IMG/VR virus record: IMGVR_UViG_3300046517_002304
Coordinates: 434,001-498,000 of that record
DNA length: 64,000 nt
Reading direction: 5' to 3' (one strand)
This document shows, piece by piece, positions 1 through 64,000 of this stretch; within the stretch, counting starts at the first letter, position 1, and each line of letters opens with the position of its first letter. The position numbers and the translations under genes are program-made. Below the pieces are notes generated by a model. That model ran no database searches. It saw nothing but the letters and a program-made list of their open reading frames with translations, and was not told the origin of the DNA.

Positions 1-484
1 CAAAAGCACAAATGGGAAAATCAACCCCTGTCGCCACTTCCTTACGATAATAACCATAGCCTACTCCTCCGCCTGTATCTTTTTTTTCAACTGATTCTGA
101 AGAAGTATCTCCGTCATGCATAAGCCGCTTCTTAACAGAAAAATTATAAGGATGCGACATTCTAACAATAAACTTAGCGGCATCCGTACGATGCACTGAT
201 GGGCAAAGAACAACACGTTTATTGCCATACTCATTATTTAATGCAATAACAGGAAGACAAGTTTTCTGACAAATAATGTCAGGCAAATCATTATCTACAG
301 CGCAAGACGCAAGAATACAAGGAGAAAAAATACTTTCTGCCCTTGCTAAAACAGTGTCTAACGCCGGACCAATGTTGGGTATGCGAAAAATTTGATGAGG
401 AATATTCCAAAACGACAAATCATTGGATAAGTACCCAACATCATCGCTCTCTTTATTAGTGGTTATTATAAATACGGGTTTCAC
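1..484 (-). CDS. PurE-fold protein, degenerate; runs off the left edge
   Basis: Not in ORF track. GTG at 484 overlaps the upstream TGA and the frame stays open to the edge: MKPVFIITTNKESD...FWNIPHQI...CILASCAVDNDLPDIICQKTCLPVIAL resembles PurE, but the SAHR motif is missing. Confidence 0.55.
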   Translation of the reverse strand, partial: MKPVFIITTNKESDDVGYLSNDLSFWNIPHQIFRIPNIGPALDTVLARAESIFSPCILASCAVDNDLPDIICQKTCLPVIALNNEYGNKRVVLCPSVHRTDAAKFIVRMSHPYNFSVKKRLMHDGDTSSESVEKKDTGGGVGYGYYRKEVATGVDFPICAF

Positions 485-1395
485 GGCTTCACCAACACCT
501 TCTCGGCACTTTTGTCACAGTATACGAATGTGTTCACCCAACCGGTTTCTTCCTTGCCAACAAACTTTGTATATCCATCTAAAAATCTGGTAATATACTT
601 GTTTGTCTGAGCGGAATAAGTATATGACCTCAATGCGTCTTTATAATTATCTTTCTTCTGATCATACAAAAGACCAGCTCTTACCAATATGGTAAACAAA
701 GATCTCTTCAGGGTATCGGCCCTCCAAAAACCAGATGGATCAATTTCAATAATATTGTACTGATTGGTTTCGTAAAACTTGGTGAACTCTTTTAATCCAA
801 GCTTTACTTCAAGTCTATGGATGAACCTAGCAACCCGACGAGATCTAAGACGGTAATCATTATAATTCTTAGCAGTTCCTTTGCTAATACTTACCGTACA
901 AAAGAACATCTTTTCCGTTTTTGCATGGAATGACTTAGCAAACTCTTCTCTACAATGAAACCACTTAACCGTACTGTTTTTCTCGTTATCAAACACCCCT
1001 AAGTGCTGACCTTGCGGCTCGTAGATAGAAAAGCAACATGCCCGCATTGGGCGAACCATTGGAATAATATACTTCGCCGACAAACTATCATATGTCTTTT
1101 TAATTTCTTCATTTTCCAACGTAGTTTTTGCAAACTCGCAACATTCATCTATAATATTTTGGTAGTTGCTTCTTTTAGCATCAATTCTATCAAACTTCGT
1201 ATAGATAGGCTCCCACTTGTCGCCCTTTTGATTCAAAACTAAGTAAACTGCGGTGTCTGTAGACAAAGGTTTCTTGGCAGCAACTACAGTTAACTTTCGC
1301 GTTGTTAAAAACACCCGTCCAGGCTTTACGAAATGCATCGTAACTTTGCCGGAACAATTATCAGATTTTAATTCGCAACTTCCAAGTAATCTCAT
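481..1395 (-). CDS. hypothetical protein, paralog family B (CR[ED]xF ... FW ... R-S motif)
   Basis: 304 aa ORF; C-terminal half aligns by eye with ORFs at 57596, 58584 and 59209. Confidence 0.8.
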   Translation of the reverse strand: MRLLGSCELKSDNCSGKVTMHFVKPGRVFLTTRKLTVVAAKKPLSTDTAVYLVLNQKGDKWEPIYTKFDRIDAKRSNYQNIIDECCEFAKTTLENEEIKKTYDSLSAKYIIPMVRPMRACCFSIYEPQGQHLGVFDNEKNSTVKWFHCREEFAKSFHAKTEKMFFCTVSISKGTAKNYNDYRLRSRRVARFIHRLEVKLGLKEFTKFYETNQYNIIEIDPSGFWRADTLKRSLFTILVRAGLLYDQKKDNYKDALRSYTYSAQTNKYITRFLDGYTKFVGKEETGWVNTFVYCDKSAEKVLVKP

Positions 1396-1404
1396 GATTA
1401 TCCC

Positions 1405-2148
1405 TTAGACATCAAGGATACGAACAGTACGACCAACGTTAGTTTTAACCTGAATAACTTTATTAATATAAGCATCTTCACGACCGGCGCATAAACTGAG
1501 CACTTCGGTTCTACCTTTAGATACTTCTCTTAAAACGTCATCTAGTTCTTTTGAGAAGAGAGCCTTGTTTTCATCTAACGCTATCTTGCTACATGGAGGG
1601 TAAGATGACAAAGATACAACCTTGCAATCAGATGTGTAATAATTATCAAAATACTCCTTAACACTGACAACTGTATTGTAATATGCATTCTTTGCGTAAA
1701 CCGGGGGATTATCACGAAGCATGGCTAAGGATAAATCATCAATATTATTGTGAGTATAATTACCAGCAGGAATATTATGGGGGAAAATTTCACATCCCAG
1801 TATCATCAGTTTTTCGCCATTATTAAATATGGCCCCAGAATTAGAAACATAATGCAACTTCGGGTATTTAGCACAAACCTTGATTATACTTTGACGCATA
1901 TGGTTAAGCGTGTAAAAAGCAAAATCATTAGCCCCGAGTATAAAATAAATATGGCAAGCTGAAACGCCGTGTATGACACGCAGATAATACTCAACAGAAT
2001 CATGTGCCGCAATATTACCGGCAATACATAAAACATCTAGTTTCTTTGTCTCAGTAGACAAATGGTCCAAAAATGCCTCTAAATTTTCAGAAGAAGCAAC
2101 GTGCAAATTGATGTTCGCTAAAAGTCCAATTTTCATGAACGATCCCAT
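1405..2148 (-). CDS. calcineurin-like metallophosphoesterase-fold protein with degenerate metal motifs
   Basis: IGLLANINLH / LCIAGNIA / FILGANDF occupy the DxH / GD / GNH motif positions. Confidence 0.65.
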   Translation of the reverse strand: MGSFMKIGLLANINLHVASSENLEAFLDHLSTETKKLDVLCIAGNIAAHDSVEYYLRVIHGVSACHIYFILGANDFAFYTLNHMRQSIIKVCAKYPKLHYVSNSGAIFNNGEKLMILGCEIFPHNIPAGNYTHNNIDDLSLAMLRDNPPVYAKNAYYNTVVSVKEYFDNYYTSDCKVVSLSSYPPCSKIALDENKALFSKELDDVLREVSKGRTEVLSLCAGREDAYINKVIQVKTNVGRTVRILDV

Positions 2149-2771
2149 AAAATAGTTTTTTGAATTTGTTTTAAGCCGACATTTGTTTCATAGTTGGAAT
2201 ATATCCAAGCTGGAATAATAGGATACTCCAAAAACGTATCTGGGTCAATATCTAAATTTCTTTCACCATCTAACCGATTTTGCTCATAAAAAATTGATTG
2301 GAAATTTTTGGGCAAAAGATTGACCGCTACGAGCGTTCGTACATAACCATATTCCCAAGGATATTCTATACAAAAACCCTCAAGGCGATCTACGCGGTCA
2401 ATCATCAAATCCCAATTCGCCTGGTTATAGAAAAAAACTTCTAGCGCGCCAGATGAATTTTTGTCAAAAGTCAATCCAAGTCCACGAGGAACAACGTGTG
2501 GGATAAATGCCTTGCTGTGACCATAATAACAATGATGCTCATGTCCTCTAGACGGGCAATCTTTGTGAACTCCCATTAGATAAGAATTAACATGCCGTCT
2601 CGGGAGATTCCTTAAAGTCCCAAACACTGCCATAGGAAATGGGAAGGCGTATCTCTGGCTTACAGGCGCAGCCAGAAAGCGATCATACAACTTCCAAAGA
2701 CCTTTGAGTTTAGGCGACAACCAACGCTCCCTTTTCTTCATTGTCGTCGTCGGATGATTCGTAAACAGCAA
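2133..2771 (-). CDS. gamma-glutamylcyclotransferase (AIG2-like) family protein
   Basis: AVFGTLR motif, LEVFFY, VDRLEG, YVRTLV; true start may be the ATG at 2741. Confidence 0.7.
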   Translation of the reverse strand: MLFTNHPTTTMKKRERWLSPKLKGLWKLYDRFLAAPVSQRYAFPFPMAVFGTLRNLPRRHVNSYLMGVHKDCPSRGHEHHCYYGHSKAFIPHVVPRGLGLTFDKNSSGALEVFFYNQANWDLMIDRVDRLEGFCIEYPWEYGYVRTLVAVNLLPKNFQSIFYEQNRLDGERNLDIDPDTFLEYPIIPAWIYSNYETNVGLKQIQKTILWDRS

Positions 2772-3051
2772 TCACGTCTTCAACTGGAATAAGGAACCGA
2801 TTCTCGCCGTCTTCATACGATGCAGGCATAGATCTAGCTAAACTACAAATAGCCTTTGAATACTTTCTAATGTTTACGTAATCAAAATCATGTTCTACCT
2901 GAGGCGAAACAGCAAGAATTCTACAATTTCTAGTAGGAATTTTAGCGGTATCGGGTAATGCAATTCCACCTTTTGTCATACCTGAATCGGCCTCTTTAAG
3001 CACCAATACTCTCGGGCCGGACGGAACAATAGAAGTTAATTCTTTTTTCAT
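2710..3051 (-). CDS. groES: co-chaperonin GroES-like
   Basis: IVPSGPRVLV...TKGGIALPDTAK...ILAVSP and C-terminal LIPVEDVIAV. Confidence 0.8.
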   Translation of the reverse strand: MKKELTSIVPSGPRVLVLKEADSGMTKGGIALPDTAKIPTRNCRILAVSPQVEHDFDYVNIRKYSKAICSLARSMPASYEDGENRFLIPVEDVIAVYESSDDDNEEKGALVVA

Positions 3052-3056
3052 AGTTT

Positions 3057-3290
3057 TTATCCAAAGGTAAGAGTGGTAATTATATTGTCTTCGTCAAGAC
3101 CAACATTTAATCTACTTGACACAAAGTCACATGTATAAACTGATCCTGGCTTAAGCACCCGCACTTTAGTAGCTTCTTTAATTACGGTTTTAATTCCTTC
3201 TCGCGTAATATCGTTTTCCTCTAAAGGAATCTCTACAAGTCTTCTGCCTAGTAAAACACTAGCCCCTTTTATTGATTGGCTGCTGCTCAT
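3057..3290 (-). CDS. I78-family serine protease inhibitor-like protein
   Basis: RVLKPGSVYTCDFVSSRLNVGLDEDNIITTLTFG pattern. Confidence 0.7.
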   Translation of the reverse strand: MSSSQSIKGASVLLGRRLVEIPLEENDITREGIKTVIKEATKVRVLKPGSVYTCDFVSSRLNVGLDEDNIITTLTFG

Positions 3291-3303
3291 TTTATTCTCC
3301 TTA

Positions 3304-3732
3304 TTAGTCTCTTCGGTTTTTTTCGTACCATTCTCTCAAATTTTCATCTGTAAAAACAAGCCATATATCTTTTTGCCACTTATTAGATGGTCCGATAATA
3401 CATCCGTATGCGTATAGCTCTCGTCCATAAGGCGCTTTTGGATTCTTAAAATACCACACTCCAGATCCTTCCTCAATGCCAGTAAATGCAAATATTTGTC
3501 CTGTTTTCTTATTAAGGCCAGACTTTAATGGATGATATGAGCCAAGGCTGCATGTCCCGGATACCATCACCGTCAAATCAACGCCTAAAGGAATTTTTTT
3601 AATGTCTTCTAAAAATAATTGATTTAAATTCTCTGGCTTTTCCGATTTATGTCTTTCAGTAGGATATTTTAAACCATGTAATTTTCTATCTCTAATGAGT
3701 TTTTCAATGTCGCGCTGGCTCATAGAAATCAC
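3304..3732 (-). CDS. hypothetical protein
   Basis: 142 aa ORF packed in operon. Confidence 0.7.
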   Translation of the reverse strand: MISMSQRDIEKLIRDRKLHGLKYPTERHKSEKPENLNQLFLEDIKKIPLGVDLTVMVSGTCSLGSYHPLKSGLNKKTGQIFAFTGIEEGSGVWYFKNPKAPYGRELYAYGCIIGPSNKWQKDIWLVFTDENLREWYEKNRRD

Positions 3733-3744
3733 AGCCTCAAATTC

Positions 3745-4959
3745 TCAAGCAACTTTTTTAGGCATACAGTGCAATTTTGCACTACCGCAAACAGATTCCT
3801 TGGTAACTACATAATCCATCGGCAAAATGTCAACCATTGTATCCAACAATAAGTTTTCAATAATAGTTTTTAGCGCTCTTGCTCCAGTTTTTTCTGCATG
3901 CGCTTTTTCGGCGATAGCTATAAGCGATTCTTCTGTAAAGTCTAAGCTGGCACCAGATAGCTTAAATATCGCGTCATACTGCTTGCAAAGAGAATTCTTG
4001 GTATCTCGCAAAATACTCACAAGAGCAGAAACGTCTAAGCTGGATAAAACCGTTTTCACTGGAAGTCTACCGACAAACTCTGGAATAAGACCATATTCAA
4101 TTAAGTCTTCATTAATAACGTCGGCTAATATATGTTCATTAAATCCATCGCTACCAAAACCGATTCGTTTTCTATTAGTTCTTTTAGCAACAATCTTATC
4201 AAGGTGAGTAAAAGCGCCGCCACAGATAAAAAGAATATTTGTAGTATCAACTGGAATATATGCTTGCTCAGGATGCTTTCTGCCACCTGCCGGAGGCACA
4301 TTAGCAATAGTGCCTTCCAGCATCTTTAGTAAAGACTGTTGAACTCCTTCTCCAGAAACATCCCTCGTAATTGAAACATTACTACTAGTTTTACTAATTT
4401 TATCTATTTCATCAATAAAGATAATTCCTCTTTGTGCCACTTCTACATTAAAGCTGCAATTATGCAACAATTTAAGAATTAAATTTTCAACGTCCTCTCC
4501 GACATACCCTGCTTGCGTCAGCGTAGTAGCATCGCCAATCGCCAACGGCACCGACAATATTTTTGCTAAGTTCTTAACTAAGGCTGTCTTACCGACGCCG
4601 CTGGGTCCGATCATTAAAACATTTGATTTTTCAATCTCTACATCTGTAGATGTAGAGAAAATTCTTTTATAGTGATTACTAACAGCAACCGATAAAACTT
4701 TTTTAGCATGACTCTGGCCGATGATATAATCGTCTAGTCTTTTAATAATCTCTAATGGTGATGGAATACTTTCCATCGTTTCCTGATTTAGATTTACTAT
4801 TGAGTTTTCTTTAAATATCCTTGTGCAATCTGATACGCAATCCAAACAAATATGGGTGCTTTCATCTTGCCCATGTACTAACTGCTTTGTCGCATTACCA
4901 ACTCCACAGAATGAACATTTTTTGCTGGGCATTTTTCGTCTTCGTGTGCTTTTCGCCAT
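3745..4959 (-). CDS. clpX: ClpX AAA+ unfoldase
   Basis: C4 zinc finger CSFC...CLDC, Walker A GPSGVGKT, Walker [22 protein letters not shown] loop RIGFG. Confidence 0.97.
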
Positions 4960-4970
4960 TTGATAATCTT

Positions 4971-5297
4971 CTAAAAATAAAAAGAATAAAGAAATAATTC
5001 ATACAAACAAACTGCCGACAACAAAACGTTGGCTGTTGGAATAAGCCAAGCGCGGCCAAAAGAAATAATCCAACTTGGCCTGTGCTTTGAATAAAGCACA
5101 TAAACGCTAATGCCGACTACAAACATTGTAAGCAAAAACTTGAAGAAACACAACCCCAAAAACCCAAATTTTACCAGAAAAAACTCAGCAAATACGTTCA
5201 ATTCGTAAAAATTGTTAGGGCAATCAACCACTAGTAGTTTAGTTAGATATAAATCAATACAACTGAGAAAGATAAACAAAACATAATTTCGTATCAT
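4971..5297 (-). CDS. small membrane protein (DUF5658-like)
   Basis: Three hydrophobic segments; DLYLT...ELN...FG..GL..FK pattern. Confidence 0.6.
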
Positions 5298-6415
5298 TGC
5301 ATCAATTTAGTGTTCATTCCTCCAATTTTATCTAAATTATCAAAAAATAGCTTCATGGGAATATCACCACATCCCAAAACAGCTTTCTTACTTGAGAGAC
5401 TCTTATTGGCTATCAGGCTTGTGACTGATGCTGCCGTAAAGCCAGTTGTTTTCTGCATAGCAGTAAAAATGTCATCGTGCTCAACGCAAACACGACGAAC
5501 CCAATGTCCATTTTTATTCACGATACTTGCGCTAATTAAAACTTTATCTTTTCTCGTCTTCGGGCATGCGTTTTTAACCGCTCTACGAAACGTATCTTCA
5601 TCCATTTTACAATCGCCCAACAAAAATTTAATCAGCTTACAATGGCCACCATATCTTATTGTTTTATAATCACACTCTTTAACCCCGCGAGTCATTAGAG
5701 ATGGCAACAAGCCACCGACTCCACCTTTAGTATTAAATGCCTCAAGATATTCTACGGTACAAAAATTTTTAGTGCTTACGTCACATAAAAATTCTATTTG
5801 TTCTATATCCTCTAACGCTGTAACCTTGGTAATTTTTGAATCTTTAATCGCATCGCATTGACCGACATATTCATTATAAAGACCATCCAAACTAAAGACT
5901 TGATTATACTGCAATAAATTGTTCGGATTAATCGGCAATCCGCCTACTCTTAACTTTATTACCGCATTACTTAAGTCTGATACAGTTTGTATACCATTTT
6001 CTAATATTAAACCAACTAATCCAGGTGCCAATCCCAATGAAACAAAGCAAGATTGCTCGCTGTTATAAAATCCACCTTCATTAAAATAACCCTCAATCTC
6101 CTGGTCTACCACTGGATTGCCGCCTAAATCTGTATAGCTACGTTTTAATTCAATACAATTTTTAGCAATATCCTGATTAGCCCAATATGGCGCAGCCGAT
6201 ATTACCGTAGCATCTTTGACCTCAGATAAATCTTCTAAATCTTCAGCAACCCCATCAATACCAATTTGGTTGCAATCAAAGAATGCAATGGCGTCTAGCA
6301 AAGAGCTACTATTAGGTTCTACCATATAAATAGGGTGATTCAATTTAGACAAGCCATAAACAATGGCCCGACCCATTTCACCACCAGCACCGACCACAAT
6401 AACGGGTTTATTCAT
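5294..6415 (-). CDS. saccharopine dehydrogenase / lysine 6-dehydrogenase-like NAD(P) oxidoreductase
   Basis: GAGGEMG Rossmann motif, YTDLGG, GLAPGL, VGGLP, FSLDGLYNEY. Confidence 0.85.
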   Translation of the reverse strand: MNKPVIVVGAGGEMGRAIVYGLSKLNHPIYMVEPNSSSLLDAIAFFDCNQIGIDGVAEDLEDLSEVKDATVISAAPYWANQDIAKNCIELKRSYTDLGGNPVVDQEIEGYFNEGGFYNSEQSCFVSLGLAPGLVGLILENGIQTVSDLSNAVIKLRVGGLPINPNNLLQYNQVFSLDGLYNEYVGQCDAIKDSKITKVTALEDIEQIEFLCDVSTKNFCTVEYLEAFNTKGGVGGLLPSLMTRGVKECDYKTIRYGGHCKLIKFLLGDCKMDEDTFRRAVKNACPKTRKDKVLISASIVNKNGHWVRRVCVEHDDIFTAMQKTTGFTAASVTSLIANKSLSSKKAVLGCGDIPMKLFFDNLDKIGGMNTKLMQ

Positions 6416-6448
6416 TTTATTTCCCTGTCAAATTGATTTTCAAATGAC

Positions 6449-6476
6449 ATTATACCACAAAACAGATAATAATCAA
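6449..6476 (-). promoter_or_regulatory. sigma70-type promoter TTGATT-N16-TATAAT with TGTG extended -10
   Basis: Read on the minus strand upstream of the ORF starting at 6415. Confidence 0.65.
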
Positions 6477-6478
6477 TA

Positions 6479-6510
6479 GAAAAAGCGGCAGGATTTCCTG
6501 CCGCTTTTTC
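6479..6510. terminator. intrinsic terminator (bidirectional)
   Basis: Perfect 14-bp inverted repeat GAAAAAGCGGCAGG-ATTT-CCTGCCGCTTTTTC. Confidence 0.9.
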
Positions 6511-6528
6511 TGGAAAACTTCGGGTTGA

Positions 6529-7014
6529 CTAGGCCGCTTTGTAGAGCTTCTTGCGACCTTCACCGCTCGGAACCGAGACGATTTCCTTGTTCGTGCGCAG
6601 CTTGTGAATGAGCTGGCCGAGAACGGGGGCAAAACTGTCAGACTTCGACTTGTAGCCAGCAGCCGCGACCTTATCACAAGCATCCTCAAGGGTCAGGCCC
6701 TTCGGATTCTTGGCGAGCACCTTCTTGAAGACAACTTCAAGGGTCGGCTTGCCGTTGCGTTCAGGACGGCTTCCGGCGCGACCAGTCGCGGTCTTCTTAC
6801 TTGTGCGAGCCACCTTGGTGGTCGCGCCGTTCAGTGCTTCAACAGCCGCAATGGCAGTCTCAAGCAACTGCTGTCGCTTCGTGAGCGAAGCCGATTCAGC
6901 GACAAGCTGACTCAACGACAAGAGGCCCTTGGGACTCTTGGCAGGCTTGCTGACCTTCTTGGCGGGGGTTTTGACAACCTTCTTGACGGACTTCTTCGCG
7001 GTCTTCTTAGCCAT
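6529..7014 (-). CDS. Lys/Ala-rich nucleoid-associated-like DNA-binding protein with C-terminal winged-HTH-like domain
   Basis: Likely start ATG 7014 (MAKKTAKKSVKK) after AGGAAA; basic tail, coiled coil, basic linker, helical domain; GC about 55-60% in counted lines. Confidence 0.7.
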   Translation of the reverse strand: MAKKTAKKSVKKVVKTPAKKVSKPAKSPKGLLSLSQLVAESASLTKRQQLLETAIAAVEALNGATTKVARTSKKTATGRAGSRPERNGKPTLEVVFKKVLAKNPKGLTLEDACDKVAAAGYKSKSDSFAPVLGQLIHKLRTNKEIVSVPSGEGRKKLYKAA

Positions 7015-7129
7015 GGTTCTGTGTTTCCTGTTAAGTCCCTGTCCACTCTTAGGAAAGGCATAGAGTAAGTAAAAAAGCTGGGACATGCTTTTTCTTTTTC
7101 TCTATCCTACTTGCTGCGTCTCTGTCTTA

Positions 7130-7163
7130 ACTATACGACAAAAATTATAAAAGGGAAGTAAAA
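7130..7163 (-). promoter_or_regulatory. promoter class TTTTACTTCC-N18-TATAGT (copy 1)
   Basis: Same 10-mer and 18-nt spacing at 10383-10416 and 42899-42932. Confidence 0.7.
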
Positions 7164-7213
7164 TCTTCTAAAATAATGAAAAAATAGCAAAATATCGCAC
7201 GCTATATTATCTT

Positions 7214-8386
7214 GTGTACAAATCATACAAGATAGAGCTAGCCCCAAACAACAAGCAAAAGACACGATTCTATCAATGTGCCGGTACAGCTAGATTCATA
7301 TTTAACTGGGGATTATTTAAGATTTCATCCGCTTACAGCAAAGATAAAACAAAAATAACGACATTTGAATTAAGTAATCAACTAACTCAACTCAAAAAAA
7401 CAAAAGAATATATTTGGTTAAAAGAAATTTCTTCTTGGGTACCGATTTATGCCTTGCAAAATCTTAATTCGGCATTCAAAAATTTTTTCCGAAATTGCAA
7501 GCAAAATAAAAAGGGCAAAAAAGGCTTCCCTAAGTTTAAACAAAAAGGCAAAGCCTTAAATAACTTTACCGTGAGCGATGTGTTCTACGGCCCAAAACAC
7601 GTTAAGCTACCAAGGATAGGTAAAATACGACTCAAGGAACATGGTTACATTCCAGCTAACTCTAAAGTCGTCAATGCAACAATAACTGAACATGCGGGAC
7701 GATGGTTCATATCAATGCTAATAAATGAACCAGAGCCAAATTTTCAAGGTGCCAAAGACAAATACTCGCAAGTAGGCGTTGATCTAGGAATTAAAACACT
7801 TGCTGTAATTAGTGACGGACAAGAATTTCAGAGTCCTAAGCCACTTAAAAAGCACACTAAAAAACTCAAAAAACTACAACGAAAACACGCTAGATGTAAA
7901 GGAGTCAAAAACAGAGAAAAAGCAAGAAAAAAACTGGCAAAATGCCATTATCGCGTAACATGTATTCGCAAGGATACATTGCATAAAATTACTACACACT
8001 TAACGAAAACCAAGTCAAGAATAGTAATTGAAGATTTAAACGTTTCGGGAATGATGAAAAATCATAAGTTGTCAAGAGCAATCTCAGATTTAGGCTTCTA
8101 TGAATTTCGCAGACAGCTTGAGTATAAAGGAAGATGGTATAATTGTGAAATTATACTGGCCGATAGATTTTTTCCATCTAGTAAAACTTGTCCGTGTTGC
8201 AACGATATTTATAAGGACTTAACACTTGATCAAAGAGAATGGAATTGTGCCAACTGTAATACCCTGAACCTAAGAGATTCAGCCGCAGCAAAAAACCTAG
8301 AAGTCTATCCTGAAAAACACGCACACAAATATAATAAACAAAGTACCGTGAGTTCCACGGAAGCTGACAAAGTGTCTACGACTTAG
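7214..8386 (+). CDS. tnpB: RNA-guided endonuclease TnpB
   Basis: N-terminal HTH YKIELAPN; RuvC-I GVDLG, RuvC-II IVIEDL, zinc finger CPCC...CANC, RuvC-III RDSAAAKNL. Confidence 0.95.
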   Translation: MYKSYKIELAPNNKQKTRFYQCAGTARFIFNWGLFKISSAYSKDKTKITTFELSNQLTQLKKTKEYIWLKEISSWVPIYALQNLNSAFKNFFRNCKQNKKGKKGFPKFKQKGKALNNFTVSDVFYGPKHVKLPRIGKIRLKEHGYIPANSKVVNATITEHAGRWFISMLINEPEPNFQGAKDKYSQVGVDLGIKTLAVISDGQEFQSPKPLKKHTKKLKKLQRKHARCKGVKNREKARKKLAKCHYRVTCIRKDTLHKITTHLTKTKSRIVIEDLNVSGMMKNHKLSRAISDLGFYEFRRQLEYKGRWYNCEIILADRFFPSSKTCPCCNDIYKDLTLDQREWNCANCNTLNLRDSAAAKNLEVYPEKHAHKYNKQSTVSSTEADKVSTT

Positions 8387-8426
8387 GAAAAGAAAGCTCT
8401 GGCTTACAATGGGTAAGCGAAACTGG
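7214..8426 (+). mobile_element. solo tnpB element (IS200/IS605/IS607-derived, no tnpA)
   Basis: tnpB ORF followed by hairpins typical of the right end/omega-RNA; right end tentatively at GTAAGCGAAACTGG (8426); left end not identifiable. Confidence 0.6.
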
Positions 8427-8446
8427 CTTTTATGATTAAGTAATTA
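8344..8446 (+). ncRNA. putative TnpB omega/reRNA 3' scaffold plus guide
   Basis: Hairpins CCGTG-AGTTC-CACGG (8346-8360) and GCTTAC-AATGG-GTAAGC (8402-8418) overlap and follow the tnpB 3' end; boundaries inferred. Confidence 0.45.
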
Positions 8447-8821
8447 AGCAGGTAAAGTACCGTCACTCTTAAGGAGCGATAATTTTTGCAAAACTTCTTT
8501 TCGCATGATTTTGACGCTTGTCGGAGCATCAATCCCAATTCGCGTTGAATCCCGAGAAACTCTGACACATGTAATGCCAACATCTATATCAGCACCACCA
8601 TCATCAAGCTTTAGCTGTACGCTATCTTTAGGATTCAGCGTAAATTCATGCCATCCACCTTCTGATATTTCGAAATCAGGGAAGATAACTTGAGGGTGAG
8701 CGCTAATACCCAAATGAGCTTGGCCATTCCTAGCGGAAAAACAAATCAACGTAACGTCCGCAATATTAGCGCCTGTAGACAACTTGATCTCTTCTCCGGC
8801 TTTCCTCGTCAAAACCAACAT
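8444..8821 (-). CDS. csrA: CsrA/RsmA-family translational regulator, tandem two-domain form
   Basis: Starts MLVLTRKAGEEI, ends RIGIDAPTSVKIMRKEV; 125 aa, about two CsrA units. Confidence 0.85.
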   Translation of the reverse strand: MLVLTRKAGEEIKLSTGANIADVTLICFSARNGQAHLGISAHPQVIFPDFEISEGGWHEFTLNPKDSVQLKLDDGGADIDVGITCVRVSRDSTRIGIDAPTSVKIMRKEVLQKLSLLKSDGTLPA

Positions 8822-8844
8822 GGCTTTTCCCTTTCCTTGGATTA

Positions 8845-9987
8845 TTATCGGAATTTTTTGTCGGCAACTGACGGAATCGCTTCATGGTCTTCTAAGTCAG
8901 ATTCTCTCAGAACAAGCTGAAGAAGGCTAAGCATAACAAAATAGTCGCGCTTCAAAGTCTTTTGTTTCACACCCTTAATTTTCGTTTCAAGGTCAGAACG
9001 AATATCTCTGATCTGCTTGGTGGAAAGAGGACGACCCTTTCCAGTTCTTGCGCCAAGTGTTTCATTTACTTCACCGATTACATCTGCCGTAATCGTCTTG
9101 TTGCCACTGGCCTTATTTAACGCCGCCATTCTCTCTTTGGCAGTGCTTAAGTCTGACGATGTGCTTTTCAGAACCTCCGTAGACTTCTTGAGGATACCGC
9201 TTGCCTCTGCTTTTCGGGAAAGCGGAGCACGTTTAACCATCACCTCTGCTACTTCAACATCAGTTTGAGCCTGCTCAACCTTTTCCTTCAGAGTCTCCAC
9301 TTGATCTATGGCGCTTTGAAGCCTGTTGGCATAATCCTTCTCCACCAAATTTCGAGCAAAGTCTATTACTGATTTAATCTTAGAAGAATTTGTCTTCAAC
9401 AACTGCAAGGCAGAACTACGGTTAATTATTCCAGAATTAAGAGCCTCCAATGCATACCTCGGTAAATTACCGATGCTGATTGTTTGAGAAACCCAACTGG
9501 GCGATGTGTCAAATATTCCAGCGATCTGGTCCCGAGTAAATGCCTTTTCGCCTTTTTCATTTGTCTCATTATCCAATCGCATACAAGCTTCAATACGTTC
9601 TATCTCTGTTAAGTCTACTCTCTCCAAATTATCGGAGTAAGCAATTCCAAGTGCGGTCATATCATCGCACTCAAAACACTTAACGTCTACGTTCGCAAAA
9701 ACCTCTTTCGCGGGCAACTTCTTCTGATGCTGCTGAGAATAACACGACTCTCCATCTTCTAGAAGCTTATAAATAGATCGTAAGCGACGTTCCCCACCAA
9801 GAAGCAGGTATTCGTTGTTTAATTTTCTAACGATGAGAGGATAAAGCAACCCTTGTGCGCAAATACTAGTTCTTAACGACTTCATCCTTTCGCTATTAAA
9901 AACAGTTCTCGCATTCTGCAAACTACCTCTATTAATAATCTTGATTTCGCCAACCGACAACTTCAGATGTTTAACGCTGCTTTCCAT
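8845..9987 (-). CDS. ParB/Srx-domain protein with HTH and long coiled coil
   Basis: GLLYPLIVR, LLGGERRLRS, DNLERVDLTEIE, SWVSQTISI. Confidence 0.85.
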   Translation of the reverse strand: MESSVKHLKLSVGEIKIINRGSLQNARTVFNSERMKSLRTSICAQGLLYPLIVRKLNNEYLLLGGERRLRSIYKLLEDGESCYSQQHQKKLPAKEVFANVDVKCFECDDMTALGIAYSDNLERVDLTEIERIEACMRLDNETNEKGEKAFTRDQIAGIFDTSPSWVSQTISIGNLPRYALEALNSGIINRSSALQLLKTNSSKIKSVIDFARNLVEKDYANRLQSAIDQVETLKEKVEQAQTDVEVAEVMVKRAPLSRKAEASGILKKSTEVLKSTSSDLSTAKERMAALNKASGNKTITADVIGEVNETLGARTGKGRPLSTKQIRDIRSDLETKIKGVKQKTLKRDYFVMLSLLQLVLRESDLEDHEAIPSVADKKFR

Positions 9988-10032
9988 CTTTGTTCCTTTC
10001 CATGGGCCAGAAATTTCAATCTGAACGATTCA

Positions 10033-10359
10033 TTAATGGTCTAAATCATAAGCAGAATAACCAAATCCACCCGTAGCCTGTCCAGAATTCATGTGGCTAG
10101 AATGACTGCCTGAATGACTGCCTGGATGAATACCAGTAATCCCAACTCCTCCAACTGCGCCATGCGTCCCCTGCAACGGATACTTAGGAGTAGGCACTGT
10201 AGCAACTTCTTTTTTCGGAAGAGTCGGCTGATGCTTCGGATCAGTCGGAAAAATAACTTTGCCACAACCAGAACAAACAACCCCAACATCAAGATTAATT
10301 TTATATCCGGTAACATCTTTACGGTGCGTTTGACAGTTAGGACAAAAAATTGCTTGCAT
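10033..10359 (-). CDS. zinc-ribbon protein with Gly/His/Ser-rich tail
   Basis: CPNC...CSGC; likely start ATG 10359. Confidence 0.65.
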   Translation of the reverse strand: MQAIFCPNCQTHRKDVTGYKINLDVGVVCSGCGKVIFPTDPKHQPTLPKKEVATVPTPKYPLQGTHGAVGGVGITGIHPGSHSGSHSSHMNSGQATGGFGYSAYDLDH

Positions 10360-10382
10360 ATTTCGTTCGTTTCCTGTGAAGA

Positions 10383-10416
10383 ACAATAGGCCAAAATGCG
10401 ACAAAAGGAAGTAAAA
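10383..10416 (-). promoter_or_regulatory. promoter class TTTTACTTCC-N18-TATTGT (copy 2)
   Basis: Exact motif and spacing; heads the Zn-ribbon/parB/csrA operon. Confidence 0.7.
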
Positions 10417-10454
10417 AATGGAAATTTTGTGAAAATCACCATAATTTACACTGT

Positions 10455-10808
10455 ATGAGCGATTTTACAACATGTCCATATAGAAGTCAAGGCCAAAATG
10501 GCGATATTGTCTGTAATCTGGCGGCTTCAATTATCAAAAGCTCTGATAACTCCCTTTGCGTCATAAACGACACTGTATGCCAAGCATGCTATGAGACAAA
10601 TGAAATTCCTAACGAAAAAAAAATAAATACAATAGTAGCAAGAGTACTCCAAGTGGCGGCTGGTCAAATCATCAAAAGAAATGAACCACCAGATGAAGTG
10701 CAAAGAGCAAATGACTTACTGCAATACATAAAAGATCAACTGCCAGAAAAATGCAACTGCGGGAACAAGCGAAAAACCATTATTAGAAAAATAGGAAAAA
10801 TACGATGA
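10455..10808 (+). CDS. Cys-rich hypothetical protein
   Basis: 117 aa; CPY...C...C...CxxC...CNC. Confidence 0.75.
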   Translation: MSDFTTCPYRSQGQNGDIVCNLAASIIKSSDNSLCVINDTVCQACYETNEIPNEKKINTIVARVLQVAAGQIIKRNEPPDEVQRANDLLQYIKDQLPEKCNCGNKRKTIIRKIGKIR

Positions 10809-11044
10809 GCGAATTTGATTTTGTTATTGCGCAGGCTAAAGGAAATTGCGGCGGGTCTGTTCTTTATAAATGTACCTTAAGCCAAGTGGACGGTAGCACT
10901 AATTGGCAACAAATTTCAGGTAGTTGCTCGGGCACATGTATACAAGTAGGTAAAAGTTGCGGGCAACAAAATATCAGCGTATTAGACAACTGCACTAATA
11001 ATAACGTGGGCCAAGAGGGTAGCGTCGGATGTATCTGTTCCTAA
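10805..11044 (+). CDS. small Cys-rich protein (8 Cys in 79 aa)
   Basis: ATGA overlap with the upstream stop; G/S/N/Q/C-rich. Confidence 0.7.
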   Translation: MSEFDFVIAQAKGNCGGSVLYKCTLSQVDGSTNWQQISGSCSGTCIQVGKSCGQQNISVLDNCTNNNVGQEGSVGCICS

Positions 11045-11045
11045 G

Positions 11046-12170
11046 ATGTTAAAACAAAATAAAAATATATCAGAGTTAATTAATGACTACACAAAAATAT
11101 GCGATACTCTACTTTATACTTCACCAGAGCAAATACAAAAAACGACCAGCCATCTCCAACAAAGTATAAGTAGGCATTTTGGCTACACCGGTAAAATCCA
11201 CACAAAAGACGACTTATCTATAAAGAACGATTGGCTTAATAAGAGCAGGCCGCACTTTCCGGCCAAGACATCTGGAACAACATCCGGCCAATCATTCAAC
11301 TACTTGATTGACTCACAATTTTATCAATTCGTAGAGTTTAATTGCCGCTATCAAAAAATAATAGACGAATTCAAGGTTAATTGCCAAAACATCCTGTTCT
11401 TACTAAAAACACAAACAGGCAAAAAACAAAACATAAAAAATAAAAACAACGCTCCATCCCTAAACTCTCATGGAACAACAGGAACATATACTCATTACCT
11501 AGAATGGTCAAATAACCTAGTAGATGATATGGATATCATCACAAAATATCTTGATGACAATAAAATTGATGTCGTGCTAACGGACGGATCTGTAGTAAAT
11601 GTTCTAGCCAGGTATATTAAGAAACACAATCTAAAAAATAAAATATGCACACTTTTATCCAGCACAAACGAAAAGTTAAATTCAGAAGATGCCAACTTTC
11701 TTTTATCTAACGGAAATATCAATTACTGGTGCGACCACATGAGATGCTGGGATGGCGGCGCGGCATTTATGACTTGTCCTTTTTACACGCGCCATTTGTT
11801 AGAGAATTTATCTTACGTTTCCTCAAAAGATGAAAAACTAATATCTACTGATTACTTCAACCTAGCATCACCGTTTATAGACTACTGGAATGGAGATTAC
11901 TGTAGTCTGGACGATAATTATCAATTATGCGCTTGCGGAAGATGGTATAGAAACTTTGAACTATCAAGATGCAGGGATTGGTCAGTTCACGGAATAACAA
12001 GTACAGAAATCAAAAATAGAATACAAGCACTAAAAATACATGGCATTAGACAAGTGAGATGTGACGACCGAAATATTACAATTATATCACATCAACCAAT
12101 AAGCGCTAATAATCAACAAAAAATATTAGAACAACTAACGAACTTCACGATTAACTTTGTTAATGAGTGA
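11046..12170 (+). CDS. ANL-superfamily adenylate-forming enzyme (phenylacetate-CoA ligase/CapK-like)
   Basis: KTSGTTSG P-loop, LISTDYFNLASPFIDYWNGD, CACGR. Confidence 0.8.
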   Translation: MLKQNKNISELINDYTKICDTLLYTSPEQIQKTTSHLQQSISRHFGYTGKIHTKDDLSIKNDWLNKSRPHFPAKTSGTTSGQSFNYLIDSQFYQFVEFNCRYQKIIDEFKVNCQNILFLLKTQTGKKQNIKNKNNAPSLNSHGTTGTYTHYLEWSNNLVDDMDIITKYLDDNKIDVVLTDGSVVNVLARYIKKHNLKNKICTLLSSTNEKLNSEDANFLLSNGNINYWCDHMRCWDGGAAFMTCPFYTRHLLENLSYVSSKDEKLISTDYFNLASPFIDYWNGDYCSLDDNYQLCACGRWYRNFELSRCRDWSVHGITSTEIKNRIQALKIHGIRQVRCDDRNITIISHQPISANNQQKILEQLTNFTINFVNE

Positions 12171-12824
12171 GTAGTATACCTTTTTCAAATCTTCAAGCTT
12201 TGTCACGAAATGAATATTATCATTACCGTTATAACGGTTCCAAGTAACCGGTGGCCCAATAACTATAGTTGGTGTATCAGTCATAGCCGCTAGATGAGCG
12301 GTTCCGGTATCAGTGCTTATATTCAATTTGGCGGATGCCAACCATTTAAACTTTTCACAAATACTATCGCTACATTTATTGTGTAAATTATCAACCTGAC
12401 TTATTTCATAAGACGAAAGATTAATCAGTTTTTCACCAGACAACATTTGAAAAATATCACGCAAAACACTTTTATGCAATCTTCTAGAAAGATTATGCTC
12501 AAATATAGTCTCACCTGTGCTAATTAACGATACTGTGATATAATCCTTTTTCTTAAAGTTATCAAGTAAATTTGACTTGACATATGGCAAATAATCTGTG
12601 TGCCACCAATGAGAGCGAACGGAGATAGGCTTATCACAACTCTCCACTAAGGTAATGTCATTCTCAAACAACGACAATATCATAGAAATGGTGCACCTAT
12701 ATTCTGGAAGCCAATGAGTCATAAAGCGTTTGTCTGTGGACTGACAATACTGAATTGTACTAATAAAATCTCCCAGCCCAGGATCTTTAGGAGTATAGCA
12801 CGGCTCTATCATAACATCAAACAA
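12135..12824 (-). CDS. GT9-like glycosyltransferase
   Basis: ISTDTGTAHLAAMTDTPTIVI. Confidence 0.75.
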   Translation of the reverse strand: MFDVMIEPCYTPKDPGLGDFISTIQYCQSTDKRFMTHWLPEYRCTISMILSLFENDITLVESCDKPISVRSHWWHTDYLPYVKSNLLDNFKKKDYITVSLISTGETIFEHNLSRRLHKSVLRDIFQMLSGEKLINLSSYEISQVDNLHNKCSDSICEKFKWLASAKLNISTDTGTAHLAAMTDTPTIVIGPPVTWNRYNGNDNIHFVTKLEDLKKVYYSLINKVNREVR

Positions 12825-13522
12825 CCATAATTCGTATACTGATTATAAGCTTTATCATGACCCTTATTAATCCCACAAAAATGAGTGGCAAACTGAGATG
12901 GGTTGTATTCGGGGTACGAAATAGAAACCGAAGCTTGTGATATTTGTATATAATTATTAGTATTTAAAATAATGGTAGCCAAAACTCCTTGATCGTCATT
13001 CCAATGCCGCCAAAAATTACCTGACTCTCTACTCAAAACATCACTAATAGCCTGTTGCAAATCAAATCCAGGCGGGTATCCTACAATGCCTGAGTTTAAT
13101 CTCATCCCTTTCGGGACATACTGATCAAATTTGCCAAGATTTCTTTTTCTACCATCACAAACTAAAAACTTACTGTCGGCAAGAAACTCATCAATTTCGG
13201 GTAATTTCTTAAACCATAAAATATCATTATCTAAAATTATCTCATGTGTATCCATTCGCATTCGTGGTGGATATAACTTCCACTTACTGTCAGAAGGAGG
13301 GTATTTAATCTCATTATTATAAGAAACATTATGAAGTGGCACCCCCAAAGATGCTATCTCATTTACCTGAGATTCATCTAAGCTATTATGAGCAATTACA
13401 TAGTCAAAGGTATCAGTATAAATATTAGTAAATGAATTAACCGCTTCTTTAAGTGTCCTAAAACCAAGCGCGTGAACCTGTCCTATAGTCCAACGAACCA
13501 AAGGCTTCATTGTTTCCGTCAT
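12809..13522 (-). CDS. GT-A fold nucleotide-sugar transferase-like protein
   Basis: ILDNDILW (DxD), LNSGIVG, DDQG. Confidence 0.65.
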   Translation of the reverse strand: MTETMKPLVRWTIGQVHALGFRTLKEAVNSFTNIYTDTFDYVIAHNSLDESQVNEIASLGVPLHNVSYNNEIKYPPSDSKWKLYPPRMRMDTHEIILDNDILWFKKLPEIDEFLADSKFLVCDGRKRNLGKFDQYVPKGMRLNSGIVGYPPGFDLQQAISDVLSRESGNFWRHWNDDQGVLATIILNTNNYIQISQASVSISYPEYNPSQFATHFCGINKGHDKAYNQYTNYGCLML

Positions 13523-14343
13523 AGAAATTTCCTTGTGTCTAGTTCTCTAAAAATATCTACCAGGTCTTGCGGGAATAAATGCAAGCTATTTCTTACTTCA
13601 TGCAGCAAAATACTACTTTCTCTGTCAATCGGCAGCTTACATTTCTTAAAATATTTGACAGCATTAATAGCGGTCATAATTTTAAAATTGTCAACTTTCT
13701 GCCCTTTCCAATAAACATTCTTATGATGATATAAATGAAGTTCGTCGTCGTCCAAATATACTTGCTCATATCCCTTGCTTATTATATTATGAGTTTGATA
13801 ATTATCTGTAAATCCATACCCAGAAAAGGTTTCATCCATTCCATCGGTCGCCAGGTAATCGTTCTTATAAAAAACTGTATTCCCAGAAAACAAATTTTTA
13901 CTTCTACCTACGTTTGCAATAGAGCGATAATCCTGCACTTTGTCAATATGATTAGATTCAATTTCATAATCAGAATAAGGCTTGGCCAAATCATACAAAT
14001 ACTTAGTTGTTATAAACTGCTTAGGACGAAGCCCGTTCACGCATTTATGGAAATAACCATGAGGAAGAATGCGATCAGAGTCTAGTAATACAATGACGCT
14101 ACCGGAGGCATTTTGTACTCCATAATTACAGAACTTGGCCTTATTATACGTTAAATCGCCAAAATTGTAAACACTATTTACGGCAAATTTAGTGTCAATT
14201 TTCTCGCAATTATCGTGGCACAGCAAAAAAAGCTCACTACCTAAAAGATCAGGTTCCCGATTTTCCAGGAACCTGATAGATTGGCACAAATTATCTAACC
14301 GAGAAGAATGAAAGTAAATAACAAATGAAACTGTGTTTTGCAT
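13519..14343 (-). CDS. GT2/galactosyltransferase-like glycosyltransferase
   Basis: LLDSDRIL, GMDETFSGYGFTD. Confidence 0.8.
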   Translation of the reverse strand: MQNTVSFVIYFHSSRLDNLCQSIRFLENREPDLLGSELFLLCHDNCEKIDTKFAVNSVYNFGDLTYNKAKFCNYGVQNASGSVIVLLDSDRILPHGYFHKCVNGLRPKQFITTKYLYDLAKPYSDYEIESNHIDKVQDYRSIANVGRSKNLFSGNTVFYKNDYLATDGMDETFSGYGFTDNYQTHNIISKGYEQVYLDDDELHLYHHKNVYWKGQKVDNFKIMTAINAVKYFKKCKLPIDRESSILLHEVRNSLHLFPQDLVDIFRELDTRKFL

Positions 14344-14372
14344 CTGCTCATTCCACTCAATAACCTATTTTT

Positions 14373-14519
14373 TTATAGACTCTGCTGGCATACATTGATA
14401 GCAGGGAGATAAGCGAACGAAAAAGTGCTGCAAAACAAGTTGTTTTTAGGGCAATTTGCGTAGAAAATCTTCCAATTTACCTGTGTTTGTGAAGCATCAC
14501 CGTGTTTACAATTAATCAT
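14373..14519 (-). CDS. 48-aa Cys-containing peptide
   Basis: Below the ORF-track cutoff; AGGAG 7 nt before ATG; MINCKHGDASQTQVNWKIFYANCPKNNLFCSTFSFAYLPAINVCQQSL. Confidence 0.5.
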   Translation of the reverse strand: MINCKHGDASQTQVNWKIFYANCPKNNLFCSTFSFAYLPAINVCQQSL

Positions 14520-14610
14520 TTTAAGTCTCCTGAGCTGACATCAATATATATTCACTTTATCTAGGTAAATTTTAAAACGTCAAAACAGCCGCCTTATATC
14601 ACATATATCG

Positions 14611-16113
14611 TCAAATAATGTCACTCTTTTTATAATATTTCTTATACATGCTAACCAAGTCATTTTTAATCTGGCCTTCGGGAATATCCGACCAAGATAA
14701 GCTGCACATATCTACAACAGAATTACACTTGGTATTCTTATAATAATTTAAACTATTCTTCCCTATCAGCTTAATAAAGCTTACTACGTTGTTTTCTACA
14801 CAAAACCTAATATACGGCTTTTCTTCTTTTACGGACTCTATCATCTGATTCCAATGCACATAATAATATGCTGCACGAAGCAATGGGTCAGAAATATCCC
14901 GTAATTCAGGCAGATATTTTAAAATGTATTTTTCGTAATCACTCTCAAAATCCTTAAAGTACCCGATACCATTCACAAAAGAATTAATCACATTTATCGG
15001 ATGCCTCACTAAATGCACTACTCTTGCTTCACCGAGAAATTCATCACGCAAATATGGCGCTGCCATATAACTAGCTTCGGCATCTAATGGAATAGTAGGA
15101 TCTTTAATCTGCTTTATACCAGCCCATTCTGATGATCCGCTGTTATATCCATAATTTTTATAAGTGCATCCTTTATTAATGAATATTCTTTCATGACCAC
15201 AAGAAACGCCAACACTATTAAGCAAGCCGGTAAAATATGCAGTTCCGCTCCTGCCAGTTCCGCATACAATGTACTGTAGCTTCTTATCTGGAGGATTAAT
15301 TTCAACGCCTTCAATCACCTTATCCGACCAAGACAAATACTTCTCTCTCATCTTCTTGTATTTAATTCTCACTGAACAATCAGAAATAACCTTAAGCGGA
15401 TGAACAACAGATGCATTGGTCGCAAGGTCTGTTATTTCAATGTTCGGACGAAACCTCATTAGGTATCTTGTGTTAGACCAAACATCCTTCCGCCATGCAC
15501 CAATCTCAAATACGTTTCCGCCAAAATGCTTAACAAGAGTGGGGTAAAGAGTTTCCTCAAAAGCATATCCTCTATAATCTGGAAATTTACCTTTCTCAAA
15601 TGTAGATGTAGCTTCCAAAAATCTATTAAAAAAATTAGTGTCAATTAACTTTTTAATAAACTTTCCAGAATAAAAAACACAACACCCAAGCATCGTAGAG
15701 TATTTCTCTATTTTTTCACCTATAATTTTATCTAATACCGGCAAGTCTCCACTATGATGCCTAATATCACAAGCCAGACAAGATATGCCGGTCTTATTTT
15801 TTAAATCATCTAAAAAACTACTAGAAGTAAAAAGACAATCATATTCAACATAAATGTACCAATCATAATCTGGAAATAATTCGTATATCTTCTGAAGTCC
15901 AAAAGAAACACTACGATAAGGAGATTTATGAAAATTATGAAAAAGACCCCTAATAACCTTTGTATTACCCCAGTGTATGAAGGAAAACTTATTCCATCCA
16001 GCATCATCTATCATTATAGCAACATCGTCCGAAACCCATGTCCGAATAGACTCTAGTGTATCCAAAACAAGGTTGGGATAATCATGACAATTTAATAATA
16101 CGGCAATTTTCAT
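14611..16113 (-). CDS. GT-A-like domain fused to a sulfotransferase-like domain
   Basis: N-terminal YVEYDCLF; C-terminal VCGTGRSGT (PAPS loop) and HLVRHPINVINSF. Confidence 0.7.
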   Translation of the reverse strand: MKIAVLLNCHDYPNLVLDTLESIRTWVSDDVAIMIDDAGWNKFSFIHWGNTKVIRGLFHNFHKSPYRSVSFGLQKIYELFPDYDWYIYVEYDCLFTSSSFLDDLKNKTGISCLACDIRHHSGDLPVLDKIIGEKIEKYSTMLGCCVFYSGKFIKKLIDTNFFNRFLEATSTFEKGKFPDYRGYAFEETLYPTLVKHFGGNVFEIGAWRKDVWSNTRYLMRFRPNIEITDLATNASVVHPLKVISDCSVRIKYKKMREKYLSWSDKVIEGVEINPPDKKLQYIVCGTGRSGTAYFTGLLNSVGVSCGHERIFINKGCTYKNYGYNSGSSEWAGIKQIKDPTIPLDAEASYMAAPYLRDEFLGEARVVHLVRHPINVINSFVNGIGYFKDFESDYEKYILKYLPELRDISDPLLRAAYYYVHWNQMIESVKEEKPYIRFCVENNVVSFIKLIGKNSLNYYKNTKCNSVVDMCSLSWSDIPEGQIKNDLVSMYKKYYKKSDII

Positions 16114-17010
16114 TTAATGCCTTAAAACAAACTCGCAAAACCTTTGCTCTATCTGAAATATCGGCAATCTGCGGCCAGAGCTTAAGTCGTCATCTGGGGA
16201 TAATAACCACCTTTGCTTAATTCTATTGGCAATAATAGGGGTTTGAAAAAATGGCTCTACGTGGTCTTTCACTATCTTTTCATTCACTCTCCGCAACCCA
16301 GCCATATCAAACATTTTATAATATTCACCAAGAGGATGTATGATTTTTCTGGTATAAGTAAGCTTATATCCCATTTTTTCTATTTCATCGTCAGTAAAAA
16401 CAAGATGAATATACGCCTTATTAATTTGTTGATACAAATGAGAGCCATGCTTAGAGCACCACGGATGACATACTACGTAAATCTTACCAGAATCGGCTAA
16501 GATAGATTTAATGCTTTGCATCATACTATACGGCGAAAGAGAGTGATCTATAACATCATATAAAAAAATAACATCATACTTGCGACTTGATATACTTTGG
16601 AAATCACCGGTCAAAAACAAATTATCATTTTTAGCCCGCTTATCCCATCCAGAAGAAGAAATATCATATCCATAAGACGCCTTAACTCCCCAGTCTAGCG
16701 CTCTTTCACAAATATGCGCCTCTCCGCACCCGAAGTCAAGGAATACCTTATCTTTTAATTCGATAGATGCCTCGGCCAAAATAGCATCGGCTCTACTAAA
16801 TTTATCATCTTCGGAATTAGAGTCACATATAAAAGACGGATCAACCGCTGCTGGCCAAGCATCACTATGGAGCATTTTTACAAGACTTTGATATTCAATT
16901 TCTCGTAAAAACGAAGATATGTCGCTTATTTTTATATTGTCATCCAGTATTATGTCTGGATCTAAGGACGACAGCAACGGCCAAGTGTTATTAAGTTCTG
17001 ATATTCTCAC
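16114..17010 (-). CDS. class I SAM-dependent methyltransferase
   Basis: FLDFGCGEA, YDVIFLYDVIDH. Confidence 0.85.
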   Translation of the reverse strand: MRISELNNTWPLLSSLDPDIILDDNIKISDISSFLREIEYQSLVKMLHSDAWPAAVDPSFICDSNSEDDKFSRADAILAEASIELKDKVFLDFGCGEAHICERALDWGVKASYGYDISSSGWDKRAKNDNLFLTGDFQSISSRKYDVIFLYDVIDHSLSPYSMMQSIKSILADSGKIYVVCHPWCSKHGSHLYQQINKAYIHLVFTDDEIEKMGYKLTYTRKIIHPLGEYYKMFDMAGLRRVNEKIVKDHVEPFFQTPIIANRIKQRWLLSPDDDLSSGRRLPIFQIEQRFCEFVLRH

Positions 17011-17020
17011 ACACTATTTA

Positions 17021-17932
17021 TCATTCATTCCGAAAACTATACCATACACCGTAGTTATAGAATAAACTAAACTCACCTCTACAGGGAATTCGCGCCCATT
17101 CAACGTCTGCTGTTTTAATCTGCTGAATAGTGTTAACTTGATCAAAGCCATATATTCTATAGTATTTAAGCGATTTGGTAGCAACATCAAGTCTAGTAAA
17201 TCCGCCTAATGGCAAAATATCACCAAACATTTTCTTTCCAGCAAACATCAAGCATTGATAAAAATCTGGAATAAACGGAAAATTCCTTCTTCCGTTCAGC
17301 TTATCCACACGGATCAAATGATATGACGATTTTATCTTGTGGACTTCTTTATCTTTATCAAGCGCACCCATTTTAGCTGGCACCCAATCGGGCGCAGGGA
17401 TATGTTTTTTGTTCTTATCTATGAGAACAACCGACGCACAGGAAGCAAGGCTGCTATGTGCAATTTTTTCTATCTCAATTACGCTTACGGTATGAGGGAT
17501 ATCTGATATAGGAATCTTACTGCAATAACGACCATCCATGTATTCTTCAAGATAATCAACTGGACTATCATGGTCCTCACAACAATTATATTTAAAATGA
17601 CGCAGTGTCTCTGGGCCACCGTTATCATCACCGTAATAATGGCTTCCTACAATCTTACTTCTGTAATTATCAGACTTTCCATTTAGCCACTTCCCGCCGC
17701 GCCACAAAATACAATCTTCTTCACCATAATCAAGGACAAAATCTTTTATGCATGACCGCCAATTCACATCGTCTAGCGTGCTGTATTCATAGTACTTCTT
17801 AATATCCCCCCTATAGCAAACTAAATAACTCAAATCATAAAGATCTATATTAGCCGGCATATTATAGCCGCAATCTATGAATTCAAATACCGTATCTTCA
17901 CTCAGTTTTTGGGCTTTGCGTCTTCTAGACAT
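17021..17932 (-). CDS. hypothetical protein
   Basis: 303 aa ORF in operon. Confidence 0.75.
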   Translation of the reverse strand: MSRRRKAQKLSEDTVFEFIDCGYNMPANIDLYDLSYLVCYRGDIKKYYEYSTLDDVNWRSCIKDFVLDYGEEDCILWRGGKWLNGKSDNYRSKIVGSHYYGDDNGGPETLRHFKYNCCEDHDSPVDYLEEYMDGRYCSKIPISDIPHTVSVIEIEKIAHSSLASCASVVLIDKNKKHIPAPDWVPAKMGALDKDKEVHKIKSSYHLIRVDKLNGRRNFPFIPDFYQCLMFAGKKMFGDILPLGGFTRLDVATKSLKYYRIYGFDQVNTIQQIKTADVEWARIPCRGEFSLFYNYGVWYSFRNE

Positions 17933-17934
17933 TG

Positions 17935-20811
17935 TTAATTTTCTAAGAACGCTTTTATTCGGACGATCTTACCAGTGCTAGACATAAAAATTAACCAATC
18001 GTCTGCTGTAGCAGGCGCTAAGGATGTGTTAACTCTAAACACAAAAGTCCTCTTGGTTTCTGTAAAATATACACCCAGTAAATTAAGCCAATACGGCATT
18101 ACTATAGGGTGTAAATTCATCTGATCATCAAAAGACATACGATATTCCTGATTACTACACAGAGTAACATTAGAAATATCCGTATAATTATTCAACTCCA
18201 CCACTTCTAAGTCACTAGACTCAGGCATATTTACTTCTAACTGATCGGCAAAATATTCCGCATATAAATATAACTTTTTAACATATCTCTGTCTTGTTTT
18301 AACTAATGTTCCTCCCACCACTCTTTCTTGTGGCACTATATCGCTTCTAAAAATTATTTCACCGATAGGAAGATTCAAAACACCATAATAATCATGGTAT
18401 AGCTCTGTCATTTCATTAAACAGCGGCTGGTACTTTTTAGGCGATGCTAATGTAAAGCTACGAACGGCTGACGAAGGAAGTAAGTCTTCTGGCCACCATG
18501 GATTTAATCTGTCAACACCAGATGCATCCTTTAATTTATCCCAAACTTCATCGGGAATAGGATACTGCTTAAGACTAATGTTCCATTTACCATTTGCAAA
18601 ACTTAAATCCAAACTATCTTCTTTTATGGTAGGCAAATTAATAGTCAAAGATGAATCCCAATCAAGAGATATGCCAGCCTCATGTTTTAAATTAGATGCT
18701 ATAACGTCCTTGTTTTCTATGGTTTTACAAATGCCTATCTGAGGGAATTTAGCCGCATTTGCACCATCGGCTACATCTAGATAATTAGACACTAACCCAT
18801 TTTTATTAAATGACACCGTTTCGTCAATCGCACTGTTGTTAATCAAATGAACGGCAACGTACTTAGTCTTCAATCCCTTATTAAATTTAATTCCACCAAG
18901 GAATATAGGCCATTCATTACTAATAGGTAGATAGCTTGGATTTAAACTAAACTCAAATTCTTGCACAAACCTAGAATCGCTCTTATATGCGATCAAGCTA
19001 GTCTGAAGAATAAATGTTTTATCCTGTACAACATTGCAGACCCACATACTAGGGCCTTCACTTACAGCATCATCCATCACCAAACGGATTTTCTCATCCC
19101 GCGTCATCCTAACCGGAGTAACGACAGCAACAGGATTCACATGAATGACATTACCTGTTCTGGCAGATGAAGTTGAGGATGTTGCGGAGCAGGTAGTGCT
19201 CTTCGTGTTTTTTTTTACGTCTATGGGAACCGGATGATTATAAATAGCCGGAGTAGACACAGCGGTCTTCGCAGACGTAGTGGTATATTCTGCCCTAATA
19301 TCGGACAACTTCTTAATTAAGAACTTATCATCTTTGCTTATTTTATTAATCTTAACATCAGCAAGATAATCGGTATGAACATGATTACCATATGAGCTGC
19401 TACCAGTTTGATCTGAATTATAATACCCGCTTGTACGAGGCGCCCTATTTTTATAAGAGCTTCTTTTAAAAGCATTTATAGAAACTTCAATCTCACGTTG
19501 AAAAGTAGTCCCATTAAATTCACAACTTAAAATTACTTTACCGAAAATTGACCGATATGTCACTTTGCCGTGAGTATTAACATATACTCGGAATCTACTA
19601 ATTTTATATTTATTTGTGTTGTCAACTGAAAGGTCGCAAAAATTATCTGGCAAAGAAGATATGGTAAAACTACTAGGAAATCCAACGGAATGAATAGACG
19701 TTAACTGAGAGCTAGCAGTCCATTTTAACCCAATTTCCTTAACCTCAGGAAACCAAAGGCTCGGATCAGAAATTTCAATAGTAAAATCTAAATATGGCTC
19801 ATAAATCTCAATAGAATCACGACTATTCGGATTTACCAGAACTCTAGTTTCACTATCCCAATATTTGGTAGTCAAAGCATTCTTAGTAAAGTCCTTGATG
19901 CATATCTTATTCTGCTCAACGCTGCTTTTTGAGAATTTCAGCGGAACCATCAGTTGGAGAAACCCGGAATCTTTAATCATGATGTCTTGCCCATCAAGAC
20001 AACGTTTTTCATTACCGGTGAACTCAATTGTTCCGCCATGGTAAACATCATCGCAAATTTTGTCAATTTTAAATCCATGTTTCGGCTTTACCTGAAAGAA
20101 ATACTGACACTCATTTTTAGGTACAGACTTATCTGAACCATCTAGAGAAAGCATTCTTCCTTTTAATAAAGGTAAATTGTTTGTCAAATAATTGATCAAC
20201 ACAGTAGGGCCAGCTTCCGTGCTGCCATTTGAATGTGAAATCACAATTCTTCCGGCATCCTGCAAGTCAAAGTTCTCAGACTCTTTATTAATATTATAGC
20301 AATATTCGGCACTGTCAATAGCAGAATCAAACAATACTACGTGTAAAATACTATTAATTGGCACTTTGACAATAGAGTTTTTTGGGTTGATCACCGTGGT
20401 TATATGACGACTCTTCTCGTTAGACGACAACAAATATATCTGACTGCGAACATAAGTGCCTGCGGTATTAACCCATATTTCTCCCAAAAATAAAGACGAA
20501 TGCAGCGCCCAAGAAGACAAATCATACTTTTGATTTACATGATACTGTACGCTAACCTCCTCTTTGCCATTAACAACTTTGGCCTTGGAATGCTCTATTC
20601 TATCTAAATATAAAAAATCACTATCAATAATTACCCTATCTTCTTCAGCAATACCTTTAATCTCTGACAAACTAAAATAAAAATCTTGTCTCGGATGAAG
20701 AACAATAGAGTAGCCGTCACCTACCGATGGATCTTTGACTCTAACTGGGTTCATGTGCCGGTTCACTCTCGGCCATTTTTTACCTGGTAAGGCTACGGTT
20801 TTCATCGGCAA
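17935..20811 (-). CDS. large hypothetical protein (958 aa)
   Basis: Long ORF with central S/T-rich linker; no family recognised. Confidence 0.8.
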   Translation of the reverse strand: MPMKTVALPGKKWPRVNRHMNPVRVKDPSVGDGYSIVLHPRQDFYFSLSEIKGIAEEDRVIIDSDFLYLDRIEHSKAKVVNGKEEVSVQYHVNQKYDLSSWALHSSLFLGEIWVNTAGTYVRSQIYLLSSNEKSRHITTVINPKNSIVKVPINSILHVVLFDSAIDSAEYCYNINKESENFDLQDAGRIVISHSNGSTEAGPTVLINYLTNNLPLLKGRMLSLDGSDKSVPKNECQYFFQVKPKHGFKIDKICDDVYHGGTIEFTGNEKRCLDGQDIMIKDSGFLQLMVPLKFSKSSVEQNKICIKDFTKNALTTKYWDSETRVLVNPNSRDSIEIYEPYLDFTIEISDPSLWFPEVKEIGLKWTASSQLTSIHSVGFPSSFTISSLPDNFCDLSVDNTNKYKISRFRVYVNTHGKVTYRSIFGKVILSCEFNGTTFQREIEVSINAFKRSSYKNRAPRTSGYYNSDQTGSSSYGNHVHTDYLADVKINKISKDDKFLIKKLSDIRAEYTTTSAKTAVSTPAIYNHPVPIDVKKNTKSTTCSATSSTSSARTGNVIHVNPVAVVTPVRMTRDEKIRLVMDDAVSEGPSMWVCNVVQDKTFILQTSLIAYKSDSRFVQEFEFSLNPSYLPISNEWPIFLGGIKFNKGLKTKYVAVHLINNSAIDETVSFNKNGLVSNYLDVADGANAAKFPQIGICKTIENKDVIASNLKHEAGISLDWDSSLTINLPTIKEDSLDLSFANGKWNISLKQYPIPDEVWDKLKDASGVDRLNPWWPEDLLPSSAVRSFTLASPKKYQPLFNEMTELYHDYYGVLNLPIGEIIFRSDIVPQERVVGGTLVKTRQRYVKKLYLYAEYFADQLEVNMPESSDLEVVELNNYTDISNVTLCSNQEYRMSFDDQMNLHPIVMPYWLNLLGVYFTETKRTFVFRVNTSLAPATADDWLIFMSSTGKIVRIKAFLEN

Positions 20812-21875
20812 TGTTTTCTACCGCTTACCATTATATGGTCATCTTCAAAAGAAATATAAACCCACATTTTTCTTTTATGCAAGTTTAAGTTTAAAGCACC
20901 GTCTGATAAAGTAGTGATAATACCATCTGCGGATGTAATTTTAAAATGAGATAAGGACTTGCCGCGTAATTCTAGAACCAAACGATCTAAGCTGGCTGTA
21001 TATACGTAAGTATGTGAAGCGCCTTTATGATAAGAGCATTTTAAATAACCTGTTCCATCATCAACCGGAAAGGTAAGTATAGTTGACCCTGGACGATCAT
21101 CCAAATTTCCGTCCACAAATACTGCCGACCCAGGAGCGCTGGATTCGTTCAGGCACTTGTAAAGTGAATGTCTAAGCTGTACGTCGGCCTTTGTTAAATG
21201 AGAATGAGATTCTGATTTAAAAAATGAAAAAGACTTGTCATTCACAGAATGCTCCAACGTAGTAATCAGATGAAGCTTCTGCATATGACTACTCGGAATA
21301 AAAATTCTTTTGGGGTTATCGTTAATAAACACTACGGCATTATTTAACAAACCTTTAGCGCCATGCTCGTCTCGGGCTATATTAAATGTAATAATGTCAT
21401 TCTTTTTATAAGTACGACCTTCATAATGAATCGGGGCATCAAATGGTGATATAATATGCAAGTGGCCACTCAAAAAACTATCCTGAAAAAATATCAAAAA
21501 TCTTTGTTCTGAATAAGATTGATTGCCTCTTTTAAAGTAGGCTCTCGTCGCCTGATTCTTAATAAAAATACCTTCCGACCAGGTCAAAGAATCCCACCAA
21601 TCAGAGCGATCTATCGGAACATGAGAAGTGGATTTCAAAAATATTTCAAGGCACTTTCGGCCATTTATAATAATAAAAGACTGATCATTCGGACAATCAA
21701 TACCCATATATCCTGATGAATCTTCATCGTAAACAAAGTATGATGAAGATTCACTGGACTTTTTAATTTCCGATAAAGTCGTACATTCTACGCCATTAGG
21801 TAGCGGTTCTCTAATTTTTGTAAGAGAAACGACGCACGAAAGCTTCGGACCATAATCACATGTTCCTGACCACAT
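20802..21875 (-). CDS. hypothetical protein
   Basis: 357 aa ORF. Confidence 0.75.
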   Translation of the reverse strand: MWSGTCDYGPKLSCVVSLTKIREPLPNGVECTTLSEIKKSSESSSYFVYDEDSSGYMGIDCPNDQSFIIINGRKCLEIFLKSTSHVPIDRSDWWDSLTWSEGIFIKNQATRAYFKRGNQSYSEQRFLIFFQDSFLSGHLHIISPFDAPIHYEGRTYKKNDIITFNIARDEHGAKGLLNNAVVFINDNPKRIFIPSSHMQKLHLITTLEHSVNDKSFSFFKSESHSHLTKADVQLRHSLYKCLNESSAPGSAVFVDGNLDDRPGSTILTFPVDDGTGYLKCSYHKGASHTYVYTASLDRLVLELRGKSLSHFKITSADGIITTLSDGALNLNLHKRKMWVYISFEDDHIMVSGRKHCR

Positions 21876-21905
21876 GAATCAACACTTTCAGTTAGTCCGT
21901 GGTTA

Positions 21906-22499
21906 CTAAAACCAAGTCTTAATCCAACTACAATAGTTGTCTGGCGAAACATATTTTTTAACCTGCTTCCATGATTCGTTTAGTGCTGTCCTATCGCCCA
22001 TCTGCAAAAATGTTTTCTCAAATTTATCAGCAGCGTGAACCCGATCCTCAATATCTGTTGCCGGATTAACCACATCATAATACGTAGGCAAAACAGTATC
22101 TTTATGGGACTCAATAAAATGAGAGCACCACATATAAACAAACATTTCTACAGCAGCGACCCGAGCCTCTGCTAACCCAAATACCGGCAAGTATTGATTT
22201 TTCCGATAGGCATCAATTTTTGCCTTGATGGTCGGCTGATAATTATCAAAATTCATAGGGGTGTGCTGCGTATTATACGCCCCCTTATGATTATTATAGC
22301 CATTGTAATTAGGCGTATATTCCAATAACAAGCTATCGCTTGGATGGTTGTTCTGCGGCTGTTCTTGTATGCCAAGAATAGCCCACTTCGGCTTAACATC
22401 ACGTTTTTCCGAACGAAGAATCAAATATCCTTCTTTGACATACTTAACAACCGGACATTTCAACAAATGCCTTTTGAAATATTCTTCTTGCAGATTCAT
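21906..22499 (-). CDS. hypothetical protein
   Basis: 197 aa ORF. Confidence 0.75.
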   Translation of the reverse strand: MNLQEEYFKRHLLKCPVVKYVKEGYLILRSEKRDVKPKWAILGIQEQPQNNHPSDSLLLEYTPNYNGYNNHKGAYNTQHTPMNFDNYQPTIKAKIDAYRKNQYLPVFGLAEARVAAVEMFVYMWCSHFIESHKDTVLPTYYDVVNPATDIEDRVHAADKFEKTFLQMGDRTALNESWKQVKKYVSPDNYCSWIKTWF

Positions 22500-22547
22500 G
22501 GTTTTAGCACCTTGAGACTGATGTTATTGATTACGCAGATTACAATT

Positions 22548-23369
22548 TTAATACAAAGGGGAGTAAATGTCAAGATAGTATTTCTTTGGAGTTTTGCCAG
22601 ACTTCATATCGTGCGATAAATCAAATACATACTTCTCAAACTGATGATTGAACTCTTCGTATGAAGAAAAACCGTAATATTCCTTCACTACTTGTAGTGG
22701 CCCCATCGCACAAAAAGACTCCATGTCTTTCGCTGGAAATTCTTTTTTCAGAAAAAGACACAACATTGTGCTTTGCACTCTATTCCATTTGTCAATATTT
22801 TTAGAATTAACATCTTGCTGAAGAATTTCATCCGCCGTGCAATGCTCATCTTTCAACATGTCCTCTGCCTGCATAAGAGTTTCATATATGTCTGATTCGC
22901 TTCCATTCAAAACAGAAATGCCAGTAATCATCCACTTAGGAAACTTTATCTTATTCGCTATTTCATATTCACGCAAACATGCTTCCGTCAATTTTTCTGA
23001 TAAATCTGAGTCTCTCCAATCGCCATCTACGCAAGTCCAAATAACAGAAATATCTTTTCCATCATGTATTAACGAAGCGCGATAAACTGACTTGTCAAGG
23101 TTAAAAAACTTCTTATATAGATCCTTATTGTCAATACAAATAACCATACACTTTCTTGAGAATTTAATATCATCAAATCCCCATCGCTTAAATATAGACT
23201 CTTTCATAAACTCTACGTGCTGAGACAAATACTCAGATTTGCCTTCGTGGTTTGATAAGATTTCAAAATTATTCGTCTCATTAGAATAAAGCTTAACCTT
23301 CTGATCGCCAATTTCTACATGAGTATCTGCCGCAACAAACAAAAGTGCGAAAGCAAGCAAGTTATACAT
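22548..23369 (-). CDS. secreted protein, possibly a degenerate gluzincin-like fold
   Basis: Signal-like N-terminus; SEKLTEACL...PKWMITGIS resembles HExxH...PxWxxEG without the ligands. Confidence 0.4.
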   Translation of the reverse strand: MYNLLAFALLFVAADTHVEIGDQKVKLYSNETNNFEILSNHEGKSEYLSQHVEFMKESIFKRWGFDDIKFSRKCMVICIDNKDLYKKFFNLDKSVYRASLIHDGKDISVIWTCVDGDWRDSDLSEKLTEACLREYEIANKIKFPKWMITGISVLNGSESDIYETLMQAEDMLKDEHCTADEILQQDVNSKNIDKWNRVQSTMLCLFLKKEFPAKDMESFCAMGPLQVVKEYYGFSSYEEFNHQFEKYVFDLSHDMKSGKTPKKYYLDIYSPLY

Positions 23370-24009
23370 TTACGCTACTCTCCTTAAAAAAAGATTGATT
23401 TGTTCTAAAAAAGTGAATTGACCTTGGACTAGATACATCAAAAATATCATGCTGAGAATCAGCATAAACATTTTTAATAATATCTCTAGCCTCAGATGCA
23501 ATCTGTGAAATACGTGAATCACAAACACCAATTTTACTCCCGATTTCCTTCATAGATAATCCCAAAACATAATATGAGTATATGATCTTCTGTTGAATTG
23601 GTGTTAGATGCTTCATAATTTTCTTATATGAATCATCATTGTCCACTCTAGAAATTCCATCATCTTTTGCTATTAAATTCTCGCTTATGGGTGAAGACTG
23701 ATGAAAATTAATGCTGTAGGTTGGGACATCAAGCGACCAAGATGTTATTCTATGTCTTTTTCTACTTCCGCTATACTTCCGTAAAAAATCATTGATTTCG
23801 CCATGTATTCTATACCGAGCATACATGGCGAAAACGCCTTTGGTTTCATCAAACTTAGTTGCTGCATCAATTAATCCCATATATGCAGCAGATTTTAATT
23901 CCGATAATTGTATCCCTCTAACACACCCAGACTTTCTTTTTTTAGCAATTTTATCCGCAAGGTGCTTGTACTCCACAACTAATTTGTTTCTTTCTTCAAT
24001 ACTTCTCAT
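23362..24009 (-). CDS. RNA polymerase sigma factor, FliA/WhiG-like
   Basis: Region 2 ELKSAAYMGLIDAATKFD...YARYRIHGEINDFLR; region 4 LSMKEIGSKIGVCDSRISQI. Confidence 0.9.
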   Translation of the reverse strand: MRSIEERNKLVVEYKHLADKIAKKRKSGCVRGIQLSELKSAAYMGLIDAATKFDETKGVFAMYARYRIHGEINDFLRKYSGSRKRHRITSWSLDVPTYSINFHQSSPISENLIAKDDGISRVDNDDSYKKIMKHLTPIQQKIIYSYYVLGLSMKEIGSKIGVCDSRISQIASEARDIIKNVYADSQHDIFDVSSPRSIHFFRTNQSFFKESSVNV

Positions 24010-24029
24010 AATAATAAATTTTCAAATCA

Positions 24030-25073
24030 TTAAATTAAATCTCCAAGAGTCTTTTTTGCCTCGTCAATTAATGACAAATTAGTTGAGTACTTCAAAATTC
24101 TTCTTAGAAACCATATCTTCGTAGCCCGAAGATGTTTACTTAGTATATAAAACTGATCACTTCCTTGCAACCCCAATATTTCAAGGGTTTTAGTCAAATT
24201 TGCCGGAGACACATCTAATTTGTCTGCCACCTCCTTGTATTCAGGCGCATACTTTTTAAATCGCTCCATAGATGCCGCTAATAATTCTGTATCATCATAA
24301 TCATAGCCATATTTCGTAATGTCCGGTCTCTTTTTCTCATTATTCTTAACCTCTGCCCGCTTAGAAATTGCAACAAAGTTAATAAACAAACGAATCCAGT
24401 GCTTTACCGTATAATGGTTAAGCGTACTCTCTGGCAAACGCAATTCTACAGTCCTAATATCACCACCCTGAACGTAATTGCAGAAATTCAACGAAACCCT
24501 TCTATCATGTTCGGCGGCTGTGTGTGTCCCCAATCTACTTTGTAATTCTGTGCTTGATAAGTAATCTAGTTTGCCAAGTTTAATTTTTTTACGCATTGAC
24601 ACACAATATATGTTTTCTCTGCGATGTTCAGGAACTGCCTCATAAACTATCGGCTCAATCCTCAGCCAATTAGCCAAAAGTTGCGTTGCCATTTTAAATG
24701 AATAATCACGAATATCTGCATGAATATGAAGTCCACAATTTTTATTAACCTGAGCGCCAGCTACTCTCAAGGCATTTACAGCGCGACCCACTGCACATAA
24801 GTCTTTATACCCGCTGGCGACAAATGACGCGACTTCAAAACCACCAGTATCTTTTTTATATCCTAAATCTCCACAAGTAGAGTCTGTCTTAACATGCCAA
24901 TAACTGTTATTTCTTGTGTGGCCCCATCCACTAACCACAACCTCACGAACAGGATCAGTCTTTTTGATCGCGTTCTTAATGATTGCTTGGCTAATAGCAG
25001 AGTTCATTTCAATTTCAACGCCAAAATGTTTTTTTGACGTAAAACCGACATAACGAATTTTGGGAGTGGTCAT
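24030..25073 (-). CDS. putative amidoligase (COOH-NH2 ligase, Amidoligase_2-like)
   Basis: FGVEIE, WHVKTDST, FEVAS, CGLHIH, TVELR. Confidence 0.85.
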   Translation of the reverse strand: MTTPKIRYVGFTSKKHFGVEIEMNSAISQAIIKNAIKKTDPVREVVVSGWGHTRNNSYWHVKTDSTCGDLGYKKDTGGFEVASFVASGYKDLCAVGRAVNALRVAGAQVNKNCGLHIHADIRDYSFKMATQLLANWLRIEPIVYEAVPEHRRENIYCVSMRKKIKLGKLDYLSSTELQSRLGTHTAAEHDRRVSLNFCNYVQGGDIRTVELRLPESTLNHYTVKHWIRLFINFVAISKRAEVKNNEKKRPDITKYGYDYDDTELLAASMERFKKYAPEYKEVADKLDVSPANLTKTLEILGLQGSDQFYILSKHLRATKIWFLRRILKYSTNLSLIDEAKKTLGDLI

Positions 25074-25147
25074 TCAGCACCTAAGGTCCATACGCCAATT
25101 CTACCACAATTTCAAAGTACCGCAAGCGGATTTTTTACTGCAAAAAA

Positions 25148-28100
25148 TCAAGAACAGTCAGAAACCGCAAAAAATTGGGCCGTAACATCAGTCAAGGTAT
25201 TGCAATTTACGCTTTGCGTTTTGGTAAAATCACTAAGAAAAACAGGGTTGCTGTACATTTTTACGCTTGCGATGTTCGTTATTATACCAGCTTTTTTCAA
25301 CTTTGAACAGACCTCTTCCAAAGAACGCGCCGGAATTGTCATGACTTGACGAGACAAGCAGGATGCAGTGCTGTCACTAAGCGGAGGGCATGTTTGAGTA
25401 GAACAATTTGTTTCCACAGTATAAAACATCATTGACCCTTGCCCAATGCTCCATGACAAAACAAGCGTCGTAGAAAGATTGGCGTTCACATTCCAGCTTA
25501 TTGGAAGACTGATAACATACGTAACTTGTCCGCCGGTAGATCCGCCACCGAATATTAGGCCGCCGGTTCCAGTATATGAATGTGATAAAACAATACAATC
25601 GGCTTGTCCACCGAAGATAAGACCGCCAGTACCAAAATATATCCTTGTCTCAACATCAGCATCAGCGCTACCACTAAATATCAATCCGCCTGTTCCGATG
25701 TAAGAAAGTTGGAAGCTGGCATCACTACTACCACTAAATATCAATCCGCCAGATGTGTTGATCCACGTAAGAATATGGTTCACTATTCCTGTACCGCCCA
25801 GCATAAGACCGCCAGAGCCGTCTACAACAAAGTTAGGAATATAATACCCTGATGGGAAAGACGCATGATAATCAAATGCAATTTCATCGGGATCTGAATA
25901 ATCACTATAAACTATGACTTCATCAATTAAATTATTAAACCGATTTCCGCTGCCTGTTGACGGACCATCAATATACCTTGTGCCATTATTCTTAGCACCA
26001 ATACTAATCGCATCGTGCGACCCAACATTATCTGCAAGACCGCCATGAATGCCAAATAAAACGCCGTTCAAATACCCGGCGATAACATGTCCGGCAGCGT
26101 GGAACGATAATGCAGCATGATATCTTTGATGTGATTGTAAAATTGGGGAACTAAAGACATAGTGGAATCCCCAAGCCGGACTGCCGGAATCAGCCGTCAT
26201 GTTCCAAACAATCATGACAATTACATAAGAATCTAAATATATCCCAAACCCGCGAGTAATATCACCTTCTTCATAAAGAGTTCGGCGAGTAACAACATCG
26301 GCGCCGGTCCTAAACCAAAGTTCGATAGTTCTCTGAGTATATGGAGTACTGCTATTTATCGCGACATTATCCGGCGATAAAAGATAACTACTAGTTCCAC
26401 CAAACAGAACAGAAGCATTACTAGGATCAGACAAAATTAAACTTGTCTGATTTAAAGTAAAGTCACCATGGTAAGTCCCATTCATCGCAGAACCAAGCGA
26501 GCCTGAGTTTACCGCAGTTGTCCCAGATGGATCGTCCAACCTATACCACACTAACGGATTTCTTGACGTAATAGCATTAGCAAATGACGGAAACGTGTTA
26601 AAGAATATCCCGCCAGATGGATAAAAATTCATTACGGGATAAGAATGAGCGCTGCCCCCAAAATTTAAACCACCACTGCCAAAAAATGGCGTAATAACAA
26701 ATCCGTTTGCGCCTATAAATGAATTGGCTCTTATGGCACACGTAGCAATGTGATTTACCATCGGCATCGCACCAATACTGGCTACACAAAGTAATGGAGC
26801 TGCGGCAGGACCATAAACAAAACTAAAATTTATCGGTTTGCTAGTTCTATTTATTAAATTAGGATATGACGCCAAGCTATTTGTATAGCTGGCAAGTACC
26901 GTGTTCGCTGGTAAAGCACGATTATAAATCCTAACATCATCTAAGTACCCTGTAACAAATGATGTGATCTGGTTATAAGATCCGATAACCAAAGGTTGCC
27001 CGGAGTCAGATCCATGTGTACCAGTCCCGTCTGTCGCCCCGGAATAAGATACTTCCACACCATTATAATAAACATGAATATTAGATGCTGCGCTTCCCCC
27101 GCGCCATGTAACCACAACATGAGTCCAAGATCCAAACGGTGGAGGTGCACAACTTCTGGTGCAGTCTGTTCCATTAAATACAACAGCAACAAGTAGAGAC
27201 GGAATGTTTACTTGGATGTATAGACCAGCGCTAGCGTTATTGTCGGTCTTATAAATAACCGTACCACTAGAAACTCCCATTATCCAAAAACTAACAGTAA
27301 ATGGCCCAGTACCGATTAATTCATTGGGTGGACCAACTGCCCCCTGTGATGCTCCTCCGAAAAATAAAATGCTACCAAAGCCACCCTTGCGGGATGTGGG
27401 GCGATACCCCCCAAGAAAACGTTGTTGCAGATTTGCAAATAATGCATGATGCTTGCCGACTATATCATACCAATATAAGCCTTGGCTGGTTACCGGCGAT
27501 GCCAAATACCACGCAGTCAGCCCCTGCGCTAACGGATGTTTAAAGTTAACTTGTCTGGCAAAGTTAGTGTTGTTAATCGTAATAGGAAAAGTGCGACTGG
27601 CGTTTTGCGCAAACCCGGCTCTTTGTAGAGTATTGCCGCCTTCTACATGATCTACTCTTGCATTTAAAATAGCAGATGAACTATTGGCTACTCTGCATAT
27701 CTGGCCCTCAATTATTACACAATCGCCTCTGCATACAATATGAGTAGTTGCTATATGGGCCACTCTGGCGTTGGGCGTAGCGATATTAGAGACAACCGTT
27801 AAGTGAGCAGTGCCAACACGTTGACCGGGACTGAATGCTATAATTGTGGAATTACATATTACGGCACAGGCGCTCTTAATAGTATTCTTGGCCCGGGGAT
27901 TTAGGCTAACGCTATTTAATACTACACATGTTGCTACGTGAGCCACTTTAGATCCAGCAGTGCCAATACTTGACGAACAAATAATAGATGTATTGTTGTT
28001 AGATGCTACGTGTCCGCTAGCCCCAATGAATGAATTACAAACTATCGTCCAATTACCGGGGGCAACTATAGTATTAAAATTTATATATTTATTAGCCCTA

Positions 28101-30085
28101 TTGATAAGTCCAGGGTATGATGTAATGCTATTCTGGTAAAGTAAGTTGGTTTCGCCACGAGATAGTTCTCGGTTATAGATCCTAATGTCGTCCATATAAC
28201 CAGTTAAATTCTGAGTTGACTGGTTATACGAACCTATAACTAACGGAGATCCAGCATCAGTTAATCGCGTTCCGTTTCCATCAGATGTAGTTTGATATGC
28301 TTGTTCTACACCATTATAATAAATGTGAATGCCAGAAGCTAAACTAGACCCATTCCATGTTAAAGTTATATGTACCCAAGCATTAACTGGAGGTACTGGA
28401 GAAGACCTGATACAATCATTGTTTTGAAAAGTAATATTCAGCGCAAGTCCGCCGCTATTATAATCTATAAACCATCCCGATTGAACATCATTATCTGTTT
28501 TATACAAAAGAGTTGTGGCGGTTGATATTGAAATATACGTCCAAAAACTAACCGTGAACGCACCGGTACCAGTTAAAGCAGTTCTAGGGCCAAGTATATA
28601 AGATGTTCTGCTGCCCGTAAAATGAAAACTACCAAAACCACCTCTGTGACTAAGGACATTAAATCCATCGCCTTGGGCAGCAAACATATTTGTCAACACA
28701 CCATTATTACTGCGCGTAGTCAAATCATATACTATGGTAGATCGACTCTTCTGCGGTAGAGCCATATACCACAAAACTAATCCCTTAGACAAACAATTAC
28801 CGCTATTAACCGGATAGCTAAAATTAATATTATTAGAATCAGTCGGAAAACTCTTTCTATACTTTTGAACAAACCCAGCATTTTGCGTAACTATTCTAAG
28901 TCCAGAAAAATGAGACACCCTACAATTAGGTGTAGATATACTGGAATTACAAATAACAGCGACGGAATCAATGTGGGCTACTTTAGCGCTAGCCCCAATG
29001 TTACTATTACATTTTACTGCACAAGTCGCAACATGTGTAACTCTACAATTAGGCGTCGTAATGCTAGAGCTACACTTAACATCACAAATACCAAAAACAA
29101 AGTTTTGTAATGCAAAGTAAGGTATAAGAGAAGGCTGAGAATAAAGTTCGTCAGGGTACCGCCAAAGTTCAAAAACCTGTCCTGCCGTAAAAGGTTCGGC
29201 GTAAAGACGGAAGTCACGTATCGGTCCTACGAAGTCATGGCTTGCACTAGCTCCGCTAGTGGCAACCTGCCCACCGATGGTAATAGCCTGATTAGCACAA
29301 GATAATACTCCAGCAGCGTTTGCGCTGCTGGAGTTACTCGTAGCAATTAATTGTCCATTAATATAAAAAGACTGAGGTCGTGGTGATGGAAATCCTGTAA
29401 ACTTACTTACAACACAAGCATGTATCCATTCGCCAGGATTATCATCAATCCTAATAACAAAGTCATTACCGGCATAAATGTTATCGATCCAGTGTAATTC
29501 ACGAGTATGAGGATCGTACCAGAGGTACCATCCTTGAATTGTCGCTGGCCCACTATCATGAGGAACATGATTGCCAACAATAACATAGGTAAAACCAATA
29601 GAAGCTTGGTCCGGCGGTATCATAAACCAAATTGACATTGTCCAGCCGACTGATTCTGAATTTACAATTTGCGGAATAGAGCACTGGGTAGGTACAGTAA
29701 TATAATTACTGACGGCGGTCATATTAAACACCATACCGAAATATGTGTCATATATCCACTGACCAGTTAGATGACCTGTCAACGAGCCGTTAAAGTGGTT
29801 TGGTCCTACGTCCCTAACTGGCCAGCCGCCGGAAGTGCTGGTCCCGTTGGAATCTCCAGAACCATCGTTCAACGGCATGGCCAACACAAGTGTTGGCGTG
29901 AACTGTGAACTACCTTCGTTAATGCCAGGACACCAGCGTCCTCCCCACTCTACGTTTGTAATACAAGGACGAACATCGGGGACTGAGCCAGAGAACGACT
30001 GGATAGAAACTAGCTGACCGTCCGTACTGGCCGTGAAAGTAGGATTAATAGTAGAAAATGTGGGCAAAGTACGGACTAGGGCCAT
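25148..30085 (-). CDS. large LamG/concanavalin-A multi-domain virion protein (fibre/adhesin-like)
   Basis: 1645 aa with four LamG-like blocks (IRDFRLY, MDDIRIYNR, LDDVRIYNR, IDEVIVY) and C-terminal GGLxFxG repeats; TAAATA 4 nt before ATG. Confidence 0.8.
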   Translation of the reverse strand: MALVRTLPTFSTINPTFTASTDGQLVSIQSFSGSVPDVRPCITNVEWGGRWCPGINEGSSQFTPTLVLAMPLNDGSGDSNGTSTSGGWPVRDVGPNHFNGSLTGHLTGQWIYDTYFGMVFNMTAVSNYITVPTQCSIPQIVNSESVGWTMSIWFMIPPDQASIGFTYVIVGNHVPHDSGPATIQGWYLWYDPHTRELHWIDNIYAGNDFVIRIDDNPGEWIHACVVSKFTGFPSPRPQSFYINGQLIATSNSSSANAAGVLSCANQAITIGGQVATSGASASHDFVGPIRDFRLYAEPFTAGQVFELWRYPDELYSQPSLIPYFALQNFVFGICDVKCSSSITTPNCRVTHVATCAVKCNSNIGASAKVAHIDSVAVICNSSISTPNCRVSHFSGLRIVTQNAGFVQKYRKSFPTDSNNINFSYPVNSGNCLSKGLVLWYMALPQKSRSTIVYDLTTRSNNGVLTNMFAAQGDGFNVLSHRGGFGSFHFTGSRTSYILGPRTALTGTGAFTVSFWTYISISTATTLLYKTDNDVQSGWFIDYNSGGLALNITFQNNDCIRSSPVPPVNAWVHITLTWNGSSLASGIHIYYNGVEQAYQTTSDGNGTRLTDAGSPLVIGSYNQSTQNLTGYMDDIRIYNRELSRGETNLLYQNSITSYPGLINRANKYINFNTIVAPGNWTIVCNSFIGASGHVASNNNTSIICSSSIGTAGSKVAHVATCVVLNSVSLNPRAKNTIKSACAVICNSTIIAFSPGQRVGTAHLTVVSNIATPNARVAHIATTHIVCRGDCVIIEGQICRVANSSSAILNARVDHVEGGNTLQRAGFAQNASRTFPITINNTNFARQVNFKHPLAQGLTAWYLASPVTSQGLYWYDIVGKHHALFANLQQRFLGGYRPTSRKGGFGSILFFGGASQGAVGPPNELIGTGPFTVSFWIMGVSSGTVIYKTDNNASAGLYIQVNIPSLLVAVVFNGTDCTRSCAPPPFGSWTHVVVTWRGGSAASNIHVYYNGVEVSYSGATDGTGTHGSDSGQPLVIGSYNQITSFVTGYLDDVRIYNRALPANTVLASYTNSLASYPNLINRTSKPINFSFVYGPAAAPLLCVASIGAMPMVNHIATCAIRANSFIGANGFVITPFFGSGGLNFGGSAHSYPVMNFYPSGGIFFNTFPSFANAITSRNPLVWYRLDDPSGTTAVNSGSLGSAMNGTYHGDFTLNQTSLILSDPSNASVLFGGTSSYLLSPDNVAINSSTPYTQRTIELWFRTGADVVTRRTLYEEGDITRGFGIYLDSYVIVMIVWNMTADSGSPAWGFHYVFSSPILQSHQRYHAALSFHAAGHVIAGYLNGVLFGIHGGLADNVGSHDAISIGAKNNGTRYIDGPSTGSGNRFNNLIDEVIVYSDYSDPDEIAFDYHASFPSGYYIPNFVVDGSGGLMLGGTGIVNHILTWINTSGGLIFSGSSDASFQLSYIGTGGLIFSGSADADVETRIYFGTGGLIFGGQADCIVLSHSYTGTGGLIFGGGSTGGQVTYVISLPISWNVNANLSTTLVLSWSIGQGSMMFYTVETNCSTQTCPPLSDSTASCLSRQVMTIPARSLEEVCSKLKKAGIITNIASVKMYSNPVFLSDFTKTQSVNCNTLTDVTAQFFAVSDCS
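25668..25750. repeat. 23-bp direct repeat x2 (CTACCACTAAATATCAATCCGCC), 60-nt period
   Basis: Copies at 25668-25690 and 25728-25750 encode the GGLIFSGS peptide repeat. Confidence 0.85.
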
Positions 30086-30113
30086 ATATTATTTAGAGAA
30101 TCTCAACTATATT

Positions 30114-30965
30114 ATGGGCATGCCGCCAGATATAGCTCCAATAAGAAATAAAACAGCAAAAGATAAACCATGGGAAGGCAATATAAGTAAGAAACCATGG
30201 GATTATCAGGTGAGCGCCACGATAGCAGTATTAGACGCTGTAGAGCCACTAAAACTCGCCGTCCAGTTACTACAACTACAAACAATCAAGCCTTATATCA
30301 TTTTAGTAGATACTGGGAGTACGCCAGAAAACTACAAGGAAATAGAACAACTAAGATCTGAAAACATAGAAGTCCATTCTTTAAAACTAAATGCAGTAGA
30401 GCACCCCTCAGACTTTGTGGCGATGGCATGTGATTTAGCCGGGTCGGTATGTAGAACAAAGTATATGCTATGGACACATGCCGATTGTTTCTTAACACGA
30501 AGAGATGTAATAGAAGAATTACTTGAATTATGCGACACAGAAAATCCGGTTGTCGGCTACCGATTATCGCCTAGAGCACACGACAACTGGAAAGATATGT
30601 TCGGCCATACGCTGACTATGACTGAAATGAGCAAGTACTTAGAATACAGAATAATGTGGAATTTAAAACAATTCTGTAATTTTTATGGCTTCCCAAATCA
30701 CAAGCCAGATGAATCGCGGCCCAATTTACCAGACACAGAATATTTTGCTAATTTAATATACCAAGACTGTGGGGTTAAAGCCACACTAATCGGCGACGAA
30801 GAAAACTTCAAGAGAAATATAACAGATCATTTTGACCATTGTAGATCTTTTGCATCAGGCATGCTGTACGCGCCGGAATACTATAAAATATGCCAAACAT
30901 GGATGAATGATGCCATGAAAGATGCGAGAGCTAGAATTAAAGAGTGGGGAAAAGATGGATTGTAG
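30114..30965 (+). CDS. GT2-like glycosyltransferase
   Basis: IILVDTGS, WTHADCFL; start moved to ATG 30114 to avoid overlapping the divergent gene. Confidence 0.7.
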   Translation: MGMPPDIAPIRNKTAKDKPWEGNISKKPWDYQVSATIAVLDAVEPLKLAVQLLQLQTIKPYIILVDTGSTPENYKEIEQLRSENIEVHSLKLNAVEHPSDFVAMACDLAGSVCRTKYMLWTHADCFLTRRDVIEELLELCDTENPVVGYRLSPRAHDNWKDMFGHTLTMTEMSKYLEYRIMWNLKQFCNFYGFPNHKPDESRPNLPDTEYFANLIYQDCGVKATLIGDEENFKRNITDHFDHCRSFASGMLYAPEYYKICQTWMNDAMKDARARIKEWGKDGL

Positions 30966-30981
30966 AATGTTTTAGTATATT

Positions 30982-31665
30982 CTACATCTCTAATCTTGTT
31001 AATATTCTACTGATAATTTCATGACGAACAATATCTTCTGGTCCAAGTCTGATAACGCTTATTAAATCTAGGCCCTCTAATTTAGATGCCAATGATTCTA
31101 AAGCGCCCTGTTTAAATTTAGGAAGATCAGACTGGACCGTGTCTCCAGTAATCACCATCTTAGAACCCTCGCCGAACCGAGTTAACAACATTTTAATCTG
31201 TTCAAGTGTAGCATTCTGGCATTCATCCGCGATAATAAATGCATTTTTAAATGTACGACCACGCATATAATTAAGAGGCAATATTTCAATCTGCTCTATT
31301 TCAGAAACATCACGCCTTGACGAGTTTTTAATTTCATCAAATAATGGGTGCATATAAGGCTCTATTTTTTCCAGGGCTGACCCAGGAAGATATCCGAGAC
31401 TTCCGCCGGCTTCAACAACTGGCCTTGTCAATATAATTTTATCAACAAACTTATTGTGAAGATGCTCGGCGGCCGTCGCGGCTGCAATAAAAGTTTTGCC
31501 GGTTCCAGCACCACCAAGAACAAATGTAATTAAATTAGCGTTAATAGCATCAATTAATAAAGCTTGATTTTTAGTCCTAGGAATTAATTTTCTAGGAGGC
31601 AAAGGCTGATTTTCAGGTTTCCCTTTCCCCGACGACGCTTTTGCACGTTTGCGATTTGCCATCAA
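30982..31665 (-). CDS. phoH: PhoH-like ATPase
   Basis: GGAGTGKT, LGYLPG, YMRGRTF, ADECQN, LTRFGEGSKMVITGD. Confidence 0.95.
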   Translation of the reverse strand: MMANRKRAKASSGKGKPENQPLPPRKLIPRTKNQALLIDAINANLITFVLGGAGTGKTFIAAATAAEHLHNKFVDKIILTRPVVEAGGSLGYLPGSALEKIEPYMHPLFDEIKNSSRRDVSEIEQIEILPLNYMRGRTFKNAFIIADECQNATLEQIKMLLTRFGEGSKMVITGDTVQSDLPKFKQGALESLASKLEGLDLISVIRLGPEDIVRHEIISRILTRLEM

Positions 31666-31692
31666 GTATATTTATCGTTATCAATATCAAAA

Positions 31693-31722
31693 AAAAATAG
31701 CCGTCATTTGACGGCTATTTTT
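31693..31722. terminator. intrinsic terminator
   Basis: AAAAATAGCCGTCA-TT-TGACGGCTATTTTT, with a longer T-run on the minus strand. Confidence 0.9.
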
Positions 31723-31968
31723 AGCGAAAGACTTCGTAAACTTAAGCCGTTAGGCTTGCGGAAGAGAAGAATCACATAATATTGGATTCCTAGAATGAAA
31801 TAAAACTTTGCGAAGATTTAACCTGTGATGAATCAAATCTAGTTTTAGATCATTCCGAAAGGCAATAAAGCATACGCTAAAAACAATTTAATCAAAATCC
31901 TACCGCAACTATCTTGCTCTTTAACGTAAGCAAACTTCCCAACAACAACGATTGGTCTCGCTTATTAA
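31693..31968 (-). ncRNA. candidate structured non-coding RNA (~275 nt), rod-like fold, possibly 6S-like
   Basis: Own promoter and terminator; ATG-initiated frames are at most 7 codons; 5' and 3' ends are complementary. Confidence 0.55.
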
Positions 31969-31974
31969 TTGTGT

Positions 31975-32002
31975 ATTTTACCAGAAAAATCAATAATGTC
32001 AA
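31975..32002 (-). promoter_or_regulatory. strong sigma70-type promoter TTGACA-N16-TAAAAT with extended -10 TG
   Basis: Consensus -35 overlaps the upstream stop codon; points into the ORF-less region. Confidence 0.75.
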
Positions 32003-32754
32003 GACGACTTTACCAAAGACGATATCTCTGGCATTTTACGCATCTGAGCAGGAATTTCTAGTGCGGCTTGCTCAGCAAATCTTTCATACAAAGAAACATC
32101 TAGTCCCGAAATATGATAATGATGAACAATGGATGCTTTCACGGCACGCGGCTTATACCCCTTACCCGTCGCAGAAAGAGTGAATAAGAAAGATGCTCCA
32201 ATGTGTGGTAGCGCTTCATTGAACGGCCCAACCTCGTCCCAGCACTTCCTGGTGACCATCAGGCACCAATCCTGCAAATAGTCAATCTTCTGATCCTGCA
32301 TTACATAATGATGCATCTGTGTTCCTACAATACCAGAATCCGATGAATCAGATACGCCAATCAATAAATCAAGCCAAGCAGGATTGAGAACGCTAGTATC
32401 GGCATGCATAAAAACTAAATACGCCGAATTCTTATCCGCTGCTTTTGCGCCTTGATTAGCAGCTTTGGTCCAGTAAAGGTTCTTCTCATTTCTGATTATC
32501 TTAATTCTACCATCATCTAATGTATCAAGGTAATCCTTAGAATCTTTGCTGGTTGACCCATTATCTACGACAATAATTTCATAATTATTATTCACGCTAC
32601 AAATAGAAATCGTTTGTAGGCACACACTAAGATACTCAGGCTTATCATTATGAACTACGATAATAGAAACTTGCTCGTCGGTTGCATCGCCAGTTAAATC
32701 AATTACTAAATCAGGTCTAGCACCTTCAAGTGGGTTATGTGGTTTATTTGCCAT
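31999..32754 (-). CDS. GT2 glycosyltransferase
   Basis: VSIIVV, IIVVDNGS, NQGA, FMHADT. Confidence 0.9.
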   Translation of the reverse strand: MANKPHNPLEGARPDLVIDLTGDATDEQVSIIVVHNDKPEYLSVCLQTISICSVNNNYEIIVVDNGSTSKDSKDYLDTLDDGRIKIIRNEKNLYWTKAANQGAKAADKNSAYLVFMHADTSVLNPAWLDLLIGVSDSSDSGIVGTQMHHYVMQDQKIDYLQDWCLMVTRKCWDEVGPFNEALPHIGASFLFTLSATGKGYKPRAVKASIVHHYHISGLDVSLYERFAEQAALEIPAQMRKMPEISSLVKSS

Positions 32755-32784
32755 TTTTATAACATTCCTTCAAAACTATTATAG

Positions 32785-32994
32785 TCAATCAATCTCTATT
32801 TTGTATACTCCCACTTCACAAGCACAAGAAATAGAACCGGCACCAGGCACATCTATCTTTTGTCTCGGATTAACTGCAAGAGCCTTGGCATATTCTTCTG
32901 CCTTAGCCTTATCCGAAAAGCCTTTTTCTGACTTAATAAAAATCATTTCACCATACTCTTGGCGAGCTACCGTCATCACTACCCATGCCGTCAT
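32785..32994 (-). CDS. hypothetical protein
   Basis: 69 aa ORF, ATGA-coupled. Confidence 0.65.
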   Translation of the reverse strand: MTAWVVMTVARQEYGEMIFIKSEKGFSDKAKAEEYAKALAVNPRQKIDVPGAGSISCACEVGVYKIEID

Positions 32995-33209
32995 GAATTT
33001 TTACTCCTTATATTTTGAATTTTATTATTTAATCCTTGCATAAAACCACTCAAAGCACTATCTGGACAAGCGGCCATATCTTTAAACAAAGTATTATATG
33101 TCTTTTCGTCTAAATTCAATGATTTCAGATAAGATATAGAGCAATCCCTACTTACCCCTATATTTTGAGCATCTATTTGCTGATTATAATTTATGGCAAT
33201 TCTTGACAT
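32991..33209 (-). CDS. hypothetical protein
   Basis: 72 aa ORF. Confidence 0.6.
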   Translation of the reverse strand: MSRIAINYNQQIDAQNIGVSRDCSISYLKSLNLDEKTYNTLFKDMAACPDSALSGFMQGLNNKIQNIRSKNS

Positions 33210-33227
33210 TTATCTAAATATAGTAGT

Positions 33228-33509
33228 ATGAACTTTTTGGAATTCTTATATCATCATGGATCGGGCGTAAGCCTAGCTCTGCCAACCGATATTATCATCG
33301 GCAAAATTACCGGAATATCGTATAAGACTAATCCTATACAACTAACGGTGCAAAAAAAGGACGGCGGAAGTATTACCGCATCCTTTAAAGACAGATTTGT
33401 ATATGACTATATGGTCAGAAAGCAAAACCCAGAAGTGGGCAAAAATATAGAAATGCATCTGGGACCAGATAAAGTAATCAAATCAATAAAGATTACTTCT
33501 TCTCGCTAA
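33228..33509 (+). CDS. small OB-fold-like late protein
   Basis: 93 aa beta-rich ORF; starts MNFLEFL; TAAATA 7 nt upstream. Confidence 0.6.
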   Translation: MNFLEFLYHHGSGVSLALPTDIIIGKITGISYKTNPIQLTVQKKDGGSITASFKDRFVYDYMVRKQNPEVGKNIEMHLGPDKVIKSIKITSSR

Positions 33510-33726
33510 GAAATTTTTTCCAAGCATCTTGTCCGGGTCCGTATGGAGAACGATACCCGTCAGACATATGATGAGAGACTCCCTTAATTAATCCATCATG
33601 ATTAGAGAGCTTGTCTGCCAACTTAGCAACAACAAAATCAGACAAAGAAAACTGTGAAAAGCGAACGCAATATAGGATTACGGATAGAACTAAGATAACG
33701 GCTATTTTTTTAATCATACTTTTCAT
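33493..33726 (-). CDS. small membrane-anchored protein
   Basis: N-terminal hydrophobic helix. Confidence 0.6.
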   Translation of the reverse strand: MKSMIKKIAVILVLSVILYCVRFSQFSLSDFVVAKLADKLSNHDGLIKGVSHHMSDGYRSPYGPGQDAWKKFLSEKK

Positions 33727-34784
33727 GCTCCAATAGTAAATTCAGTAACACTTTCTCTGAATATATCTATTGTTTTGCACGATAAGTTATTATTCTGCGT
33801 TAAGAAATCCTTGTAATTATCATTTATCTCATCTGGCAAGCATAATTTAACCCTTACGATGAATTGGCCTGCATTACAATCACATATCACAAACTCTTTT
33901 CCATGCGAAGTAAAAGCAGGAATAGCCAAATTATGTAATTTTCCGTTAATATGAGGAACGTCTATGCTGCCGCCCAACACAGCCAAATGATATGAAATCG
34001 GCAAATCGCAAATAACATTTTGTTCTTCTCTATAAAAAAGCGGATGATTGGCAACATTAATAGTACAATATATGTCTCCATACTGACCATACGACCAACA
34101 GTTGCCAGCTCCAGCTAAGACAAACTGAGAATGATTATTGGTTCCAGCCGGTATTTTAACCTGGAAAGTTTCAGTATTAGATTTCAGGCAACTTCCCGAA
34201 CATGACTGACATTTCTCTTTAATTGTTCTTCTCGCGCCGCCACAAGCCGCGCAGGATGTAGATACTACAAACGGGCCTTGCCTGGTAGTAGACGAACCAG
34301 TGCCATTACAAACAATACATGTATTAAATGAATTTCCTAAATGGGAACCATTCCCCTTACAATCTTGACAAGCATTATGTCTGTTGACTATGATATGCTT
34401 ATCACAACCAAAAGTAGCTTCCAAAAAACTAATTTCCATATCATATGCGATATGGGGATCTACATTATAAGTTTGTTGGCGATGATTATGGTTAAAGAAT
34501 CCATTAAAGAATCCTCCAGCCATATCTGCGCCGAATGGATTACCGTATCCAGAAACACCATCTCTCTTATCCACGCGGCCATACATATCAAACTGACGCT
34601 TAGATTCAGCATCGCCTAATATGTCATATGCTTCACTCACATCCTTGAAATTATCGGAAGCACCGGTATCCTTATTGGAGTCGGGATGATATTTTTTAGC
34701 AAGCTTTTTATAAGCTTTTTTTATTTCGTCTGCCGATGCGTTCGGATCAACATCTAATACTTCATAAGGATTTAAATTAGGCAT
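33723..34784 (-). CDS. dnaJ: DnaJ co-chaperone
   Basis: J domain with HPD, four CxxCxG(xG)-type zinc repeats, C-terminal AVLGGSIDVP. Confidence 0.95.
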   Translation of the reverse strand: MPNLNPYEVLDVDPNASADEIKKAYKKLAKKYHPDSNKDTGASDNFKDVSEAYDILGDAESKRQFDMYGRVDKRDGVSGYGNPFGADMAGGFFNGFFNHNHRQQTYNVDPHIAYDMEISFLEATFGCDKHIIVNRHNACQDCKGNGSHLGNSFNTCIVCNGTGSSTTRQGPFVVSTSCAACGGARRTIKEKCQSCSGSCLKSNTETFQVKIPAGTNNHSQFVLAGAGNCWSYGQYGDIYCTINVANHPLFYREEQNVICDLPISYHLAVLGGSIDVPHINGKLHNLAIPAFTSHGKEFVICDCNAGQFIVRVKLCLPDEINDNYKDFLTQNNNLSCKTIDIFRESVTEFTIGA

Positions 34785-34805
34785 ACAATATAATAGCGAA
34801 AGCTA

Positions 34806-35108
34806 TTACTTCTTATCAAACGATATACCAACAAGATTGCCGTCATCTACGAAATCAATCGTAGTTCCCTTGACCTTTTCTTTGGACTCTTGGTCGCATA
34901 TAAACTTTAATCCACCGTGCTCACAAACTAAATCACCAGAATCCTTTTCCGATGTAATTTGAAACGTATACTGAAAATCATCATCGTCAGAAATAACGCC
35001 TATTCTAACAAAAATATCAGCCCCACCCTTTTTGGCATCTGCCCAAATTGGCGAAGAGTCAATAGCCTTTTTAATTTCCGTAGACGCCTTATCTGTAATC
35101 GTTAGCAT
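34806..35108 (-). CDS. IscA/HesB-fold protein lacking the Fe-S cysteines
   Basis: MLTITDKA...VRIGV...GLKFICDQES...GTTIDFVD; GCSG replaced by SDDDD, CGCG tail absent. Confidence 0.75.
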   Translation of the reverse strand: MLTITDKASTEIKKAIDSSPIWADAKKGGADIFVRIGVISDDDDFQYTFQITSEKDSGDLVCEHGGLKFICDQESKEKVKGTTIDFVDDGNLVGISFDKK

Positions 35109-35133
35109 GTTTTTTTCCTTACCTTAATTAATT

Positions 35134-36348
35134 TCAGCACCAGTAGCACAAGAAGAAGCACTCACCGTTTCGTTCACCGAGAACGACAGGAGTTATAAAT
35201 TCTGATTTAGTCAAATGCTGGTCAAGTGCAACAGAGGCAGGGTTAATTTCACTCTTTTCCTTGCTCTGGTGCCAATTTACCGCTACTTCTTTTCCGTCAA
35301 TCATCAAGAGCCATTTTTCAGATTTTTTATCATGACAAAACTCACGAGCATCAAGATGAAAGCTCGGACAAACAACCCAGTAATGATCAAAAATTGCTTT
35401 GCCGCCGGTCGCCGGGTAATGCTCAACTAACTTAAGAAGCTTCTCAACGCGAGGAGGCATAGGGGCATCAAAGGAATAAAGAGGATACTTATTAGGCTGA
35501 TACTTTAAATTAGGTAAACCATAAGTATCAGCAATTTTCCAGAAAGCCAATTTGGCAGGAACCAAATCTCTAGAAACCTGTATGCAACGAGCGCCACTTT
35601 CCCATCTGAGGCCCATAGATTTAGCTAAGATCATTGCCGCGTCTACCATTTTTAATCTTACGAACCCATAATATTGTTCGGATACTCTTTTCTTTGTGTA
35701 ATCCATTTTAGTAGAAATCGCTCTACTAAAGGCTGCTGCCTGCACATCATCAAATGCACTAAGCATTTTCTCTTGCGCGGCCAGTTCATCTACGTAATCA
35801 TATCCACAATAATATGATTTAAAGGAATCAGGATGTACAGAGCATGGAGTCGCTTCCAAAACTCCGGCAAACGGAATACTATTTGGCTTTTTGATCTGCC
35901 TGGCTTTAATCCGCTCTTTATCGCTCTTTAAAATTCTAACTGGGGGACGAGAAATTTCGTGACAAAAGTTCTTAGAAACTTCTTTAAACTTAGTAAACTG
36001 ACTACGAATTAATTCTGATAATTCAGCGGTATTGTGGTCCCTAATATAAGCCGCAGATCCAATGGCTTCGCAAATCAAGGAAAACTTCTTGCGAGTTATG
36101 CCATGCTGACTAATAAAAGTAGCTAAATGTGGGTGGTCAACATCCACTCTCTGACAGAATGAATTGATGCTTCTGCCAAACTTGCCCAAAACCAACTGGC
36201 AATCTTCTTCCTCTTGCCTAGCAATCCACTCCATCTTGCCGCTAATTTCGCGGTCTATAACGGTAGTGTCGCCATGTTTATTCTTAGCAATCTTGCCAGC
36301 GTCGGCTAAAATTGCTTCCTGAAATTCATCAACTTCTCTAACCGCCAT
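35134..36348 (-). CDS. hypothetical protein (404 aa)
   Basis: Long ORF; no family recognised. Confidence 0.8.
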   Translation of the reverse strand: MAVREVDEFQEAILADAGKIAKNKHGDTTVIDREISGKMEWIARQEEEDCQLVLGKFGRSINSFCQRVDVDHPHLATFISQHGITRKKFSLICEAIGSAAYIRDHNTAELSELIRSQFTKFKEVSKNFCHEISRPPVRILKSDKERIKARQIKKPNSIPFAGVLEATPCSVHPDSFKSYYCGYDYVDELAAQEKMLSAFDDVQAAAFSRAISTKMDYTKKRVSEQYYGFVRLKMVDAAMILAKSMGLRWESGARCIQVSRDLVPAKLAFWKIADTYGLPNLKYQPNKYPLYSFDAPMPPRVEKLLKLVEHYPATGGKAIFDHYWVVCPSFHLDAREFCHDKKSEKWLLMIDGKEVAVNWHQSKEKSEINPASVALDQHLTKSEFITPVVLGERNGECFFLCYWC

Positions 36349-36928
36349 TAGGCACCTTATTTTCGCTTGTTAAGGATTTAGGTGAGGGAGTAATCGCCTT
36401 CTTAGGCGAAAGTTTCGCTATAATAGAACGTTCACTAAACGCAGGCTTACTCGTAACTTCAGATACATCAGAAACGGCAGCTATTACAGAATTAATAATT
36501 TCAAACCACCTGTCTTTATGTGGTTGTATTTTTCTCTTCTTGGCTCTGACCTTCAACTGAACATGAAAGCCTTTGGCAAGAAATTCTCTTAGTTTATTAA
36601 TCTGAACATCTAAGTCATGTTGTTCAATATTAGGCGAAAACAATAACTCTTTTTCCGAAACAGAAACTTGACTTTTCCGTTTCTGCTTTTCCTTAAGACA
36701 CTGTTCGTATTTAAACTTTCCATAATCTGCAACAATGCATATTGATACATTATCCTGTTTCGTAATTTCAATTAAGTCCAATCCGAAACCTTTTGCATAT
36801 GTCAAAGCATCTTGCTTTGACATAACGCCTATCTGCTCCCCGTCTTTAACAACACGGATCTTAAATGCGTAAATAGAATGGTTAATGTTGTTAGTCGCGT
36901 TTTTTGCAGAAAAATCTGAATTTCTCAA
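36338..36928 (-). CDS. infC: translation initiation factor IF-3
   Basis: QIGVMSKQDAL...GLDLIEI...DYGKFKYEQ...KELLFSPNIEQHDL; likely TTG start at 36928, 7 nt after AAGGA. Confidence 0.9.
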   Translation of the reverse strand: MRNSDFSAKNATNNINHSIYAFKIRVVKDGEQIGVMSKQDALTYAKGFGLDLIEITKQDNVSICIVADYGKFKYEQCLKEKQKRKSQVSVSEKELLFSPNIEQHDLDVQINKLREFLAKGFHVQLKVRAKKRKIQPHKDRWFEIINSVIAAVSDVSEVTSKPAFSERSIIAKLSPKKAITPSPKSLTSENKVPNGG

Positions 36929-36938
36929 AGATTGTTCC

Positions 36939-37226
36939 TTAGAAGTACCCTTCTCGCTCAAGTTCCACGAACCTGAATTCACCAGAATTCATCATATCAG
37001 TAGCGATGGAAAGAGTCAATGCGGATTCTACGTAAATTTCAAAAATACCAGGCTGAAAAAAACTTCTAATAGTACAATTTGGAGCAAACGATTTTACTAA
37101 GTACGATCCATAATCTTGCTCCACTCCAAGCTTTGTGCAGACATAAAGCTTCCCTGGTCTAAACTTAACCTCGCGACCGTTCCAAGTAGTCGTTTCACTT
37201 TTTCTGAAAAAACCATCACTCTTCAT
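36939..37226 (-). CDS. possible stand-alone subtilase pro-domain-like (I9-type) protein
   Basis: FRPGKLYVCTKLGV...FEIYV...SGEFRFVE pattern. Confidence 0.4.
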   Translation of the reverse strand: MKSDGFFRKSETTTWNGREVKFRPGKLYVCTKLGVEQDYGSYLVKSFAPNCTIRSFFQPGIFEIYVESALTLSIATDMMNSGEFRFVELEREGYF

Positions 37227-37241
37227 AAAGACCTAACTTTC

Positions 37242-38864
37242 TTAAATAATTTTTTGCAACTTAGATGTCATACGCTCTAGTGTAGCAGAACGATCTTTTT
37301 TGTCAAGAACAACATTGATAATATACAAATCTTTACTCAATAAAGCTTCAGAGAAGGCAGAGTCTAATTCTGTTTCGGTGTTAACAAGCCGCCCGACACC
37401 ACGACCAATAATCTGAGGCAACAAGTGGTACTGCCAATTAGGAATATCGTTAAAACTACCGTCAATCAAAAATCGCTCTACCGTATAGCCGCCGTTATTC
37501 AGCACAACAATAATAGGATTTAGCTTATTGCTAGCTATCGTTGATATTTCCATTCCAGTCATCTGAAATGCTCCATCGCCAACCAATACAATCGGTCTAA
37601 CATCCGGTTTAGCAATCTGAACACCCAGGGCAGCAGGAATAGAGAATCCCATGGATGTATAAAATGCCTGTGATAAAAAGTTGTTACTGTGATGAACAAC
37701 TAGCTCATTAGAGCCGAATAAGCTGTCGCCTATGTCTGCAATTATTGCCATATTCTTGTCTAAAACAGCATTAATTTTTTCAAATAATCTCTTGACCGTA
37801 ATTTTCTCATTCTTAGGAGAAAAAACTGCTCTTGTCTTCATTTCGCCAACAATCGGAATTCGATCAGAAGAAATATTAGACTTAATTAACCCATTAACAA
37901 AATCTTGGAAAAGAACATTTTCATAGTAATGATTTCGCACTCCCATTTTTTCAGTAGTGCAAAATATCGTTCTATCTTTACGAAGAACAGATGGCTTAAA
38001 TCCAAAGTTAATGTCAGTAATCATCACGCCCAACATAATTAAGCAATCTGATTCCTCAACCTTTTGCTTAACTTCTGGGCTACTAGCATCCCCACAATAA
38101 ACACCTATAGATATCGGATGATTTTCATTTGTCAAACTCTTACTCAACATAGTTGTAGCAATGGGAATATTATACTTTCTAGCAAACTTGGTAATGACTT
38201 CGCCCATACCAAATCTAGCTAATTCAATGCCCGCCAAAATTACAGGGTTTTTACTTGAGTTGATCCAATTAATAGATTCCTGCAAAGCTTCCGCTAAATT
38301 TATCTTATCACTCTCTGTAGCTTTAGGAGAGCCGACCGTAAATGCATCATAGCTAATAGTTGTGTCCACCATATCTCTGGGGACTTCAATATAAACAGGT
38401 TGCTTATGCTGCTTCATGGCCAGAAGCACCCGATCAATTTCATAAGCCGCCATTACCGGATTATCTAATACACAAGAAGCGCAGGTCACATGTTTAAAAA
38501 TCTCAAACTGAGTATCATAAGAACCAACAGCATGATGCAGCGTCATTCCGCCGGCTCTCTCCTTTTTCCCGGGAGAACCGCTAATAACAACAACCGGAGA
38601 TTTTTCTGCGAAAGCGCCCCCGATAGAATTTAATAGTTTAAACCCACCGACGCAATAAGTGGTGCATACACAGCCAATACCGTTAACTCTGGCATATGCG
38701 TCAGCGGCGAACCCAGCGCACTGTTCGTCAGTAGTGCCGATTACAGGAAGAGATTTAGAAAACTGATTATACAAATTAAGAACGAAATCGCCAGGAACTC
38801 CAAAAATATGCTTTACACCACACTCTTTAAGACGAGAAATCAAAAATTGTGCAACTGTTGGCAT
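37242..38864 (-). CDS. TPP-dependent 2-keto-acid decarboxylase (indolepyruvate/phenylpyruvate/pyruvate decarboxylase family)
   Basis: FGVPGDF, DEQCAGFAADAYAR, LHH, GDGAFQMTGME...NNGGY TPP motif. Confidence 0.92.
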   Translation of the reverse strand: MPTVAQFLISRLKECGVKHIFGVPGDFVLNLYNQFSKSLPVIGTTDEQCAGFAADAYARVNGIGCVCTTYCVGGFKLLNSIGGAFAEKSPVVVISGSPGKKERAGGMTLHHAVGSYDTQFEIFKHVTCASCVLDNPVMAAYEIDRVLLAMKQHKQPVYIEVPRDMVDTTISYDAFTVGSPKATESDKINLAEALQESINWINSSKNPVILAGIELARFGMGEVITKFARKYNIPIATTMLSKSLTNENHPISIGVYCGDASSPEVKQKVEESDCLIMLGVMITDINFGFKPSVLRKDRTIFCTTEKMGVRNHYYENVLFQDFVNGLIKSNISSDRIPIVGEMKTRAVFSPKNEKITVKRLFEKINAVLDKNMAIIADIGDSLFGSNELVVHHSNNFLSQAFYTSMGFSIPAALGVQIAKPDVRPIVLVGDGAFQMTGMEISTIASNKLNPIIVVLNNGGYTVERFLIDGSFNDIPNWQYHLLPQIIGRGVGRLVNTETELDSAFSEALLSKDLYIINVVLDKKDRSATLERMTSKLQKII

Positions 38865-38875
38865 TATACTCTCTC

Positions 38876-39676
38876 CTATGTAAGAGATTCCGATGTTGGT
38901 GATTGTTGAACCTTGATGACAAAACTGCCATCTGTAGGAAACCTACGAACCCATTCCACGCCTTCGCCAATAAAACATCCATATTCACTAGGAGTAAAAC
39001 TAGTAAAGCTTGGTGTTGAAATTGATAATGAATTTACCATACTCATAGATGTCGTCATCTTTAATAACTTAAACTCAAAATTAAAACACCCAGGAACACA
39101 AGTATCATTAGAGAGCCATTCATAAACAAGTTGGCTTTTAGTTAAAACATTAGTAGAAACTGTTCCATCAACCTGAAGCTGATCTTCGTAAGTTAACTCC
39201 GTCTGAGCAACAGAATTCAAAACCCTAAATATTTTTAAACAAGTGCCCTTTTTATAATCGCCAACTGGTGTACCATTATACCCTCTAAGAACTTGCACCA
39301 ACTTAAGATTTTCGTCAAACCCAGTAATTAGCATCTGCTCTGGATTACGAACTCTACTCACAACTATAATATCGCCAACCAACGCCTGCTGAAAACCAAT
39401 ACCGTCTGCTAAAGCAAAATAAGTGTCTGTAGACGTAATAGCTGATTTAAGCTTCGCATTCGCCCACATACTCGCTTCTAATACAAGTCCAGTTAAATCT
39501 ATCGGACCATTACAATCTGAAATAGCAACTTTAAACGGAGGCTTGGTGTCATGCTGTTTGATCTGGAAATCTGGGCAACTTCCATCACAATTAAACTCAT
39601 CGGGACACCCGCCATTACAATTAGTTGAACTAGCAAAACTGTTTAAATTACTTGAATTACTTTGAGAGCATGTCAT
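38876..39676 (-). CDS. BppU-N-like virion/baseplate protein
   Basis: FQIKQHDTKPPF...GPIDLTG; TATATA 5 nt before ATG. Confidence 0.55.
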   Translation of the reverse strand: MTCSQSNSSNLNSFASSTNCNGGCPDEFNCDGSCPDFQIKQHDTKPPFKVAISDCNGPIDLTGLVLEASMWANAKLKSAITSTDTYFALADGIGFQQALVGDIIVVSRVRNPEQMLITGFDENLKLVQVLRGYNGTPVGDYKKGTCLKIFRVLNSVAQTELTYEDQLQVDGTVSTNVLTKSQLVYEWLSNDTCVPGCFNFEFKLLKMTTSMSMVNSLSISTPSFTSFTPSEYGCFIGEGVEWVRRFPTDGSFVIKVQQSPTSESLT

Positions 39677-39699
39677 ACCATTATATATCTTGCACTAAA

Positions 39700-40245
39700 T
39701 CAAGAAAATAATTCTGGCACTTGCAACTCCATAATCCCTATCTTATCTTTAACCCAATGAAGGTTGCCGCCATATCTCTCTATTTTAACGCTATGATAAG
39801 ATTTGCTTAAAAACTCAAAAGTTTTTTTATAGTCTTTAGGCAGACCATAAGGCTTTTTAGGTGCATATACAATCCGCCGAATGCCACGATCAAGTATGTT
39901 TACCACCGAGTCAGGATGAGGAATAGTAGTAATATACAAACTAAACGCAAAAAAATTAGTTTCCTTATCAGAAAGCGCTCTTAAAACCTTGATTTCAGCA
40001 GGAACGATAAAATCATAAATTTTTGGATTGTCCCAAGACAATTTAAACGGATTGGCAGCATAAGTTGGGACATCACCTATCGGATAGGTGAAAGCCATAG
40101 CTCTTATTTCTTCCTTATCCGCTAAAACAGCTCCAGACTGGCAATAAGGATCTACCGATGCCCATGACGCAATTACAGCGTGCATCATCATCCGATGATC
40201 TAATGCGACAATATCCCTGGCATTCTTTTCCTGAAACTGAAACAT
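39700..40245 (-). CDS. dCMP-deaminase-fold protein lacking zinc ligands
   Basis: SVDPYCQSGAVL, VPAE (for HAE), LYITTIPHPDS (for PCxxC), GIRRIVY. Confidence 0.75.
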   Translation of the reverse strand: MFQFQEKNARDIVALDHRMMMHAVIASWASVDPYCQSGAVLADKEEIRAMAFTYPIGDVPTYAANPFKLSWDNPKIYDFIVPAEIKVLRALSDKETNFFAFSLYITTIPHPDSVVNILDRGIRRIVYAPKKPYGLPKDYKKTFEFLSKSYHSVKIERYGGNLHWVKDKIGIMELQVPELFS

Positions 40246-41411
40246 TATTCCGTCTTCAGCAGGTAAGACTTAGTTTCTTCCGTAAGCTCTTTAAGCCACT
40301 TAACATAGGGCGTTCCACCAGTACCGGTAGGATTATCACACTTTTTCTGGATATAGTCAACAGCATACCCAAAGTGAATTTCCCGAAATCGGCATAACTG
40401 AAGAATGATGTTATTATAAGTAGCTCTTACATACTTGTCAAGTTTATTATTAATAATTCCATCTCTGATATTAACCGATGATCCTTCAAGGTGCGAAACA
40501 AACCCACGGTGATTCCTGGGCATATACTTTCTCATATCATCAAGATGATGAGTCAAAATAGACTGCTGATGCTTAACTCCGAAAGCTGCCAATACAGCAG
40601 GAACAATAGAACTTTGAGCACCCGTTTCGCCTCTAAAAGACTGCTCTTTTGCACCACTAAAGAACGAACAGCTCGGAACATTTTCATACACTACATTTTC
40701 AAAACCAAAAATATAAGGTCTAACCTTACGGAAATAAACATCTGGGCTACACTTTTCTGGCATCCTTTCTAAAACCGTATTAATCCCTTTAAAAGAACTG
40801 CATATAACCTCTAGATTCTCGGCAAAGAAATCATCATTTGGCGCTTTACCGCTATCAAGAAACTCCGTTAAATTATAAATGCTTTTCAGCAATCTCCCTG
40901 CCCTAGCTTCAATTTCAACATGAACTAGAATAAACCAATCTTCATCATAAATATTATTAAATTTTTGAATTAACTGAATATTACCAAGCGATATATCAGA
41001 ATTCTTATCGATTCTCTTCCAGTTGTTCAATGCATAATCAGCATACGACAAAATCGGCGGTCTACCAACAATCTCTGACAAAGCACAAAGAGGACGAGCA
41101 ATCGCACTAGGGATATGCTTAACAACTCCAGCTTGGCCGTGCACATAAGCAGATGCAAAATAAGCATAAATCATCCTAAGTCGGTTTAAAACACCGCGCT
41201 CTTTATGCTCTTTAAGAGCCGAATAAGAGATATCGTATATCGGCAAGGTGTCTAGGGTAATTCTTACCTTACTGGACTGAACATGAGAAGGTAATTCATA
41301 GGCCACCTTATCCAAATAACTAAACCCAGAACCACTGGGCAATCGCTCAATCGGGTCTGGGCTAGCAAGAAATCCTCTGTCTTCATGAACGGTGGGATAA
41401 AATTCAGTCAT
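40245..41411 (-). CDS. indoleamine 2,3-dioxygenase family heme enzyme
   Basis: RPPILSYADY, DEDWFILVHVEIE, VRPYIFGF, FRGETGAQSS, proximal His in FREIH, GTGGTP. Confidence 0.92.
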   Translation of the reverse strand: MTEFYPTVHEDRGFLASPDPIERLPSGSGFSYLDKVAYELPSHVQSSKVRITLDTLPIYDISYSALKEHKERGVLNRLRMIYAYFASAYVHGQAGVVKHIPSAIARPLCALSEIVGRPPILSYADYALNNWKRIDKNSDISLGNIQLIQKFNNIYDEDWFILVHVEIEARAGRLLKSIYNLTEFLDSGKAPNDDFFAENLEVICSSFKGINTVLERMPEKCSPDVYFRKVRPYIFGFENVVYENVPSCSFFSGAKEQSFRGETGAQSSIVPAVLAAFGVKHQQSILTHHLDDMRKYMPRNHRGFVSHLEGSSVNIRDGIINNKLDKYVRATYNNIILQLCRFREIHFGYAVDYIQKKCDNPTGTGGTPYVKWLKELTEETKSYLLKTE

Positions 41412-41800
41412 TGTGATTTAGACCTTAAAAAAGAAGGCGGGGAATTTGCGAGTGAAACTATACCGTCCATAGCAATATACTTTATTTTTTTTCTTTTGCC
41501 GATATACCGAGAAATAGGCCACAAATTGTCAAATTCTACCCAATAATAGCTATCATCGGCATACTTCAACAACTTTACAGCGCCGGAATCACCCTGATAA
41601 AAATCTGGGGCTAAAATCGCCATCTTATTAAAAAATACTTTATAACAAGACCCTTTGCACCAACTATAAACAAAAGCACCAAAATTCTCAGCATTAACGC
41701 CGTCAATAATTTCTTGCGACCAAAACCCTATATTATGCTTATGAAAAACCTGAAACGGGCGCATCGGGAGTGCTACTGGCATTTTACTTTCTCTGACCAA
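41408..41800 (-). CDS. hypothetical protein
   Basis: 130 aa ORF. Confidence 0.65.
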   Translation of the reverse strand: MVRESKMPVALPMRPFQVFHKHNIGFWSQEIIDGVNAENFGAFVYSWCKGSCYKVFFNKMAILAPDFYQGDSGAVKLLKYADDSYYWVEFDNLWPISRYIGKRKKIKYIAMDGIVSLANSPPSFLRSKSQ

Positions 41801-42360
41801 GCATAGTGGGTGCCCTTTTTACAAATAAGATTGATGCTGTTCGGGTTCTTATTAGAAATAAACCAACTACATTCTTCAAGACTACAATTTCGGTGCTTTC
41901 CTGTTGATACTTGAATTTTTTCTTTTATCCTACTAACCTGTTCTGGATATTTCTCCAACGCATCGCAATAATCAATACGCTTGTCAAAAGCGAACAACTT
42001 TTGTTCACTGAATAATCTAATTTTGGCTGAATGTAAATCGCTAAGAACTTCAAAGTCACAATTCAATTTAGCACTCTTCATAATTCTATCTAAATACTCA
42101 ATTTTGTCAATAGCTTTATAGAAAAACGTGGCGTACGTTGTTTCACCAGTAAAATCTCTAAAACAAGTCAGCAATTCGTACTTTTGATTTTTATAATCAC
42201 TGTAAAATGGCTGCAATAGGCATAAAAAAACCAAAATGCGCGATTCTTTCTCGCCTAAATAAATCTCCATCCACTTTTTATCTTCGGGCAGGAAGTCATA
42301 ATGAAGTGAGTTTTTGGAGTAAATTCTTAAAAATACTAAGTCTTTTTCACTAACACGCAT
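41773..42360 (-). CDS. hypothetical protein
   Basis: 195 aa ORF. Confidence 0.7.
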   Translation of the reverse strand: MRVSEKDLVFLRIYSKNSLHYDFLPEDKKWMEIYLGEKESRILVFLCLLQPFYSDYKNQKYELLTCFRDFTGETTYATFFYKAIDKIEYLDRIMKSAKLNCDFEVLSDLHSAKIRLFSEQKLFAFDKRIDYCDALEKYPEQVSRIKEKIQVSTGKHRNCSLEECSWFISNKNPNSINLICKKGTHYAWSEKVKCQ

Positions 42361-42886
42361 CGGCCAGTTCTGGTGTTTTCTTTGTTTCTTTAACCTTAAC
42401 CATTAATGCAGTCCAATCTAACGGAATTCCAACAACAACATCCAAATAAATCAAAAGTATTCCGCCGATTCTATTTTGAGGAATCCGCTTTGCCTCACAT
42501 TCCAGCATCAATTTACGAAGGAGTACCATATCATAGTATTTCCCATCACTAAAAAGCTCTCCACACAGCCTAAAATCAGGATTTTTATCAGCCATCAACT
42601 TAATGGCCTCATAAAACAAATCCACGGCCGTCACAAACTCAATCTGTTCAATAATATCAATTTTTTCTTGGGAAATCAACGCTCGCTGCGGAATAGCTCC
42701 GCCGCAATGCCATTTACGCCCTTCAAAAAAGTGCAAAATACATTCCTTCGCATGTTCATCAATTTCCGCCATTAAGTCAATTACGTTTTGCTCAGCGTCT
42801 GTCCATTCATCATCAAAATCGTCATAATCGTCGTCGTTAAAAACAGGGCTTTCGGAAATCGGCATTTTGTTCTCCGTGATGTTCAA
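42350..42886 (-). CDS. hypothetical protein with acidic N-terminus
   Basis: 178 aa ORF, first gene after promoter copy 3. Confidence 0.7.
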   Translation of the reverse strand: MNITENKMPISESPVFNDDDYDDFDDEWTDAEQNVIDLMAEIDEHAKECILHFFEGRKWHCGGAIPQRALISQEKIDIIEQIEFVTAVDLFYEAIKLMADKNPDFRLCGELFSDGKYYDMVLLRKLMLECEAKRIPQNRIGGILLIYLDVVVGIPLDWTALMVKVKETKKTPELADAC

Positions 42887-42898
42887 ATCGTTTACTTA

Positions 42899-42932
42899 AC
42901 AATACTCCAAAAATTTCAAAAAGGAAGTAAAA
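42899..42932 (-). promoter_or_regulatory. promoter class TTTTACTTCC-N18-TATTGT (copy 3)
   Basis: Exact motif and spacing. Confidence 0.7.
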
Positions 42933-42946
42933 TCCATAAATATTTT

Positions 42947-43417
42947 ATGAAATACCTACTTGCTGCATTTGTGTGTCTATTCGTTGCCGGTTGCAATGTG
43001 TCCCCATTTTCTCCTAATACCAAACAAGAGGTACAAAATCAAGGGGGAAGTATCGATGAAATAAAAAACAATACCAATGGTATTATGTCAGAAATTGGAA
43101 CGATGAAACAAAAATTGGATATTCACGCCAGTAAAATAGGCGAAATCCAAGAGGGGATTGCAAACCTAAAAGTAAAAATAGGAGGGAATGAAAATAACGG
43201 AACACAAATACTGTCCGGTGACGGTGCTCTTTTATCCATATTTGCCATAGCAGTGATAGGAATGCTTCTTTTCTACTTCTACAAGGAAAAGAAAATCACT
43301 AAGATATTGGCTACAGAAATCAAAAACAGAAACGATGTATCTTTACACGAAGGGGTGATTCGCGCAGCATCATACACAATGGTTGAAAAAGATGTTTATA
43401 ATTTATTGTATAAGTAG
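42947..43417 (+). CDS. lipoprotein with C-proximal transmembrane helix (u-spanin-like architecture)
   Basis: Start moved to ATG 42947: MKYLLAAFVCLFVAG-C lipobox, coiled coil, TM GALLSIFAIAVIGMLLFYF; TAAATA 4 nt before ATG. Confidence 0.6.
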   Translation: MKYLLAAFVCLFVAGCNVSPFSPNTKQEVQNQGGSIDEIKNNTNGIMSEIGTMKQKLDIHASKIGEIQEGIANLKVKIGGNENNGTQILSGDGALLSIFAIAVIGMLLFYFYKEKKITKILATEIKNRNDVSLHEGVIRAASYTMVEKDVYNLLYK

Positions 43418-43507
43418 ACCATTTAACATAGGCGAAAATACGCCGGTAAGCCAAATTACAACAATCAACGAAATAAGAGCGAAAAACCAAATTTTATCTT
43501 TTTTCAT
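43403..43507 (-). CDS. 34-aa membrane peptide
   Basis: MKKDKIWFFALISLIVVIWLTGVFSPMLNGLLIQ; GGAG upstream; below the track cutoff. Confidence 0.55.
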   Translation of the reverse strand: MKKDKIWFFALISLIVVIWLTGVFSPMLNGLLIQ

Positions 43508-43516
43508 AATCCACTC

Positions 43517-43618
43517 CTAGTTAATACGATATAAAATTAAAACACCCACAGCCAATGCTGTAAAAACCAAAACTGCTAAAAAAGCAGCCCCCTTCCAATC
43601 ATCGTCTGGCGATTCCAT
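43517..43618 (-). CDS. 33-aa membrane peptide
   Basis: MESPDDDWKGAAFLAVLVFTALAVGVLILYRIN; AGGAG upstream. Confidence 0.6.
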   Translation of the reverse strand: MESPDDDWKGAAFLAVLVFTALAVGVLILYRIN

Positions 43619-43629
43619 TATCAATCTCC

Positions 43630-43770
43630 TTAGTATCGTTCATCTTCGTAGTCGTCGTAAGAATCTTCTTCGCACCATCCACAGGTGCACCAATATAATT
43701 CATCGCCATTATAATCATACTTGCTAGTGGCAGTAATCTGACAGTTTTTACCACAATTAGGGCAAATCAT
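43630..43770 (-). CDS. 46-aa zinc-ribbon peptide
   Basis: MICPNCGK...WCTCGWC with acidic tail; ATGA-coupled. Confidence 0.6.
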   Translation of the reverse strand: MICPNCGKNCQITATSKYDYNGDELYWCTCGWCEEDSYDDYEDERY

Positions 43771-44072
43771 ATAATCTCATCTCCAGAAAACATCGGGAAA
43801 TAACCAGTCATATTAAACTTGGCTCTGTGTTTTTTAAGATCCAAATTCATTTCTTCTTGGCGGTCTTTTGCATACTGTAACGCTAATTCTACCTTATTTT
43901 TAGAAAGGCGAGCAGTATATTGTTCTCTACATAATTCTTGAACGTTCATCCCAGCCCTATGATTAAACCAAATATGCCATACTGGAACCTCAATAATATG
44001 CGGAATACCATTATTGGATTCAACTTTTATAACCATCTGGCCAGAATCATTTTTTTCTAAGAACTGGGCCAT
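43767..44072 (-). CDS. DUF433-like HTH protein
   Basis: GIPHII..VPVWHI...AGMNVQEL...LSKNKVELALQY. Confidence 0.6.
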   Translation of the reverse strand: MAQFLEKNDSGQMVIKVESNNGIPHIIEVPVWHIWFNHRAGMNVQELCREQYTARLSKNKVELALQYAKDRQEEMNLDLKKHRAKFNMTGYFPMFSGDEII

Positions 44073-44077
44073 TTTGC

Positions 44078-44263
44078 TTACTTCCTATTAGCTGATTTTA
44101 TAGTAATAGCAGAACATTCTTCGTCGTACCAATGCCTCTCATTAGGACAACCACAATGCCAACCTTCTATAATTCCGTCATACCAAAATGGCTTGCAGCC
44201 ATTAGATTTTGCAATTTTATAAATCAATTTATCGTGTTTGGTTTCTTCGGGCATTACTGACAA
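44078..44263 (-). CDS. hypothetical Cys-containing protein
   Basis: 61 aa ORF in tightly packed run. Confidence 0.6.
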   Translation of the reverse strand: MSVMPEETKHDKLIYKIAKSNGCKPFWYDGIIEGWHCGCPNERHWYDEECSAITIKSANRK

Positions 44264-44517
44264 TCCTCGCTAGAATTTTGCATATCCTTAACTGCACTTG
44301 CAACATCATCTAAAGATAACCCATATACATCCCAAAGACTTTCCTCTAATGTAACTAATCGCTCTAATCTTTCGCTCACACATCCAGTATGATGATATTT
44401 AACAACCCCAGGTTCATCTGAATGGCATAATGGAATGGGCCACAAATTAGGGTTTCCATGAAGACTATTACATGGCTCTCCGCAATAATAGCATGGCTCT
44501 TTATGTCCTTCGCTCAT
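44254..44517 (-). CDS. hypothetical zinc-finger protein
   Basis: CYYC...HxxC. Confidence 0.65.
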   Translation of the reverse strand: MSEGHKEPCYYCGEPCNSLHGNPNLWPIPLCHSDEPGVVKYHHTGCVSERLERLVTLEESLWDVYGLSLDDVASAVKDMQNSSEDCQ

Positions 44518-44807
44518 TATTTCACCTTAACATAATTGTTATCATCAGAGCAAACGGACAAATAATGAATTTCATACTTTCCGTTTTTTCTCTTAAATTT
44601 AACCTTATACCAAGGAGTTCCATGTTCATCAATTTCATCAATTAAAACAGGTTTGCCTCTAGCAATAATTTTATTGAACACTCTTACAGTATCTTTGTGA
44701 ATACAATATCCTGGCGTACCATGTAGAACTGGCAAAGATACAATCTTAATTGTATCGCCGATTTTTAACTTTTTATTCATTACAACATCGCTCCACAAAA
44801 TGGACAA
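44517..44807 (-). CDS. hypothetical SH3-like protein
   Basis: LKIGDTIKI pattern; 96 aa. Confidence 0.6.
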   Translation of the reverse strand: MSILWSDVVMNKKLKIGDTIKIVSLPVLHGTPGYCIHKDTVRVFNKIIARGKPVLIDEIDEHGTPWYKVKFKRKNGKYEIHYLSVCSDDNNYVKVK

Positions 44808-45001
44808 TATTTAATTTTAATAAAACTACTTCCACCATCTAAAACAGGCATGCCCCAACGATGCTTGCCATGCCACTCAATCCTTACCTCATACTGACAC
44901 GCGCTCGTAGCTCTTGCGAATCTTTCACAACAAGCAATCCAGCCGCGTTTAGGGGCCTGCGGAATACCTTCAAGGCATTTACTGCCATCAGGATGCTTCA
45001 T
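44780..45001 (-). CDS. hypothetical zinc-binding protein
   Basis: CC...YCPFCG. Confidence 0.65.
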   Translation of the reverse strand: MKHPDGSKCLEGIPQAPKRGWIACCERFARATSACQYEVRIEWHGKHRWGMPVLDGGSSFIKIKYCPFCGAML

Positions 45002-45004
45002 AAA

Positions 45005-45313
45005 TCACCCAAGTATGTTCCAGTTAGAGATAAACAAGAAGTTACCATTGTAGCCATAGACATCACCGCTGCACTCAATTTTATGACCAACTAACTGACG
45101 CAATATATCATCATGAAACGGACTTCCGCCTGGACGACGCATCTCAATATCTCTGTTGTCAAGGTATCTACTATTTTTGATATTAGCCAAAAAAACAGCA
45201 TCGCGCTCGGACTTACTGCCAATATCAACCTTTTTAAGAACAACATCTCCGCGGTACTGCATCACTGATGATGTCCATACCTCATCGGGATAATAATTAC
45301 GGCTTCTTGACAT
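45005..45313 (-). CDS. hypothetical protein
   Basis: Likely start at internal ATG 45313 (MSRSRNYY). Confidence 0.6.
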   Translation of the reverse strand: MSRSRNYYPDEVWTSSVMQYRGDVVLKKVDIGSKSERDAVFLANIKNSRYLDNRDIEMRRPGGSPFHDDILRQLVGHKIECSGDVYGYNGNFLFISNWNILG

Positions 45314-45584
45314 TTTGATCATACCCCTGCTTAACAGTTTTGAGATATGGGTACCCGGGACAGTTTCCGCCGTCGCCACAAGGCACACCAAGCATTGAAA
45401 TGTCTTGGCCGTTTTTCTTGTTCTTGGCTGTGAAATCTTTTACCTTAGCATCAATAGATGCTTTTTGACCTGTTAGTTTTAAACAAACGCAGGTCGTGTA
45501 ATTAATTTCGTCCAAGTACCTACAGGTCTTCGCCCCGCCGTAACGGAGACAGACATTCTTAAGCTGTTTTTCGCTAAGAGCCAT
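45297..45584 (-). CDS. hypothetical Cys-rich protein
   Basis: 95 aa ORF with several Cys. Confidence 0.7.
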   Translation of the reverse strand: MALSEKQLKNVCLRYGGAKTCRYLDEINYTTCVCLKLTGQKASIDAKVKDFTAKNKKNGQDISMLGVPCGDGGNCPGYPYLKTVKQGYDQNVKKP

Positions 45585-45586
45585 GC

Positions 45587-46084
45587 TTAATTCCTTGCTT
45601 TTGCAGGGGAACCAATTTTGTCAATTGTAATTCCAAAACTATGATCAATCTCATGGGCATAAACAGCCGCAAAATCTGAGACTACCATATCAACATCTTT
45701 CAACACAATTTCATTTTTAGCAATAATTTGCTTACCAATCACTCGGATGCTTTTATGACGAGAAACGACGTAAAACTTCAAGTTACCACTGGCATCTTTC
45801 AAAGATAAACATCCTTCATAAGATTCATACACTTCTTCGCCCACTGGCTCGTACCTACAGTTTACCCAATGCGAAAAGCCATGTAAATAGTTTTCTGAAG
45901 AAAGACTGTTTTTTATCACAAAAAGATTAAGCGGAATGCCAACTTGTGTTGCGGATAATCCAACGCCCTGCTCTTTTACGCACAAAACACTTAGCGCTGT
46001 AGCCAGCTTAAAAGCATCAACCAACTTGGTTTCATCAACAGCTTCAGCTAACGGAATTTTATCAGGAGCAACCAGCTTATACAT
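45587..46084 (-). CDS. def: peptide deformylase
   Basis: GVGLSATQVG, EGCLS, HEIDH all present. Confidence 0.9.
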   Translation of the reverse strand: MYKLVAPDKIPLAEAVDETKLVDAFKLATALSVLCVKEQGVGLSATQVGIPLNLFVIKNSLSSENYLHGFSHWVNCRYEPVGEEVYESYEGCLSLKDASGNLKFYVVSRHKSIRVIGKQIIAKNEIVLKDVDMVVSDFAAVYAHEIDHSFGITIDKIGSPAKARN

Positions 46085-46466
46085 TTTTGCTTCCTAACTT
46101 GCCAACAATCTTGTCTACTCGCTCTTTAAACCAAGTGGTTAAAGCAGCAACATTCATTCCCTTTGGGATATTCAAGATCACAGTATGCATTTTATCATTT
46201 GGCAAAACTTTGTCAAGTAGATTTGCCAAAAATAATTCAATAGCAACACCTTCTTTTTCAGCCGCAACCTTCAACTTCTGAATAACTGCATCGGCTAAAA
46301 CCAATCCGTTATTCACAGCCGGGGGCAATCCGTCCATTCCACTACTGCCAACAGCCCAATTCTCCATAATGGTTTTAGCCATCACAGATGCAGGAACTGC
46401 TTCGCCAGCCTGTGCTTTAATAGCATCAAATACTGAATCCTCTACTTTAAACCTTAACTCTTTCAT
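46077..46466 (-). CDS. possible ribbon-helix-helix DNA-binding protein
   Basis: LRFKVEDSVFDAIKAQA and LVLADAVIQKLKVAAEKEG repeats. Confidence 0.4.
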   Translation of the reverse strand: MKELRFKVEDSVFDAIKAQAGEAVPASVMAKTIMENWAVGSSGMDGLPPAVNNGLVLADAVIQKLKVAAEKEGVAIELFLANLLDKVLPNDKMHTVILNIPKGMNVAALTTWFKERVDKIVGKLGSKNV

Positions 46467-46708
46467 AATCGGTCCTTTTGCTTGTGCTGTGCGCGGTTTC
46501 TTTCGATCTTATCACGTTGCCGACGTTTTTCAGATGGCTTGCAGTATCGTTCATACTTATCAATTTGATCCTTCACGCCGCCTGTCTCTGAATAGAGAGT
46601 ACGAAACATCTTCATCATCTTGTCCAAGTTACGCTTCTGTTCTTCATAAGAAGCGTTCGGACTTAACCGACTAGTAATTTTAATGTTAACCACACTCATA
46701 ATTTTCAC
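46463..46708 (-). CDS. rpsU: ribosomal protein bS21-like
   Basis: NLDKMMKMFR...G...Y.KPSEKRR basic pattern. Confidence 0.65.
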   Translation of the reverse strand: MKIMSVVNIKITSRLSPNASYEEQKRNLDKMMKMFRTLYSETGGVKDQIDKYERYCKPSEKRRQRDKIERNRAQHKQKDRL

Positions 46709-47844
46709 ACCTTTTCATTATTGACCTTAATAAAATTTAGACCAATCTTTCTGGTCTTTCTCTTGCGTACATTGTCGTACACTAATATATCGTCCGTCTC
46801 AACGGCAGACTTGAGATTATTTCGGTCAATAGTCGGAAGAAACTGCTTTAGCTTAATCAGAACTTGTATTAGAGCATAATTCCAATCAATTTCAATAGCA
46901 TTATTGAATAAAAATGCATATTTTTTCTGGATTCCTACGGCACATAAGTCATCTAACTCATACTCTTTTGTACCAAAATACCTTTGGCGTATATCCGCAC
47001 ATAAATATGGAGCGCGAGCCATAATGGCAAACTTTGATAGACCTGAACAGATGTCTAGCACGCAACTGCTGGCGCGCATAGCCGAAAGCACAGATAAAGA
47101 GTTCGCCTCCGTCACATAAGCGCACTTGTCGGTAAAAATACTAGACACATCGTATGCCGATGAACTAAGCCAAACTACTGGAAAAACTCCTTCGGCAATA
47201 AGAGAATTAATTAGTGTGTGCCAAAGATGAATGCTTACAGATGCGATTTCTTCACGCCCATTACGCCATATCTTAATCTGCGGAGATGGACAAATAAAAA
47301 CACTATAATTAAACTTAGATATCTTTTTAGCCAACTCCAAAGATGGTGAAGGAATAGAAGGCAAAAAGTAATTAATTTCCTTATAATCATCAAAGAATTT
47401 TTGTGTAAGTCCATTATTGTAATAAATCGCAAACATAGATCCATTAATTACTTCGCCAGGAAAATATCGTAATAGATTAGACTCATACACAGAAAGTGAT
47501 GAAGAGTTATTCTTAAACCCATCTGCCTTTTTGAAAATCTCAGAAGCTGAAACAGAATCGGTTAATTGCCAGTATTCATTCACGCCAGCATATGGAAATA
47601 AACTAGAATTCCCTGGGTGTGAACAAAGTATAACATACCTTGGCCTACGAATCTTCTTAATATAATTCTTTAGCAATAACGACGACAAAATAAAGGTCGC
47701 TTTGCAATCACCGAAAAAGAATATTACCAATATGTCGCTAAGATTCGTTGGTATCTGCGACTCTTCATATTTTACTCTAGTAAACCCGGTGCGCTCTGCT
47801 GCTCTAGAAAGAAACTCGGCTGGATTAAAAATTTCAGATGTCAT
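46705..47844 (-). CDS. GT-B (GT9-like) glycosyltransferase-like protein
   Basis: CSGLSKFAIMARAP resembles the GT9 C-terminal motif. Confidence 0.5.
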   Translation of the reverse strand: MTSEIFNPAEFLSRAAERTGFTRVKYEESQIPTNLSDILVIFFFGDCKATFILSSLLLKNYIKKIRRPRYVILCSHPGNSSLFPYAGVNEYWQLTDSVSASEIFKKADGFKNNSSSLSVYESNLLRYFPGEVINGSMFAIYYNNGLTQKFFDDYKEINYFLPSIPSPSLELAKKISKFNYSVFICPSPQIKIWRNGREEIASVSIHLWHTLINSLIAEGVFPVVWLSSSAYDVSSIFTDKCAYVTEANSLSVLSAMRASSCVLDICSGLSKFAIMARAPYLCADIRQRYFGTKEYELDDLCAVGIQKKYAFLFNNAIEIDWNYALIQVLIKLKQFLPTIDRNNLKSAVETDDILVYDNVRKRKTRKIGLNFIKVNNEKV

Positions 47845-48959
47845 TTTGGAATTAAGAATTCATTTTGCTTGAGTAGAAACTTAATATAGTCCGGATTTTC
47901 TACTTGTCCTATAATCGGAGCAAAATTATTTTGTTCAATCTCTTGGAGCGCTTGAAGGACTAGCTCTATACATTTATCCTGTGCATAATAAGCATTCCAA
48001 AAATGCGAGATAATAATCTTACGCTTGTTATCTTTATCGGCCAAGAACATTCTATAGCCTTCTTGTCCACTAGCCGTTTTAGACAGGACTTGCTGATCTG
48101 ATTCTGTAATAATGTGTGGCGTGCCCGACATCGCAGCTATTCTATGCGATGCAGTAAAAAATTGCACAGTTGCCTTAACCTGACTAGTTAAGGCAAAAGT
48201 ACATTCTATATCTTTAGACTCAGGTGTTTTAGTAAAATCAATTACATCGCCAGGAGGACACGGCAAGCTCGTTTCATCTCCGGTCCATATCACATTATAG
48301 CCTTTATCTTTTATAGATTTAATTAAATTTCCATAAAACTCAGGACTTAGGTTTCTACCATAACAAGCACGATTCCTACCGGTGACAATCACGCTATTTG
48401 ACTTGATGTACTTTCTAATAGAATCCATCTTATCTTGAGAAGGTGTCGGAGGAAAAACTGTATCTAATTTAACATCGGGTATCTTCGGATATATTTCCGT
48501 AAGAGCAATCTTTCCTAGTTCATTAGCACCAATGACCGTTCCATGATAATCTAATAAAACTTCTAAGCGTTTTAAGTTCTTGCTGTTGTGATGAAATGCA
48601 CGAGTATATTCTTTTAAATATCCATGCTCTGGAAAAATCTCTATTATTTCATCTACCAAATGTTTGTATAAATAAGAAGTTCCTGGCCAAGTCAAAACAG
48701 TAGAATATTTCCCAGCATAACGGTCCCGCATCAAAAAACTGATACAGGCTATTCCAGCGATTGTGTTAGATCCGAATTCGCCCATTAAACTAAATATTAC
48801 ACAATTACGCCTGCCTGGTTTAGGGCGATTATTACACTTTATAATCTTGAAATTCATGCTGCCCAGCATTTTTTCTACTGGTGTGGGCAATCTTGAACCA
48901 ACATTGTATATCTTGCCATCAACTATCGTATGTGGATATATTTTGGTCTGGAACATCAC
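47841..48959 (-). CDS. GT-B (GT9-like) glycosyltransferase-like protein
   Basis: GYNVIWTG, TASHRIAAMSGTPHII. Confidence 0.55.
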   Translation of the reverse strand: MMFQTKIYPHTIVDGKIYNVGSRLPTPVEKMLGSMNFKIIKCNNRPKPGRRNCVIFSLMGEFGSNTIAGIACISFLMRDRYAGKYSTVLTWPGTSYLYKHLVDEIIEIFPEHGYLKEYTRAFHHNSKNLKRLEVLLDYHGTVIGANELGKIALTEIYPKIPDVKLDTVFPPTPSQDKMDSIRKYIKSNSVIVTGRNRACYGRNLSPEFYGNLIKSIKDKGYNVIWTGDETSLPCPPGDVIDFTKTPESKDIECTFALTSQVKATVQFFTASHRIAAMSGTPHIITESDQQVLSKTASGQEGYRMFLADKDNKRKIIISHFWNAYYAQDKCIELVLQALQEIEQNNFAPIIGQVENPDYIKFLLKQNEFLIPK

Positions 48960-48990
48960 AAATTAACCTAGTAATTCGTCCACAGAACTT

Positions 48991-49416
48991 CTAGCCATCT
49001 AAACAGCAATCCTTTATTTCAACTACAAATAAACCCTTCGTTTGCTCAATTTCGGGAGGATCGTATCCATCCATTTTAGCACTGCCTTCTCGTAAATAAT
49101 TTCCAATTTTATCTTTAAAGTTATTTTTGTTCGTTGTTCCGTATTGCCAGCCATTTCGGAACTTTACATTCTCATGGAGCCAATCATAAAAGTGGGCATC
49201 TGGAATATTAATATTGTCAACAAATGTTCCCGTATAATCCATTTTTTCTTTTACACACTTTGCAATATGCTTGCCTGCTTGATCTATAAAATTTGTAGCA
49301 TCTTCTTTCGATGCAAATGATGCTACAAAATCAATATATTCAATATATGAAAAGTCATCCGCCACAGGTGAGGGATAATAAGAACAATTCGGTCTAACTA
49401 CAGCAAAACAACTCAT
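48991..49416 (-). CDS. hypothetical protein
   Basis: 141 aa ORF. Confidence 0.65.
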   Translation of the reverse strand: MSCFAVVRPNCSYYPSPVADDFSYIEYIDFVASFASKEDATNFIDQAGKHIAKCVKEKMDYTGTFVDNINIPDAHFYDWLHENVKFRNGWQYGTTNKNNFKDKIGNYLREGSAKMDGYDPPEIEQTKGLFVVEIKDCCLDG

Positions 49417-49724
49417 TGAATCTTCTCCATTTCCTTAATCTGCTTGTACATGTTATATCTTTTAAACCCATCGAAAGTAGTATTCCTACGAATATCGGAA
49501 TACTTGTCACTCCAAACAATTCCATATCTTATCTGCGCAATCCCACTAGCCATGCATCCATCATAATCATCTGGAATATAAACATAATCATCGCTAGCAA
49601 AAACATAACCTGCGTCTAAAACGATCTGCTTCTCCTCAAGAGATAAGGGGCGATTCATGTATTCATTAAATTCTTTAATCTCTTGTTCTGTAGGCATAAC
49701 CTGCACATTACTCTCAATTTTCAT
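49413..49724 (-). CDS. hypothetical protein
   Basis: 103 aa ORF. Confidence 0.65.
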   Translation of the reverse strand: MKIESNVQVMPTEQEIKEFNEYMNRPLSLEEKQIVLDAGYVFASDDYVYIPDDYDGCMASGIAQIRYGIVWSDKYSDIRRNTTFDGFKRYNMYKQIKEMEKIQ

Positions 49725-50130
49725 AAATCAAATTTTTTTCTTTTAAAAATGAAACAATGCTAAAATGATTGTTATCTTCAAGTGCATTACTTGCCACCTT
49801 GCCATAAACATCCACCAAAATACCATCTTTTGATTTAGAATGCACAAACAAATTAGCACTGCTACAACTCTGAAGCACATCTGCCATAGCGTCACGGCCA
49901 CCTTCTTTGACCTTTAAATATAACTTTACAAAGTACGACTTTCCATCAATCATAACAGACAAATCGTTATCAGATAAAATATTAAGATTTTCCAGCGGGT
50001 ATTCTTTGCCAACATCCAATGAAGACATAACTGTAGCTGTCGGCGTATGAAAGTAATTCTTAATTCTCTCTCTTCCAAGCCATAACACTAATAAAAGCAA
50101 CGCCGCTAATGCCATGAGTTCAATTTTCAT
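49714..50130 (-). CDS. membrane-anchored protein, possibly a degenerate thermonuclease (SNase) fold
   Basis: N-terminal TM; ILSDNDLSV..DGK..VKL...GRDA...ILVDVY...SIVSFL follows SNase spacing without DGDT/DxPE. Confidence 0.4.
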   Translation of the reverse strand: MKIELMALAALLLLVLWLGRERIKNYFHTPTATVMSSLDVGKEYPLENLNILSDNDLSVMIDGKSYFVKLYLKVKEGGRDAMADVLQSCSSANLFVHSKSKDGILVDVYGKVASNALEDNNHFSIVSFLKEKNLIYEN

Positions 50131-50657
50131 GCCTGCTTCTCCTCATGCTCATCAATAGCCTGCTTAATCTGAAGCAAGTCTTCATACCAAAGACCGTACC
50201 GAGAAATTGACTTGGAGAATACAGAGATATCAAGTTGCGCAACTTCCCAGCATACGCTTCCATCATCATTGTACTTAATGTTTGTAGAGTATTTTGTACA
50301 ACCGCGTTCATCCTTTACTTTTACCTGCTTACCGTTCTCCTCTATTGTCTCGGGAAGATACTTCGGACTTATCCTTGATAAATTAAGATCTAAAAGTGCT
50401 TCGCGCTGAGCGTCATTGCATATATCAAGCCAGGCATCAGATGAAATAACAATCGCCATTTCATACTGTTCGCCAATCCATATCTTGGATAGCGGCGAAA
50501 ACTTAGATACCTTACCCCAATTAAATTTATTTCTTATAAACGGCTTAGCATCACAAAAAGCCAGCGCAATCGTGGCCAACTCAAGATTTGGGTGATTCTT
50601 TAATTTAACTTCCTGAAGCTTAGCTGCTTCAACTGGACCGGCTTTCCAAATTAACAT
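50127..50657 (-). CDS. phage metallopeptidase-like protein with HExxH lost
   Basis: IVISSDAW...QREALLDLNLSRI where DHELxH is expected. Confidence 0.55.
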   Translation of the reverse strand: MLIWKAGPVEAAKLQEVKLKNHPNLELATIALAFCDAKPFIRNKFNWGKVSKFSPLSKIWIGEQYEMAIVISSDAWLDICNDAQREALLDLNLSRISPKYLPETIEENGKQVKVKDERGCTKYSTNIKYNDDGSVCWEVAQLDISVFSKSISRYGLWYEDLLQIKQAIDEHEEKQA

Positions 50658-50718
50658 ATATCTCTCCTAATTGTTTTAGATAATATGTTATCGGTAGAAT
50701 AAAGAAAGGAGTTTAACC

Positions 50719-51183
50719 CTAAACTCTATCGCCCATTAAATCATCACTCAAGAAATCAATCTTGGCGCGCATTTCATCAAGGAGCTTTTTAACTTCGGCT
50801 GCACTTTCCTTAGTTAAATTAGAATTTAAGGCAAATATTCCATTAGTAGAGATGTGATGTAATCTTTCAAGTACCTCAACAGAAACCTTAAGATTATGCA
50901 ACGCATCTAACTTTGGACCAAAAGAAAAATCGGGAGTCGCCTTATTATCGCCGTCATTTCCAAGCGTATATGTATCAACTGGATTATCGGCCATTCCTTT
51001 AGGCTTAAAAGAAAGCCTATGAACCTTCTCTTCTGGACTATACTGATCTTTGTCATAGTAATCAACAGACTGATTGCCGAAAGCATCATTGGCTCTCTGT
51101 GTGCCATTCATTAGCTCTGCCTCCTGCTCTTCTTTAGACAGTGCCGCAGAATAAGCCTCAATCAATTCTCTCATAGATTCCAT
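50719..51183 (-). CDS. acidic hypothetical protein (late)
   Basis: TAAATA at 51202-51207 and GGAGG RBS upstream. Confidence 0.7.
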   Translation of the reverse strand: MESMRELIEAYSAALSKEEQEAELMNGTQRANDAFGNQSVDYYDKDQYSPEEKVHRLSFKPKGMADNPVDTYTLGNDGDNKATPDFSFGPKLDALHNLKVSVEVLERLHHISTNGIFALNSNLTKESAAEVKKLLDEMRAKIDFLSDDLMGDRV

Positions 51184-51238
51184 ATAGATTTTCCTCCATA
51201 TTATTTATGCCGCCCACAACAAAAACCGATAAACTAAC

Positions 51239-53689
51239 ATGGAAGATTGTAAGCGACTAGTACTTCTGTGCCAAGAAGCACTAAAAACAAAAGGCATAGA
51301 CGACACAATACACAATAACCGCCTCAGGTGGGAACTCAAGGAATTACAGGTCAAAAATGACTGCGGATATTTCCTGAACATCCATGATAAAGGCGTTAAA
51401 AACCAACCTAACCATAAAAATGTATTAGTTCCCTATTTGCTTGATATCTGTAATGAATTTGATATTACCAAGCTTCCAGAATTCCTAATGGGAGAAATGC
51501 CAGATATTGACGTTGACTACCTCCCAGAAATACAACAATATCTCAAAAATGATTATGTTCCCAAAGCGTTCGGAGCAGAATACGTTTGCAATATAGGAAG
51601 CCACAATACGCTTGGCGTAAAATCTGCGCTTATCGACACAGTAAGAATTTATAGCAAAGATAGAGACGAAATTCTTAAGATTACAACTAAACTCCAAGAC
51701 AAGAATGACGAAGGCAAGCCTATTTCCTTTGAAGAAGCGATTAACTCTAATTCCGACTTAAAGAAGTATTTGGCCGAAAATCCAGAAATTAAAGAAGCAG
51801 CGGGAAAGCTGGTCGGTAAAACTAGAAGCTTTGGGCAACATGCGGCTGGTGTTATCATATCCAGCGTACCTTTAAAAACCCTAGTGCCACTTATTTCCGG
51901 CAAAGATGGGATGCAATGTAGCGCATGGGGCGAAGGACAGCATAGCCTAGATTTAAGTACAGTAGGATTAATTAAATTTGACTTTCTAGGAAGCGAATCC
52001 TTAAACAAAGTCATGCAATGCCTTAAGCTTATAAAAGAAAGACATGGTATTGAAAAAGTATGTGCGGCACCAGGTGGAGACAACTGGTCAGACATTTCTT
52101 ATCTTAACGATCCAAAATGCCTAGAAATGGCTAGTAAAGGCGATCTCAAAACTATTTTCCAGTTTGATTCCGACGTTGCGCGTAAAATGTGCAAAGATGG
52201 TGGCGTTGATAGATTTGAAGATTTGGTAGCCTATACGTCATTAAACCGCCCAGGATGCTTGGAAATGGGTACAGATGTGGAATTCATCAAGCGCAAAAAG
52301 GGCGCTTCATATGAGGTCCACCCGCTTCTAGAGCCTATCCTAAGAGATACTTACGCGCTAATGTTATATCAGGAGCAACTCTTCCGTATTCTTAACGTGG
52401 TGGGCAAAATTCCAGAACATCAATGCATGGAGGTTCAAAAAGCAGTATCTAAGAAAAAAGTAGATAAGTTCGCAAAATATAAAGAAATGTTCGTAGAAAA
52501 TGGCCAAAAAGTATTAAACCAATCAAAAGAAGAACTAGAAAAACTTTGGGCATTAATTGAAGCGTTCGCCAAGTACTCCTTCAACCTCGCGCACGCCTGT
52601 AGCTATACCTATGTTTCTTCCAGAATGTTATGGTTAAAATGCCACTACCCACTTGAATGGTATGCGGCCTGTATGTCGTCTTTAAAAACAGCCGATTCTA
52701 AGCTACAAGAGTATCGTTACGATGGTGTTAAGCATGATATAGTTTTTAACCGTCTTGACATTAACAAATCCAAGAGTAATTTTGCTATCGCAGAAGACAA
52801 CTCAATCTACTATGCTTTCTCTAAGATTAAGGGAATCGGTGATGATATTGCGGATAGAATTACATCATTGCAACCCTATGCTGATTTAAAGGATTTTCTA
52901 CATAAGTTCGGAGTTCTTTCTAATACACTAAAGCCGCTTATAGCACTAAGAATATTCGGCGATGACACAGTTTCTCTATGGAAGGAATATGAAAGATTTA
53001 AAGATGGCATTGACCAGAAAATAGAAGATTTAAACACTAAGCACGCTGAAACAATAAACAAGCACGCTTCGGAATTAATGTCTCTGCTTCCAGAACAATT
53101 GATGGATATCAATTCAATAAGTGAAATAGACAAATTAGAAAACATTATAGATGCTAAAATCTATAAGAAGTTATTAAAAATTAAAGAAAAAAACGGCAAA
53201 ACGATTGAGACATTTAATAAGAAACTAGCCAAACTTGAGAATTATGAAGTTAAAATTGAGCCTGAATACGAAAAGCTACTCCTAGACAAAGATGCAGCGG
53301 AAATCGCATTTTACGGATTTCCTTGGGACAGCCCATTATCCAAATACGTATCGGCAGAAGAACATCACTTTGACTGGATGGATGCTAACGGATTAGAAGT
53401 AGCGCCCATTAATGTAAGAATTACAAACATACAAGAAAAACAGGGAAAAGTTAAGTTTTATCAATTAACGGTTCAGGATATTTTAGGTGCGGAAAAGAAA
53501 GCAAACATATGGAACTCTGACTATAATATCTGGAAGGAATTGTTAGTAGTTGGTGCGCTAATAAGAATACAGTTAAAGGCTCCAAATGGCGGTTTTCCAA
53601 CTTATACGATGACATCGGAACGATTTAAAAAATATGTACGTGGAGTTAACGATTTTAGAATAGTGAATTTAGCAGGAGAAGTAAAATGA
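51239..53689 (+). CDS. dnaE: DNA polymerase III alpha subunit (C family) lacking the N-terminal PHP domain
   Basis: PDIDVDY, GQHAAGVII, KFDFLG, IFQF, LYQEQ, YSFNLAHA, C-terminal OB-like region; 816 aa. Confidence 0.93.
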   Translation: MEDCKRLVLLCQEALKTKGIDDTIHNNRLRWELKELQVKNDCGYFLNIHDKGVKNQPNHKNVLVPYLLDICNEFDITKLPEFLMGEMPDIDVDYLPEIQQYLKNDYVPKAFGAEYVCNIGSHNTLGVKSALIDTVRIYSKDRDEILKITTKLQDKNDEGKPISFEEAINSNSDLKKYLAENPEIKEAAGKLVGKTRSFGQHAAGVIISSVPLKTLVPLISGKDGMQCSAWGEGQHSLDLSTVGLIKFDFLGSESLNKVMQCLKLIKERHGIEKVCAAPGGDNWSDISYLNDPKCLEMASKGDLKTIFQFDSDVARKMCKDGGVDRFEDLVAYTSLNRPGCLEMGTDVEFIKRKKGASYEVHPLLEPILRDTYALMLYQEQLFRILNVVGKIPEHQCMEVQKAVSKKKVDKFAKYKEMFVENGQKVLNQSKEELEKLWALIEAFAKYSFNLAHACSYTYVSSRMLWLKCHYPLEWYAACMSSLKTADSKLQEYRYDGVKHDIVFNRLDINKSKSNFAIAEDNSIYYAFSKIKGIGDDIADRITSLQPYADLKDFLHKFGVLSNTLKPLIALRIFGDDTVSLWKEYERFKDGIDQKIEDLNTKHAETINKHASELMSLLPEQLMDINSISEIDKLENIIDAKIYKKLLKIKEKNGKTIETFNKKLAKLENYEVKIEPEYEKLLLDKDAAEIAFYGFPWDSPLSKYVSAEEHHFDWMDANGLEVAPINVRITNIQEKQGKVKFYQLTVQDILGAEKKANIWNSDYNIWKELLVVGALIRIQLKAPNGGFPTYTMTSERFKKYVRGVNDFRIVNLAGEVK

Positions 53690-54048
53690 ATGTAATGTTA
53701 TTTGTGTTAGGAACAATTGGAGCTTCGTTTATTCTAGTAGACAGCACTTTATTTGCTCCAATTAGAAGCAAGCTAGAAAAATATGAATACCTATATTCTA
53801 TGGTTACTTGCTATCAATGCAACTCTTTCTGGCTCGGAATGCTATTTGGATTCTTTTTAATTTCCAGTAATTTGTTTAGCGTATTTGCTTGTGGTTGCGC
53901 TGCAAGTTTTCTTAGCATCTTTGCGGCAGCTTTTATCAATGTATTTGAATCGTTTACTAGCAGAATGCAATCGCTTGGATCTCCCTTCCCGCAAAACGTT
54001 CCATGCGTTAACTGCGGCAAGAAACAAACAGAAGAAGCGTCTAAATAA
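53686..54048 (+). CDS. DUF1360-like membrane protein
   Basis: TCYQCNSFWLG plus TM helices. Confidence 0.6.
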   Translation: MNVMLFVLGTIGASFILVDSTLFAPIRSKLEKYEYLYSMVTCYQCNSFWLGMLFGFFLISSNLFSVFACGCAASFLSIFAAAFINVFESFTSRMQSLGSPFPQNVPCVNCGKKQTEEASK

Positions 54049-54051
54049 CAT

Positions 54052-54732
54052 ATGACGTGCAGAAAATACGTACGCGGATCATACCCCACTAAAGGGAAGT
54101 GTTCGCCTTGTGGCGTTTCATTGTGTAATTCTAAATTGCTACAATGCTGCGGTAAAATCTGTCCGCCTCCAGCGTGCCCGCAAATAGAAAATCAATATGG
54201 CATCGGCTGCTGCGCAATCATTGTAGATGGCGCAAGAACTATGAATTACTCTATAGAATCATCGTGTCCATGCCTAGATGGACTTACCGGCACATTTCAA
54301 GCTCTGGGGAATGGGGGTGAGGTAACATCTTGGGGAGAGGATGGCCATCACCTCGCTAGCCCTCAGTGCGACTGTCGGGAAGGCGGATGCCTAGGACTTC
54401 CAGATACATTCAATAAATCTACATTCAGCATGACGATCAGGTGCGACAGTGGTGGATTTTCGCTACTGGCGCAAACTTTCGGCGGGAACAACCGAATGTG
54501 CGAAGGCGGCTCCTGGGTATGCCAAATGTCTGCAAATGCATCATGGGTGTGCTGCGATACATCCATGCCGTTACCACTAGAGCCAATAGGCATTGACGGA
54601 CAAGCATGCGATAGTTTTTCTTACACCTTTGAGGGATTTATGATGAAGCCTGATTCTTTTTTTAATAGAAATACATGTGGCTGTCCATGTGCTCAAGGAT
54701 CTTCTATATCCGTTACAGTTACAAATATATAA
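54052..54732 (+). CDS. very Cys-rich late protein
   Basis: More than 20 Cys including CC pairs; TAAATA-N4-ATG. Confidence 0.75.
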   Translation: MTCRKYVRGSYPTKGKCSPCGVSLCNSKLLQCCGKICPPPACPQIENQYGIGCCAIIVDGARTMNYSIESSCPCLDGLTGTFQALGNGGEVTSWGEDGHHLASPQCDCREGGCLGLPDTFNKSTFSMTIRCDSGGFSLLAQTFGGNNRMCEGGSWVCQMSANASWVCCDTSMPLPLEPIGIDGQACDSFSYTFEGFMMKPDSFFNRNTCGCPCAQGSSISVTVTNI

Positions 54733-54735
54733 AAT

Positions 54736-55260
54736 ATGACAAGATGTAACACGCCAGGCAATCAAAAGTCCTGTTATGTAATAATAGGATTTACAAGTAA
54801 CATCAAACTAGAGGCCGGAAGCCCAAATACATTTGACCTCCATTGCGTAAATCAATTCTACTCAATCGGCGATCAAACAATAACTGAAAATGATATCATA
54901 AAAAAATATTACTGTAGTGATGGTAGTGACGGACATCTACCCTGCAATGTATCATCGGAATGGGCGAATTGTAGCGTACAAGGTGTAACAGTATATCTCA
55001 ATATCGGAGGACCATACTTAACGCCGCCGGTTGATGTGCATGATGGAGACAATATAACAGTGATAGTCACCTTTCCCGGAGATGCACCAATAAACCCCCC
55101 CCTGTCCTTAGGAAGATTTCCTGACGGCATTGAGTGCGTACAGTCTATGCCTATGTTCGTCTTTAGCTACTATAAGCCTAGCCAAAACAAGATAGTTATA
55201 AACAGACAGGCATTAATTAGACAAATTAAAGCCGACCAAAAACGTAGAAATATCCGATAG
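54736..55260 (+). CDS. hypothetical late protein
   Basis: TATATA-N4-ATG; 174 aa. Confidence 0.7.
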   Translation: MTRCNTPGNQKSCYVIIGFTSNIKLEAGSPNTFDLHCVNQFYSIGDQTITENDIIKKYYCSDGSDGHLPCNVSSEWANCSVQGVTVYLNIGGPYLTPPVDVHDGDNITVIVTFPGDAPINPPLSLGRFPDGIECVQSMPMFVFSYYKPSQNKIVINRQALIRQIKADQKRRNIR

Positions 55261-55323
55261 TCTTAAAATATACCTTTTCCACAATATATAATACGTACAG
55301 TAATTTAATAGGATAATCTAAAA

Positions 55324-56196
55324 ATGAGTCTAAAATCATTCGAAGAGTTTGTAAAAAATAAAGGTGGAGTTCCTTACGTGTTTTCGGAAAAGATTCCACC
55401 AAAGTCAATTTCTGCTGATTCAGAAGGCGATGAAGAAGGCATGGGATTGCTTGGAAGTCCTCAGATGATGGACAAAGAACAACCCCCACTAACGCGGGTT
55501 GAGAAAAAGGACATGGCCGATCCAGAGTATACGAAGAATGGCGAAAAACTAAAGACTCAAAAAGAAGGCGTTGAACTAGTTGAGCATCGTGGCGAAAGCG
55601 ATGATTTATCAATGTCAAGTATTGATGGCGGAAAATTTTCGCCATCAATTAGCGAAGTTGCTTCATATACGGCTAAGTTAATTAAGAAGCACCCTCATAC
55701 AGCAGAGCACTTTGTTAGAAACCTAAAGAAGCACGGCAGTTTTGAGGGATTTATCGCTGAGGCCGTTGAGCACCCAGAAACATTCGCGTGTCTAGCAAAT
55801 CACATCGGGCATGACGAACATGGTCCCCGCCATTCAAAAAAGATGGTCAAGGCCCTAATGGCGCATCACACTGCAAAACATGCTATTAAAGAAAGCGTTG
55901 ATGGTCCTCGTGGTGGCGATTTCGGTGGCGGAATGCCTTCGGCTCCTCCAGCACCAATGGGAGTTGCGCCAATGCCAGTTAATTCAGATCCTACCGGGCT
56001 TTCACCAACGACCGGAATGAGTGGGATGGGTGGAAGCGGGAACCTGAGTACAAGCCAAGCGCCGCCGGCCGTTCAGATGCCTGCTCCATCCGAGTCAGCA
56101 CACAAGGGCGAAGGGTACCACAACCTGGTATCAGAAATGAGCAAGGAGCCGGAAATGCACGATGCGATGCGTGAATGTTGCGGCATGGGATACTAA
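55324..56196 (+). CDS. probable internal head protein
   Basis: Starts MSLKSFEEFV (capsid-targeting-like); I-K-E|S site; low-complexity G/P/M tail. Confidence 0.5.
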   Translation: MSLKSFEEFVKNKGGVPYVFSEKIPPKSISADSEGDEEGMGLLGSPQMMDKEQPPLTRVEKKDMADPEYTKNGEKLKTQKEGVELVEHRGESDDLSMSSIDGGKFSPSISEVASYTAKLIKKHPHTAEHFVRNLKKHGSFEGFIAEAVEHPETFACLANHIGHDEHGPRHSKKMVKALMAHHTAKHAIKESVDGPRGGDFGGGMPSAPPAPMGVAPMPVNSDPTGLSPTTGMSGMGGSGNLSTSQAPPAVQMPAPSESAHKGEGYHNLVSEMSKEPEMHDAMRECCGMGY

Positions 56197-56210
56197 CTTA
56201 GTCATAAGTT

Positions 56211-56239
56211 AAAAAAAGCCGCTTTAAGCGGCTTTTTTT
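56211..56239. terminator. bidirectional intrinsic terminator
   Basis: AAAAAAAGCCGCTT-T-AAGCGGCTTTTTTT between convergent genes. Confidence 0.92.
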
Positions 56240-56245
56240 ATTCGA

Positions 56246-56788
56246 TCAATCCCCATTACCCTTTTTGTAAATTTTCTTGATCTGGGATAAATCTTCCTTA
56301 GACGGCTTGCTACCACGATACTTCTGATATAATGGCTGCGCCTTGCACTTATGCTTCCAAAACTTCTCAGTAGCAATCTGTATTTCACATATCATGCCAC
56401 CAATTACAATATCTACATGCACAGTTCCATAATAGCCAAACTCATACTCATTAGGACTATCATTATGGGCGACCTTCTTAACAATGAAATGCTTCTTGAT
56501 ATTATCAACAATTTTAGATATTTGATTTTTGGTATCTACAAGAATCGCGGCCCTTAATATGTCAAATACCTTAGATGGAGACTTATTCCTTTTCTTGGTT
56601 TTATTATTAAACGACTTCTCGCTTTTAATATCTATGACAATCTTATGTCCATCAGCAGAATGCTTGAGTAGCGTAGCAAATTTTGGCTTCAATTCTAAAG
56701 CCATTTTCTTTGCTTTATCATAAGTTTGAAAATCCTGCTTTTTAGCAATCGGCTGAGGATTTTTCTCTATCCATTCTTTAAAGTCCAT
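56246..56788 (-). CDS. RelA/SpoT-fold nucleotidyltransferase (small alarmone synthetase-like)
   Basis: IKSEKSFNNK, DILRAAI, GYYGTVH, CEIQIAT; TAAATA-N4-ATG; starts MDFKEWIE. Confidence 0.75.
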   Translation of the reverse strand: MDFKEWIEKNPQPIAKKQDFQTYDKAKKMALELKPKFATLLKHSADGHKIVIDIKSEKSFNNKTKKRNKSPSKVFDILRAAILVDTKNQISKIVDNIKKHFIVKKVAHNDSPNEYEFGYYGTVHVDIVIGGMICEIQIATEKFWKHKCKAQPLYQKYRGSKPSKEDLSQIKKIYKKGNGD

Positions 56789-56802
56789 ACATTATTTATG
56801 AA

Positions 56803-56997
56803 CTAGGATTTCTTCTTTTTCTTTTTACGATGTTCGGCCCTATCACCAGCACTACCAATCGGCCAACCTTCCATTGAAACTCCGGCAACACCTGCCGAGC
56901 CAGCAATATTAAAACCGAGTTTCTGCAACCTGCTTTTTGGCACGGTCCCTACAATAATTGCCCCGCCTTCTTTTAGCCATTCTTGAAACGTTTTCAT
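56803..56997 (-). CDS. small internal-protein-like peptide with T4 CTS-like N-terminus
   Basis: MKTFQEWLKE; basic tail RKKKKKKS; TATATA-N4-ATG. Confidence 0.65.
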   Translation of the reverse strand: MKTFQEWLKEGGAIIVGTVPKSRLQKLGFNIAGSAGVAGVSMEGWPIGSAGDRAEHRKKKKKKS

Positions 56998-57008
56998 ATA
57001 TTATATAA

Positions 57009-57039
57009 CAAAAGCGGCCTAGGAAATTCCTAGGCCGCT
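57009..57039 (-). terminator. intrinsic terminator
   Basis: AGCGGCCTAGGAA-T-TTCCTAGGCCGCT followed by TTTGTT. Confidence 0.85.
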
Positions 57040-57100
57040 CACTATCCAAAAAGGAGACTTGGCTCCTGACAGAAATTATATACCAACTACGCTTTAATAA

Positions 57101-57595
57101 TTAAAAGCCGCCAACTATTTCATGCACTTCATCAACACTAATTCCTAACACTTTAGAAGCATTTTTAATCTTCTTATGAAGAAGGGTATAATTAGCCTTC
57201 ATTCGCTTTACGTGCTCTTTCAACTGAGGGTGATCGGTATTATATAAAGCGTCCTCTCCCGCGTCCCAAACATCAGCATATGCATCGGCAACATCAATTT
57301 CACCAGAGCTAAAATAAGCACAAGCCAAAGATACATTATACACAATCGGGTGTTGAACTGTGACCTGTATATCGGTACTAGCCGTAACCGAAATAAGAGA
57401 CTTTATTTCTCGTATAAGAGGATGTCCCGCTAGTTTGTTTTGTTCATCATACTGAATATGGTAAATTTTCTGATTAATCTTGCTCTGCAACGCCTGCAAA
57501 GCTTTTAAATCATTAACGCTATCTATATCAACGCCTTTTTTAGCGCCCTTGATTTTAGTTTTAATAGCTTTAACTTTAGTTTTCATATTTTTCAT
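57101..57595 (-). CDS. hypothetical protein, paralog family A
   Basis: Aligns with 58126..58587 (IDSVND/VEKIND; HPQLKE/HPVIKQ; LGISVDEVHEIV/FGISEGDVWDIV). Confidence 0.8.
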   Translation of the reverse strand: MKNMKTKVKAIKTKIKGAKKGVDIDSVNDLKALQALQSKINQKIYHIQYDEQNKLAGHPLIREIKSLISVTASTDIQVTVQHPIVYNVSLACAYFSSGEIDVADAYADVWDAGEDALYNTDHPQLKEHVKRMKANYTLLHKKIKNASKVLGISVDEVHEIVGGF

Positions 57596-58147
57596 TTAAT
57601 CGCCTATTAATTGTTCAAGATCATGCATTCTAAGATTTGATACAAAGCCACATCTATCATTATAATGGTATCTTGTATTCACGCAACCAGATGCAAACCG
57701 ATTAATAAACTTACGCTTTTTACCAAACGGCCAAACTCTATATTTTAACAAATAACTTAATACCGACCATCGCATAGAACTACCGCGCCAAAACTCGCCA
57801 GGCTCAATGCAAAAGGTGTGCTGGTTGGTAGTACAGTAAATCACAGCAGGGTTTTTTAACTTTAACTTGGCTTCAATATCGGACACGACCTTAATGCGTC
57901 CTGGATTATTTGTCGTAATAAAAAATGCTTTAAACTTTCCACTTCGGAAGTAATGTAAGTAACCCTGAAAAGAATCCCGACATGACATAGGATTCCATCC
58001 ATTGGCCGAATAAACACTAGGAAGATAAAAACTAAAAGATGAGTCTACCGGAAACGGAACTCCTTCTGGAAGTTCCGGCAAACTTTCTATGTAATTACGA
58101 GAAAACATGGCATCTCTCATTGTCCTCATAAATTGACTATGTCCCAA
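57596..58147 (-). CDS. hypothetical protein, paralog family B
   Basis: CRDSF, FWRGSSMRWS, RFASGCVNT. Confidence 0.8.
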   Translation of the reverse strand: MGHSQFMRTMRDAMFSRNYIESLPELPEGVPFPVDSSFSFYLPSVYSANGWNPMSCRDSFQGYLHYFRSGKFKAFFITTNNPGRIKVVSDIEAKLKLKNPAVIYCTTNQHTFCIEPGEFWRGSSMRWSVLSYLLKYRVWPFGKKRKFINRFASGCVNTRYHYNDRCGFVSNLRMHDLEQLIGD

Positions 58148-58587
58148 ACATCGCCCTCTGATATGCCGAATTCTTTCGCAGTCTTTAATACTTTTTCTCT
58201 AATCTGTTTTTGAATTATTCTAATATCCTTAATCCTTTGTTTTATTACAGGATGATTGCCACCCTGTATTTTATTCTCTTCTACAGCAGGATAATAATCC
58301 CCTTTAAGTTCCACGTAGTCTACTGCAATTTCGCTGCCTTGATCGTATGAATCTACGATTAGAGAAACTCTAAATTCCAGTGCTTTTTTAGAGGGCACAG
58401 TAACATCAAACTCACACCTTCCATTAATCTGCTGTGCCAATAAACGAATTTCTTTTACCAATGAAAAGCTTGAAAGCTTATTCTTCTTAGCACGATCCTG
58501 ACTATCAATCTTAGATATTTTATTATCAATACTTTCTCTAAGCTTAGTCAAAACCTTACGATCATTAATTTTTTCAACATCAATCAT
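58126..58587 (-). CDS. hypothetical protein, paralog family A
   Basis: See 57101..57595. Confidence 0.8.
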   Translation of the reverse strand: MIDVEKINDRKVLTKLRESIDNKISKIDSQDRAKKNKLSSFSLVKEIRLLAQQINGRCEFDVTVPSKKALEFRVSLIVDSYDQGSEIAVDYVELKGDYYPAVEENKIQGGNHPVIKQRIKDIRIIQKQIREKVLKTAKEFGISEGDVWDIVNL

Positions 58588-59204
58588 ATCGCATCTCCCA
58601 TAATTTTCTTGAGTTCTTTACGATTCACAAAGCATTTATCAACTTGCTTCGGAGTTAAATTATAAAAATGATCACACCAGCCAGTAAATTTAGGCGCATC
58701 ATAATAACTATAACCATTATTATGCCTAAAAGTCTGATAGCGTACATAATGATTGCCGTTTAAAAACTTATTAACGGCAACCCTCGTATTGCGCGATGAA
58801 AAATACTCTGACCTACGTATCGTAGAAACAACGTTGGCCCTATAGCTTCTACCGGCTCTTATTAAAGCTGTCAGTAAAGAAAACCTAACTCTCTTCATCC
58901 AAAAACCGGTCAGCTTAATACAAACAATATTCTTTCCGTCAGTTCTATATCCATTACACCGAAATCTTTTGGGTACCTTAGACTTAATCTGAAAATCTTT
59001 CAAAAATTTTATAATATTTCCTAAGTGAGCGCCACTCTTACACTGATAAAACAATCTTCTCGGATACGGATTATAGCGAAACGTATCATCCACAGATTCA
59101 CGACAATACTCCCAATACTGGTAATTGTCGTTTACTAAATAAAATGAATCTTTATATTCTCCATAAATATCATCGTTAGATGGAGCTTTAATCAATCTTT
59201 TCAT
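58584..59204 (-). CDS. hypothetical protein, paralog family B
   Basis: CRES, FWMKRVRFSLLTALIRAG, KFLNG, TGWCDHF. Confidence 0.8.
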   Translation of the reverse strand: MKRLIKAPSNDDIYGEYKDSFYLVNDNYQYWEYCRESVDDTFRYNPYPRRLFYQCKSGAHLGNIIKFLKDFQIKSKVPKRFRCNGYRTDGKNIVCIKLTGFWMKRVRFSLLTALIRAGRSYRANVVSTIRRSEYFSSRNTRVAVNKFLNGNHYVRYQTFRHNNGYSYYDAPKFTGWCDHFYNLTPKQVDKCFVNRKELKKIMGDAI

Positions 59205-59208
59205 TAAG

Positions 59209-59748
59209 TCACCTACAGATTAACTTGGAAACATCAGGAAGTAATTTTAAATTTTCAAAAATACCAAAATCAGGATTGTAATGAATCGCCGTGTTCACAC
59301 AGCCTGATTTAAACTTTGCTAAAAATTCTTTTTTCAAATCAGTATCAAAGTATGGGCCAACATACCCCCGAGCCTTAAATACAGAACTAAAAACAGAAAG
59401 CCTCATCGGACTAGCAAGCCAAAATTTGCTCATTTCAATATAAGTGATACGTTTCTCATCAGTAGGAAAAAAATTAGTGCGATCTAAAGTATCAATATTT
59501 AATTCTTGTTCAATATCTTGAACCGGCTGAATATGCATTTTAGATGCACCCTCTGGTGCTCTCAAATAAAGAATGTGTCTTTTATCTTCGCTAATTTTCA
59601 AAATTCTGCTCTGAAATACGTCCCTGCAAAGATACCACGCTTTATCTGTAAAGCTGAGAAAGTCAGCTATTAAAAATGGATACGACGAGAAATCATAATT
59701 AGCATGTGTTGGGGGTATCTTTACACTAGATTTAAATGGCCAAAACAT
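59209..59748 (-). CDS. hypothetical protein, paralog family B
   Basis: CRDVF, FWLASPMRLS, KFKSGCVNT; start moved to ATG 59748. Confidence 0.8.
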   Translation of the reverse strand: MFWPFKSSVKIPPTHANYDFSSYPFLIADFLSFTDKAWYLCRDVFQSRILKISEDKRHILYLRAPEGASKMHIQPVQDIEQELNIDTLDRTNFFPTDEKRITYIEMSKFWLASPMRLSVFSSVFKARGYVGPYFDTDLKKEFLAKFKSGCVNTAIHYNPDFGIFENLKLLPDVSKLICR

Positions 59749-59749
59749 A

Positions 59750-59983
59750 TTAGACCTCTTTATAACCTTTTGCCGTTTTCTCTTTAACCATCTTAGACAC
59801 ATGCTTAATGGCATCGTCGTTACTTGAGAATTCCTTAATACTAAAACTGCCAGCAGCGCCTATCTTGCCATACTTAAAAAATACTACGTCTTCTTCACAA
59901 AAAACGCTCCAGAACTTATTAGACCGCCCCTTCGTAAATTCAAACCTACGAAAGACTTCTTTAACGCCATCTAGTTTTTTCAT
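59750..59983 (-). CDS. stand-alone WGR-domain protein
   Basis: SNKFWSV...YGKIG...KEF...KEKTAKGY; start ATG 59983. Confidence 0.85.
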   Translation of the reverse strand: MKKLDGVKEVFRRFEFTKGRSNKFWSVFCEEDVVFFKYGKIGAAGSFSIKEFSSNDDAIKHVSKMVKEKTAKGYKEV

Positions 59984-60009
59984 AATTGTACTTTTAGAAA
60001 GGAAGGCCA

Positions 60010-60038
60010 AATATACCACATTTTGTCAAGCCGGTCAA
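60010..60038 (-). promoter_or_regulatory. sigma70-type promoter TTGACC-N17-TATATT with TGTG extension
   Basis: Upstream of the WGR/paralog operon. Confidence 0.7.
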
Positions 60039-60072
60039 TCTCTCCTAAGCAGAATTTTTGTGGTAAAGCCGC

Positions 60073-60552
60073 CTATTGTGATACAAAAACAGCACACCAA
60101 TAATACATGCTATTATCGCCGCAGGCAACACCTATTCCAATATGAGAATAATCTCCTAGCATATTTTTTCTATGACCAGAAGAATTTTCCCACATAGTAA
60201 TTACTGCTTCGGGGTCATACCAAGATTCGTCGGCGATATTTTCACCTATCGCACTAAAAGACTTTCCGACTTTCTCTACTCTGTCCCATGGCTCTTCGCC
60301 ATTATCATTTTTGTGAGAAAGCTTGCCTGCACGCGCCATCCAGTCAGCATGTCGTTGAGCAACAGAACAAATAATAGCATCCTTAGTTAAATCAGCTTTC
60401 CCATTATTAAAACGAAAAGCATTAACGTAATGGAGCAGCTTATCTGTTTTTTCATCATAGGCTGACACCGCAGTATTAAACGGCGTCTGATGATGGCAAC
60501 TTACCGCGCAACATAAGAAAAGAATAATAACGATTTTTTGGAACATTTTCAA
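60073..60552 (-). CDS. CAP (SCP) domain lipoprotein
   Basis: AQRHADWMA...LSH...GENIA...WENSSGHRKNML...IGIG; Cys-containing signal peptide. Confidence 0.9.
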   Translation of the reverse strand: MKMFQKIVIILFLCCAVSCHHQTPFNTAVSAYDEKTDKLLHYVNAFRFNNGKADLTKDAIICSVAQRHADWMARAGKLSHKNDNGEEPWDRVEKVGKSFSAIGENIADESWYDPEAVITMWENSSGHRKNMLGDYSHIGIGVACGDNSMYYWCAVFVSQ

Positions 60553-60555
60553 TCC

Positions 60556-60762
60556 CTATAAATGGCTAATGTCTGCATCATGCTGCCTTGGCAGATTCTT
60601 AGCATCATTTTCATCCATGATGATAAGCTCGGGAACCCCATCTTGCCAAACAGTAATGCCAATTACGTTGTCTAAGTTAGAGCACTTGACGCAGGTCTTG
60701 GTACTAGGAAGAGCTTCAAGGCGCTCTTTAGGAATCTTCTTACCGCAGGTTTCGCACAACAT
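60556..60762 (-). CDS. TraR/DksA C4-type zinc-finger protein
   Basis: CETCGKKIPKERLEALPSTKTCVKC. Confidence 0.85.
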   Translation of the reverse strand: MLCETCGKKIPKERLEALPSTKTCVKCSNLDNVIGITVWQDGVPELIIMDENDAKNLPRQHDADISHL

Positions 60763-60785
60763 AATCTGTATCTAGAATAGTAGTC

Positions 60786-60980
60786 CTAGTTTTTAAAATC
60801 ACTACGACTAAAAATTATAATAGGAAACGCTATAAAAAAATACAAAGATGCTGCGGCACAAACCCATATTGCCCTACCGTCTAATACATTCAACCAGCAC
60901 ATAGCTTGCAAAAGCCAAGCCCCAATGTAGTCAAAAGAAAACCAAGTTTTCTTAAAGTACTTAAAGTACTGGCGAAACAT
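60786..60980 (-). CDS. small membrane protein
   Basis: Two hydrophobic helices. Confidence 0.55.
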   Translation of the reverse strand: MFRQYFKYFKKTWFSFDYIGAWLLQAMCWLNVLDGRAIWVCAAASLYFFIAFPIIIFSRSDFKN

Positions 60981-60982
60981 GA

Positions 60983-61234
60983 TTATCGTCCGAATCGGAA
61001 CCCGAAGCCAAAATATGGCTGGTAGTATGGCTGATTATAGTAATAAGGGTTATTATAATAATACGGCTGGTTGTAATAGGGGCGATTGTAGTATGGGTTC
61101 CCATAATACTGGCGACCATATGGGCGATTATAATTGTTATTCGGCCCACCTACACCAACTCCAAGTCCCCATCCCGCATCACTTACGGCGGGAGCACACA
61201 AAAATAAAGCAACAGCAATCAATAGTTTTTTCAT
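60983..61234 (-). CDS. secreted Tyr/Pro/Asn-repeat peptide
   Basis: Signal peptide, GWGLGVGVGG, (N/Q)PYY repeats, FGFGFRF end; start ATG 61234 after GGAG. Confidence 0.7.
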   Translation of the reverse strand: MKKLLIAVALFLCAPAVSDAGWGLGVGVGGPNNNYNRPYGRQYYGNPYYNRPYYNQPYYYNNPYYYNQPYYQPYFGFGFRFGR

Positions 61235-61255
61235 GATTTTTTTCTCCAATTATAT

Positions 61256-61540
61256 TTATATTTCCGAACGAACATCTTCAACAAGCATCACGTACTCTTG
61301 TGCTTTTTTCAGTACTTTCAGACAAAGACTTTTGACAATGCTATCATAATTATTCCGCAAAGTGCCAACCTCAAACCTGTTATAAACTAAATAACCGCCA
61401 TTATTAGTATCAATAATACCTATATTCCATAGGCCCATATCGTATATTCCAACGGATAATCCCCGGCGTGAAAACTGGTAGCCATTCAGGCTCTTCCTTG
61501 CGAAACCTTTTTCCATCAAATAAGCCATATCATCTTCCAT
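61256..61540 (-). CDS. hypothetical protein
   Basis: 94 aa; weakly similar to 62013..62339 (YL...GF.K). Confidence 0.65.
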   Translation of the reverse strand: MEDDMAYLMEKGFARKSLNGYQFSRRGLSVGIYDMGLWNIGIIDTNNGGYLVYNRFEVGTLRNNYDSIVKSLCLKVLKKAQEYVMLVEDVRSEI

Positions 61541-61543
61541 ACT

Positions 61544-61903
61544 TCACCATCCCATAGTTCTTTTAGCGCCATCACGATATTCTTTGGTCAAATGATTTAA
61601 CTGAAATAAAGTACGATTTGCGTTGAATTGCTTAAGCACTTTATTATCGTGAGACGCCATCATCTTGTCACTAATCGCATCAACGCCTTCAAGGCCAGAG
61701 TCTATATTTCGCATGTCTACCATAATTCTATACTCAGAAGAATTACGCCACTCTTGAATTGACTTAAACTTTTTTCCGTCAACAATGAATCCAGAAGTGC
61801 TTCTTTTCTCAAAAAGGCCAGGGCGAGGTGGATGAGGAATCTTATCCGCAGCCATAACCAAAGTAGAACTCCACACCAACACCGCAAACGTAAAAATACG
61901 CAT
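61544..61903 (-). CDS. secreted hypothetical protein
   Basis: Signal-like N-terminus; AGGAG RBS. Confidence 0.7.
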   Translation of the reverse strand: MRIFTFAVLVWSSTLVMAADKIPHPPRPGLFEKRSTSGFIVDGKKFKSIQEWRNSSEYRIMVDMRNIDSGLEGVDAISDKMMASHDNKVLKQFNANRTLFQLNHLTKEYRDGAKRTMGW

Positions 61904-61918
61904 GATCTTTCTCCTGTA

Positions 61919-62020
61919 TTAGAAAAAATAGTTCCAGTGCTTTTTAACCCATCGGTAAGCAAATGGAAAGCCAATGATGCAAGCCAAAATAACAAACAAT
62001 TGAAGTATTAAATCAAACAT
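61919..62020 (-). CDS. 33-aa membrane peptide
   Basis: MFDLILQLFVILACIIGFPFAYRWVKKHWNYFF; GGAG upstream. Confidence 0.55.
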   Translation of the reverse strand: MFDLILQLFVILACIIGFPFAYRWVKKHWNYFF

Positions 62021-62339
62021 TTTTTAACTCCTCCCGCCAATCATTCAAGCCACAAATAATTTCATAATATTCCAAAATTGATTTTCTTAAACTATTTTCT
62101 AGTTGTTCCTCAAGCTGGCCCAGGGGAACATAGAAGGCAAATTTTCCGCCAACAGCAATAGTCCAATTACCATAACCAGTATTGGTAATTTTTATTTTAC
62201 TGTTTTCATATGTTTCAGCAGGTGTTTGGAATGAAAATAAGCTAACAGAATGGCTATTGACCGAAAACGGAGAGTTAAGATTAGCCTTAACCGCAATTTT
62301 TTCAAATCCAATGCTTAATAAATAATCATAGTCACTCAT
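62013..62339 (-). CDS. hypothetical protein
   Basis: 108 aa ORF. Confidence 0.65.
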   Translation of the reverse strand: MSDYDYLLSIGFEKIAVKANLNSPFSVNSHSVSLFSFQTPAETYENSKIKITNTGYGNWTIAVGGKFAFYVPLGQLEEQLENSLRKSILEYYEIICGLNDWREELKNV

Positions 62340-62623
62340 TGCTTGTACTCATCTAAATCGCCATTTTTAACAATACACTTATCCTCATACGGAGCCACTA
62401 GTCTACGATTAAACTCTAAGCCAGCAGCATTGAATACTTCCTGTGCTCGGCTAAGATTAGCGTATCGCCAGCCGGCATCTGGCTTCATTGAAGCCGCAAC
62501 AATTCTAGTAATCGTATAATTACAATTACCCTCTAAGCTATCTGGATAAGACTTCAATAAAGTAATTAGCTCATCAATTTTAGGATTTAATACTGATCGA
62601 ATATCAATAGGAACGTACGGCAT
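62336..62623 (-). CDS. conserved-type phage hypothetical protein
   Basis: MPY...GNCNYTIT...EFNRRLVAPYED..IVKNGD pattern typical of a small phage family. Confidence 0.7.
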   Translation of the reverse strand: MPYVPIDIRSVLNPKIDELITLLKSYPDSLEGNCNYTITRIVAASMKPDAGWRYANLSRAQEVFNAAGLEFNRRLVAPYEDKCIVKNGDLDEYKQ

Positions 62624-62649
62624 AATAACTACCTTTAATAAAAAACTAA

Positions 62650-62871
62650 TTAATCAACTGTAAAGCTTGCAATAACATCATTATCAAAACGAACTTCTAC
62701 ATCCACATATTCACCACCAGCATGACTTACTTGCTGAAAAGTAAGTCTTTGTTTTAAAACCTGCTTTACCAATTCGGTAAAGCACTCCATTTGTTTCACA
62801 GACTGATTGCTACCCGGCAACCAAGTGCAGTTATTGCCAAACAAACCCGCCAACGCTTGTTCTGTTTTCAT
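62650..62871 (-). CDS. hypothetical protein
   Basis: 73 aa ORF. Confidence 0.6.
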   Translation of the reverse strand: MKTEQALAGLFGNNCTWLPGSNQSVKQMECFTELVKQVLKQRLTFQQVSHAGGEYVDVEVRFDNDVIASFTVD

Positions 62872-62903
62872 GACTTGTTCCTAGATTATGGATACTTTTA
62901 CCA

Positions 62904-62932
62904 ATTTTACTAGAAAAAACCCAACAATGCAA
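62904..62932 (-). promoter_or_regulatory. sigma70-type promoter TTGCAT-N17-TAAAAT
   Basis: Upstream of the small-ORF run. Confidence 0.6.
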
Positions 62933-62934
62933 TA

Positions 62935-64000
62935 TCAATTTTTGGGTTTTGAGAATTTTGTTAAAAACTCATTAACTGTTTGATCAAAAACATTTTTAGT
63001 TTTTTTAGTGAAGGCGCATGGCAATGAAACCTGTTTAATCGCTTCCACAATCTTCTGGTCACTTTTAGCCAAAACATCCTTCAACTTATCAAAGAAGACA
63101 CTAGAGTTTGCTTTAGTGATTTTCTTCATTCCACTAAAATTCTCCTGCCATATCTTTTGAGTAATTTGCTTATTCTCCTCATACTTTTCTTTATACTCGG
63201 CATTTATCTGATTAACTTTATCAATAGAATCTTGCGCTAAAGATTTAGTCCAGTTCCATGCCTGTAATGCAGGAATGGTACAAATAAACTTCATCATCTG
63301 ATCTTCTAGCTCATACATTTCGTCCGGGCCATCGCCAGCAAAAAAATCTTCTATCTGCTTAGAGTTCATGCCTTTGAGAAATTCTTCTTCTAACGTTTCG
63401 CTGATTAATTCAAAAACATCAAAATCATATGTGATATGGCGCACTTCGCGGCCTGGTTCATGAACATCAAAAGACTCGCCAGTATAACAACTATAAAGCC
63501 ACTCGCCCAAAAACTCAAAACTCAAAAGACGATCTGATTTTCCAGTATTAACAAACTCTAGTTCGCCAGAACAATCCCACTCTGGATCTTTATCATAATT
63601 AACATTAAAAGTTGGTCCTTCTAATACCCACTCGGAATACATCTGACAAATAACAAGAGCAATTTTCTTTCTTAGAGAACATCTAACTTTTAGAAAATCA
63701 AACTTATCTCTATTTTTTGCGTACCAAGTAGATTCATTAAATATAACTTCTTTATACTTAACTTCCTCCGAATGCATCAATTCATGTTCTGAAAATTGTT
63801 CCTGCAATATATCAGACGTTCGCTCTGGATAATCGTACTCCAACAAAGCCTGGTTTAAAAAACTATCGGCATAAAATTTCTCCCCACAAGTGTCGCAAGT
63901 AGAGAATATATTAAATAAATTATGATCATCTAATTCTGCCGGAAGCCTATGGCCATGATGAATTTCTTTAGAAAGATACTCTACAAACTCTTCTTTACGC
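62935..64000 (-). CDS. hypothetical acidic protein, truncated by the right edge
   Basis: Frame of track ORF 62935..63846 stays open to the window end (RKEEFVEYLSKEIHHGH...CDTC...). Confidence 0.75.
   Translation of the reverse strand, partial: RKEEFVEYLSKEIHHGHRLPAELDDHNLFNIFSTCDTCGEKFYADSFLNQALLEYDYPERTSDILQEQFSEHELMHSEEVKYKEVIFNESTWYAKNRDKFDFLKVRCSLRKKIALVICQMYSEWVLEGPTFNVNYDKDPEWDCSGELEFVNTGKSDRLLSFEFLGEWLYSCYTGESFDVHEPGREVRHITYDFDVFELISETLEEEFLKGMNSKQIEDFFAGDGPDEMYELEDQMMKFICTIPALQAWNWTKSLAQDSIDKVNQINAEYKEKYEENKQITQKIWQENFSGMKKITKANSSVFFDKLKDVLAKSDQKIVEAIKQVSLPCAFTKKTKNVFDQTVNEFLTKFSKPKN

What the first reader, a model, noticed from the sequence alone, without database searches (positions are those of the whole stretch)
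1..50657. Repeated pattern of catalytically dead enzyme homologues
Seen: five intact ORFs keep a recognisable fold but lose the catalytic or metal ligands: PurE-like (1-484), metallophosphoesterase (1405-2148), IscA (34806-35108), dCMP deaminase (39700-40245) and phage metallopeptidase (50127-50657). Weaker cases: gluzincin-like (22548-23369) and SNase-like (49714-50130). None has a frameshift, and neighbouring enzymes (PDF, IDO, decarboxylase, ClpX, PhoH) keep their motifs, so this is not general decay. Inference: a repertoire of pseudoenzymes kept as decoys, ligand sponges or dominant-negative subunits of host oligomers.
Basis: partly seen in the sequence, partly recalled or inferred. Interest (0 to 1): 0.72.

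Follow-up and report, generated by a model that had tools for sequence, protein, structure and literature searches.

The report
Ligand-less enzyme homologues in huge phage
A 511-kb soil/rhizosphere phage carries at least six intact genes with recognisable enzyme folds but without their catalytic or metal-binding residues; the losses happened at different times and look like ordinary re-use of enzyme folds, not a demonstrated decoy arsenal.

Summary

**Strongly supported, fold and missing ligands:**
- Metallophosphoesterase-like (1405-2148).
- IscA-like (34806-35108).
- dCMP-deaminase-like (39700-40245).
- PhageMetallopep-like (50127-50657).
- Peptidase_MA/gluzincin-like (22548-23369), one of the two "weaker" cases.

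**Moderately supported:** "PurE-like" 1-484. It is only the N-terminal domain of a 464-aa protein that runs off the window; the C-terminal part gives weak beta-propeller hits.

**Unsupported:** SNase-like (49714-50130).

**The losses differ in age.**
- The two peptidase-like proteins lack HExxH in every homologue recovered here from huge-phage and viral contigs (an old loss).
- The phosphoesterase-like and PurE-like proteins share their losses with one distant syntenic relative.
- The deaminase-like and IscA-like losses are specific to this lineage. Syntenic orthologues in related huge phages keep HAE/PCxxC (7 of 9) and the three cysteines (6 of 6), and this genome holds intact paralogues.

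**Selection.** For the deaminase-like gene dN/dS is about 0.3, an upper bound. All the genes are intact, and the one stretch checked (34700-40400) is identical in four other metagenomes.

**Reading.** Independent exaptation of enzyme folds into non-catalytic roles is the best fit. The decoy, sponge or dominant-negative idea is untested. This is a modestly interesting evolutionary case, not a new kind of system.

The parts
1..484 (-). N-terminal PurE/AIRC-like domain (about 120 aa plus linker) of a 464-aa protein whose C-terminal ~300 aa lie outside the window (G000:433090-434000) and give weak beta-propeller hits. The PurE motifs GSxSD, SAHRTP and AAHLPG are not conserved.
   Evidence: Full ORF. 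PurE HMM 9.3 bits against at most 1.4 for 500 shuffles. hhalign two-sequence profile: probability 86%, P 6e-6. Orthologue L156:5989-7362 is 31% identical overall, N-terminal domain 41%. Weak WD40/beta-propeller Pfam hits in the C-terminal part, best E 6e-6, all below curated cut-offs.
1405..2148 (-). Metallophosphoesterase-fold protein with all canonical metal and catalytic positions replaced. The likely true start is Met5, giving 243 aa.
   Evidence: The syntenic relative P0025 (L156:4374-5075, 33-35% identity) is also ligand-less.
22548..23369 (-). Peptidase_MA/gluzincin-fold protein with a hydrophobic, signal-peptide-like N-terminus (read by eye, not run through a predictor). No HExxH; the would-be active-site helix 123-139 has no His.
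   Evidence: AF2 pLDDT 79.7, pTM 0.80. Foldseek PDB hits to M9, M1, M61 and M30. AFDB Peptidase MA-like and DUF1570. Atlas Peptidase_MA_2, TM 0.68. 15 homologues, none with HExxH. His positions.
34806..35108 (-). Cys-less A-type Fe-S carrier (IscA/SufA/HesB) homologue, 100 aa, next to a full DnaJ gene (33723-34784).
   Evidence: PF01521 at 36.1 bits. PDB SufA/IscA at 1e-4. TIGR00049 at 40 bits, below its cut-off. Alignment with six intact orthologues and the own intact paralogue.
39700..40245 (-). dCMP-deaminase-fold protein without the three Zn ligands (H to P, C to H/R, C to S/N). The catalytic Glu and the DPxxQxG loop are kept. Its start overlaps the IDO stop by 1 nt.
50127..50657 (-). PhageMetallopep (PF18894) homologue in which HExxH is replaced by LNLSR. 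The same loss is seen in all 20 aligned clade members.
49714..50130 (-). The fold is not supported. It is the conserved, overlapping downstream partner gene of the PhageMetallopep homologue.
   Evidence: No Pfam or PHROG hit in any of five members. hhalign against an SNase profile: P 0.14. Adjacency in G003, G006, G009 and G012 from the coordinates.
37242..41411 (-). Context block around the deaminase-like gene: TPP enzyme (indolepyruvate/phenylpyruvate-decarboxylase-like, 37242-38864), a conserved Cys-rich 266-aa protein (38876-39676), the deaminase-like gene, and IDO (40245-41411).

Best explanation
**What it is.** The window comes from a complete 511-kb huge phage found in soil and rhizosphere metagenomes. 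It encodes at least six proteins descended from enzyme or metal-cluster-carrier families that have lost the residues needed for catalysis or metal binding. They are kept as intact, constrained genes.

**How they arose (shown).** The losses are independent events of different ages.
- **Old.** The PhageMetallopep-like protein and the Peptidase_MA-like protein with a signal-peptide-like N-terminus lack HExxH in every homologue recovered here, most of them on huge-phage or other viral contigs.
- **Intermediate.** The metallophosphoesterase-like protein and the PurE-like domain share their losses with one distant syntenic relative. That pair is only 31-35% identical.
- **Recent.** The deaminase-like and IscA-like proteins lost their Zn and Fe-S ligands only in this phage's immediate lineage. 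The syntenic orthologues of related huge phages are still canonical.

**Likely mechanism (inferred).**
- Redundancy came first. This genome has three canonical deaminase-family genes and a Cys-bearing IscA paralogue.
- Catalytic constraint on the ancestral copy was then released. It diverged quickly, shown by a long stem branch and 24-30% identity against 41-62% for flanking genes.
- It was then retained for a non-catalytic role that uses the surviving surfaces. For the deaminase fold that means nucleotide or partner binding, since the catalytic Glu and the DPxxQxG loop are kept. For the IscA fold it means partner binding.

**What is not known.** The actual partners and ligands of all six are unknown. 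This is ordinary exaptation of enzyme folds in a fast-evolving genome, not a single designed repertoire.
For: **Genome.** One contig with overlapping ends, IMG/VR record with direct terminal repeats, rated 100% complete. Seen in soil and rhizosphere runs.

**Fold and ligand loss.** See the observation check.

**Different ages**
- All 20 PhageMetallopep relatives and all 15 Peptidase_MA-like relatives lack HExxH.
- P0025 and L156 share the MPE and PurE-like losses in a syntenic block: SacDH, ClpX, GroES, MPE, 297 aa, 457 aa.
- 7 of 9 deaminase orthologues and 6 of 6 IscA orthologues are canonical, in the same gene order and spacing as the window.

**Redundancy.** Canonical HAE/PCxxC genes lie at G000 203.4, 20.9 and 147.2 kb, and a second Fe-S_biosyn gene with Cys lies at 230.9 kb. 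Complete or near-complete relatives have only 1-2 deaminase genes.

**Burst, then constraint.** The ligand-less deaminase clade has 100/100 support, a stem of 2.17 and internal branches of 0.23-0.57. 63 invariant columns are shared by three lineages at 48-63% identity. dN 0.47 against dS 1.49.

**Not artefacts.** Four other runs match window 34700-40400 with zero differences.
Against: - No biochemical or expression data. No RNA run was listed.
- dS is at or near saturation in every available comparison, so dN/dS values are rough upper bounds.
- The ligand-less genes are among the faster-evolving genes in their blocks: deaminase-like omega about 0.31 against IDO 0.06; MPE-like 33% identity against ClpX 66%. 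Partly relaxed selection cannot be separated from a new function.
- Redundancy is a correlation from a handful of genomes, several of them fragments.
- The three canonical deaminase-family paralogues may have different substrates.
- The PurE-like assignment rests on moderate profile statistics only.
- No partner or ligand was identified for any protein. The complex prediction gave no answer.
Confidence: 0.6

Rival explanations
1. The proteins are a deliberately kept repertoire aimed at the host. They act as decoys for host enzymes or defences, as sponges for metabolites or nucleotides, or as dominant-negative subunits that poison host oligomers such as the IscA dimer or the dCMP-deaminase hexamer.
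For: - The folds belong to families known to oligomerise (general knowledge).
- The deaminase-like protein keeps its substrate-loop motif and the catalytic Glu, which fits ligand binding without turnover.
- The genes are conserved and intact.
- The window is rich in host-takeover-type genes: sigma factor, CsrA, IF3, PDF, DnaJ, ClpX and GroES.
Against: - No evidence of any kind for a host target. The host is unidentified.
- No hit to defence-related families.
- The losses are of very different ages and in unrelated pathways, which argues against a coordinated set.
- The phage encodes its own intact paralogues, so phage-internal partners are at least as likely.
- The Peptidase_MA-like protein has a signal-peptide-like N-terminus and the 'SNase-like' protein a membrane-anchor-like one. 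Both would then not be cytoplasmic decoys.
Confidence: 0.15
2. Relics in slow decay. At least the two recent cases, deaminase-like and IscA-like, are functionless leftovers made redundant by other copies. They have not yet been interrupted or deleted.
For: - Intact orthologues in relatives and intact paralogues in this genome.
- Much lower identity to relatives than flanking genes.
- Omega is higher than for neighbouring enzymes.
- The IscA-like protein is C-terminally shortened.
- Two more deaminase orthologues (L027, L030) have also lost their ligands, so loss is easy.
Against: - Three ligand-less deaminase lineages at 48-63% identity keep the ORF, 63 invariant columns and the same substituted motif. 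dN is well below dS.
- Synteny and the 1-nt start/stop overlap with IDO are conserved in the related JGI contig carrying P0002.
- A 100-aa Fe-S_biosyn orthologue of the same shortened length is present in that related contig.
- Phage genomes usually delete useless DNA quickly (general knowledge).
Confidence: 0.15
3. Still enzymes. The proteins catalyse reactions with non-canonical active sites or metals. For example, the Asn-for-Asp/His replacements in the phosphoesterase fold might still hold a metal, or the deaminase fold might use the retained Glu without Zn.
For: - The deaminase-like protein keeps the catalytic Glu and the substrate loop.
- In the MPE-like protein three ligand positions are Asn, which can coordinate metals.
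- The Peptidase_MA-like clade keeps a conserved C..E on the would-be active-site helix.
Against: - All three Zn ligands are gone from the deaminase, and one replacement position varies (H/R) within the clade.
- In the MPE-like protein all canonical positions in all five motifs are changed, including His to Ser, Gly and Glu, and its nearest relative has different replacements.
- The PhageMetallopep position corresponding to the catalytic Glu varies among N/H/Q/C/L/M.
- The IscA-like protein has no Cys at any ligand position.
Confidence: 0.1

Closest known systems
Pseudoenzymes in general, for example Vps29 (metallophosphoesterase fold without metal ligands, a retromer scaffold) and ADAT3/Tad3 (deaminase-fold partner lacking the catalytic Glu, paired with active ADAT2). 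Cited from general knowledge, not tested here.
   Same: An enzyme fold is retained, catalytic or metal residues are lost, and the gene is kept intact and constrained. Origin by duplication or redundancy with an active paralogue in the same genome, as seen here for the deaminase and IscA cases.
   Different: No partner, scaffold role or regulatory function has been shown here. The deaminase-like protein loses the Zn ligands but keeps the Glu, which is the opposite of ADAT3.
Pfam PF18894 PhageMetallopep (putative phage metallopeptidase)
   Same: The candidate scores above the gathering cut-off and aligns along the domain. The conserved ..ALL/IxH-HExxH.. helix region aligns with the candidate's REALLDL-NLSR.
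   Different: HExxH is absent in the candidate and in all 20 aligned relatives. The clade carries a roughly 60-aa C-terminal extension with invariant Trp, Asp and Gly positions.
Peptidase_MA_2 (PF13485) / DUF1570 / M9 collagenase peptidase domain (gluzincins)
   Same: Overall fold: N-terminal beta-sheet with helix plus a helical C-terminal half. TM 0.6-0.7 to predicted models, and Foldseek E 4e-4 to M9 structures.
   Different: No HExxH and no His on the corresponding helix in any of 15 homologues. No sequence-level family hit.
A-type Fe-S carriers IscA/SufA/ErpA (PF01521, TIGR00049)
   Same: Domain-level sequence homology along residues 2-99.
   Different: All three cluster-ligating Cys are missing, and the C-terminal CGCG tail is deleted. 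The score is below the NCBIfam subfamily cut-off.
ComEB/T4-type dCMP deaminases (PF00383) of related huge phages
   Same: Syntenic orthologue in the conserved block TPP enzyme, 266-aa protein, deaminase. It shares the C-terminal GNLxW extension and the DPxxQxG loop.
   Different: Zn ligands replaced. No Pfam hit. Long branch. IDO inserted immediately upstream.

Membership tests
Calcineurin-like metallophosphoesterase (PF00149/PF12850) | Sequence or fold homology to family members | tested here: met
   Atlas TM 0.83 and feature score 0.96. phmmer E 5e-9 to 9e-4 to proteins of which 21/23 hit PF00149.
Calcineurin-like metallophosphoesterase (PF00149/PF12850) | Five metal/catalytic motifs: DxH, GD, GNH[DE], H, GHxH | tested here: not met
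   A3: NIN, GN, GAND, S, GRE at the aligned positions. No Pfam hit at E<=1.
CMP/dCMP deaminase (PF00383) | Homology and fold | tested here: met
   Atlas TM 0.74. 24-30% identity, E down to 8e-12, to syntenic phage orthologues that score 54-75 bits on PF00383.
CMP/dCMP deaminase (PF00383) | Zn ligands: H/C of (H/C)AE and both Cys of PCxxC | tested here: not met
   PAE and P[HR]P[DE][SN] in all three clade members.
CMP/dCMP deaminase (PF00383) | Catalytic Glu of HAE | tested here: met
   E84 is invariant in the three-member clade alignment A1 and nearly invariant in the wider alignment A8.
A-type Fe-S carrier (PF01521; IscA/SufA/ErpA) | Pfam gathering threshold | tested here: met
   36.1 bits against 26.3.
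A-type Fe-S carrier (PF01521; IscA/SufA/ErpA) | Three conserved Cys (Cx(n)CxC) that ligate the cluster | tested here: not met
   Asp at Cys1, and the protein ends before CGCG. Below the TIGR00049 cut-off.
PhageMetallopep (PF18894) | Pfam gathering threshold | tested here: met
   26.4 bits against 23.7. All 19 relatives carry the precomputed PF18894 hit.
PhageMetallopep (PF18894) | Zincin HExxH helix | tested here: not met
   The canonical L091 has HELRH. The candidate has LNLSR, and the clade has L[NHQCLM]L[ST]R.
PurE / AIR carboxylase (PF00731) | Sequence-profile membership | tested here: inconclusive
   No Pfam hit. Own PurE HMM 9.3 and 14.6 bits at Z=1. hhalign probability 27% with one sequence and 86% with two. 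Atlas 0.86 to another flavodoxin-like family. AF2 failed.
PurE / AIR carboxylase (PF00731) | Catalytic SAHRTP His and the GxAAHLPG loop | tested here: not met
   Aligned positions lack both His in the candidate and in L156.
Gluzincin / Peptidase_MA clan | Fold | tested here: met
Gluzincin / Peptidase_MA clan | HExxH plus a downstream Glu ligand | tested here: not met
   No HExxH in 15 homologues. No His on helix 123-139.
Staphylococcal nuclease (PF00565) | Sequence-profile similarity | tested here: not met
   hhalign P 0.14, and HMM scores no better than shuffles. No Pfam hit in five members.
Pseudoenzyme (operational definition) | Actual lack of catalytic activity, and a non-catalytic function | not testable with these tools
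   Needs purified protein, metal analysis and assays.

The most novel reading that the evidence does not exclude
This phage lineage systematically converts its own metabolic and maturation enzymes into host-directed poisons or sponges. Examples would be a Cys-less IscA that caps host A-type carriers next to a phage DnaJ, and a Zn-less deaminase that sequesters dCMP/dCTP or inactivates the host deaminase hexamer. On this reading the two recent ligand losses in one lineage are adaptive and linked to the insertion of IDO beside the deaminase gene.
Probability: 0.1. Interest if true: 0.75.

Novelty: new member of a known kind. Interest (0 to 1): 0.4.

Why it matters
**Annotation.** Huge phages are routinely credited with 'auxiliary metabolic genes' on the basis of fold or family hits. 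This window shows that a sizeable share of such hits, roughly six of about nineteen enzyme-fold genes here, can be catalytically incompetent. Of the six, only the IscA-like and PhageMetallopep-like proteins reach a Pfam threshold and would be named from it. The other four are recognisable only by fold or profile methods, which do not check ligands either. Function calls should therefore check ligand residues.

**Evolution.** The window also offers two clean natural experiments. The syntenic deaminase and IscA are intact in relatives and ligand-less here, with intact paralogues present. These are useful for studying how pseudoenzymes arise after redundancy.

**Targets for experiment.** Two conserved clades lack HExxH in every homologue recovered: the PhageMetallopep-like and the Peptidase_MA-like proteins. 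The PhageMetallopep-like gene is paired with a small gene whose product has a membrane-anchor-like N-terminus. These are concrete targets for finding non-catalytic functions in huge phages.

Tried and rejected
- **Deposited phages.** Megablast and tblastn found no match for the 1645-aa gene, the MPE-like, deaminase-like or PhageMetallopep-like proteins.
- **Single-protein scans of viral contigs.** Nothing for the deaminase-like or IscA-like proteins.
- **AF2 on the PurE-like domain without an alignment.** Failed at pLDDT 32, which cost one of the two structure jobs.
- **PDB sequence searches.** Only noise for five candidates and for the PhageMetallopep profile.
- **Pairwise MAFFT of the MPE-like protein with the genome's LpxH-like MPE.** Misaligned and discarded.
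- **First PF18894 search in 301 genomes.** The E-value cut-off of 1e-6 was too strict and returned only the copy already known. It was repeated at 0.01.
- **Literature search for the PF18894 motif.** Uninformative.
- **Metagenome scan.** Recovered only another contig of the P0003 lineage, not the 6-kb JGI contig. The close IscA-like orthologue could therefore not be read.
- **Complex prediction (IDO + 266-aa protein + deaminase-like).** Returned 'no answer' and is not used as evidence.
- **RNA runs.** None listed.
- **Laying DNA runs for within-population dN/dS.** The strains are identical, so there is no polymorphism.
- **PADLOC.** No hits.
- **Considered and rejected.** General genome decay: neighbouring enzymes are intact. 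Assembly error: identical in other runs. Alternative genetic code: the ORFs are long and intact under table 11.
- **Unpublished genome G057.** Its SNase locus L126 was left out of the profile, and no PurE locus from it was used.

Full report
**1. Setting**

The window is G000:C1:434001-498000 of a single 511,233-bp contig with 39% GC. Its ends overlap by about 127 nt, and it carries four tRNAs. It is an IMG/VR virus record with direct terminal repeats, rated 100% complete. The DNA is held by soil and rhizosphere metagenome runs.

Precomputed Pfam hits for the called genes give a typical huge-phage content:

| Gene | Window coordinates |
|---|---|
| GroES | 2710-3051 |
| ClpX | 3745-4959 |
| Saccharopine dehydrogenase | 5294-6415 |
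| TnpB | 7214-8386 (+) |
| CsrA | 8444-8821 |
| ParB | 8845-9987 |
| Methyltransferase | 16114-17010 |
| Sigma-70 | 23362-24009 |
| Amidoligase | 24030-25073 |
| 1645-aa Laminin_G_3 protein | 25148-30085 |
| PhoH | 30982-31665 |
| GT2 | 31999-32754 |
| DnaJ | 33723-34784 |
| IF3 | 36338-36982 |
| TPP enzyme | 37242-38864 |
| IDO | 40245-41411 |
| PDF | 45587-46084 |
| DnaE fragment | 51239-53689 (+) |

**2. The observation, case by case**

All seven ORFs are present on the minus strand as stated. Pfam and PHROGs recognise only two of them: IscA-like and PhageMetallopep. The other fold claims needed more sensitive tests.

*Metallophosphoesterase-like (1405-2148)*
- ESM Atlas: feature score 0.96 and structural TM 0.83 to Metallophos clusters.
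- An exhaustive phmmer search of 1.8 billion representatives gave 42 relatives. Of the 23 full-length ones aligned, 21 hit PF00149.
- In alignment A3 the family consensus is TDIHLN, GDIAE, LGNHDFY, LTHVPP and CGHTH. The candidate has ANINLH, GNIAA, LGANDFA, LSSYPP and CAGRED, so no canonical ligand survives.
- Its nearest relative, P0025 (35% identity), is also ligand-less, with partly different replacements.
- P0025 lies on contig L156, which is syntenic with the window's left end: SacDH, ClpX, GroES, MPE, a 297-aa ORF and a 457-aa ORF.
- None of 15 other related phage records has this gene.
- The genome has a canonical LpxH-like MPE elsewhere, at 242.2 kb.

*dCMP-deaminase-like (39700-40245)*
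- Atlas 0.93 and TM 0.74.
- Two close relatives exist, at 63% and 48% identity.
- All three share VPAE in place of HAE and TIP[HR]P[DE][SN] in place of PCxxC. E84 and the DPxxQxG loop are kept.
- Nine of 15 related huge-phage records carry an orthologue at 24-30% identity with the same C-terminal GNLxW extension.
- Seven of those nine keep HAE and PCxxC. Two (L027, L030) have lost them.

*IscA-like (34806-35108)*
- PF01521 at 36.1 bits, and SufA/IscA structures at about 1e-4.
- Cys1 is Asp, and the protein ends just before the CGCG tail.
- Six orthologues in related phages and a second gene in this genome (230.9 kb) keep those Cys.

*PhageMetallopep (50127-50657)*
- PF18894 at 26.4 bits.
- 19 relatives at 41-50% identity, several on contigs of 155-420 kb.
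- Alignment A2 shows LLDL[HNQCLM]L[ST]R at one helix.
- A canonical member from a bacterial genome (L091, 69.9 bits) has HELRH exactly there.
- Weak cross-hits of the profile at positions 62-97 are M48/HtpX AHELSHI helices.
- The HExxH is therefore lost across the whole clade.

*PurE-like (1-484)*
- This is the N-terminal 161 aa of a 464-aa protein.
- The C-terminal 300 aa give weak matches to several WD40/beta-propeller families, best E 6e-6, all below Pfam's curated cut-offs.
- There is no Pfam hit. The Atlas gives only 0.86, to another flavodoxin-like family. The AF2 single-sequence model failed.
- A PurE HMM built from 33 bacterial genes scores the candidate at 9.3 bits, against at most 1.4 bits for 500 shuffles. 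The match is co-linear at positions 42-81.
- With the orthologue from L156 (31% identity overall, N-terminal domain 41%), hhalign reaches probability 86%, P 6e-6 over 71 columns. The orthologue alone scores 14.6 bits.
- The catalytic SAHRTP and AAHLPG histidines are absent from both proteins.
- I rate this as moderately supported.

*Gluzincin-like (22548-23369)*
- No family hit in any of eight members.
- With a 15-sequence alignment AF2 gives pLDDT 79.7 and pTM 0.80.
- The best PDB matches are M9 collagenase peptidase domains, LTA4H/M1, M61 and M30.
- AFDB clusters give Peptidase MA-like and DUF1570 proteins at TM 0.6-0.67. The Atlas gives Peptidase_MA_2 at TM 0.68.
- None of 15 homologues has HExxH, and helix 123-139 has no His.
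- All members have a hydrophobic, signal-peptide-like N-terminus. This was read by eye, not run through a predictor.

*SNase-like (49714-50130)*
- No family hit in five members.
- hhalign against a profile of 29 true SNase domains gives P 0.14, and HMM scores are no better than shuffles.
- The fold is unsupported.

*Controls*
- PDF keeps EGCLS and HEIDH. ClpX keeps Walker A/B and two CxxC. PhoH keeps Walker A. The TPP enzyme keeps GDGA..NN. DnaJ keeps HPD and CxxCxGxG.
- Four other metagenome runs match window 34700-40400 without a single difference, so these ORFs are not assembly artefacts.

**3. What the comparison with relatives adds**

*Gene order.* In G014 the genes IscA (3.6 kb), deaminase (8.2 kb) and PhageMetallopep (17.7 kb) lie in the same order and with the same spacing as in the window (34.8, 39.7 and 50.1 kb). 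These are true orthologues.

*Conserved block.* The block TPP enzyme, 266-aa protein, deaminase is conserved across relatives. The flanking proteins are 41-56% and 54-62% identical to the window's. The deaminase-like protein is only 24-30% identical.

*Tree.* The three ligand-less sequences form a 100/100 clade on a stem of 2.17 substitutions per site, with short internal branches. The clade is nested among the huge-phage deaminases at 82/93 support. L027 and L030 are unresolved, so repeated independent losses are possible.

*Selection.*
- Against contig L002, the deaminase-like gene has dN 0.47 and dS 1.49, giving omega of about 0.31. IDO gives 0.06 and the 266-aa gene 0.09.
- Against L156, the MPE-like gene is 33% identical and the PurE-like/beta-propeller protein 31%. 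ClpX is 66%, and other unknown ORFs are 32-50%.
- dS is near saturation, so these are rough upper bounds.

*Redundancy.* This genome has three canonical deaminase-family genes besides the ligand-less one. The relatives sampled have one or two, and there the syntenic copy is intact.

*IDO.* It is absent from four of five relatives. In two of the three ligand-less-clade lineages (this phage and the JGI contig carrying P0002) it sits immediately upstream with a 1-nt stop/start overlap. In the third (L002) it is also immediately upstream, separated by a 47-nt gap.

**4. Interpretation**

- Two losses are old and clade-wide.
- Two are shared with one distant relative.
- Two are recent and specific to this lineage.

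This fits repeated, independent exaptation of enzyme folds. For the recent cases, loss of catalysis followed redundancy and the fold was then retained for a non-catalytic role.

The mechanism I commit to is inferred, not shown: ligand-binding or partner-binding proteins that act with the phage's own or the host's machinery. The rivals are host-directed decoys, slow decay and non-canonical catalysis. Each is scored in the rival explanations.

Nothing tested here speaks to host targets. The host is unknown, PADLOC gave nothing, no RNA run was listed, and the complex prediction returned no answer.

**5. Comparison and novelty**

Pseudoenzymes are a well-known phenomenon. Vps29 and ADAT3 are fold-mates of two of these proteins (general knowledge). 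The held literature has no systematic treatment of pseudoenzymes in phages.

These are new inactive members of known families, not a new kind of system. The useful lessons are practical. Family hits in huge phages should be checked for ligand residues before metabolic functions are claimed. The syntenic intact/ligand-less pairs are good material for studying how pseudoenzymes originate.

**6. Verdict**

| Question | Verdict |
|---|---|
| Observation | Largely confirmed: five main cases, one of them moderate; one of the two weaker cases |
| Interest | 0.4 |

Noticed in passing
window 37242-38864 (-) and 40245-41411 (-): The TPP enzyme's best NCBIfam match is indolepyruvate/phenylpyruvate decarboxylase (387 bits, below the equivalog cut-off). 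It lies 1.4 kb from an IDO (indoleamine 2,3-dioxygenase family) gene, in a phage seen only in soil and rhizosphere metagenomes. This may be a pair of auxiliary genes related to tryptophan or auxin metabolism.
   Followed up: partly
window 38876-39676 (-): A 266-aa protein of unknown family has 56 invariant columns, six of them Cys, across eight huge phages. It is always adjacent to the deaminase gene and the TPP enzyme. No Pfam, PHROG or PDB match.
   Followed up: partly
window 49714-50657 (-): The HExxH-less PhageMetallopep gene and the small downstream gene, whose product has a membrane-anchor-like N-terminus, overlap by 4 nt. They are adjacent in the same order in at least four related phage records (G003, G006, G009, G012). 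This is a conserved two-gene module of unknown function.
   Followed up: partly
window 7214-8386 (+): An IS605-type TnpB (OrfB_IS605, Cas12f1-like_TNB) lies on the opposite strand inside a long minus-strand gene block.
   Followed up: no
window 51239-53689 (+) and beyond the window end: DNA polymerase III alpha appears split. This 816-aa ORF has the DNA_pol3_alpha, finger and HHH_6 domains but no PHP domain. A separate ~444-aa minus-strand ORF just past the window end carries PHP plus the DNA_pol3_alpha N-terminal part.
   Followed up: no
L027 (G008) and L030 (G009), deaminase orthologues: Two further huge-phage deaminase orthologues have also lost HAE/PCxxC (TAVE/GPPMLRD and RPAE/TPSAEA). They do not resolve as sisters of this phage's ligand-less clade, so Zn-ligand loss may have recurred in this subfamily.
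   Followed up: partly
window 25148-30085 (-): A 1645-aa protein with repeated Laminin_G_3 domains. There is a faint Toxin_R_bind_N hit under the same stretch, from a related jelly-roll fold. It is probably a receptor-binding or fibre protein.
   Followed up: no
window 56246-56788 (-), 60073-60552 (-), 60556-60762 (-): A weak RelA_SpoT-like 180-aa ORF, a CAP-domain protein and a DksA/TraR-type zinc-finger protein lie in the right-hand part of the window. Together with CsrA, sigma-70, IF3, PDF, DnaJ, ClpX and GroES, the window holds an unusually rich set of host-physiology genes.
   Followed up: no
L050-L052 (bacterial MAG contigs): PhageMetallopep-clade genes sit on short contigs binned into Neisseriaceae, Myxococcales and Chloracidobacterium MAGs. 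The inconsistent taxonomy suggests phage contigs mis-binned into MAGs, so these give no reliable host clue.
   Followed up: no

What the first reader, a model, noticed from the sequence alone, without database searches (positions are those of the whole stretch)
481..59748. Unknown paralog family with CR[ED]xF...FW...R-S motif, partly in an A-B-A-B-B tandem array
Seen: four ORFs (481-1395, 57596-58147, 58584-59204, 59209-59748) share CREEF/CRDSF/CRESV/CRDVF, a later FW followed by R-x-S, and a (R/K)F..G segment. Two other ORFs (57101-57595, 58126-58587) are paralogs of each other and alternate with them. Inference: an expanded, diversifying two-gene module, as often seen for anti-defence or host-interaction effectors. 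The invariant Cys-Arg-acidic triplet could be catalytic.
Basis: partly seen in the sequence, partly recalled or inferred. Interest (0 to 1): 0.6.

Follow-up and report, generated by a model that had tools for sequence, protein, structure and literature searches.

The report
Uncharted Cys-Arg-Glu protein family, huge phages
The four look-alike genes are real members of a large protein family of huge soil phages that no database describes. It has an invariant Cys-Arg-acidic motif and is probably a thiol enzyme, but its pairing with the second small gene family is peculiar to this one phage.

Summary
The window lies in a complete 511-kb phage genome from soil and rhizosphere samples.

- **Family A is real.** The genome holds 7 clear members, 4 of them in the window, plus one divergent branch (A8). 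A profile built only from foreign sequences finds all 7 (E 8e-54 to 5.5e-20).
- **Family A is large and undescribed.** About 1,200 clusters match in metagenomes. Pfam, PHROGs, NCBIfam, PADLOC and PDB sequences give no match. A very confident model (pLDDT 96) has no fold match (best Z 4.7).
- **Conserved residues suggest an enzyme.** Cys (151/151), Arg, Asp/Glu, Glu, Thr, Trp, Arg/Lys, Ser, Thr/Ser and Arg/Lys are nearly invariant. No His or Lys is conserved.
- **Related huge phages carry 2-7 copies each**, in old orthologous subfamilies. The usual site is just downstream of a DnaE-like polymerase gene.
- **Two gene links recur.** A thioredoxin gene sits beside an A gene in two different arrangements. 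The A8 branch always precedes a COOH-NH2 ligase gene.
- **B1 and B2 are true paralogs**, but B is found nowhere else, so "A+B" is a local arrangement, not a conserved module.
- **The array is one operon:** WGR, A4, A3, B2, A2, B1.

My best guess, at low to moderate confidence, is a thioredoxin-linked single-cysteine enzyme family. The anti-defence reading has no support from these tests.

The parts
481..1395 (-). A1, 304 aa. The A domain covers about residues 125-304. The N-terminal extension is shared with orthologues P0016 and P0021. A1 is the closest own-genome relative of the A copy that sits after the DnaE-like gene in related phages.
57101..57595 (-). B1, 164 aa, the last gene of the operon. 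Its ATG follows the stop of A2 directly. It is a paralog of B2 (27% identity) and has no relatives elsewhere.
57596..58147 (-). A2, 183 aa from the TTG. It is more likely 177 aa from the ATG at 58129, which overlaps the stop of B2 as ATGA. It belongs to the short subfamily and is sister to A4.
58126..58587 (-). B2, 153 aa. Its ATG overlaps the stop of A3 (ATGA).
58584..59204 (-). A3, 206 aa. It belongs to a different old subfamily that keeps the canonical insert, and it has Gln where the family has its conserved Glu.
59209..59748 (-). A4, 179 aa from the ATG at 59748. The frame stays open up to 59814, overlapping the WGR gene. Short subfamily.
59750..59983 (-). A gene for a stand-alone WGR domain, the first gene of the operon. 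Its stop lies 1 nt before the ATG of A4.
   Evidence: (PF05406, E 4.8e-16)
60010..60038 (-). Sigma-70-like promoter match, TTGACC-17-TATATT with TG before the second hexamer, upstream of the WGR gene. This is a consensus match only.
57012..57040 (-). Terminator-like hairpin (13 pairs, 8 of them G-C) followed by a T run, 60 nt after the stop of B1.

Best explanation
The 'A' genes encode a previously undescribed alpha/beta domain of about 170-190 residues, here called the CRE domain. It is common in huge phages and is most likely an enzyme.

In the confident model, the invariant Cys sits at the N-terminal end of a helix, flanked by an invariant Arg and an acidic residue. It probably acts as the nucleophilic or redox-active thiol. 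The conserved Glu, Thr, Trp, two Arg/Lys, Ser and Thr would form a pocket for an anionic substrate. With only one conserved Cys, the enzyme would need to be recycled by a separate thiol protein, and thioredoxin is the candidate.

Each huge phage keeps several old paralogs, presumably with different substrates or partners. Some are fused in tandem, which suggests a dimer. In this phage one locus has grown into the operon WGR, A4, A3, B2, A2, B1. B is a lineage-specific small protein of unknown role, not a general partner.

Shown: the family, its size, its conserved residues, its copy number, the lack of any database or fold match, the gene neighbourhoods and the operon layout.

Inferred: catalysis by the Cys, the thioredoxin coupling, and the nature of the substrate, which remains unknown.
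For: - **Size of the family.** 1,211 cluster representatives match at E<=1e-3 and 803 at E<=1e-10.
- **Conservation.** The polar residues above are near-invariant in 152 sequences, and no His or Lys is conserved. All seven own copies keep them.
- **Models.** The A2 model has pLDDT 84.7. The canonical member has pLDDT 96.3 and pTM 0.92. In the canonical model Cys41 immediately precedes helix 42-51.
- **Thioredoxin neighbours.** A thioredoxin gene lies directly downstream of an A gene in three related genomes: G001 52284-52853 then 52886-53176, G002 164694-165290 then 165368-165607, and G003 147190-147720 then 147759-148049. In this genome and in L011 it lies one small gene upstream of a different A subfamily. 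These genomes hold only 1-4 thioredoxin genes each.
- **Tandem fusions.** 4 of 150 representatives are A-A fusions.
- **Copy number.** Five relatives carry 2-7 copies each.
- **Old subfamilies.** Each own-genome lineage has orthologues in other phages.
Against: - No activity, substrate or structure is known for any member.
- No fold relative exists to lend a mechanism. The best scores are Foldseek E 0.19 and VIA Z 4.7.
- The thioredoxin adjacency is seen only in related phages and in two arrangements. It is absent beside the most common copy, the one next to the DnaE-like gene, and in G004.
- An invariant Cys can also be structural or a modification site.
- Other recurrent neighbours point elsewhere: a DnaE-like polymerase, a DHH protein, COOH-NH2 ligases and Metallophos genes.
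Confidence: 0.35

Rival explanations
1. A is a non-catalytic replication accessory or nucleic-acid-binding protein. It would work with the phage's DnaE-like polymerase, and its paralogs would serve other DNA or RNA transactions.
For: - In about 21 of 25 non-redundant IMG/VR loci the A gene sits in a fixed block: AAA ATPase, DnaE-like Pol III alpha, a 166-aa gene, A, a 200-aa gene, a PhageMetallopep-like gene, a 143-aa gene and a DHH gene.
- The fused A-A gene in L006 lies near DnaB, Pol A and RNase H genes.
- The conserved helix is rich in Arg/Lys.
- The tandem fusions suggest a dimer.
Against: - Those loci come from one clade retrieved with a single peptide pattern, so the synteny may be inherited rather than functional.
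- This genome has the same block (window about 45000-53689) without A. Its closest copy, A1, lies 50 kb away.
- Two to seven copies per genome, and an invariant Cys-Arg-acidic triplet, are unusual for a structural replisome part.
Confidence: 0.2
2. A works in an amide-bond pathway, for peptide or gamma-glutamyl-type modification, together with GS-fold COOH-NH2 ligases. It could be an accessory enzyme or the protein that is modified.
For: - The divergent A8 branch has Cys-Lys-Asp in place of Cys-Arg-Glu/Asp. hhalign against A gives probability 98% and E 2e-13.
- A8 directly precedes a PF14395 COOH-NH2 ligase gene and an alpha/beta hydrolase gene in all four phages that carry that ligase.
- An Amidoligase_2 gene lies 2-4 kb upstream of an A gene in G002, in G003 and on the P0013 contig.
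- Peptidase_C26 and GGACT genes lie near A-A fusions in L010 and L009.
Against: - Only the divergent branch is strictly linked to a ligase. The canonical copies are merely nearby, in gene-dense genomes.
- A shows no sequence relation to the ligase (hhalign probability 0.4%).
- The long structural alignments to GS, PafA and Dop are not significant (Z 3.6-4.1, rmsd about 5 A).
Confidence: 0.15
3. One reading: A and B form a diversifying two-gene effector module for anti-defence or host takeover.
For: - The local expansion is a single operon led by a WGR-domain gene.
- The operon lies in a region with a RelA/SpoT-like gene, a CAP-domain gene and a DksA/TraR-type gene.
- B is lineage-specific, as accessory genes often are.
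Against: - B is absent from every other A locus and genome tested.
- A and B did not duplicate together.
- The A subfamilies are old and orthologous, with invariant residues.
- No variants were seen across four metagenome runs.
- PADLOC gave no match.
Confidence: 0.1

Closest known systems
Thioredoxin-recycled single-cysteine enzymes, such as PAPS reductase CysH, 1-Cys methionine sulfoxide reductases and ArsC-type arsenate reductases (from general knowledge)
   Same: There is one conserved Cys with Arg residues for an anionic substrate. In the model the Cys lies at a helix N-terminus, and a thioredoxin gene sits next door in several genomes.
   Different: There is no sequence or fold similarity to any of them. 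This is a functional analogy only, and the substrate is unknown.
Small alpha/beta sandwich domains: DCoH/pterin dehydratase, Pcc1, the NusG NGN domain and KH tandems
   Same: Residues of about 40-125 of the model superpose loosely on these beta-alpha-beta-beta-alpha units.
   Different: Z is only 3.5-4.7 with 4-10% identity. The N-terminal hairpin and the C-terminal helical part are not covered, and no conserved residues are shared.
GS-fold carboxylate-amine ligases: glutamine synthetase, GmaS, PafA/Dop and the phage COOH-NH2_lig family PF14395
   Same: These give the longest structural alignments (128-147 of 186 residues). A ligase of this fold is the fixed neighbour of the divergent A8 branch.
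   Different: Z is 3.6-4.1 with rmsd about 5 A. hhalign probability against the phage ligase is 0.4%. A is half the size and lacks the cluster of metal-binding Glu residues.
Multi-copy paralog families of jumbo phages, as surveyed in PMC7824862
   Same: There are several diverged copies per genome, some in tandem, in genomes over 200 kb.
   Different: I found no mention of this family in that survey, having searched it only for ligase and WGR terms. The survey treats stand-alone WGR proteins as DNA-binding transcription factors.

Membership tests
Papain-like cysteine peptidases (Peptidase_C39-like, IdeS/Mac), a lead from the language-model search | A catalytic Cys paired with a conserved His (and Asp/Asn) | tested here: not met
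   No conserved His in 152 aligned members. The lead itself was weak: score 0.94 with only 145 shared features.
Papain-like cysteine peptidases | Papain-like fold or a Pfam match | tested here: not met
   No Pfam match in 73 members. No peptidase appears among the fold matches.
GS-fold COOH-NH2 ligases (PF14395, PF12224, GS, PafA/Dop) | Sequence-profile similarity to the family | tested here: not met
   No Pfam match. hhalign of A and of A8 against the phage ligase family gave probability 0.4%.
GS-fold COOH-NH2 ligases | Significant structural match to the GS-like catalytic domain | tested here: inconclusive
   Long alignments, but Z 3.6-4.1 and rmsd about 5 A, which is below any useful threshold.
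LAGLIDADG homing endonucleases, the top weak Foldseek rows | Alpha-beta-beta-alpha-beta-beta-alpha fold with a conserved acidic residue ending the first helix | tested here: not met
   Foldseek E 0.19-1 and TM about 0.2. The N-terminal region is not conserved in the family.
ADP-ribosyltransferases with an R-S-E triad, considered because of the Arg-x-Ser motif | ART fold with ordered Arg, Ser-x-Ser and Glu-x-Glu motifs | tested here: not met
   No ART family in Pfam, PHROGs or NCBIfam and none among the fold matches. The motif order here is Cys-Arg-Glu, Glu, Thr, Trp, Arg-x-Ser.
Conserved two-gene module (toxin-antitoxin-like or effector plus partner) made of A and B | The two genes are linked in other genomes | tested here: not met
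   B is absent near A in 36 foreign loci, absent from 5 related genomes, and absent beside the other 4 own-genome copies.
Conserved two-gene module made of A and B | Physical interaction of A and B | tested here: inconclusive
   The complex prediction gave no verdict. It counts neither for nor against binding.
Known anti-phage defence or counter-defence proteins (PADLOC-DB) | Profile match | tested here: not met
   No consistent match in 73 members.

The most novel reading that the evidence does not exclude
The CRE domain founds a new class of thiol-dependent enzymes with a fold not yet seen in solved structures. Huge phages would carry several paralogs of it, recycled by phage thioredoxin, and one branch would be dedicated to a COOH-NH2 ligase pathway. 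That would reveal an unrecognised chemistry, acting on nucleotides or on modified peptides or metabolites, that large phages bring into soil bacteria.
Probability: 0.25. Interest if true: 0.75.

Novelty: categorically new. Interest (0 to 1): 0.5.

Why it matters
Huge phages are full of genes without a function. Here more than a thousand sequence clusters collapse into one well-defined domain. It has a clear candidate active site, a very confident model, no known relative, and testable partners: thioredoxin, a COOH-NH2 ligase and a DnaE-like polymerase block.

That makes it a good target for structure determination and activity screening, and for a new family entry in Pfam or PHROGs. The A+B array that prompted the finding is a local curiosity of one soil phage lineage.

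"Categorically new" refers only to the protein family and its fold. The biological role is not known, and the multi-copy pattern itself is ordinary for jumbo phages.

Tried and rejected
- **Family libraries.** Pfam, PHROGs, NCBIfam and PADLOC scans of the six ORFs and of 73 family members gave only scattered single hits.
- **PDB sequences.** A profile search gave nothing.
- **Fold searches.** I ran Foldseek against PDB twice and against BFVD, the VIA wide search twice, a VIA second look, and the ESM Atlas search by shape. There was no significant match. The only likely relative is an uncharacterised protein of an uncultured Caudovirales phage, at E 4.7e-3.
- **Language-model look-alikes.** For A2 the search pointed to C39/IdeS peptidases, which I rejected because no His is conserved. 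For B1 it gave nothing usable.
- **Complex prediction of A2 with B1.** No verdict (score 0.00). It is not evidence either way.
- **Named phages.** blastn of the array and tblastn of a family member against 50,697 phage records gave no match.
- **Locus searches.** A single-protein search in viral contigs (A1) and one in prokaryote genomes (the canonical A of L013) found no close relatives.
- **B against other profiles.** hhalign of B against A, against the N-terminal extension of A1, and against the four conserved neighbours of A in related phages was negative throughout.
- **Neighbours of A1.** By eye, the genes at window 1405-2148 and 2133-2771 look like Metallophos and GGACT. This could not be confirmed: there was no Pfam hit and BLASTP gave E 0.06-0.07.
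- **Literature.** The 2009 amidoligase paper (PMC3268129) is not held. A search for 'COOH-NH2 ligase' with 'phiEco32' found nothing.
Full report
**What is there.** The window is bases 434001-498000 of a 511,233-bp IMG/VR virus record with direct terminal repeats, judged complete. Its G+C content is 39%. I call the four-member set A1 (481-1395), A2 (57596-58147), A3 (58584-59204) and A4 (59209-59748/59814). The two-member set is B1 (57101-57595) and B2 (58126-58587).

**Is the similarity real?** BLASTP among the window's ORFs gave:
- A2 vs A4: E 7.5e-15.
- B1 vs B2: E 2.9e-12.
- A1 vs A3: E 1e-4; A1 vs A2: E 1e-3; A1 vs A4: E 0.013.
- A3 vs A2 or A4: not significant pairwise.

Searching the whole genome added three clear members, all outside the window: 408312-409037, 419529-420011 and 420013-420534. 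It also added a weak one at 8956-9855. The cleanest test used a profile built only from 143 foreign sequences. It finds all seven own copies at E 8e-54 to 5.5e-20 and the eighth at 6.7e-8, and no other ORF of the genome scores below E = 1.

**Size and conservation of the family.** A word-index search found only the phage's own proteins, so I ran the exhaustive profile search. It returned 1,211 cluster representatives at E<=1e-3 and 803 at E<=1e-10.

In 152 aligned sequences the near-invariant residues, in A2 numbering, are as follows:
- Trp50
- Cys55 (151/151)
- Arg56 (150/151)
- Asp/Glu57 (151/151)
- Phe59
- Glu91 (143/152, otherwise Gln)
- Thr105
- Trp119 (152/152)
- Arg/Lys125
- Ser127
- Thr/Ser130
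- Arg/Lys134
- Phe150
- Gly153
- Gly166
- Trp167

No His or Lys is conserved. All seven own copies keep this set, and A3 has Gln at the Glu position. Four of the 150 representatives are tandem A-A fusions.

**Not a known family or fold.** Pfam, PHROGs, NCBIfam and PADLOC scans of 73 members gave only scattered single hits. A profile search of PDB sequences gave none. The members that carry a name are called 'hypothetical protein'.

AlphaFold2 models are confident. A2 has pLDDT 84.7 and pTM 0.82. A canonical member, L013:7947-8507, has pLDDT 96.3 and pTM 0.92. The predicted layout is:
- an N-terminal beta hairpin;
- a helix that starts right after the Cys;
- a beta-alpha-beta-beta unit;
- a long helix carrying the Arg-x-Ser..Thr...Arg residues;
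- a small helical C-terminal part.

No library gave a significant match:
- Foldseek against PDB: best E 0.19-0.25.
- Exhaustive VIA search: best Z 4.5 and 4.7.
- VIA second look: Z 4.7.
- ESM Atlas by shape: TM below 0.37.
- BFVD: only an uncharacterised protein of an uncultured Caudovirales phage, at E 4.7e-3.

The loose resemblances are to common small alpha/beta sandwiches (DCoH, Pcc1, NGN, KH). There are also long but poor alignments to GS-fold ligases (Z 3.6-4.1, rmsd about 5 A). A weak match does not prove a new fold, but nothing known can be named.

**Where the family lives.** A degenerate peptide pattern retrieved 30 IMG/VR loci on contigs of 14-436 kb. In about 21 of the 25 non-redundant loci, A sits in one fixed same-strand block. 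The order is an AAA ATPase, a DnaE-like Pol III alpha gene (about 909 aa), a 166-aa gene, A, a 200-aa gene, a PhageMetallopep-like gene, a 143-aa gene, a DHH gene, two paralogs of about 385 aa, and further on a peptide deformylase gene.

This phage has the same block at window about 45000-53689, but without A. The closest own-genome relative of the A copy found in that block in the other phages is A1, 50 kb away. A second foreign contig, L011, is syntenic with genome 408-427 kb and carries orthologues of A5 and of the A6/A7 pair. Five related genomes of 225-436 kb hold 2-7 A copies each.

A tree of 80 domains puts the seven own copies into at least four old lineages, each with foreign orthologues:
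- A short subfamily containing A2+A4 and A6+A7.
- A5.
- A1.
- A3.

The family is therefore an old, multi-copy component of this group of huge phages, not a recent burst.

**The array.** Transcription runs WGR gene (59983-59750), then A4, A3, B2, A2, B1. The junctions are 1 nt, 4 nt, an ATGA overlap, an ATGA overlap (if A2 starts at 58129), and 0 nt. A good sigma-70-type match lies upstream at 60038-60010, and a 13-bp hairpin with a T run lies 60 nt after B1. It is one operon.

A2 and A4 are sisters and A3 is from another subfamily, so an A-B unit was not copied as a unit. Contigs from four soil or rhizosphere runs cover the array without a single difference. A 99%-identical A3 variant exists in the protein collection.

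**B.** B1 and B2 are 27-29% identical over their whole length. No relative was found by any of these routes:
- the word-index search;
- a profile search within 8 kb of A in 36 foreign loci;
- a search of five related genomes;
- hhalign against A, against the A1 extension, or against the conserved neighbours of A.

The other four A copies of this genome have no B beside them. These searches are less sensitive than the exhaustive search I spent on A, so distant B relatives may exist. As far as tested, however, A and B are not linked elsewhere. The A2+B1 complex prediction returned no verdict.

**Clues to function.**
1. **The residue pattern.** There is a single invariant Cys at a helix start, next to Arg and an acidic residue. 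A Glu, a Thr, two more basic residues and Ser/Thr are also conserved, and no His is. This fits a thiol enzyme acting on an anionic substrate better than a Cys-His protease.
2. **Thioredoxin.** In G001, G002 and G003 a thioredoxin gene follows an A gene within about 30-80 nt. In this genome and in L011 the order is MoxR-like ATPase, a small gene, thioredoxin, a conserved 70-aa gene, then a short-subfamily A. These genomes have only 1-4 thioredoxin genes each. The link appears in two arrangements and with two subfamilies, but all within related phages. The DnaE-adjacent copies have no thioredoxin nearby.
3. **A divergent branch.** A8 is about 300 aa and has Cys-Lys-Asp in place of Cys-Arg-Glu/Asp. 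It is homologous to A (hhalign probability 98%, E 2e-13). It precedes a PF14395 COOH-NH2 ligase gene and an alpha/beta hydrolase gene in all four phages that carry that ligase. Amidoligase_2, Peptidase_C26, GGACT and Metallophos genes also recur within a few kb of A genes. This is suggestive, but I could not test it statistically.
4. **Replication context.** See the synteny block above.

**Verdict on mechanism.** I commit to a thioredoxin-linked single-cysteine enzyme family at about 0.35. The rivals are:
- a non-catalytic replication or nucleic-acid partner (0.2);
- a component of an amide-ligase pathway (0.15), which is not exclusive of the first;

The remaining probability is for something not yet imagined.

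**Novelty and interest.** The family has no entry in the four libraries tested, no solved relative, and no named member among those looked up. As a protein family and possibly a fold it is new. The multi-copy pattern is ordinary for jumbo phages, and the A+B pairing is local to this lineage. Interest is moderate at 0.5. The family is a well-defined, abundant and testable unknown, but nothing yet shows a surprising biology.

- Only genetic code 11 was used.
- The costly exhaustive search was used once, after the word search and the family scans had left the protein open.

Noticed in passing
genome 8956-11486 (outside the window; L012:3957-6487): A conserved three-gene module: the divergent A-like protein (Cys-Lys-Asp), a phiEco32-type COOH-NH2 ligase (PF14395), then an alpha/beta hydrolase. 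It is found in four huge phages at 31-43% identity.
   Followed up: yes
genome 420503-420721 (outside the window; L003), L011:4500-4712, L047:247-462: A conserved protein of about 70 aa (52-60% identity, no family) directly precedes the short-subfamily A gene in three phages. In this genome and in L011 it follows a thioredoxin gene.
   Followed up: partly
window 56246-56788 (-): A 180-aa protein with a RelA/SpoT nucleotidyltransferase domain (Pfam E 2.2e-7), a small alarmone-synthetase-like gene, lies about 0.3 kb downstream of the array.
   Followed up: no
window 59750-59983 (-): A stand-alone WGR-domain gene heads the A/B operon. A jumbo-phage survey (PMC7824862) treats such proteins as DNA-binding transcription factors.
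   Followed up: partly
window 60073-60552 and 60556-60762 (-): A CAP/SCP-domain protein with a hydrophobic N-terminus (Pfam E 4e-19), followed by a 68-aa DksA/TraR-type zinc-finger protein (E 2.8e-9).
   Followed up: no
window 60983-61249 (-): An 88-aa ORF with a signal-like N-terminus and a Tyr/Asn/Pro-rich repeat tail of the form (N)PYY(N).
   Followed up: no
window 51239-53689 (+), 46705-47844 and 47841-48959 (-): A DnaE-like Pol III alpha gene. In the L013 homologue the Pfam hits start in the NTPase/palm part and no PHP domain was reported. There are also two adjacent paralogs of about 375 aa with no Pfam hit that are conserved in the replication block of all relatives. Their size is close to that of a sliding clamp, but this was not tested.
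   Followed up: partly
window 24030-25073 (-) and 2710-3051 (-): An Amidoligase_2 (PF12224) gene and a GroES-like Cpn10 gene (E 3.4e-8). A peptide deformylase homologue lies at 45587-46084.
   Followed up: partly
window 1405-2148 and 2133-2771 (-): The two genes upstream of A1 carry motifs that recall Metallophos (GNxxxHD, GANDF) and GGACT (GTLR, LDRLEG). Neither reaches significance: there is no Pfam hit and BLASTP gives E about 0.06.
   Followed up: partly
L031:10834-13050 and 13894-15819: In a related 436-kb phage, an NAD-dependent DNA ligase gene and a TROVE (Ro60-like) gene lie about 2-5 kb downstream of the A-thioredoxin pair.
   Followed up: no

What the first reader, a model, noticed from the sequence alone, without database searches (positions are those of the whole stretch)
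7130..42932. Non-canonical promoter class TTTTACTTCC-N18-TAT(A/T)GT in three copies
Seen: the identical 10-mer lies exactly 18 nt before TATWGT at 7130-7163, 10383-10416 and 42899-42932. All are on the minus strand, in divergent intergenic gaps, heading the nucleoid-protein gene, the parB/csrA operon and the operon leading to IDO. Read as sigma70, TTTACT would be 21 nt from the -10, too far. Inference: target of a phage activator (compare T4 MotA middle promoters), the FliA-like sigma at 23362, or a host alternative sigma.
Basis: partly seen in the sequence, partly recalled or inferred. Interest (0 to 1): 0.62.

Follow-up and report, generated by a model that had tools for sequence, protein, structure and literature searches.

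The report
Small phage promoter family, unusual −35
A 511-kb soil phage carries four near-identical promoter-like sites that pair a normal-looking −10 box with an unusual conserved box where the −35 should be; this points to a small gene set switched on by an unidentified, probably phage-made, specificity factor.

Summary
The composite TTTTACTTCC-N18-TATWGT occurs three times in the window and nowhere else in the 511,233-bp phage genome; shuffles give 0. The three sites share 26 fixed positions: TTTTACTTCC-Y-TTT-N6-TTTTG-N3-TATWGTT. A fourth site outside the window (genome 221372-221406, + strand) matches 24 of 26. Background begins at 20 of 26. Flanks and N positions are unrelated, which points to selection, not recent copying. 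All four sites point into a gene from a divergent gap. At the fourth, the −10 box ends six bases before an ATG that has no Shine-Dalgarno sequence, which fits a leaderless transcript. No TTGACA-like hexamer lies 15-19 nt upstream. The same genome has canonical TTGACA/TGnTATAAT promoters and a TAAr-N17-19-CCGATAw (sigma-28-type) class, which is the more natural target of the FliA-like sigma. No MotA or AsiA homologue and no phage RNA polymerase were detected. The motif is absent from IMG/VR, GTDB genomes, JGI metagenomes and the nearest relative, LR756511.1. My reading is a four-member promoter class read at −10 by host primary sigma, with a box-specific factor replacing the −35 contact. The factor is unidentified and no RNA data exist.

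The parts
7130..7163 (-). Site 1: TTTTACTTCC box (7154-7163), conserved TTT and TTTTG spacer blocks, TATAGT −10-like hexamer (7130-7135). It heads a monocistronic unit.
   Evidence: 26/26. An overlapping TTTAGA-N17-TATAAT match at 7172-7144 is present only at this site.
10383..10416 (-). Site 2: same architecture with TATTGT. It heads the Zn-ribbon / ParB-like / CsrA operon.
   Evidence: 26/26. ATG 10359 lies 24 nt downstream behind an ACAGGAAAC Shine-Dalgarno-like word.
42899..42932 (-). Site 3: same architecture with TATTGT. It heads the operon that runs to the IDO gene.
   Evidence: 26/26. ATG 42865 lies 34 nt downstream. The divergent lipoprotein-like ORF starts at 42944, only 12 nt from the box.
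6529..7014 (-). Gene driven by site 1: 161-aa protein with a Lys-rich N-terminal tail and a predicted 116-nt leader.
   Evidence: translation. No Pfam, NCBIfam, PHROG or PDB match. Single-sequence fold is poor, pLDDT 53. The leader is not unusually structured, z = −0.95.
6478..6511 (-). Intrinsic-terminator-like hairpin (15 bp stem plus T run) that closes the site-1 unit.
6449..6476 (-). Canonical TTGATT-N16-TGgTATAAT promoter directly after that terminator; an example of the host-type class in the same genome.
10033..10359 (-). First gene of the site-2 operon: 108-aa zinc-ribbon-like protein.
   Evidence: (weak Zn-ribbon hits).
8845..9987 (-). ParB-like gene (ParB_N; weak HTH_ParB/KorB hits).
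8444..8821 (-). CsrA-family gene.
   Evidence: PF02599, E 8e-19.
42350..42865 (-). First gene of the site-3 operon: acidic 171-aa protein of unknown family.
40245..41411 (-). Indoleamine 2,3-dioxygenase gene, downstream in the site-3 operon.
   Evidence: PF01231, E 9e-71.
23362..24009 (-). FliA/WhiG-like sigma factor (regions 2 and 4); candidate reader of the box, but better matched to the CCGATAw class.
   Evidence: Its operon has a canonical TTGCGG-N16-TGgTAGAAT promoter at 25098-25125.
50688..50715 (-). Sigma-28-type promoter-like site TAAA-N17-CCGATAA in an intergenic gap, 31 nt before a start codon.
51204..51232 (+). Second CCGATAA site, in the divergent gap next door, just before the 816-aa gene at 51239.
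7214..8386 (+). TnpB (IS605 OrfB / Cas12f-like) gene divergent from site 1; single copy in the genome.
10462..10490 (-). TTGACT-N17-TAAAAT sigma-70-type match about 50 nt upstream of site 2 on the same strand; a possible tandem promoter, lying inside the start of the plus-strand ORF.

Best explanation
The sites form a four-member family of phage promoters.

Anatomy, taking the hexamer as −12..−7:
- a primary-sigma-type −10 hexamer, TATWGT (TATTAT at the fourth site);
- a TTTTG block at −20..−16;
- a TTT block at −29..−27;
- an invariant asymmetric box, TACTTCC, inside TTTTACTTCC at −40..−31, where TTGACA would normally sit.

T runs start about every 10 nt, at motif positions 1, 11-12 and 20-21. 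That predicts a bent, A/T-rich face.

Inferred mechanism. Host core RNA polymerase with the primary sigma reads the −10. The missing −35 contact is supplied by a sequence-specific factor bound to the TACTTCC box. This would be a class-II or sigma-appropriation-like activator, most likely encoded by the phage. The four units would then fire together at a defined stage. The units are the Lys-rich protein gene, the Zn-ribbon/ParB/CsrA operon, the operon running to IDO, and a membrane-protein gene at genome 221412.

What is shown: the anatomy, the copy number, the position-specific conservation, the placement in front of genes, and the existence of other promoter classes in the same genome.

What is inferred: that transcription starts about 7 nt after the hexamer, that an activator and not a sigma reads the box, and that the factor is phage-encoded.
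For: Non-randomness and selection:
- 3 exact composites against 0 in shuffles, and a unique family of 4 in 511 kb with a gap down to background.
- Identity is 0.92 at fixed positions against 0.33 at N positions and 0.31-0.40 in the flanks.

Promoter context:
- All four sites sit in divergent gaps and point into the adjacent gene. The hexamer lies 24, 34 and 116 nt before the ATG at the three window sites.
- At the fourth site the hexamer ends 6 nt before an ATG that lacks a Shine-Dalgarno sequence, so the predicted +1 is the A of the ATG.
- Site 1 heads a unit closed by a strong terminator-like hairpin. That hairpin is followed by a canonical promoter for the next gene.

The −10 and −35 regions:
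- The hexamers keep T-12, A-11 and T-7 and match TATAAT at 4-5 of 6 positions.
- No TTGACA match above 3 of 6 at spacers of 15-19.

Dependence on host polymerase:
- No Pfam-detectable single- or multi-subunit phage RNA polymerase.
- Canonical TTGACA-N16/17-(TGn)TATAAT promoters are present in the genome.

The FliA-like sigma has a better candidate class. TAA-N17-19-CCGATAw gives 24 sites, 9 of them intergenic (38%) against a 6.6% intergenic fraction, and about 12 lie within 45 nt of a start codon.

Specific to this phage. The tight pattern has 0 hits in IMG/VR. The relaxed pattern gives only singleton chance hits in GTDB genomes and JGI metagenomes. The nearest relative has none at 3 or fewer mismatches.

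Precedent, from established knowledge and PMC2988021: in T4 middle promoters an asymmetric box replaces the −35 while the sigma-70 −10 is kept. The box here fits the MotA-box skeleton WWWTnCTT.
Against: - There is no transcript evidence. Only DNA runs hold this phage, so no start site is mapped.
- No candidate activator was found. MotA and AsiA are absent by profile, and the neighbouring small proteins gave nothing.
- The G at hexamer position 5 in 3 of 4 sites, the conserved T after it and the TTTTG-N3 block are not typical primary-sigma features. They could equally mark the −10 region of a dedicated sigma.
- Strict conservation at 24-26 of 26 positions is tighter than in the roughly 60 degenerate T4 middle promoters.
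- With only four sites and no relatives carrying the motif, no covariation or footprinting test was possible. Contigs from four other soil and rhizosphere runs showed no differences over 6000-11900 wherever they covered it.
- The gene calls used for the intergenic statistics are my own crude ORF calls.
Confidence: 0.42

Rival explanations
1. The phage FliA/WhiG-like sigma (window 23362-24009) reads the motif directly. Region 4 would bind ACTTCC and region 2 would bind TATWGT(T) across an 18-bp spacer.
For: The protein has sigma regions 2 and 4 and is expressed from a host-type promoter, so it could drive a later class. An 18-bp spacer is within the geometry of the sigma-70 family. The atypical G and T in the −10 region and the very tight conservation suit a dedicated sigma.
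Against: Its best family matches are FliA/WhiG. The genome holds a distinct, intergenically enriched TAAr-N17-19-CCGATAw class that is near-canonical for sigma-28. One sigma is unlikely to read both TAAA/CCGATAA and ACTTCC/TATWGT. The relative LR756511.1 has an orthologue of the sigma (32% identity) but no copy of the motif.
Confidence: 0.12
2. A different dedicated sigma reads both halves. It could be an undetected, divergent phage sigma or a host alternative sigma.
For: The box sits exactly at −35 with fixed spacing. The −10 region carries conserved non-consensus bases. Phage sigmas can be too divergent for Pfam. A second, gp55-like sigma was detected only weakly (24.6 bits in Pfam, phrog_234 at E 1e-10).
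Against: Only two sigma-like ORFs were found, and gp55-type sigmas lack region 4 and do not read a −35. The relaxed pattern gives only 5 singleton hits in 5 unrelated lineages across 185,579 species genomes, so no bacterium there shows a regulon of this exact shape. This test is weak because host regulons are degenerate and the host may not be sampled. None of the sigma consensus sequences I recalled for Bacillus and E. coli matches.
Confidence: 0.15
3. The box is an operator for negative control. The four units would be weak or −35-less primary-sigma promoters kept off, or tuned, by a repressor or nucleoid-type protein bound at −40..−31.
For: Tightly conserved short boxes shared by a handful of promoters are typical of global repressors on plasmids and phages. 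One controlled operon encodes a ParB/KorB-like protein. Site 2 additionally carries an exact 11-mer repeated 102 nt upstream, next to a second promoter-like site.
Against: The box is asymmetric, and no inverted or direct repeat partner is shared by the four sites. Without a −35 or a TGn element the promoters would be poor even when derepressed. The conserved TTT and TTTTG blocks and the fixed 18-bp register to the −10 point to a contact made within the initiation complex.
Confidence: 0.1
4. Primary sigma acts alone. These would be −35-independent promoters whose phased T tracts and upstream A/T-rich DNA (UP-like) supply the strength. On this view the box is conserved through shared ancestry and no box-specific factor exists.
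For: T runs are phased at about 10 nt, and there is a partly conserved A/T-rich stretch (TTTCA...AAAT) 13-15 nt upstream of the box at sites 1-3. The relative LR756511.1 has its own tightly conserved family of sigma-70-type promoters, so over-conserved promoter families occur in this group.
Against: N positions and flanks have diverged to random levels while TACTTCC stays invariant in 4 of 4 sites, which argues for base-specific reading. There is no TGn at −15/−14 to compensate for the missing −35.
Confidence: 0.08
5. The sites are not promoters. They would be an end of a mobile element, a partition or packaging site, or a chance repeat.
For: Site 1 lies 51 nt from a TnpB gene. Site 2 lies next to a parB-like gene.
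Against: TnpB is single-copy and absent from the other three sites. The motif is not palindromic as ParB-CTPase parS sites are. Shuffles give 0 matches. Orientation and distance to the downstream ATG are consistent at 4 of 4 sites. There is no Rfam hit in the window.
Confidence: 0.05

Closest known systems
Phage T4 middle promoters (MotA box plus sigma-70 −10; sigma appropriation by AsiA/MotA)
   Same: A host-type −10 is kept and the −35 is replaced by an asymmetric, phage-specific box. The host polymerase is reused. The box here (TTTT-A-CTT-CC) fits the MotA-box skeleton (a/t)(a/t)(a/t)T-G-CTT-tA at 7 of 10 positions, and an ACTT centre occurs naturally in T4 P46 (PMC2988021). This phage also has a T4-style gp55-like late sigma.
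   Different: The box lies 18 bp from the −10 (centre about −35.5), not 12±1 bp (centre −30). No MotA_activ, MotCF or credible AsiA homologue was found. There are four near-identical sites, not about 60 degenerate ones. None of the sites has TGn.
Lambda CII-dependent promoters (pRE, pI, paQ) and Mu C-dependent late promoters (own knowledge, not checked in a paper here)
   Same: A very small set (three or four) of phage promoters with poor −35 hexamers share a conserved activator site overlapping the −35 region.
   Different: CII reads a TTGC-N6-TTGC direct repeat and Mu C reads a dyad-like site. The box here is a single asymmetric heptamer or decamer with additional conserved spacer blocks. 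No CII- or C-like protein was looked for by profile.
Bacillus phage SPO1 middle promoters read by the phage sigma gp28 (AGGAGA-N17/18-TTTNTTT; own knowledge)
   Same: A phage-specific −35 hexamer at a 17-18-bp spacing defines a temporal class on host core polymerase.
   Different: In SPO1 both halves differ from the host consensus and a phage sigma replaces sigma-A. Here the −10 still looks like a primary-sigma −10, and the only region-4-bearing phage sigma looks FliA-like.
Sigma-28 (FliA/SigD) promoters, TAAA-N15-GCCGATAA
   Same: It is an alternative class in the same genome, and the phage encodes a FliA/WhiG-like sigma.
   Different: The motif shares neither half with this consensus. A separate TAAr-N17-19-CCGATAw class exists in the genome.

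Membership tests
Canonical primary-sigma (sigma-70/sigma-A) promoter | −10 hexamer of TAnnnT type | tested here: met
   TATAGT, TATTGT, TATTGT, TATTAT.
Canonical primary-sigma (sigma-70/sigma-A) promoter | TTGACA-like −35 at 16-18 bp, or a compensating TGn at −15/−14 | tested here: not met
   Best match is 3 of 6 or fewer at spacers of 15-19. The TG lies 3 nt, not 1 nt, before the hexamer.
T4-type middle promoter (MotA/AsiA sigma appropriation) | MotA box (a/t)(a/t)(a/t)TGCTTtA | tested here: inconclusive
   The box matches the skeleton at 7 of 10 positions (WWWT-CTT), with A for G and CC for tA. That is low information, about 11 bits (for the consensus).
T4-type middle promoter (MotA/AsiA sigma appropriation) | Box positioned 12±1 bp upstream of the −10 | tested here: not met
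   The spacing is exactly 18 bp at all four sites (PMC2988021).
T4-type middle promoter (MotA/AsiA sigma appropriation) | Genome encodes MotA and AsiA | tested here: not met
   PF09114 and PF09158 give no match at E<=1. PF09010 gives 13.5 bits, E 0.03, below its cut-off and at the level seen in control genomes.
Sigma-28 / FliA promoter | TAAA at −35 and GCCGATAA at −10 | tested here: not met
   Neither half is present in the motif. Such sites occur elsewhere in the genome.
T4-type late promoter (gp55) | Extended −10 TATAAATA with no −35 requirement | tested here: not met
   The hexamers are TATWGT/TATTAT, and a conserved upstream box is present. A TAWATAAT class exists separately in the genome.
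Functional promoter (any class) | Transcript 5' end about 7 nt downstream of the −10 | not testable with these tools
   All six listed runs that hold this DNA are recorded as DNA. The geometry at the fourth site is only suggestive.
ParB parS / plasmid-type operator | Palindromic or repeated half-sites | tested here: not met
   No shared inverted or direct repeat around the box at the four sites.

The most novel reading that the evidence does not exclude
The box is read by a new kind of phage factor, unrelated in sequence to MotA/AsiA. This factor would take over the −35 position of the host primary-sigma holoenzyme with a strict 18-bp register. That would be an independent invention of sigma appropriation in a soil megaphage that also carries a T4-like gp55 late sigma and a FliA-like sigma, giving the phage four or more promoter classes on one host polymerase.
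Probability: 0.2. Interest if true: 0.65.

Novelty: new variant of a known kind. Interest (0 to 1): 0.42.

Why it matters
Huge uncultivated phages are known mostly as gene lists, and how they time expression is largely unknown. This genome appears to run several promoter classes on the host polymerase:
- canonical TTGACA/TATAAT promoters;
- a sigma-28-type class;
- a −10-only class;
- a very abundant TAGTTATCC element;
- this four-site class.

The four-site class is small, sharply defined and testable. Each box offers a clean mutational target, and the controlled genes suggest a host-takeover module: a Lys-rich DNA-binding-like protein, ParB, CsrA and IDO. If a new box-reading factor were found, it would add to the few known ways of redirecting sigma region 4. 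If not, this remains an ordinary example of phage-specific promoter architecture.

Tried and rejected
- **Comparative footprinting failed.** The search for related loci with the ParB-like protein and with the first site-3 protein found no relatives in IMG/VR. The loose pattern in IMG/VR returned only single chance hits and the tight pattern returned none.
- **Relaxed pattern in other collections.** GTDB genomes and JGI metagenomes gave 5 hits each, all singletons with unrelated contexts. Two pairs among the ten show the same sequence, so there are eight distinct sites.
- **Nearest relative.** LR756511.1 (595 kb; 159 of 877 proteins hit) has no copy at 3 or fewer mismatches. It also lacks the site-3/IDO cassette.
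- **Population variation.** Contigs from four soil and rhizosphere runs, laid on 5,901 letters as the operators' limit requires, showed no base differences over 6000-11900 wherever they covered it, apart from one 4-base deletion in one low-depth contig at 8017, inside tnpB. No RNA run holds the phage.
- **MotA/AsiA membership.** Rejected.
- **Phage RNA polymerase.** Not detected. The PF00940 search rang in none of the 14 control genomes, so it does not show absence of a T7-type polymerase, and divergent phiKZ-type subunits could also escape Pfam.
- **Divergent-promoter reading.** The reverse complement of the box contains TAAAAT at sites 1 and 3 but TAAAAA and TACAAA at the other two. The essential final T is lost, so I rejected a conserved opposite-strand −10.
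- **Shine-Dalgarno reading of the reverse complement (AAAGGAAGT).** Rejected, because the distances to the divergent start codons are 19-55 nt.
- **IS-end reading.** TnpB is single-copy and occurs only at site 1.
- **Candidate regulators nearby.** The 117-aa and 108-aa neighbours gave nothing usable.
- **Fold of the Lys-rich protein.** pLDDT 53, not searched further.
- **RNA checks.** No Rfam family in the window. The site-1 leader is not unusually structured.

Full report
**Source.** The window is bases 434001-498000 of a 511,233-bp IMG/VR virus record with direct terminal repeats, 39% G+C. DNA of this phage occurs at 35-100% of the sampled words in six soil and rhizosphere runs. No RNA run holds it. 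No close relative is present among the phage or plasmid records by megablast.

**Observation.** TTTTACTTCC-N18-TATWGT matches exactly at 7130-7163, 10383-10416 and 42899-42932, all on the minus strand. None of 100 dinucleotide-preserving shuffles gives a match. The whole genome holds only these three. The bare 10-mer occurs seven times against about three expected; the other four copies lack everything downstream.

Aligning the three sites shows further invariant blocks. The shared consensus is TTTTACTTCC-Y-TTT-N6-TTTTG-N3-TATWGTT, with 26 fixed positions.

Scanning the genome with it gives:
- three sites at 26/26;
- one at 24/26, at genome 221372-221406 on the plus strand, outside the window;
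- nothing at 21-23;
- counts at 20 or below that equal those of shuffled sequence.

So the family has four members, with a clear gap down to background.

**Selection, not copying.** Mean pairwise identity is:
- 0.92 at the fixed positions;
- 0.33 at the nine N positions;
- 0.40 in the 40 nt upstream;
- 0.31 in the 45 nt downstream;
- 0.28 expected from composition.

A recent duplication would have kept the N positions too. The slightly raised upstream value comes from an A/T-rich stretch (TTTCA...AAAT) 13-15 nt before the box at sites 1-3.

**Context.** Each site lies in a divergent gap and points into the adjacent gene.
- **Site 1** precedes a 161-aa protein (ATG 7014, 116-nt leader). A 15-bp terminator-like hairpin at 6511-6478 closes the unit. 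Directly after it comes a canonical TTGATT-N16-TGgTATAAT promoter for the next gene.
- **Site 2** lies 24 nt before a 108-aa zinc-ribbon-like ORF, which is followed by ParB-like and CsrA genes.
- **Site 3** lies 34 nt before a 171-aa acidic protein at the head of the operon that reaches the IDO gene.
- **The fourth site** precedes a 245-aa membrane protein. Its TATTAT ends at 221405 and the ATG starts at 221412, with no Shine-Dalgarno sequence between them. A start 7 nt after the hexamer would therefore be the A of the ATG, giving a leaderless mRNA.

This geometry is the best internal support for reading TATWGT as a −10 element. It is not a mapped start.

**What kind of promoter.** With the hexamer at −12..−7 the box spans −40..−31. 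No hexamer at spacers of 15-19 matches TTGACA at more than 3 of 6 positions, and the TG lies three bases, not one, before the hexamer.

The host plainly uses standard promoters, because the phage carries good ones:
- 6449-6476;
- 25098-25125, in front of the amidoligase-sigma operon;
- a perfect TTGACA-N17-TATAAT at 40413-40441.

No phage RNA polymerase is detectable by Pfam. The PF00940 search rang in none of the 14 control genomes and so does not show absence, and very divergent subunits could also escape.

**Which factor.** The phage has two sigma-like genes.
- The first is a FliA/WhiG-like protein with regions 2 and 4, at 23362-24009.
- The second is a gp55-like late sigma with region 2 only, at genome 95290-95760 (phrog_234, E 1e-10).

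The genome also contains a sigma-28-type class. TAA-N17-19-CCGATAw occurs 24 times, and 9 of these are intergenic (38%) where 6.6% is expected. About a dozen lie within 45 nt of a start codon; two are in the window, at 50688-50715 and 51204-51232. That class is the natural target of the FliA-like sigma, so I rate that sigma as an unlikely reader of the TACTTCC box. A gp55-type sigma does not read a −35.

MotA and AsiA are absent. By the review PMC2988021 the MotA box is (a/t)(a/t)(a/t)TGCTTtA, placed 12±1 bp from the −10, and is found in nearly 60 tolerant promoters. The box here shares the WWWT-CTT skeleton but sits 18 bp away and is almost invariant. The T4 system is therefore an analogy, not a family assignment.

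**Distribution.**
- The tight pattern is absent from IMG/VR.
- The relaxed pattern gives only singletons in 185,579 species genomes and in JGI metagenomes.
- The nearest relative, LR756511.1, shares 159 of 877 proteins, including both sigmas. It has no copy at 3 or fewer mismatches and lacks the IDO cassette.
- That relative has its own over-conserved TTGACA-N12-GTAGTAAGAT family.

The motif is thus specific to this phage lineage as sampled, and no comparative test was possible.

**Verdict.**
- About 0.8 that these are promoters.
- About 0.42 that they work through host primary sigma at the −10 plus a box-specific, probably phage-encoded, activator at −35.
- About 0.27 that a dedicated sigma reads both halves (0.12 for the FliA-like one).
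- About 0.10 for negative control at the box.
- Less for curvature-only or non-promoter readings.

It is a new variant of a known kind and of moderate interest.

Noticed in passing
Own genome about 250-420 kb (outside the window), mostly minus strand; e.g. genome 288214, 326029, 373145: A 12-13-nt element, tTAGTTATCC-r-T-w-A, occurs about 185 times (AGTTATCC) and is 7-fold enriched upstream of genes. 162 GTTATCC copies lie on the minus strand in this region. The T two bases after the CC is invariant. An ATG that opens an ORF lies exactly 10 nt after the CC in 46 cases and 13 nt after it in 15. The TAG or TGA inside the element often looks like the stop of the preceding gene. At about 260-275 kb it also occurs as inverted pairs. 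It could be a per-gene promoter, a processing site or a translation signal. It resembles a DnaA box (TTATCCACA).
   Followed up: partly
window 50688-50715 (-), 51204-51232 (+); genome 25215, 103893, 158196, 190484, 202858, 499884 and others: A sigma-28-type promoter class, TAAr-N17-19-CCGATAw, enriched about 6-fold in intergenic DNA. It is the likely regulon of the FliA/WhiG-like sigma. It is not enriched in the relative LR756511.1 (0 of 13 intergenic).
   Followed up: partly
Own genome 95290-95760 (+), locus L123:1327-1797: A gp55-like late sigma factor (phrog_234, E 1e-10; Sigma70_r2 at 24.6 bits) among what look like tail and structural genes. A −10-only word, TAWATAAT, is enriched in intergenic DNA: TATATAAT 12 of 29 and TAAATAAT 16 of 62 are intergenic.
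   Followed up: partly
window 10388-10398 and 10490-10500 (+): The exact 11-mer AGGCCAAAATG is repeated 102 nt apart. One copy overlaps the spacer and −10 of site 2. The other abuts the −35 of the TTGACT-N17-TAAAAT site at 10462-10490. It may be an operon-specific operator, or chance (roughly 0.1 expected).
   Followed up: no
window 7023-7031 and 10369-10377 (-): The same 9-mer, ACAGGAAAC, forms the Shine-Dalgarno region of the first genes behind sites 1 and 2. The site-1 leader holds several GGA words (e.g. ACAGGGAC). The phage encodes a CsrA homologue at 8444-8821, so CsrA control of these leaders is conceivable.
   Followed up: no
window 7214-8386 (+): A TnpB / IS605 OrfB (Cas12f-like) gene, single copy in the phage, with no Rfam-detectable omega-RNA family nearby.
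   Followed up: partly
window 40413-40441 (-): A perfect 12/12 TTGACA-N17-TATAAT lies inside the 3' part of the IDO coding sequence, aimed at the next gene (39700-40245).
   Followed up: no
window 10100-10124 (+): An exact tandem 12-mer (AATGACTGCCTG, two copies) inside the zinc-ribbon ORF.
   Followed up: no
LR756511.1 (loci L137-L166), e.g. 289110, 289697, 289888, 415292: The relative has about 10-12 copies of a tightly conserved sigma-70-type promoter, TTGACA(A)-N11-12-GTAGTAAGAT/AAAGT.
   Followed up: partly
window 6971-7015: Contigs from other organisms in the soil runs stick to the Lys/Ala-rich repeat coding region of the site-1 gene. The loose ends have high G+C. These are low-complexity cross-matches, not variants of the phage.
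   Followed up: no
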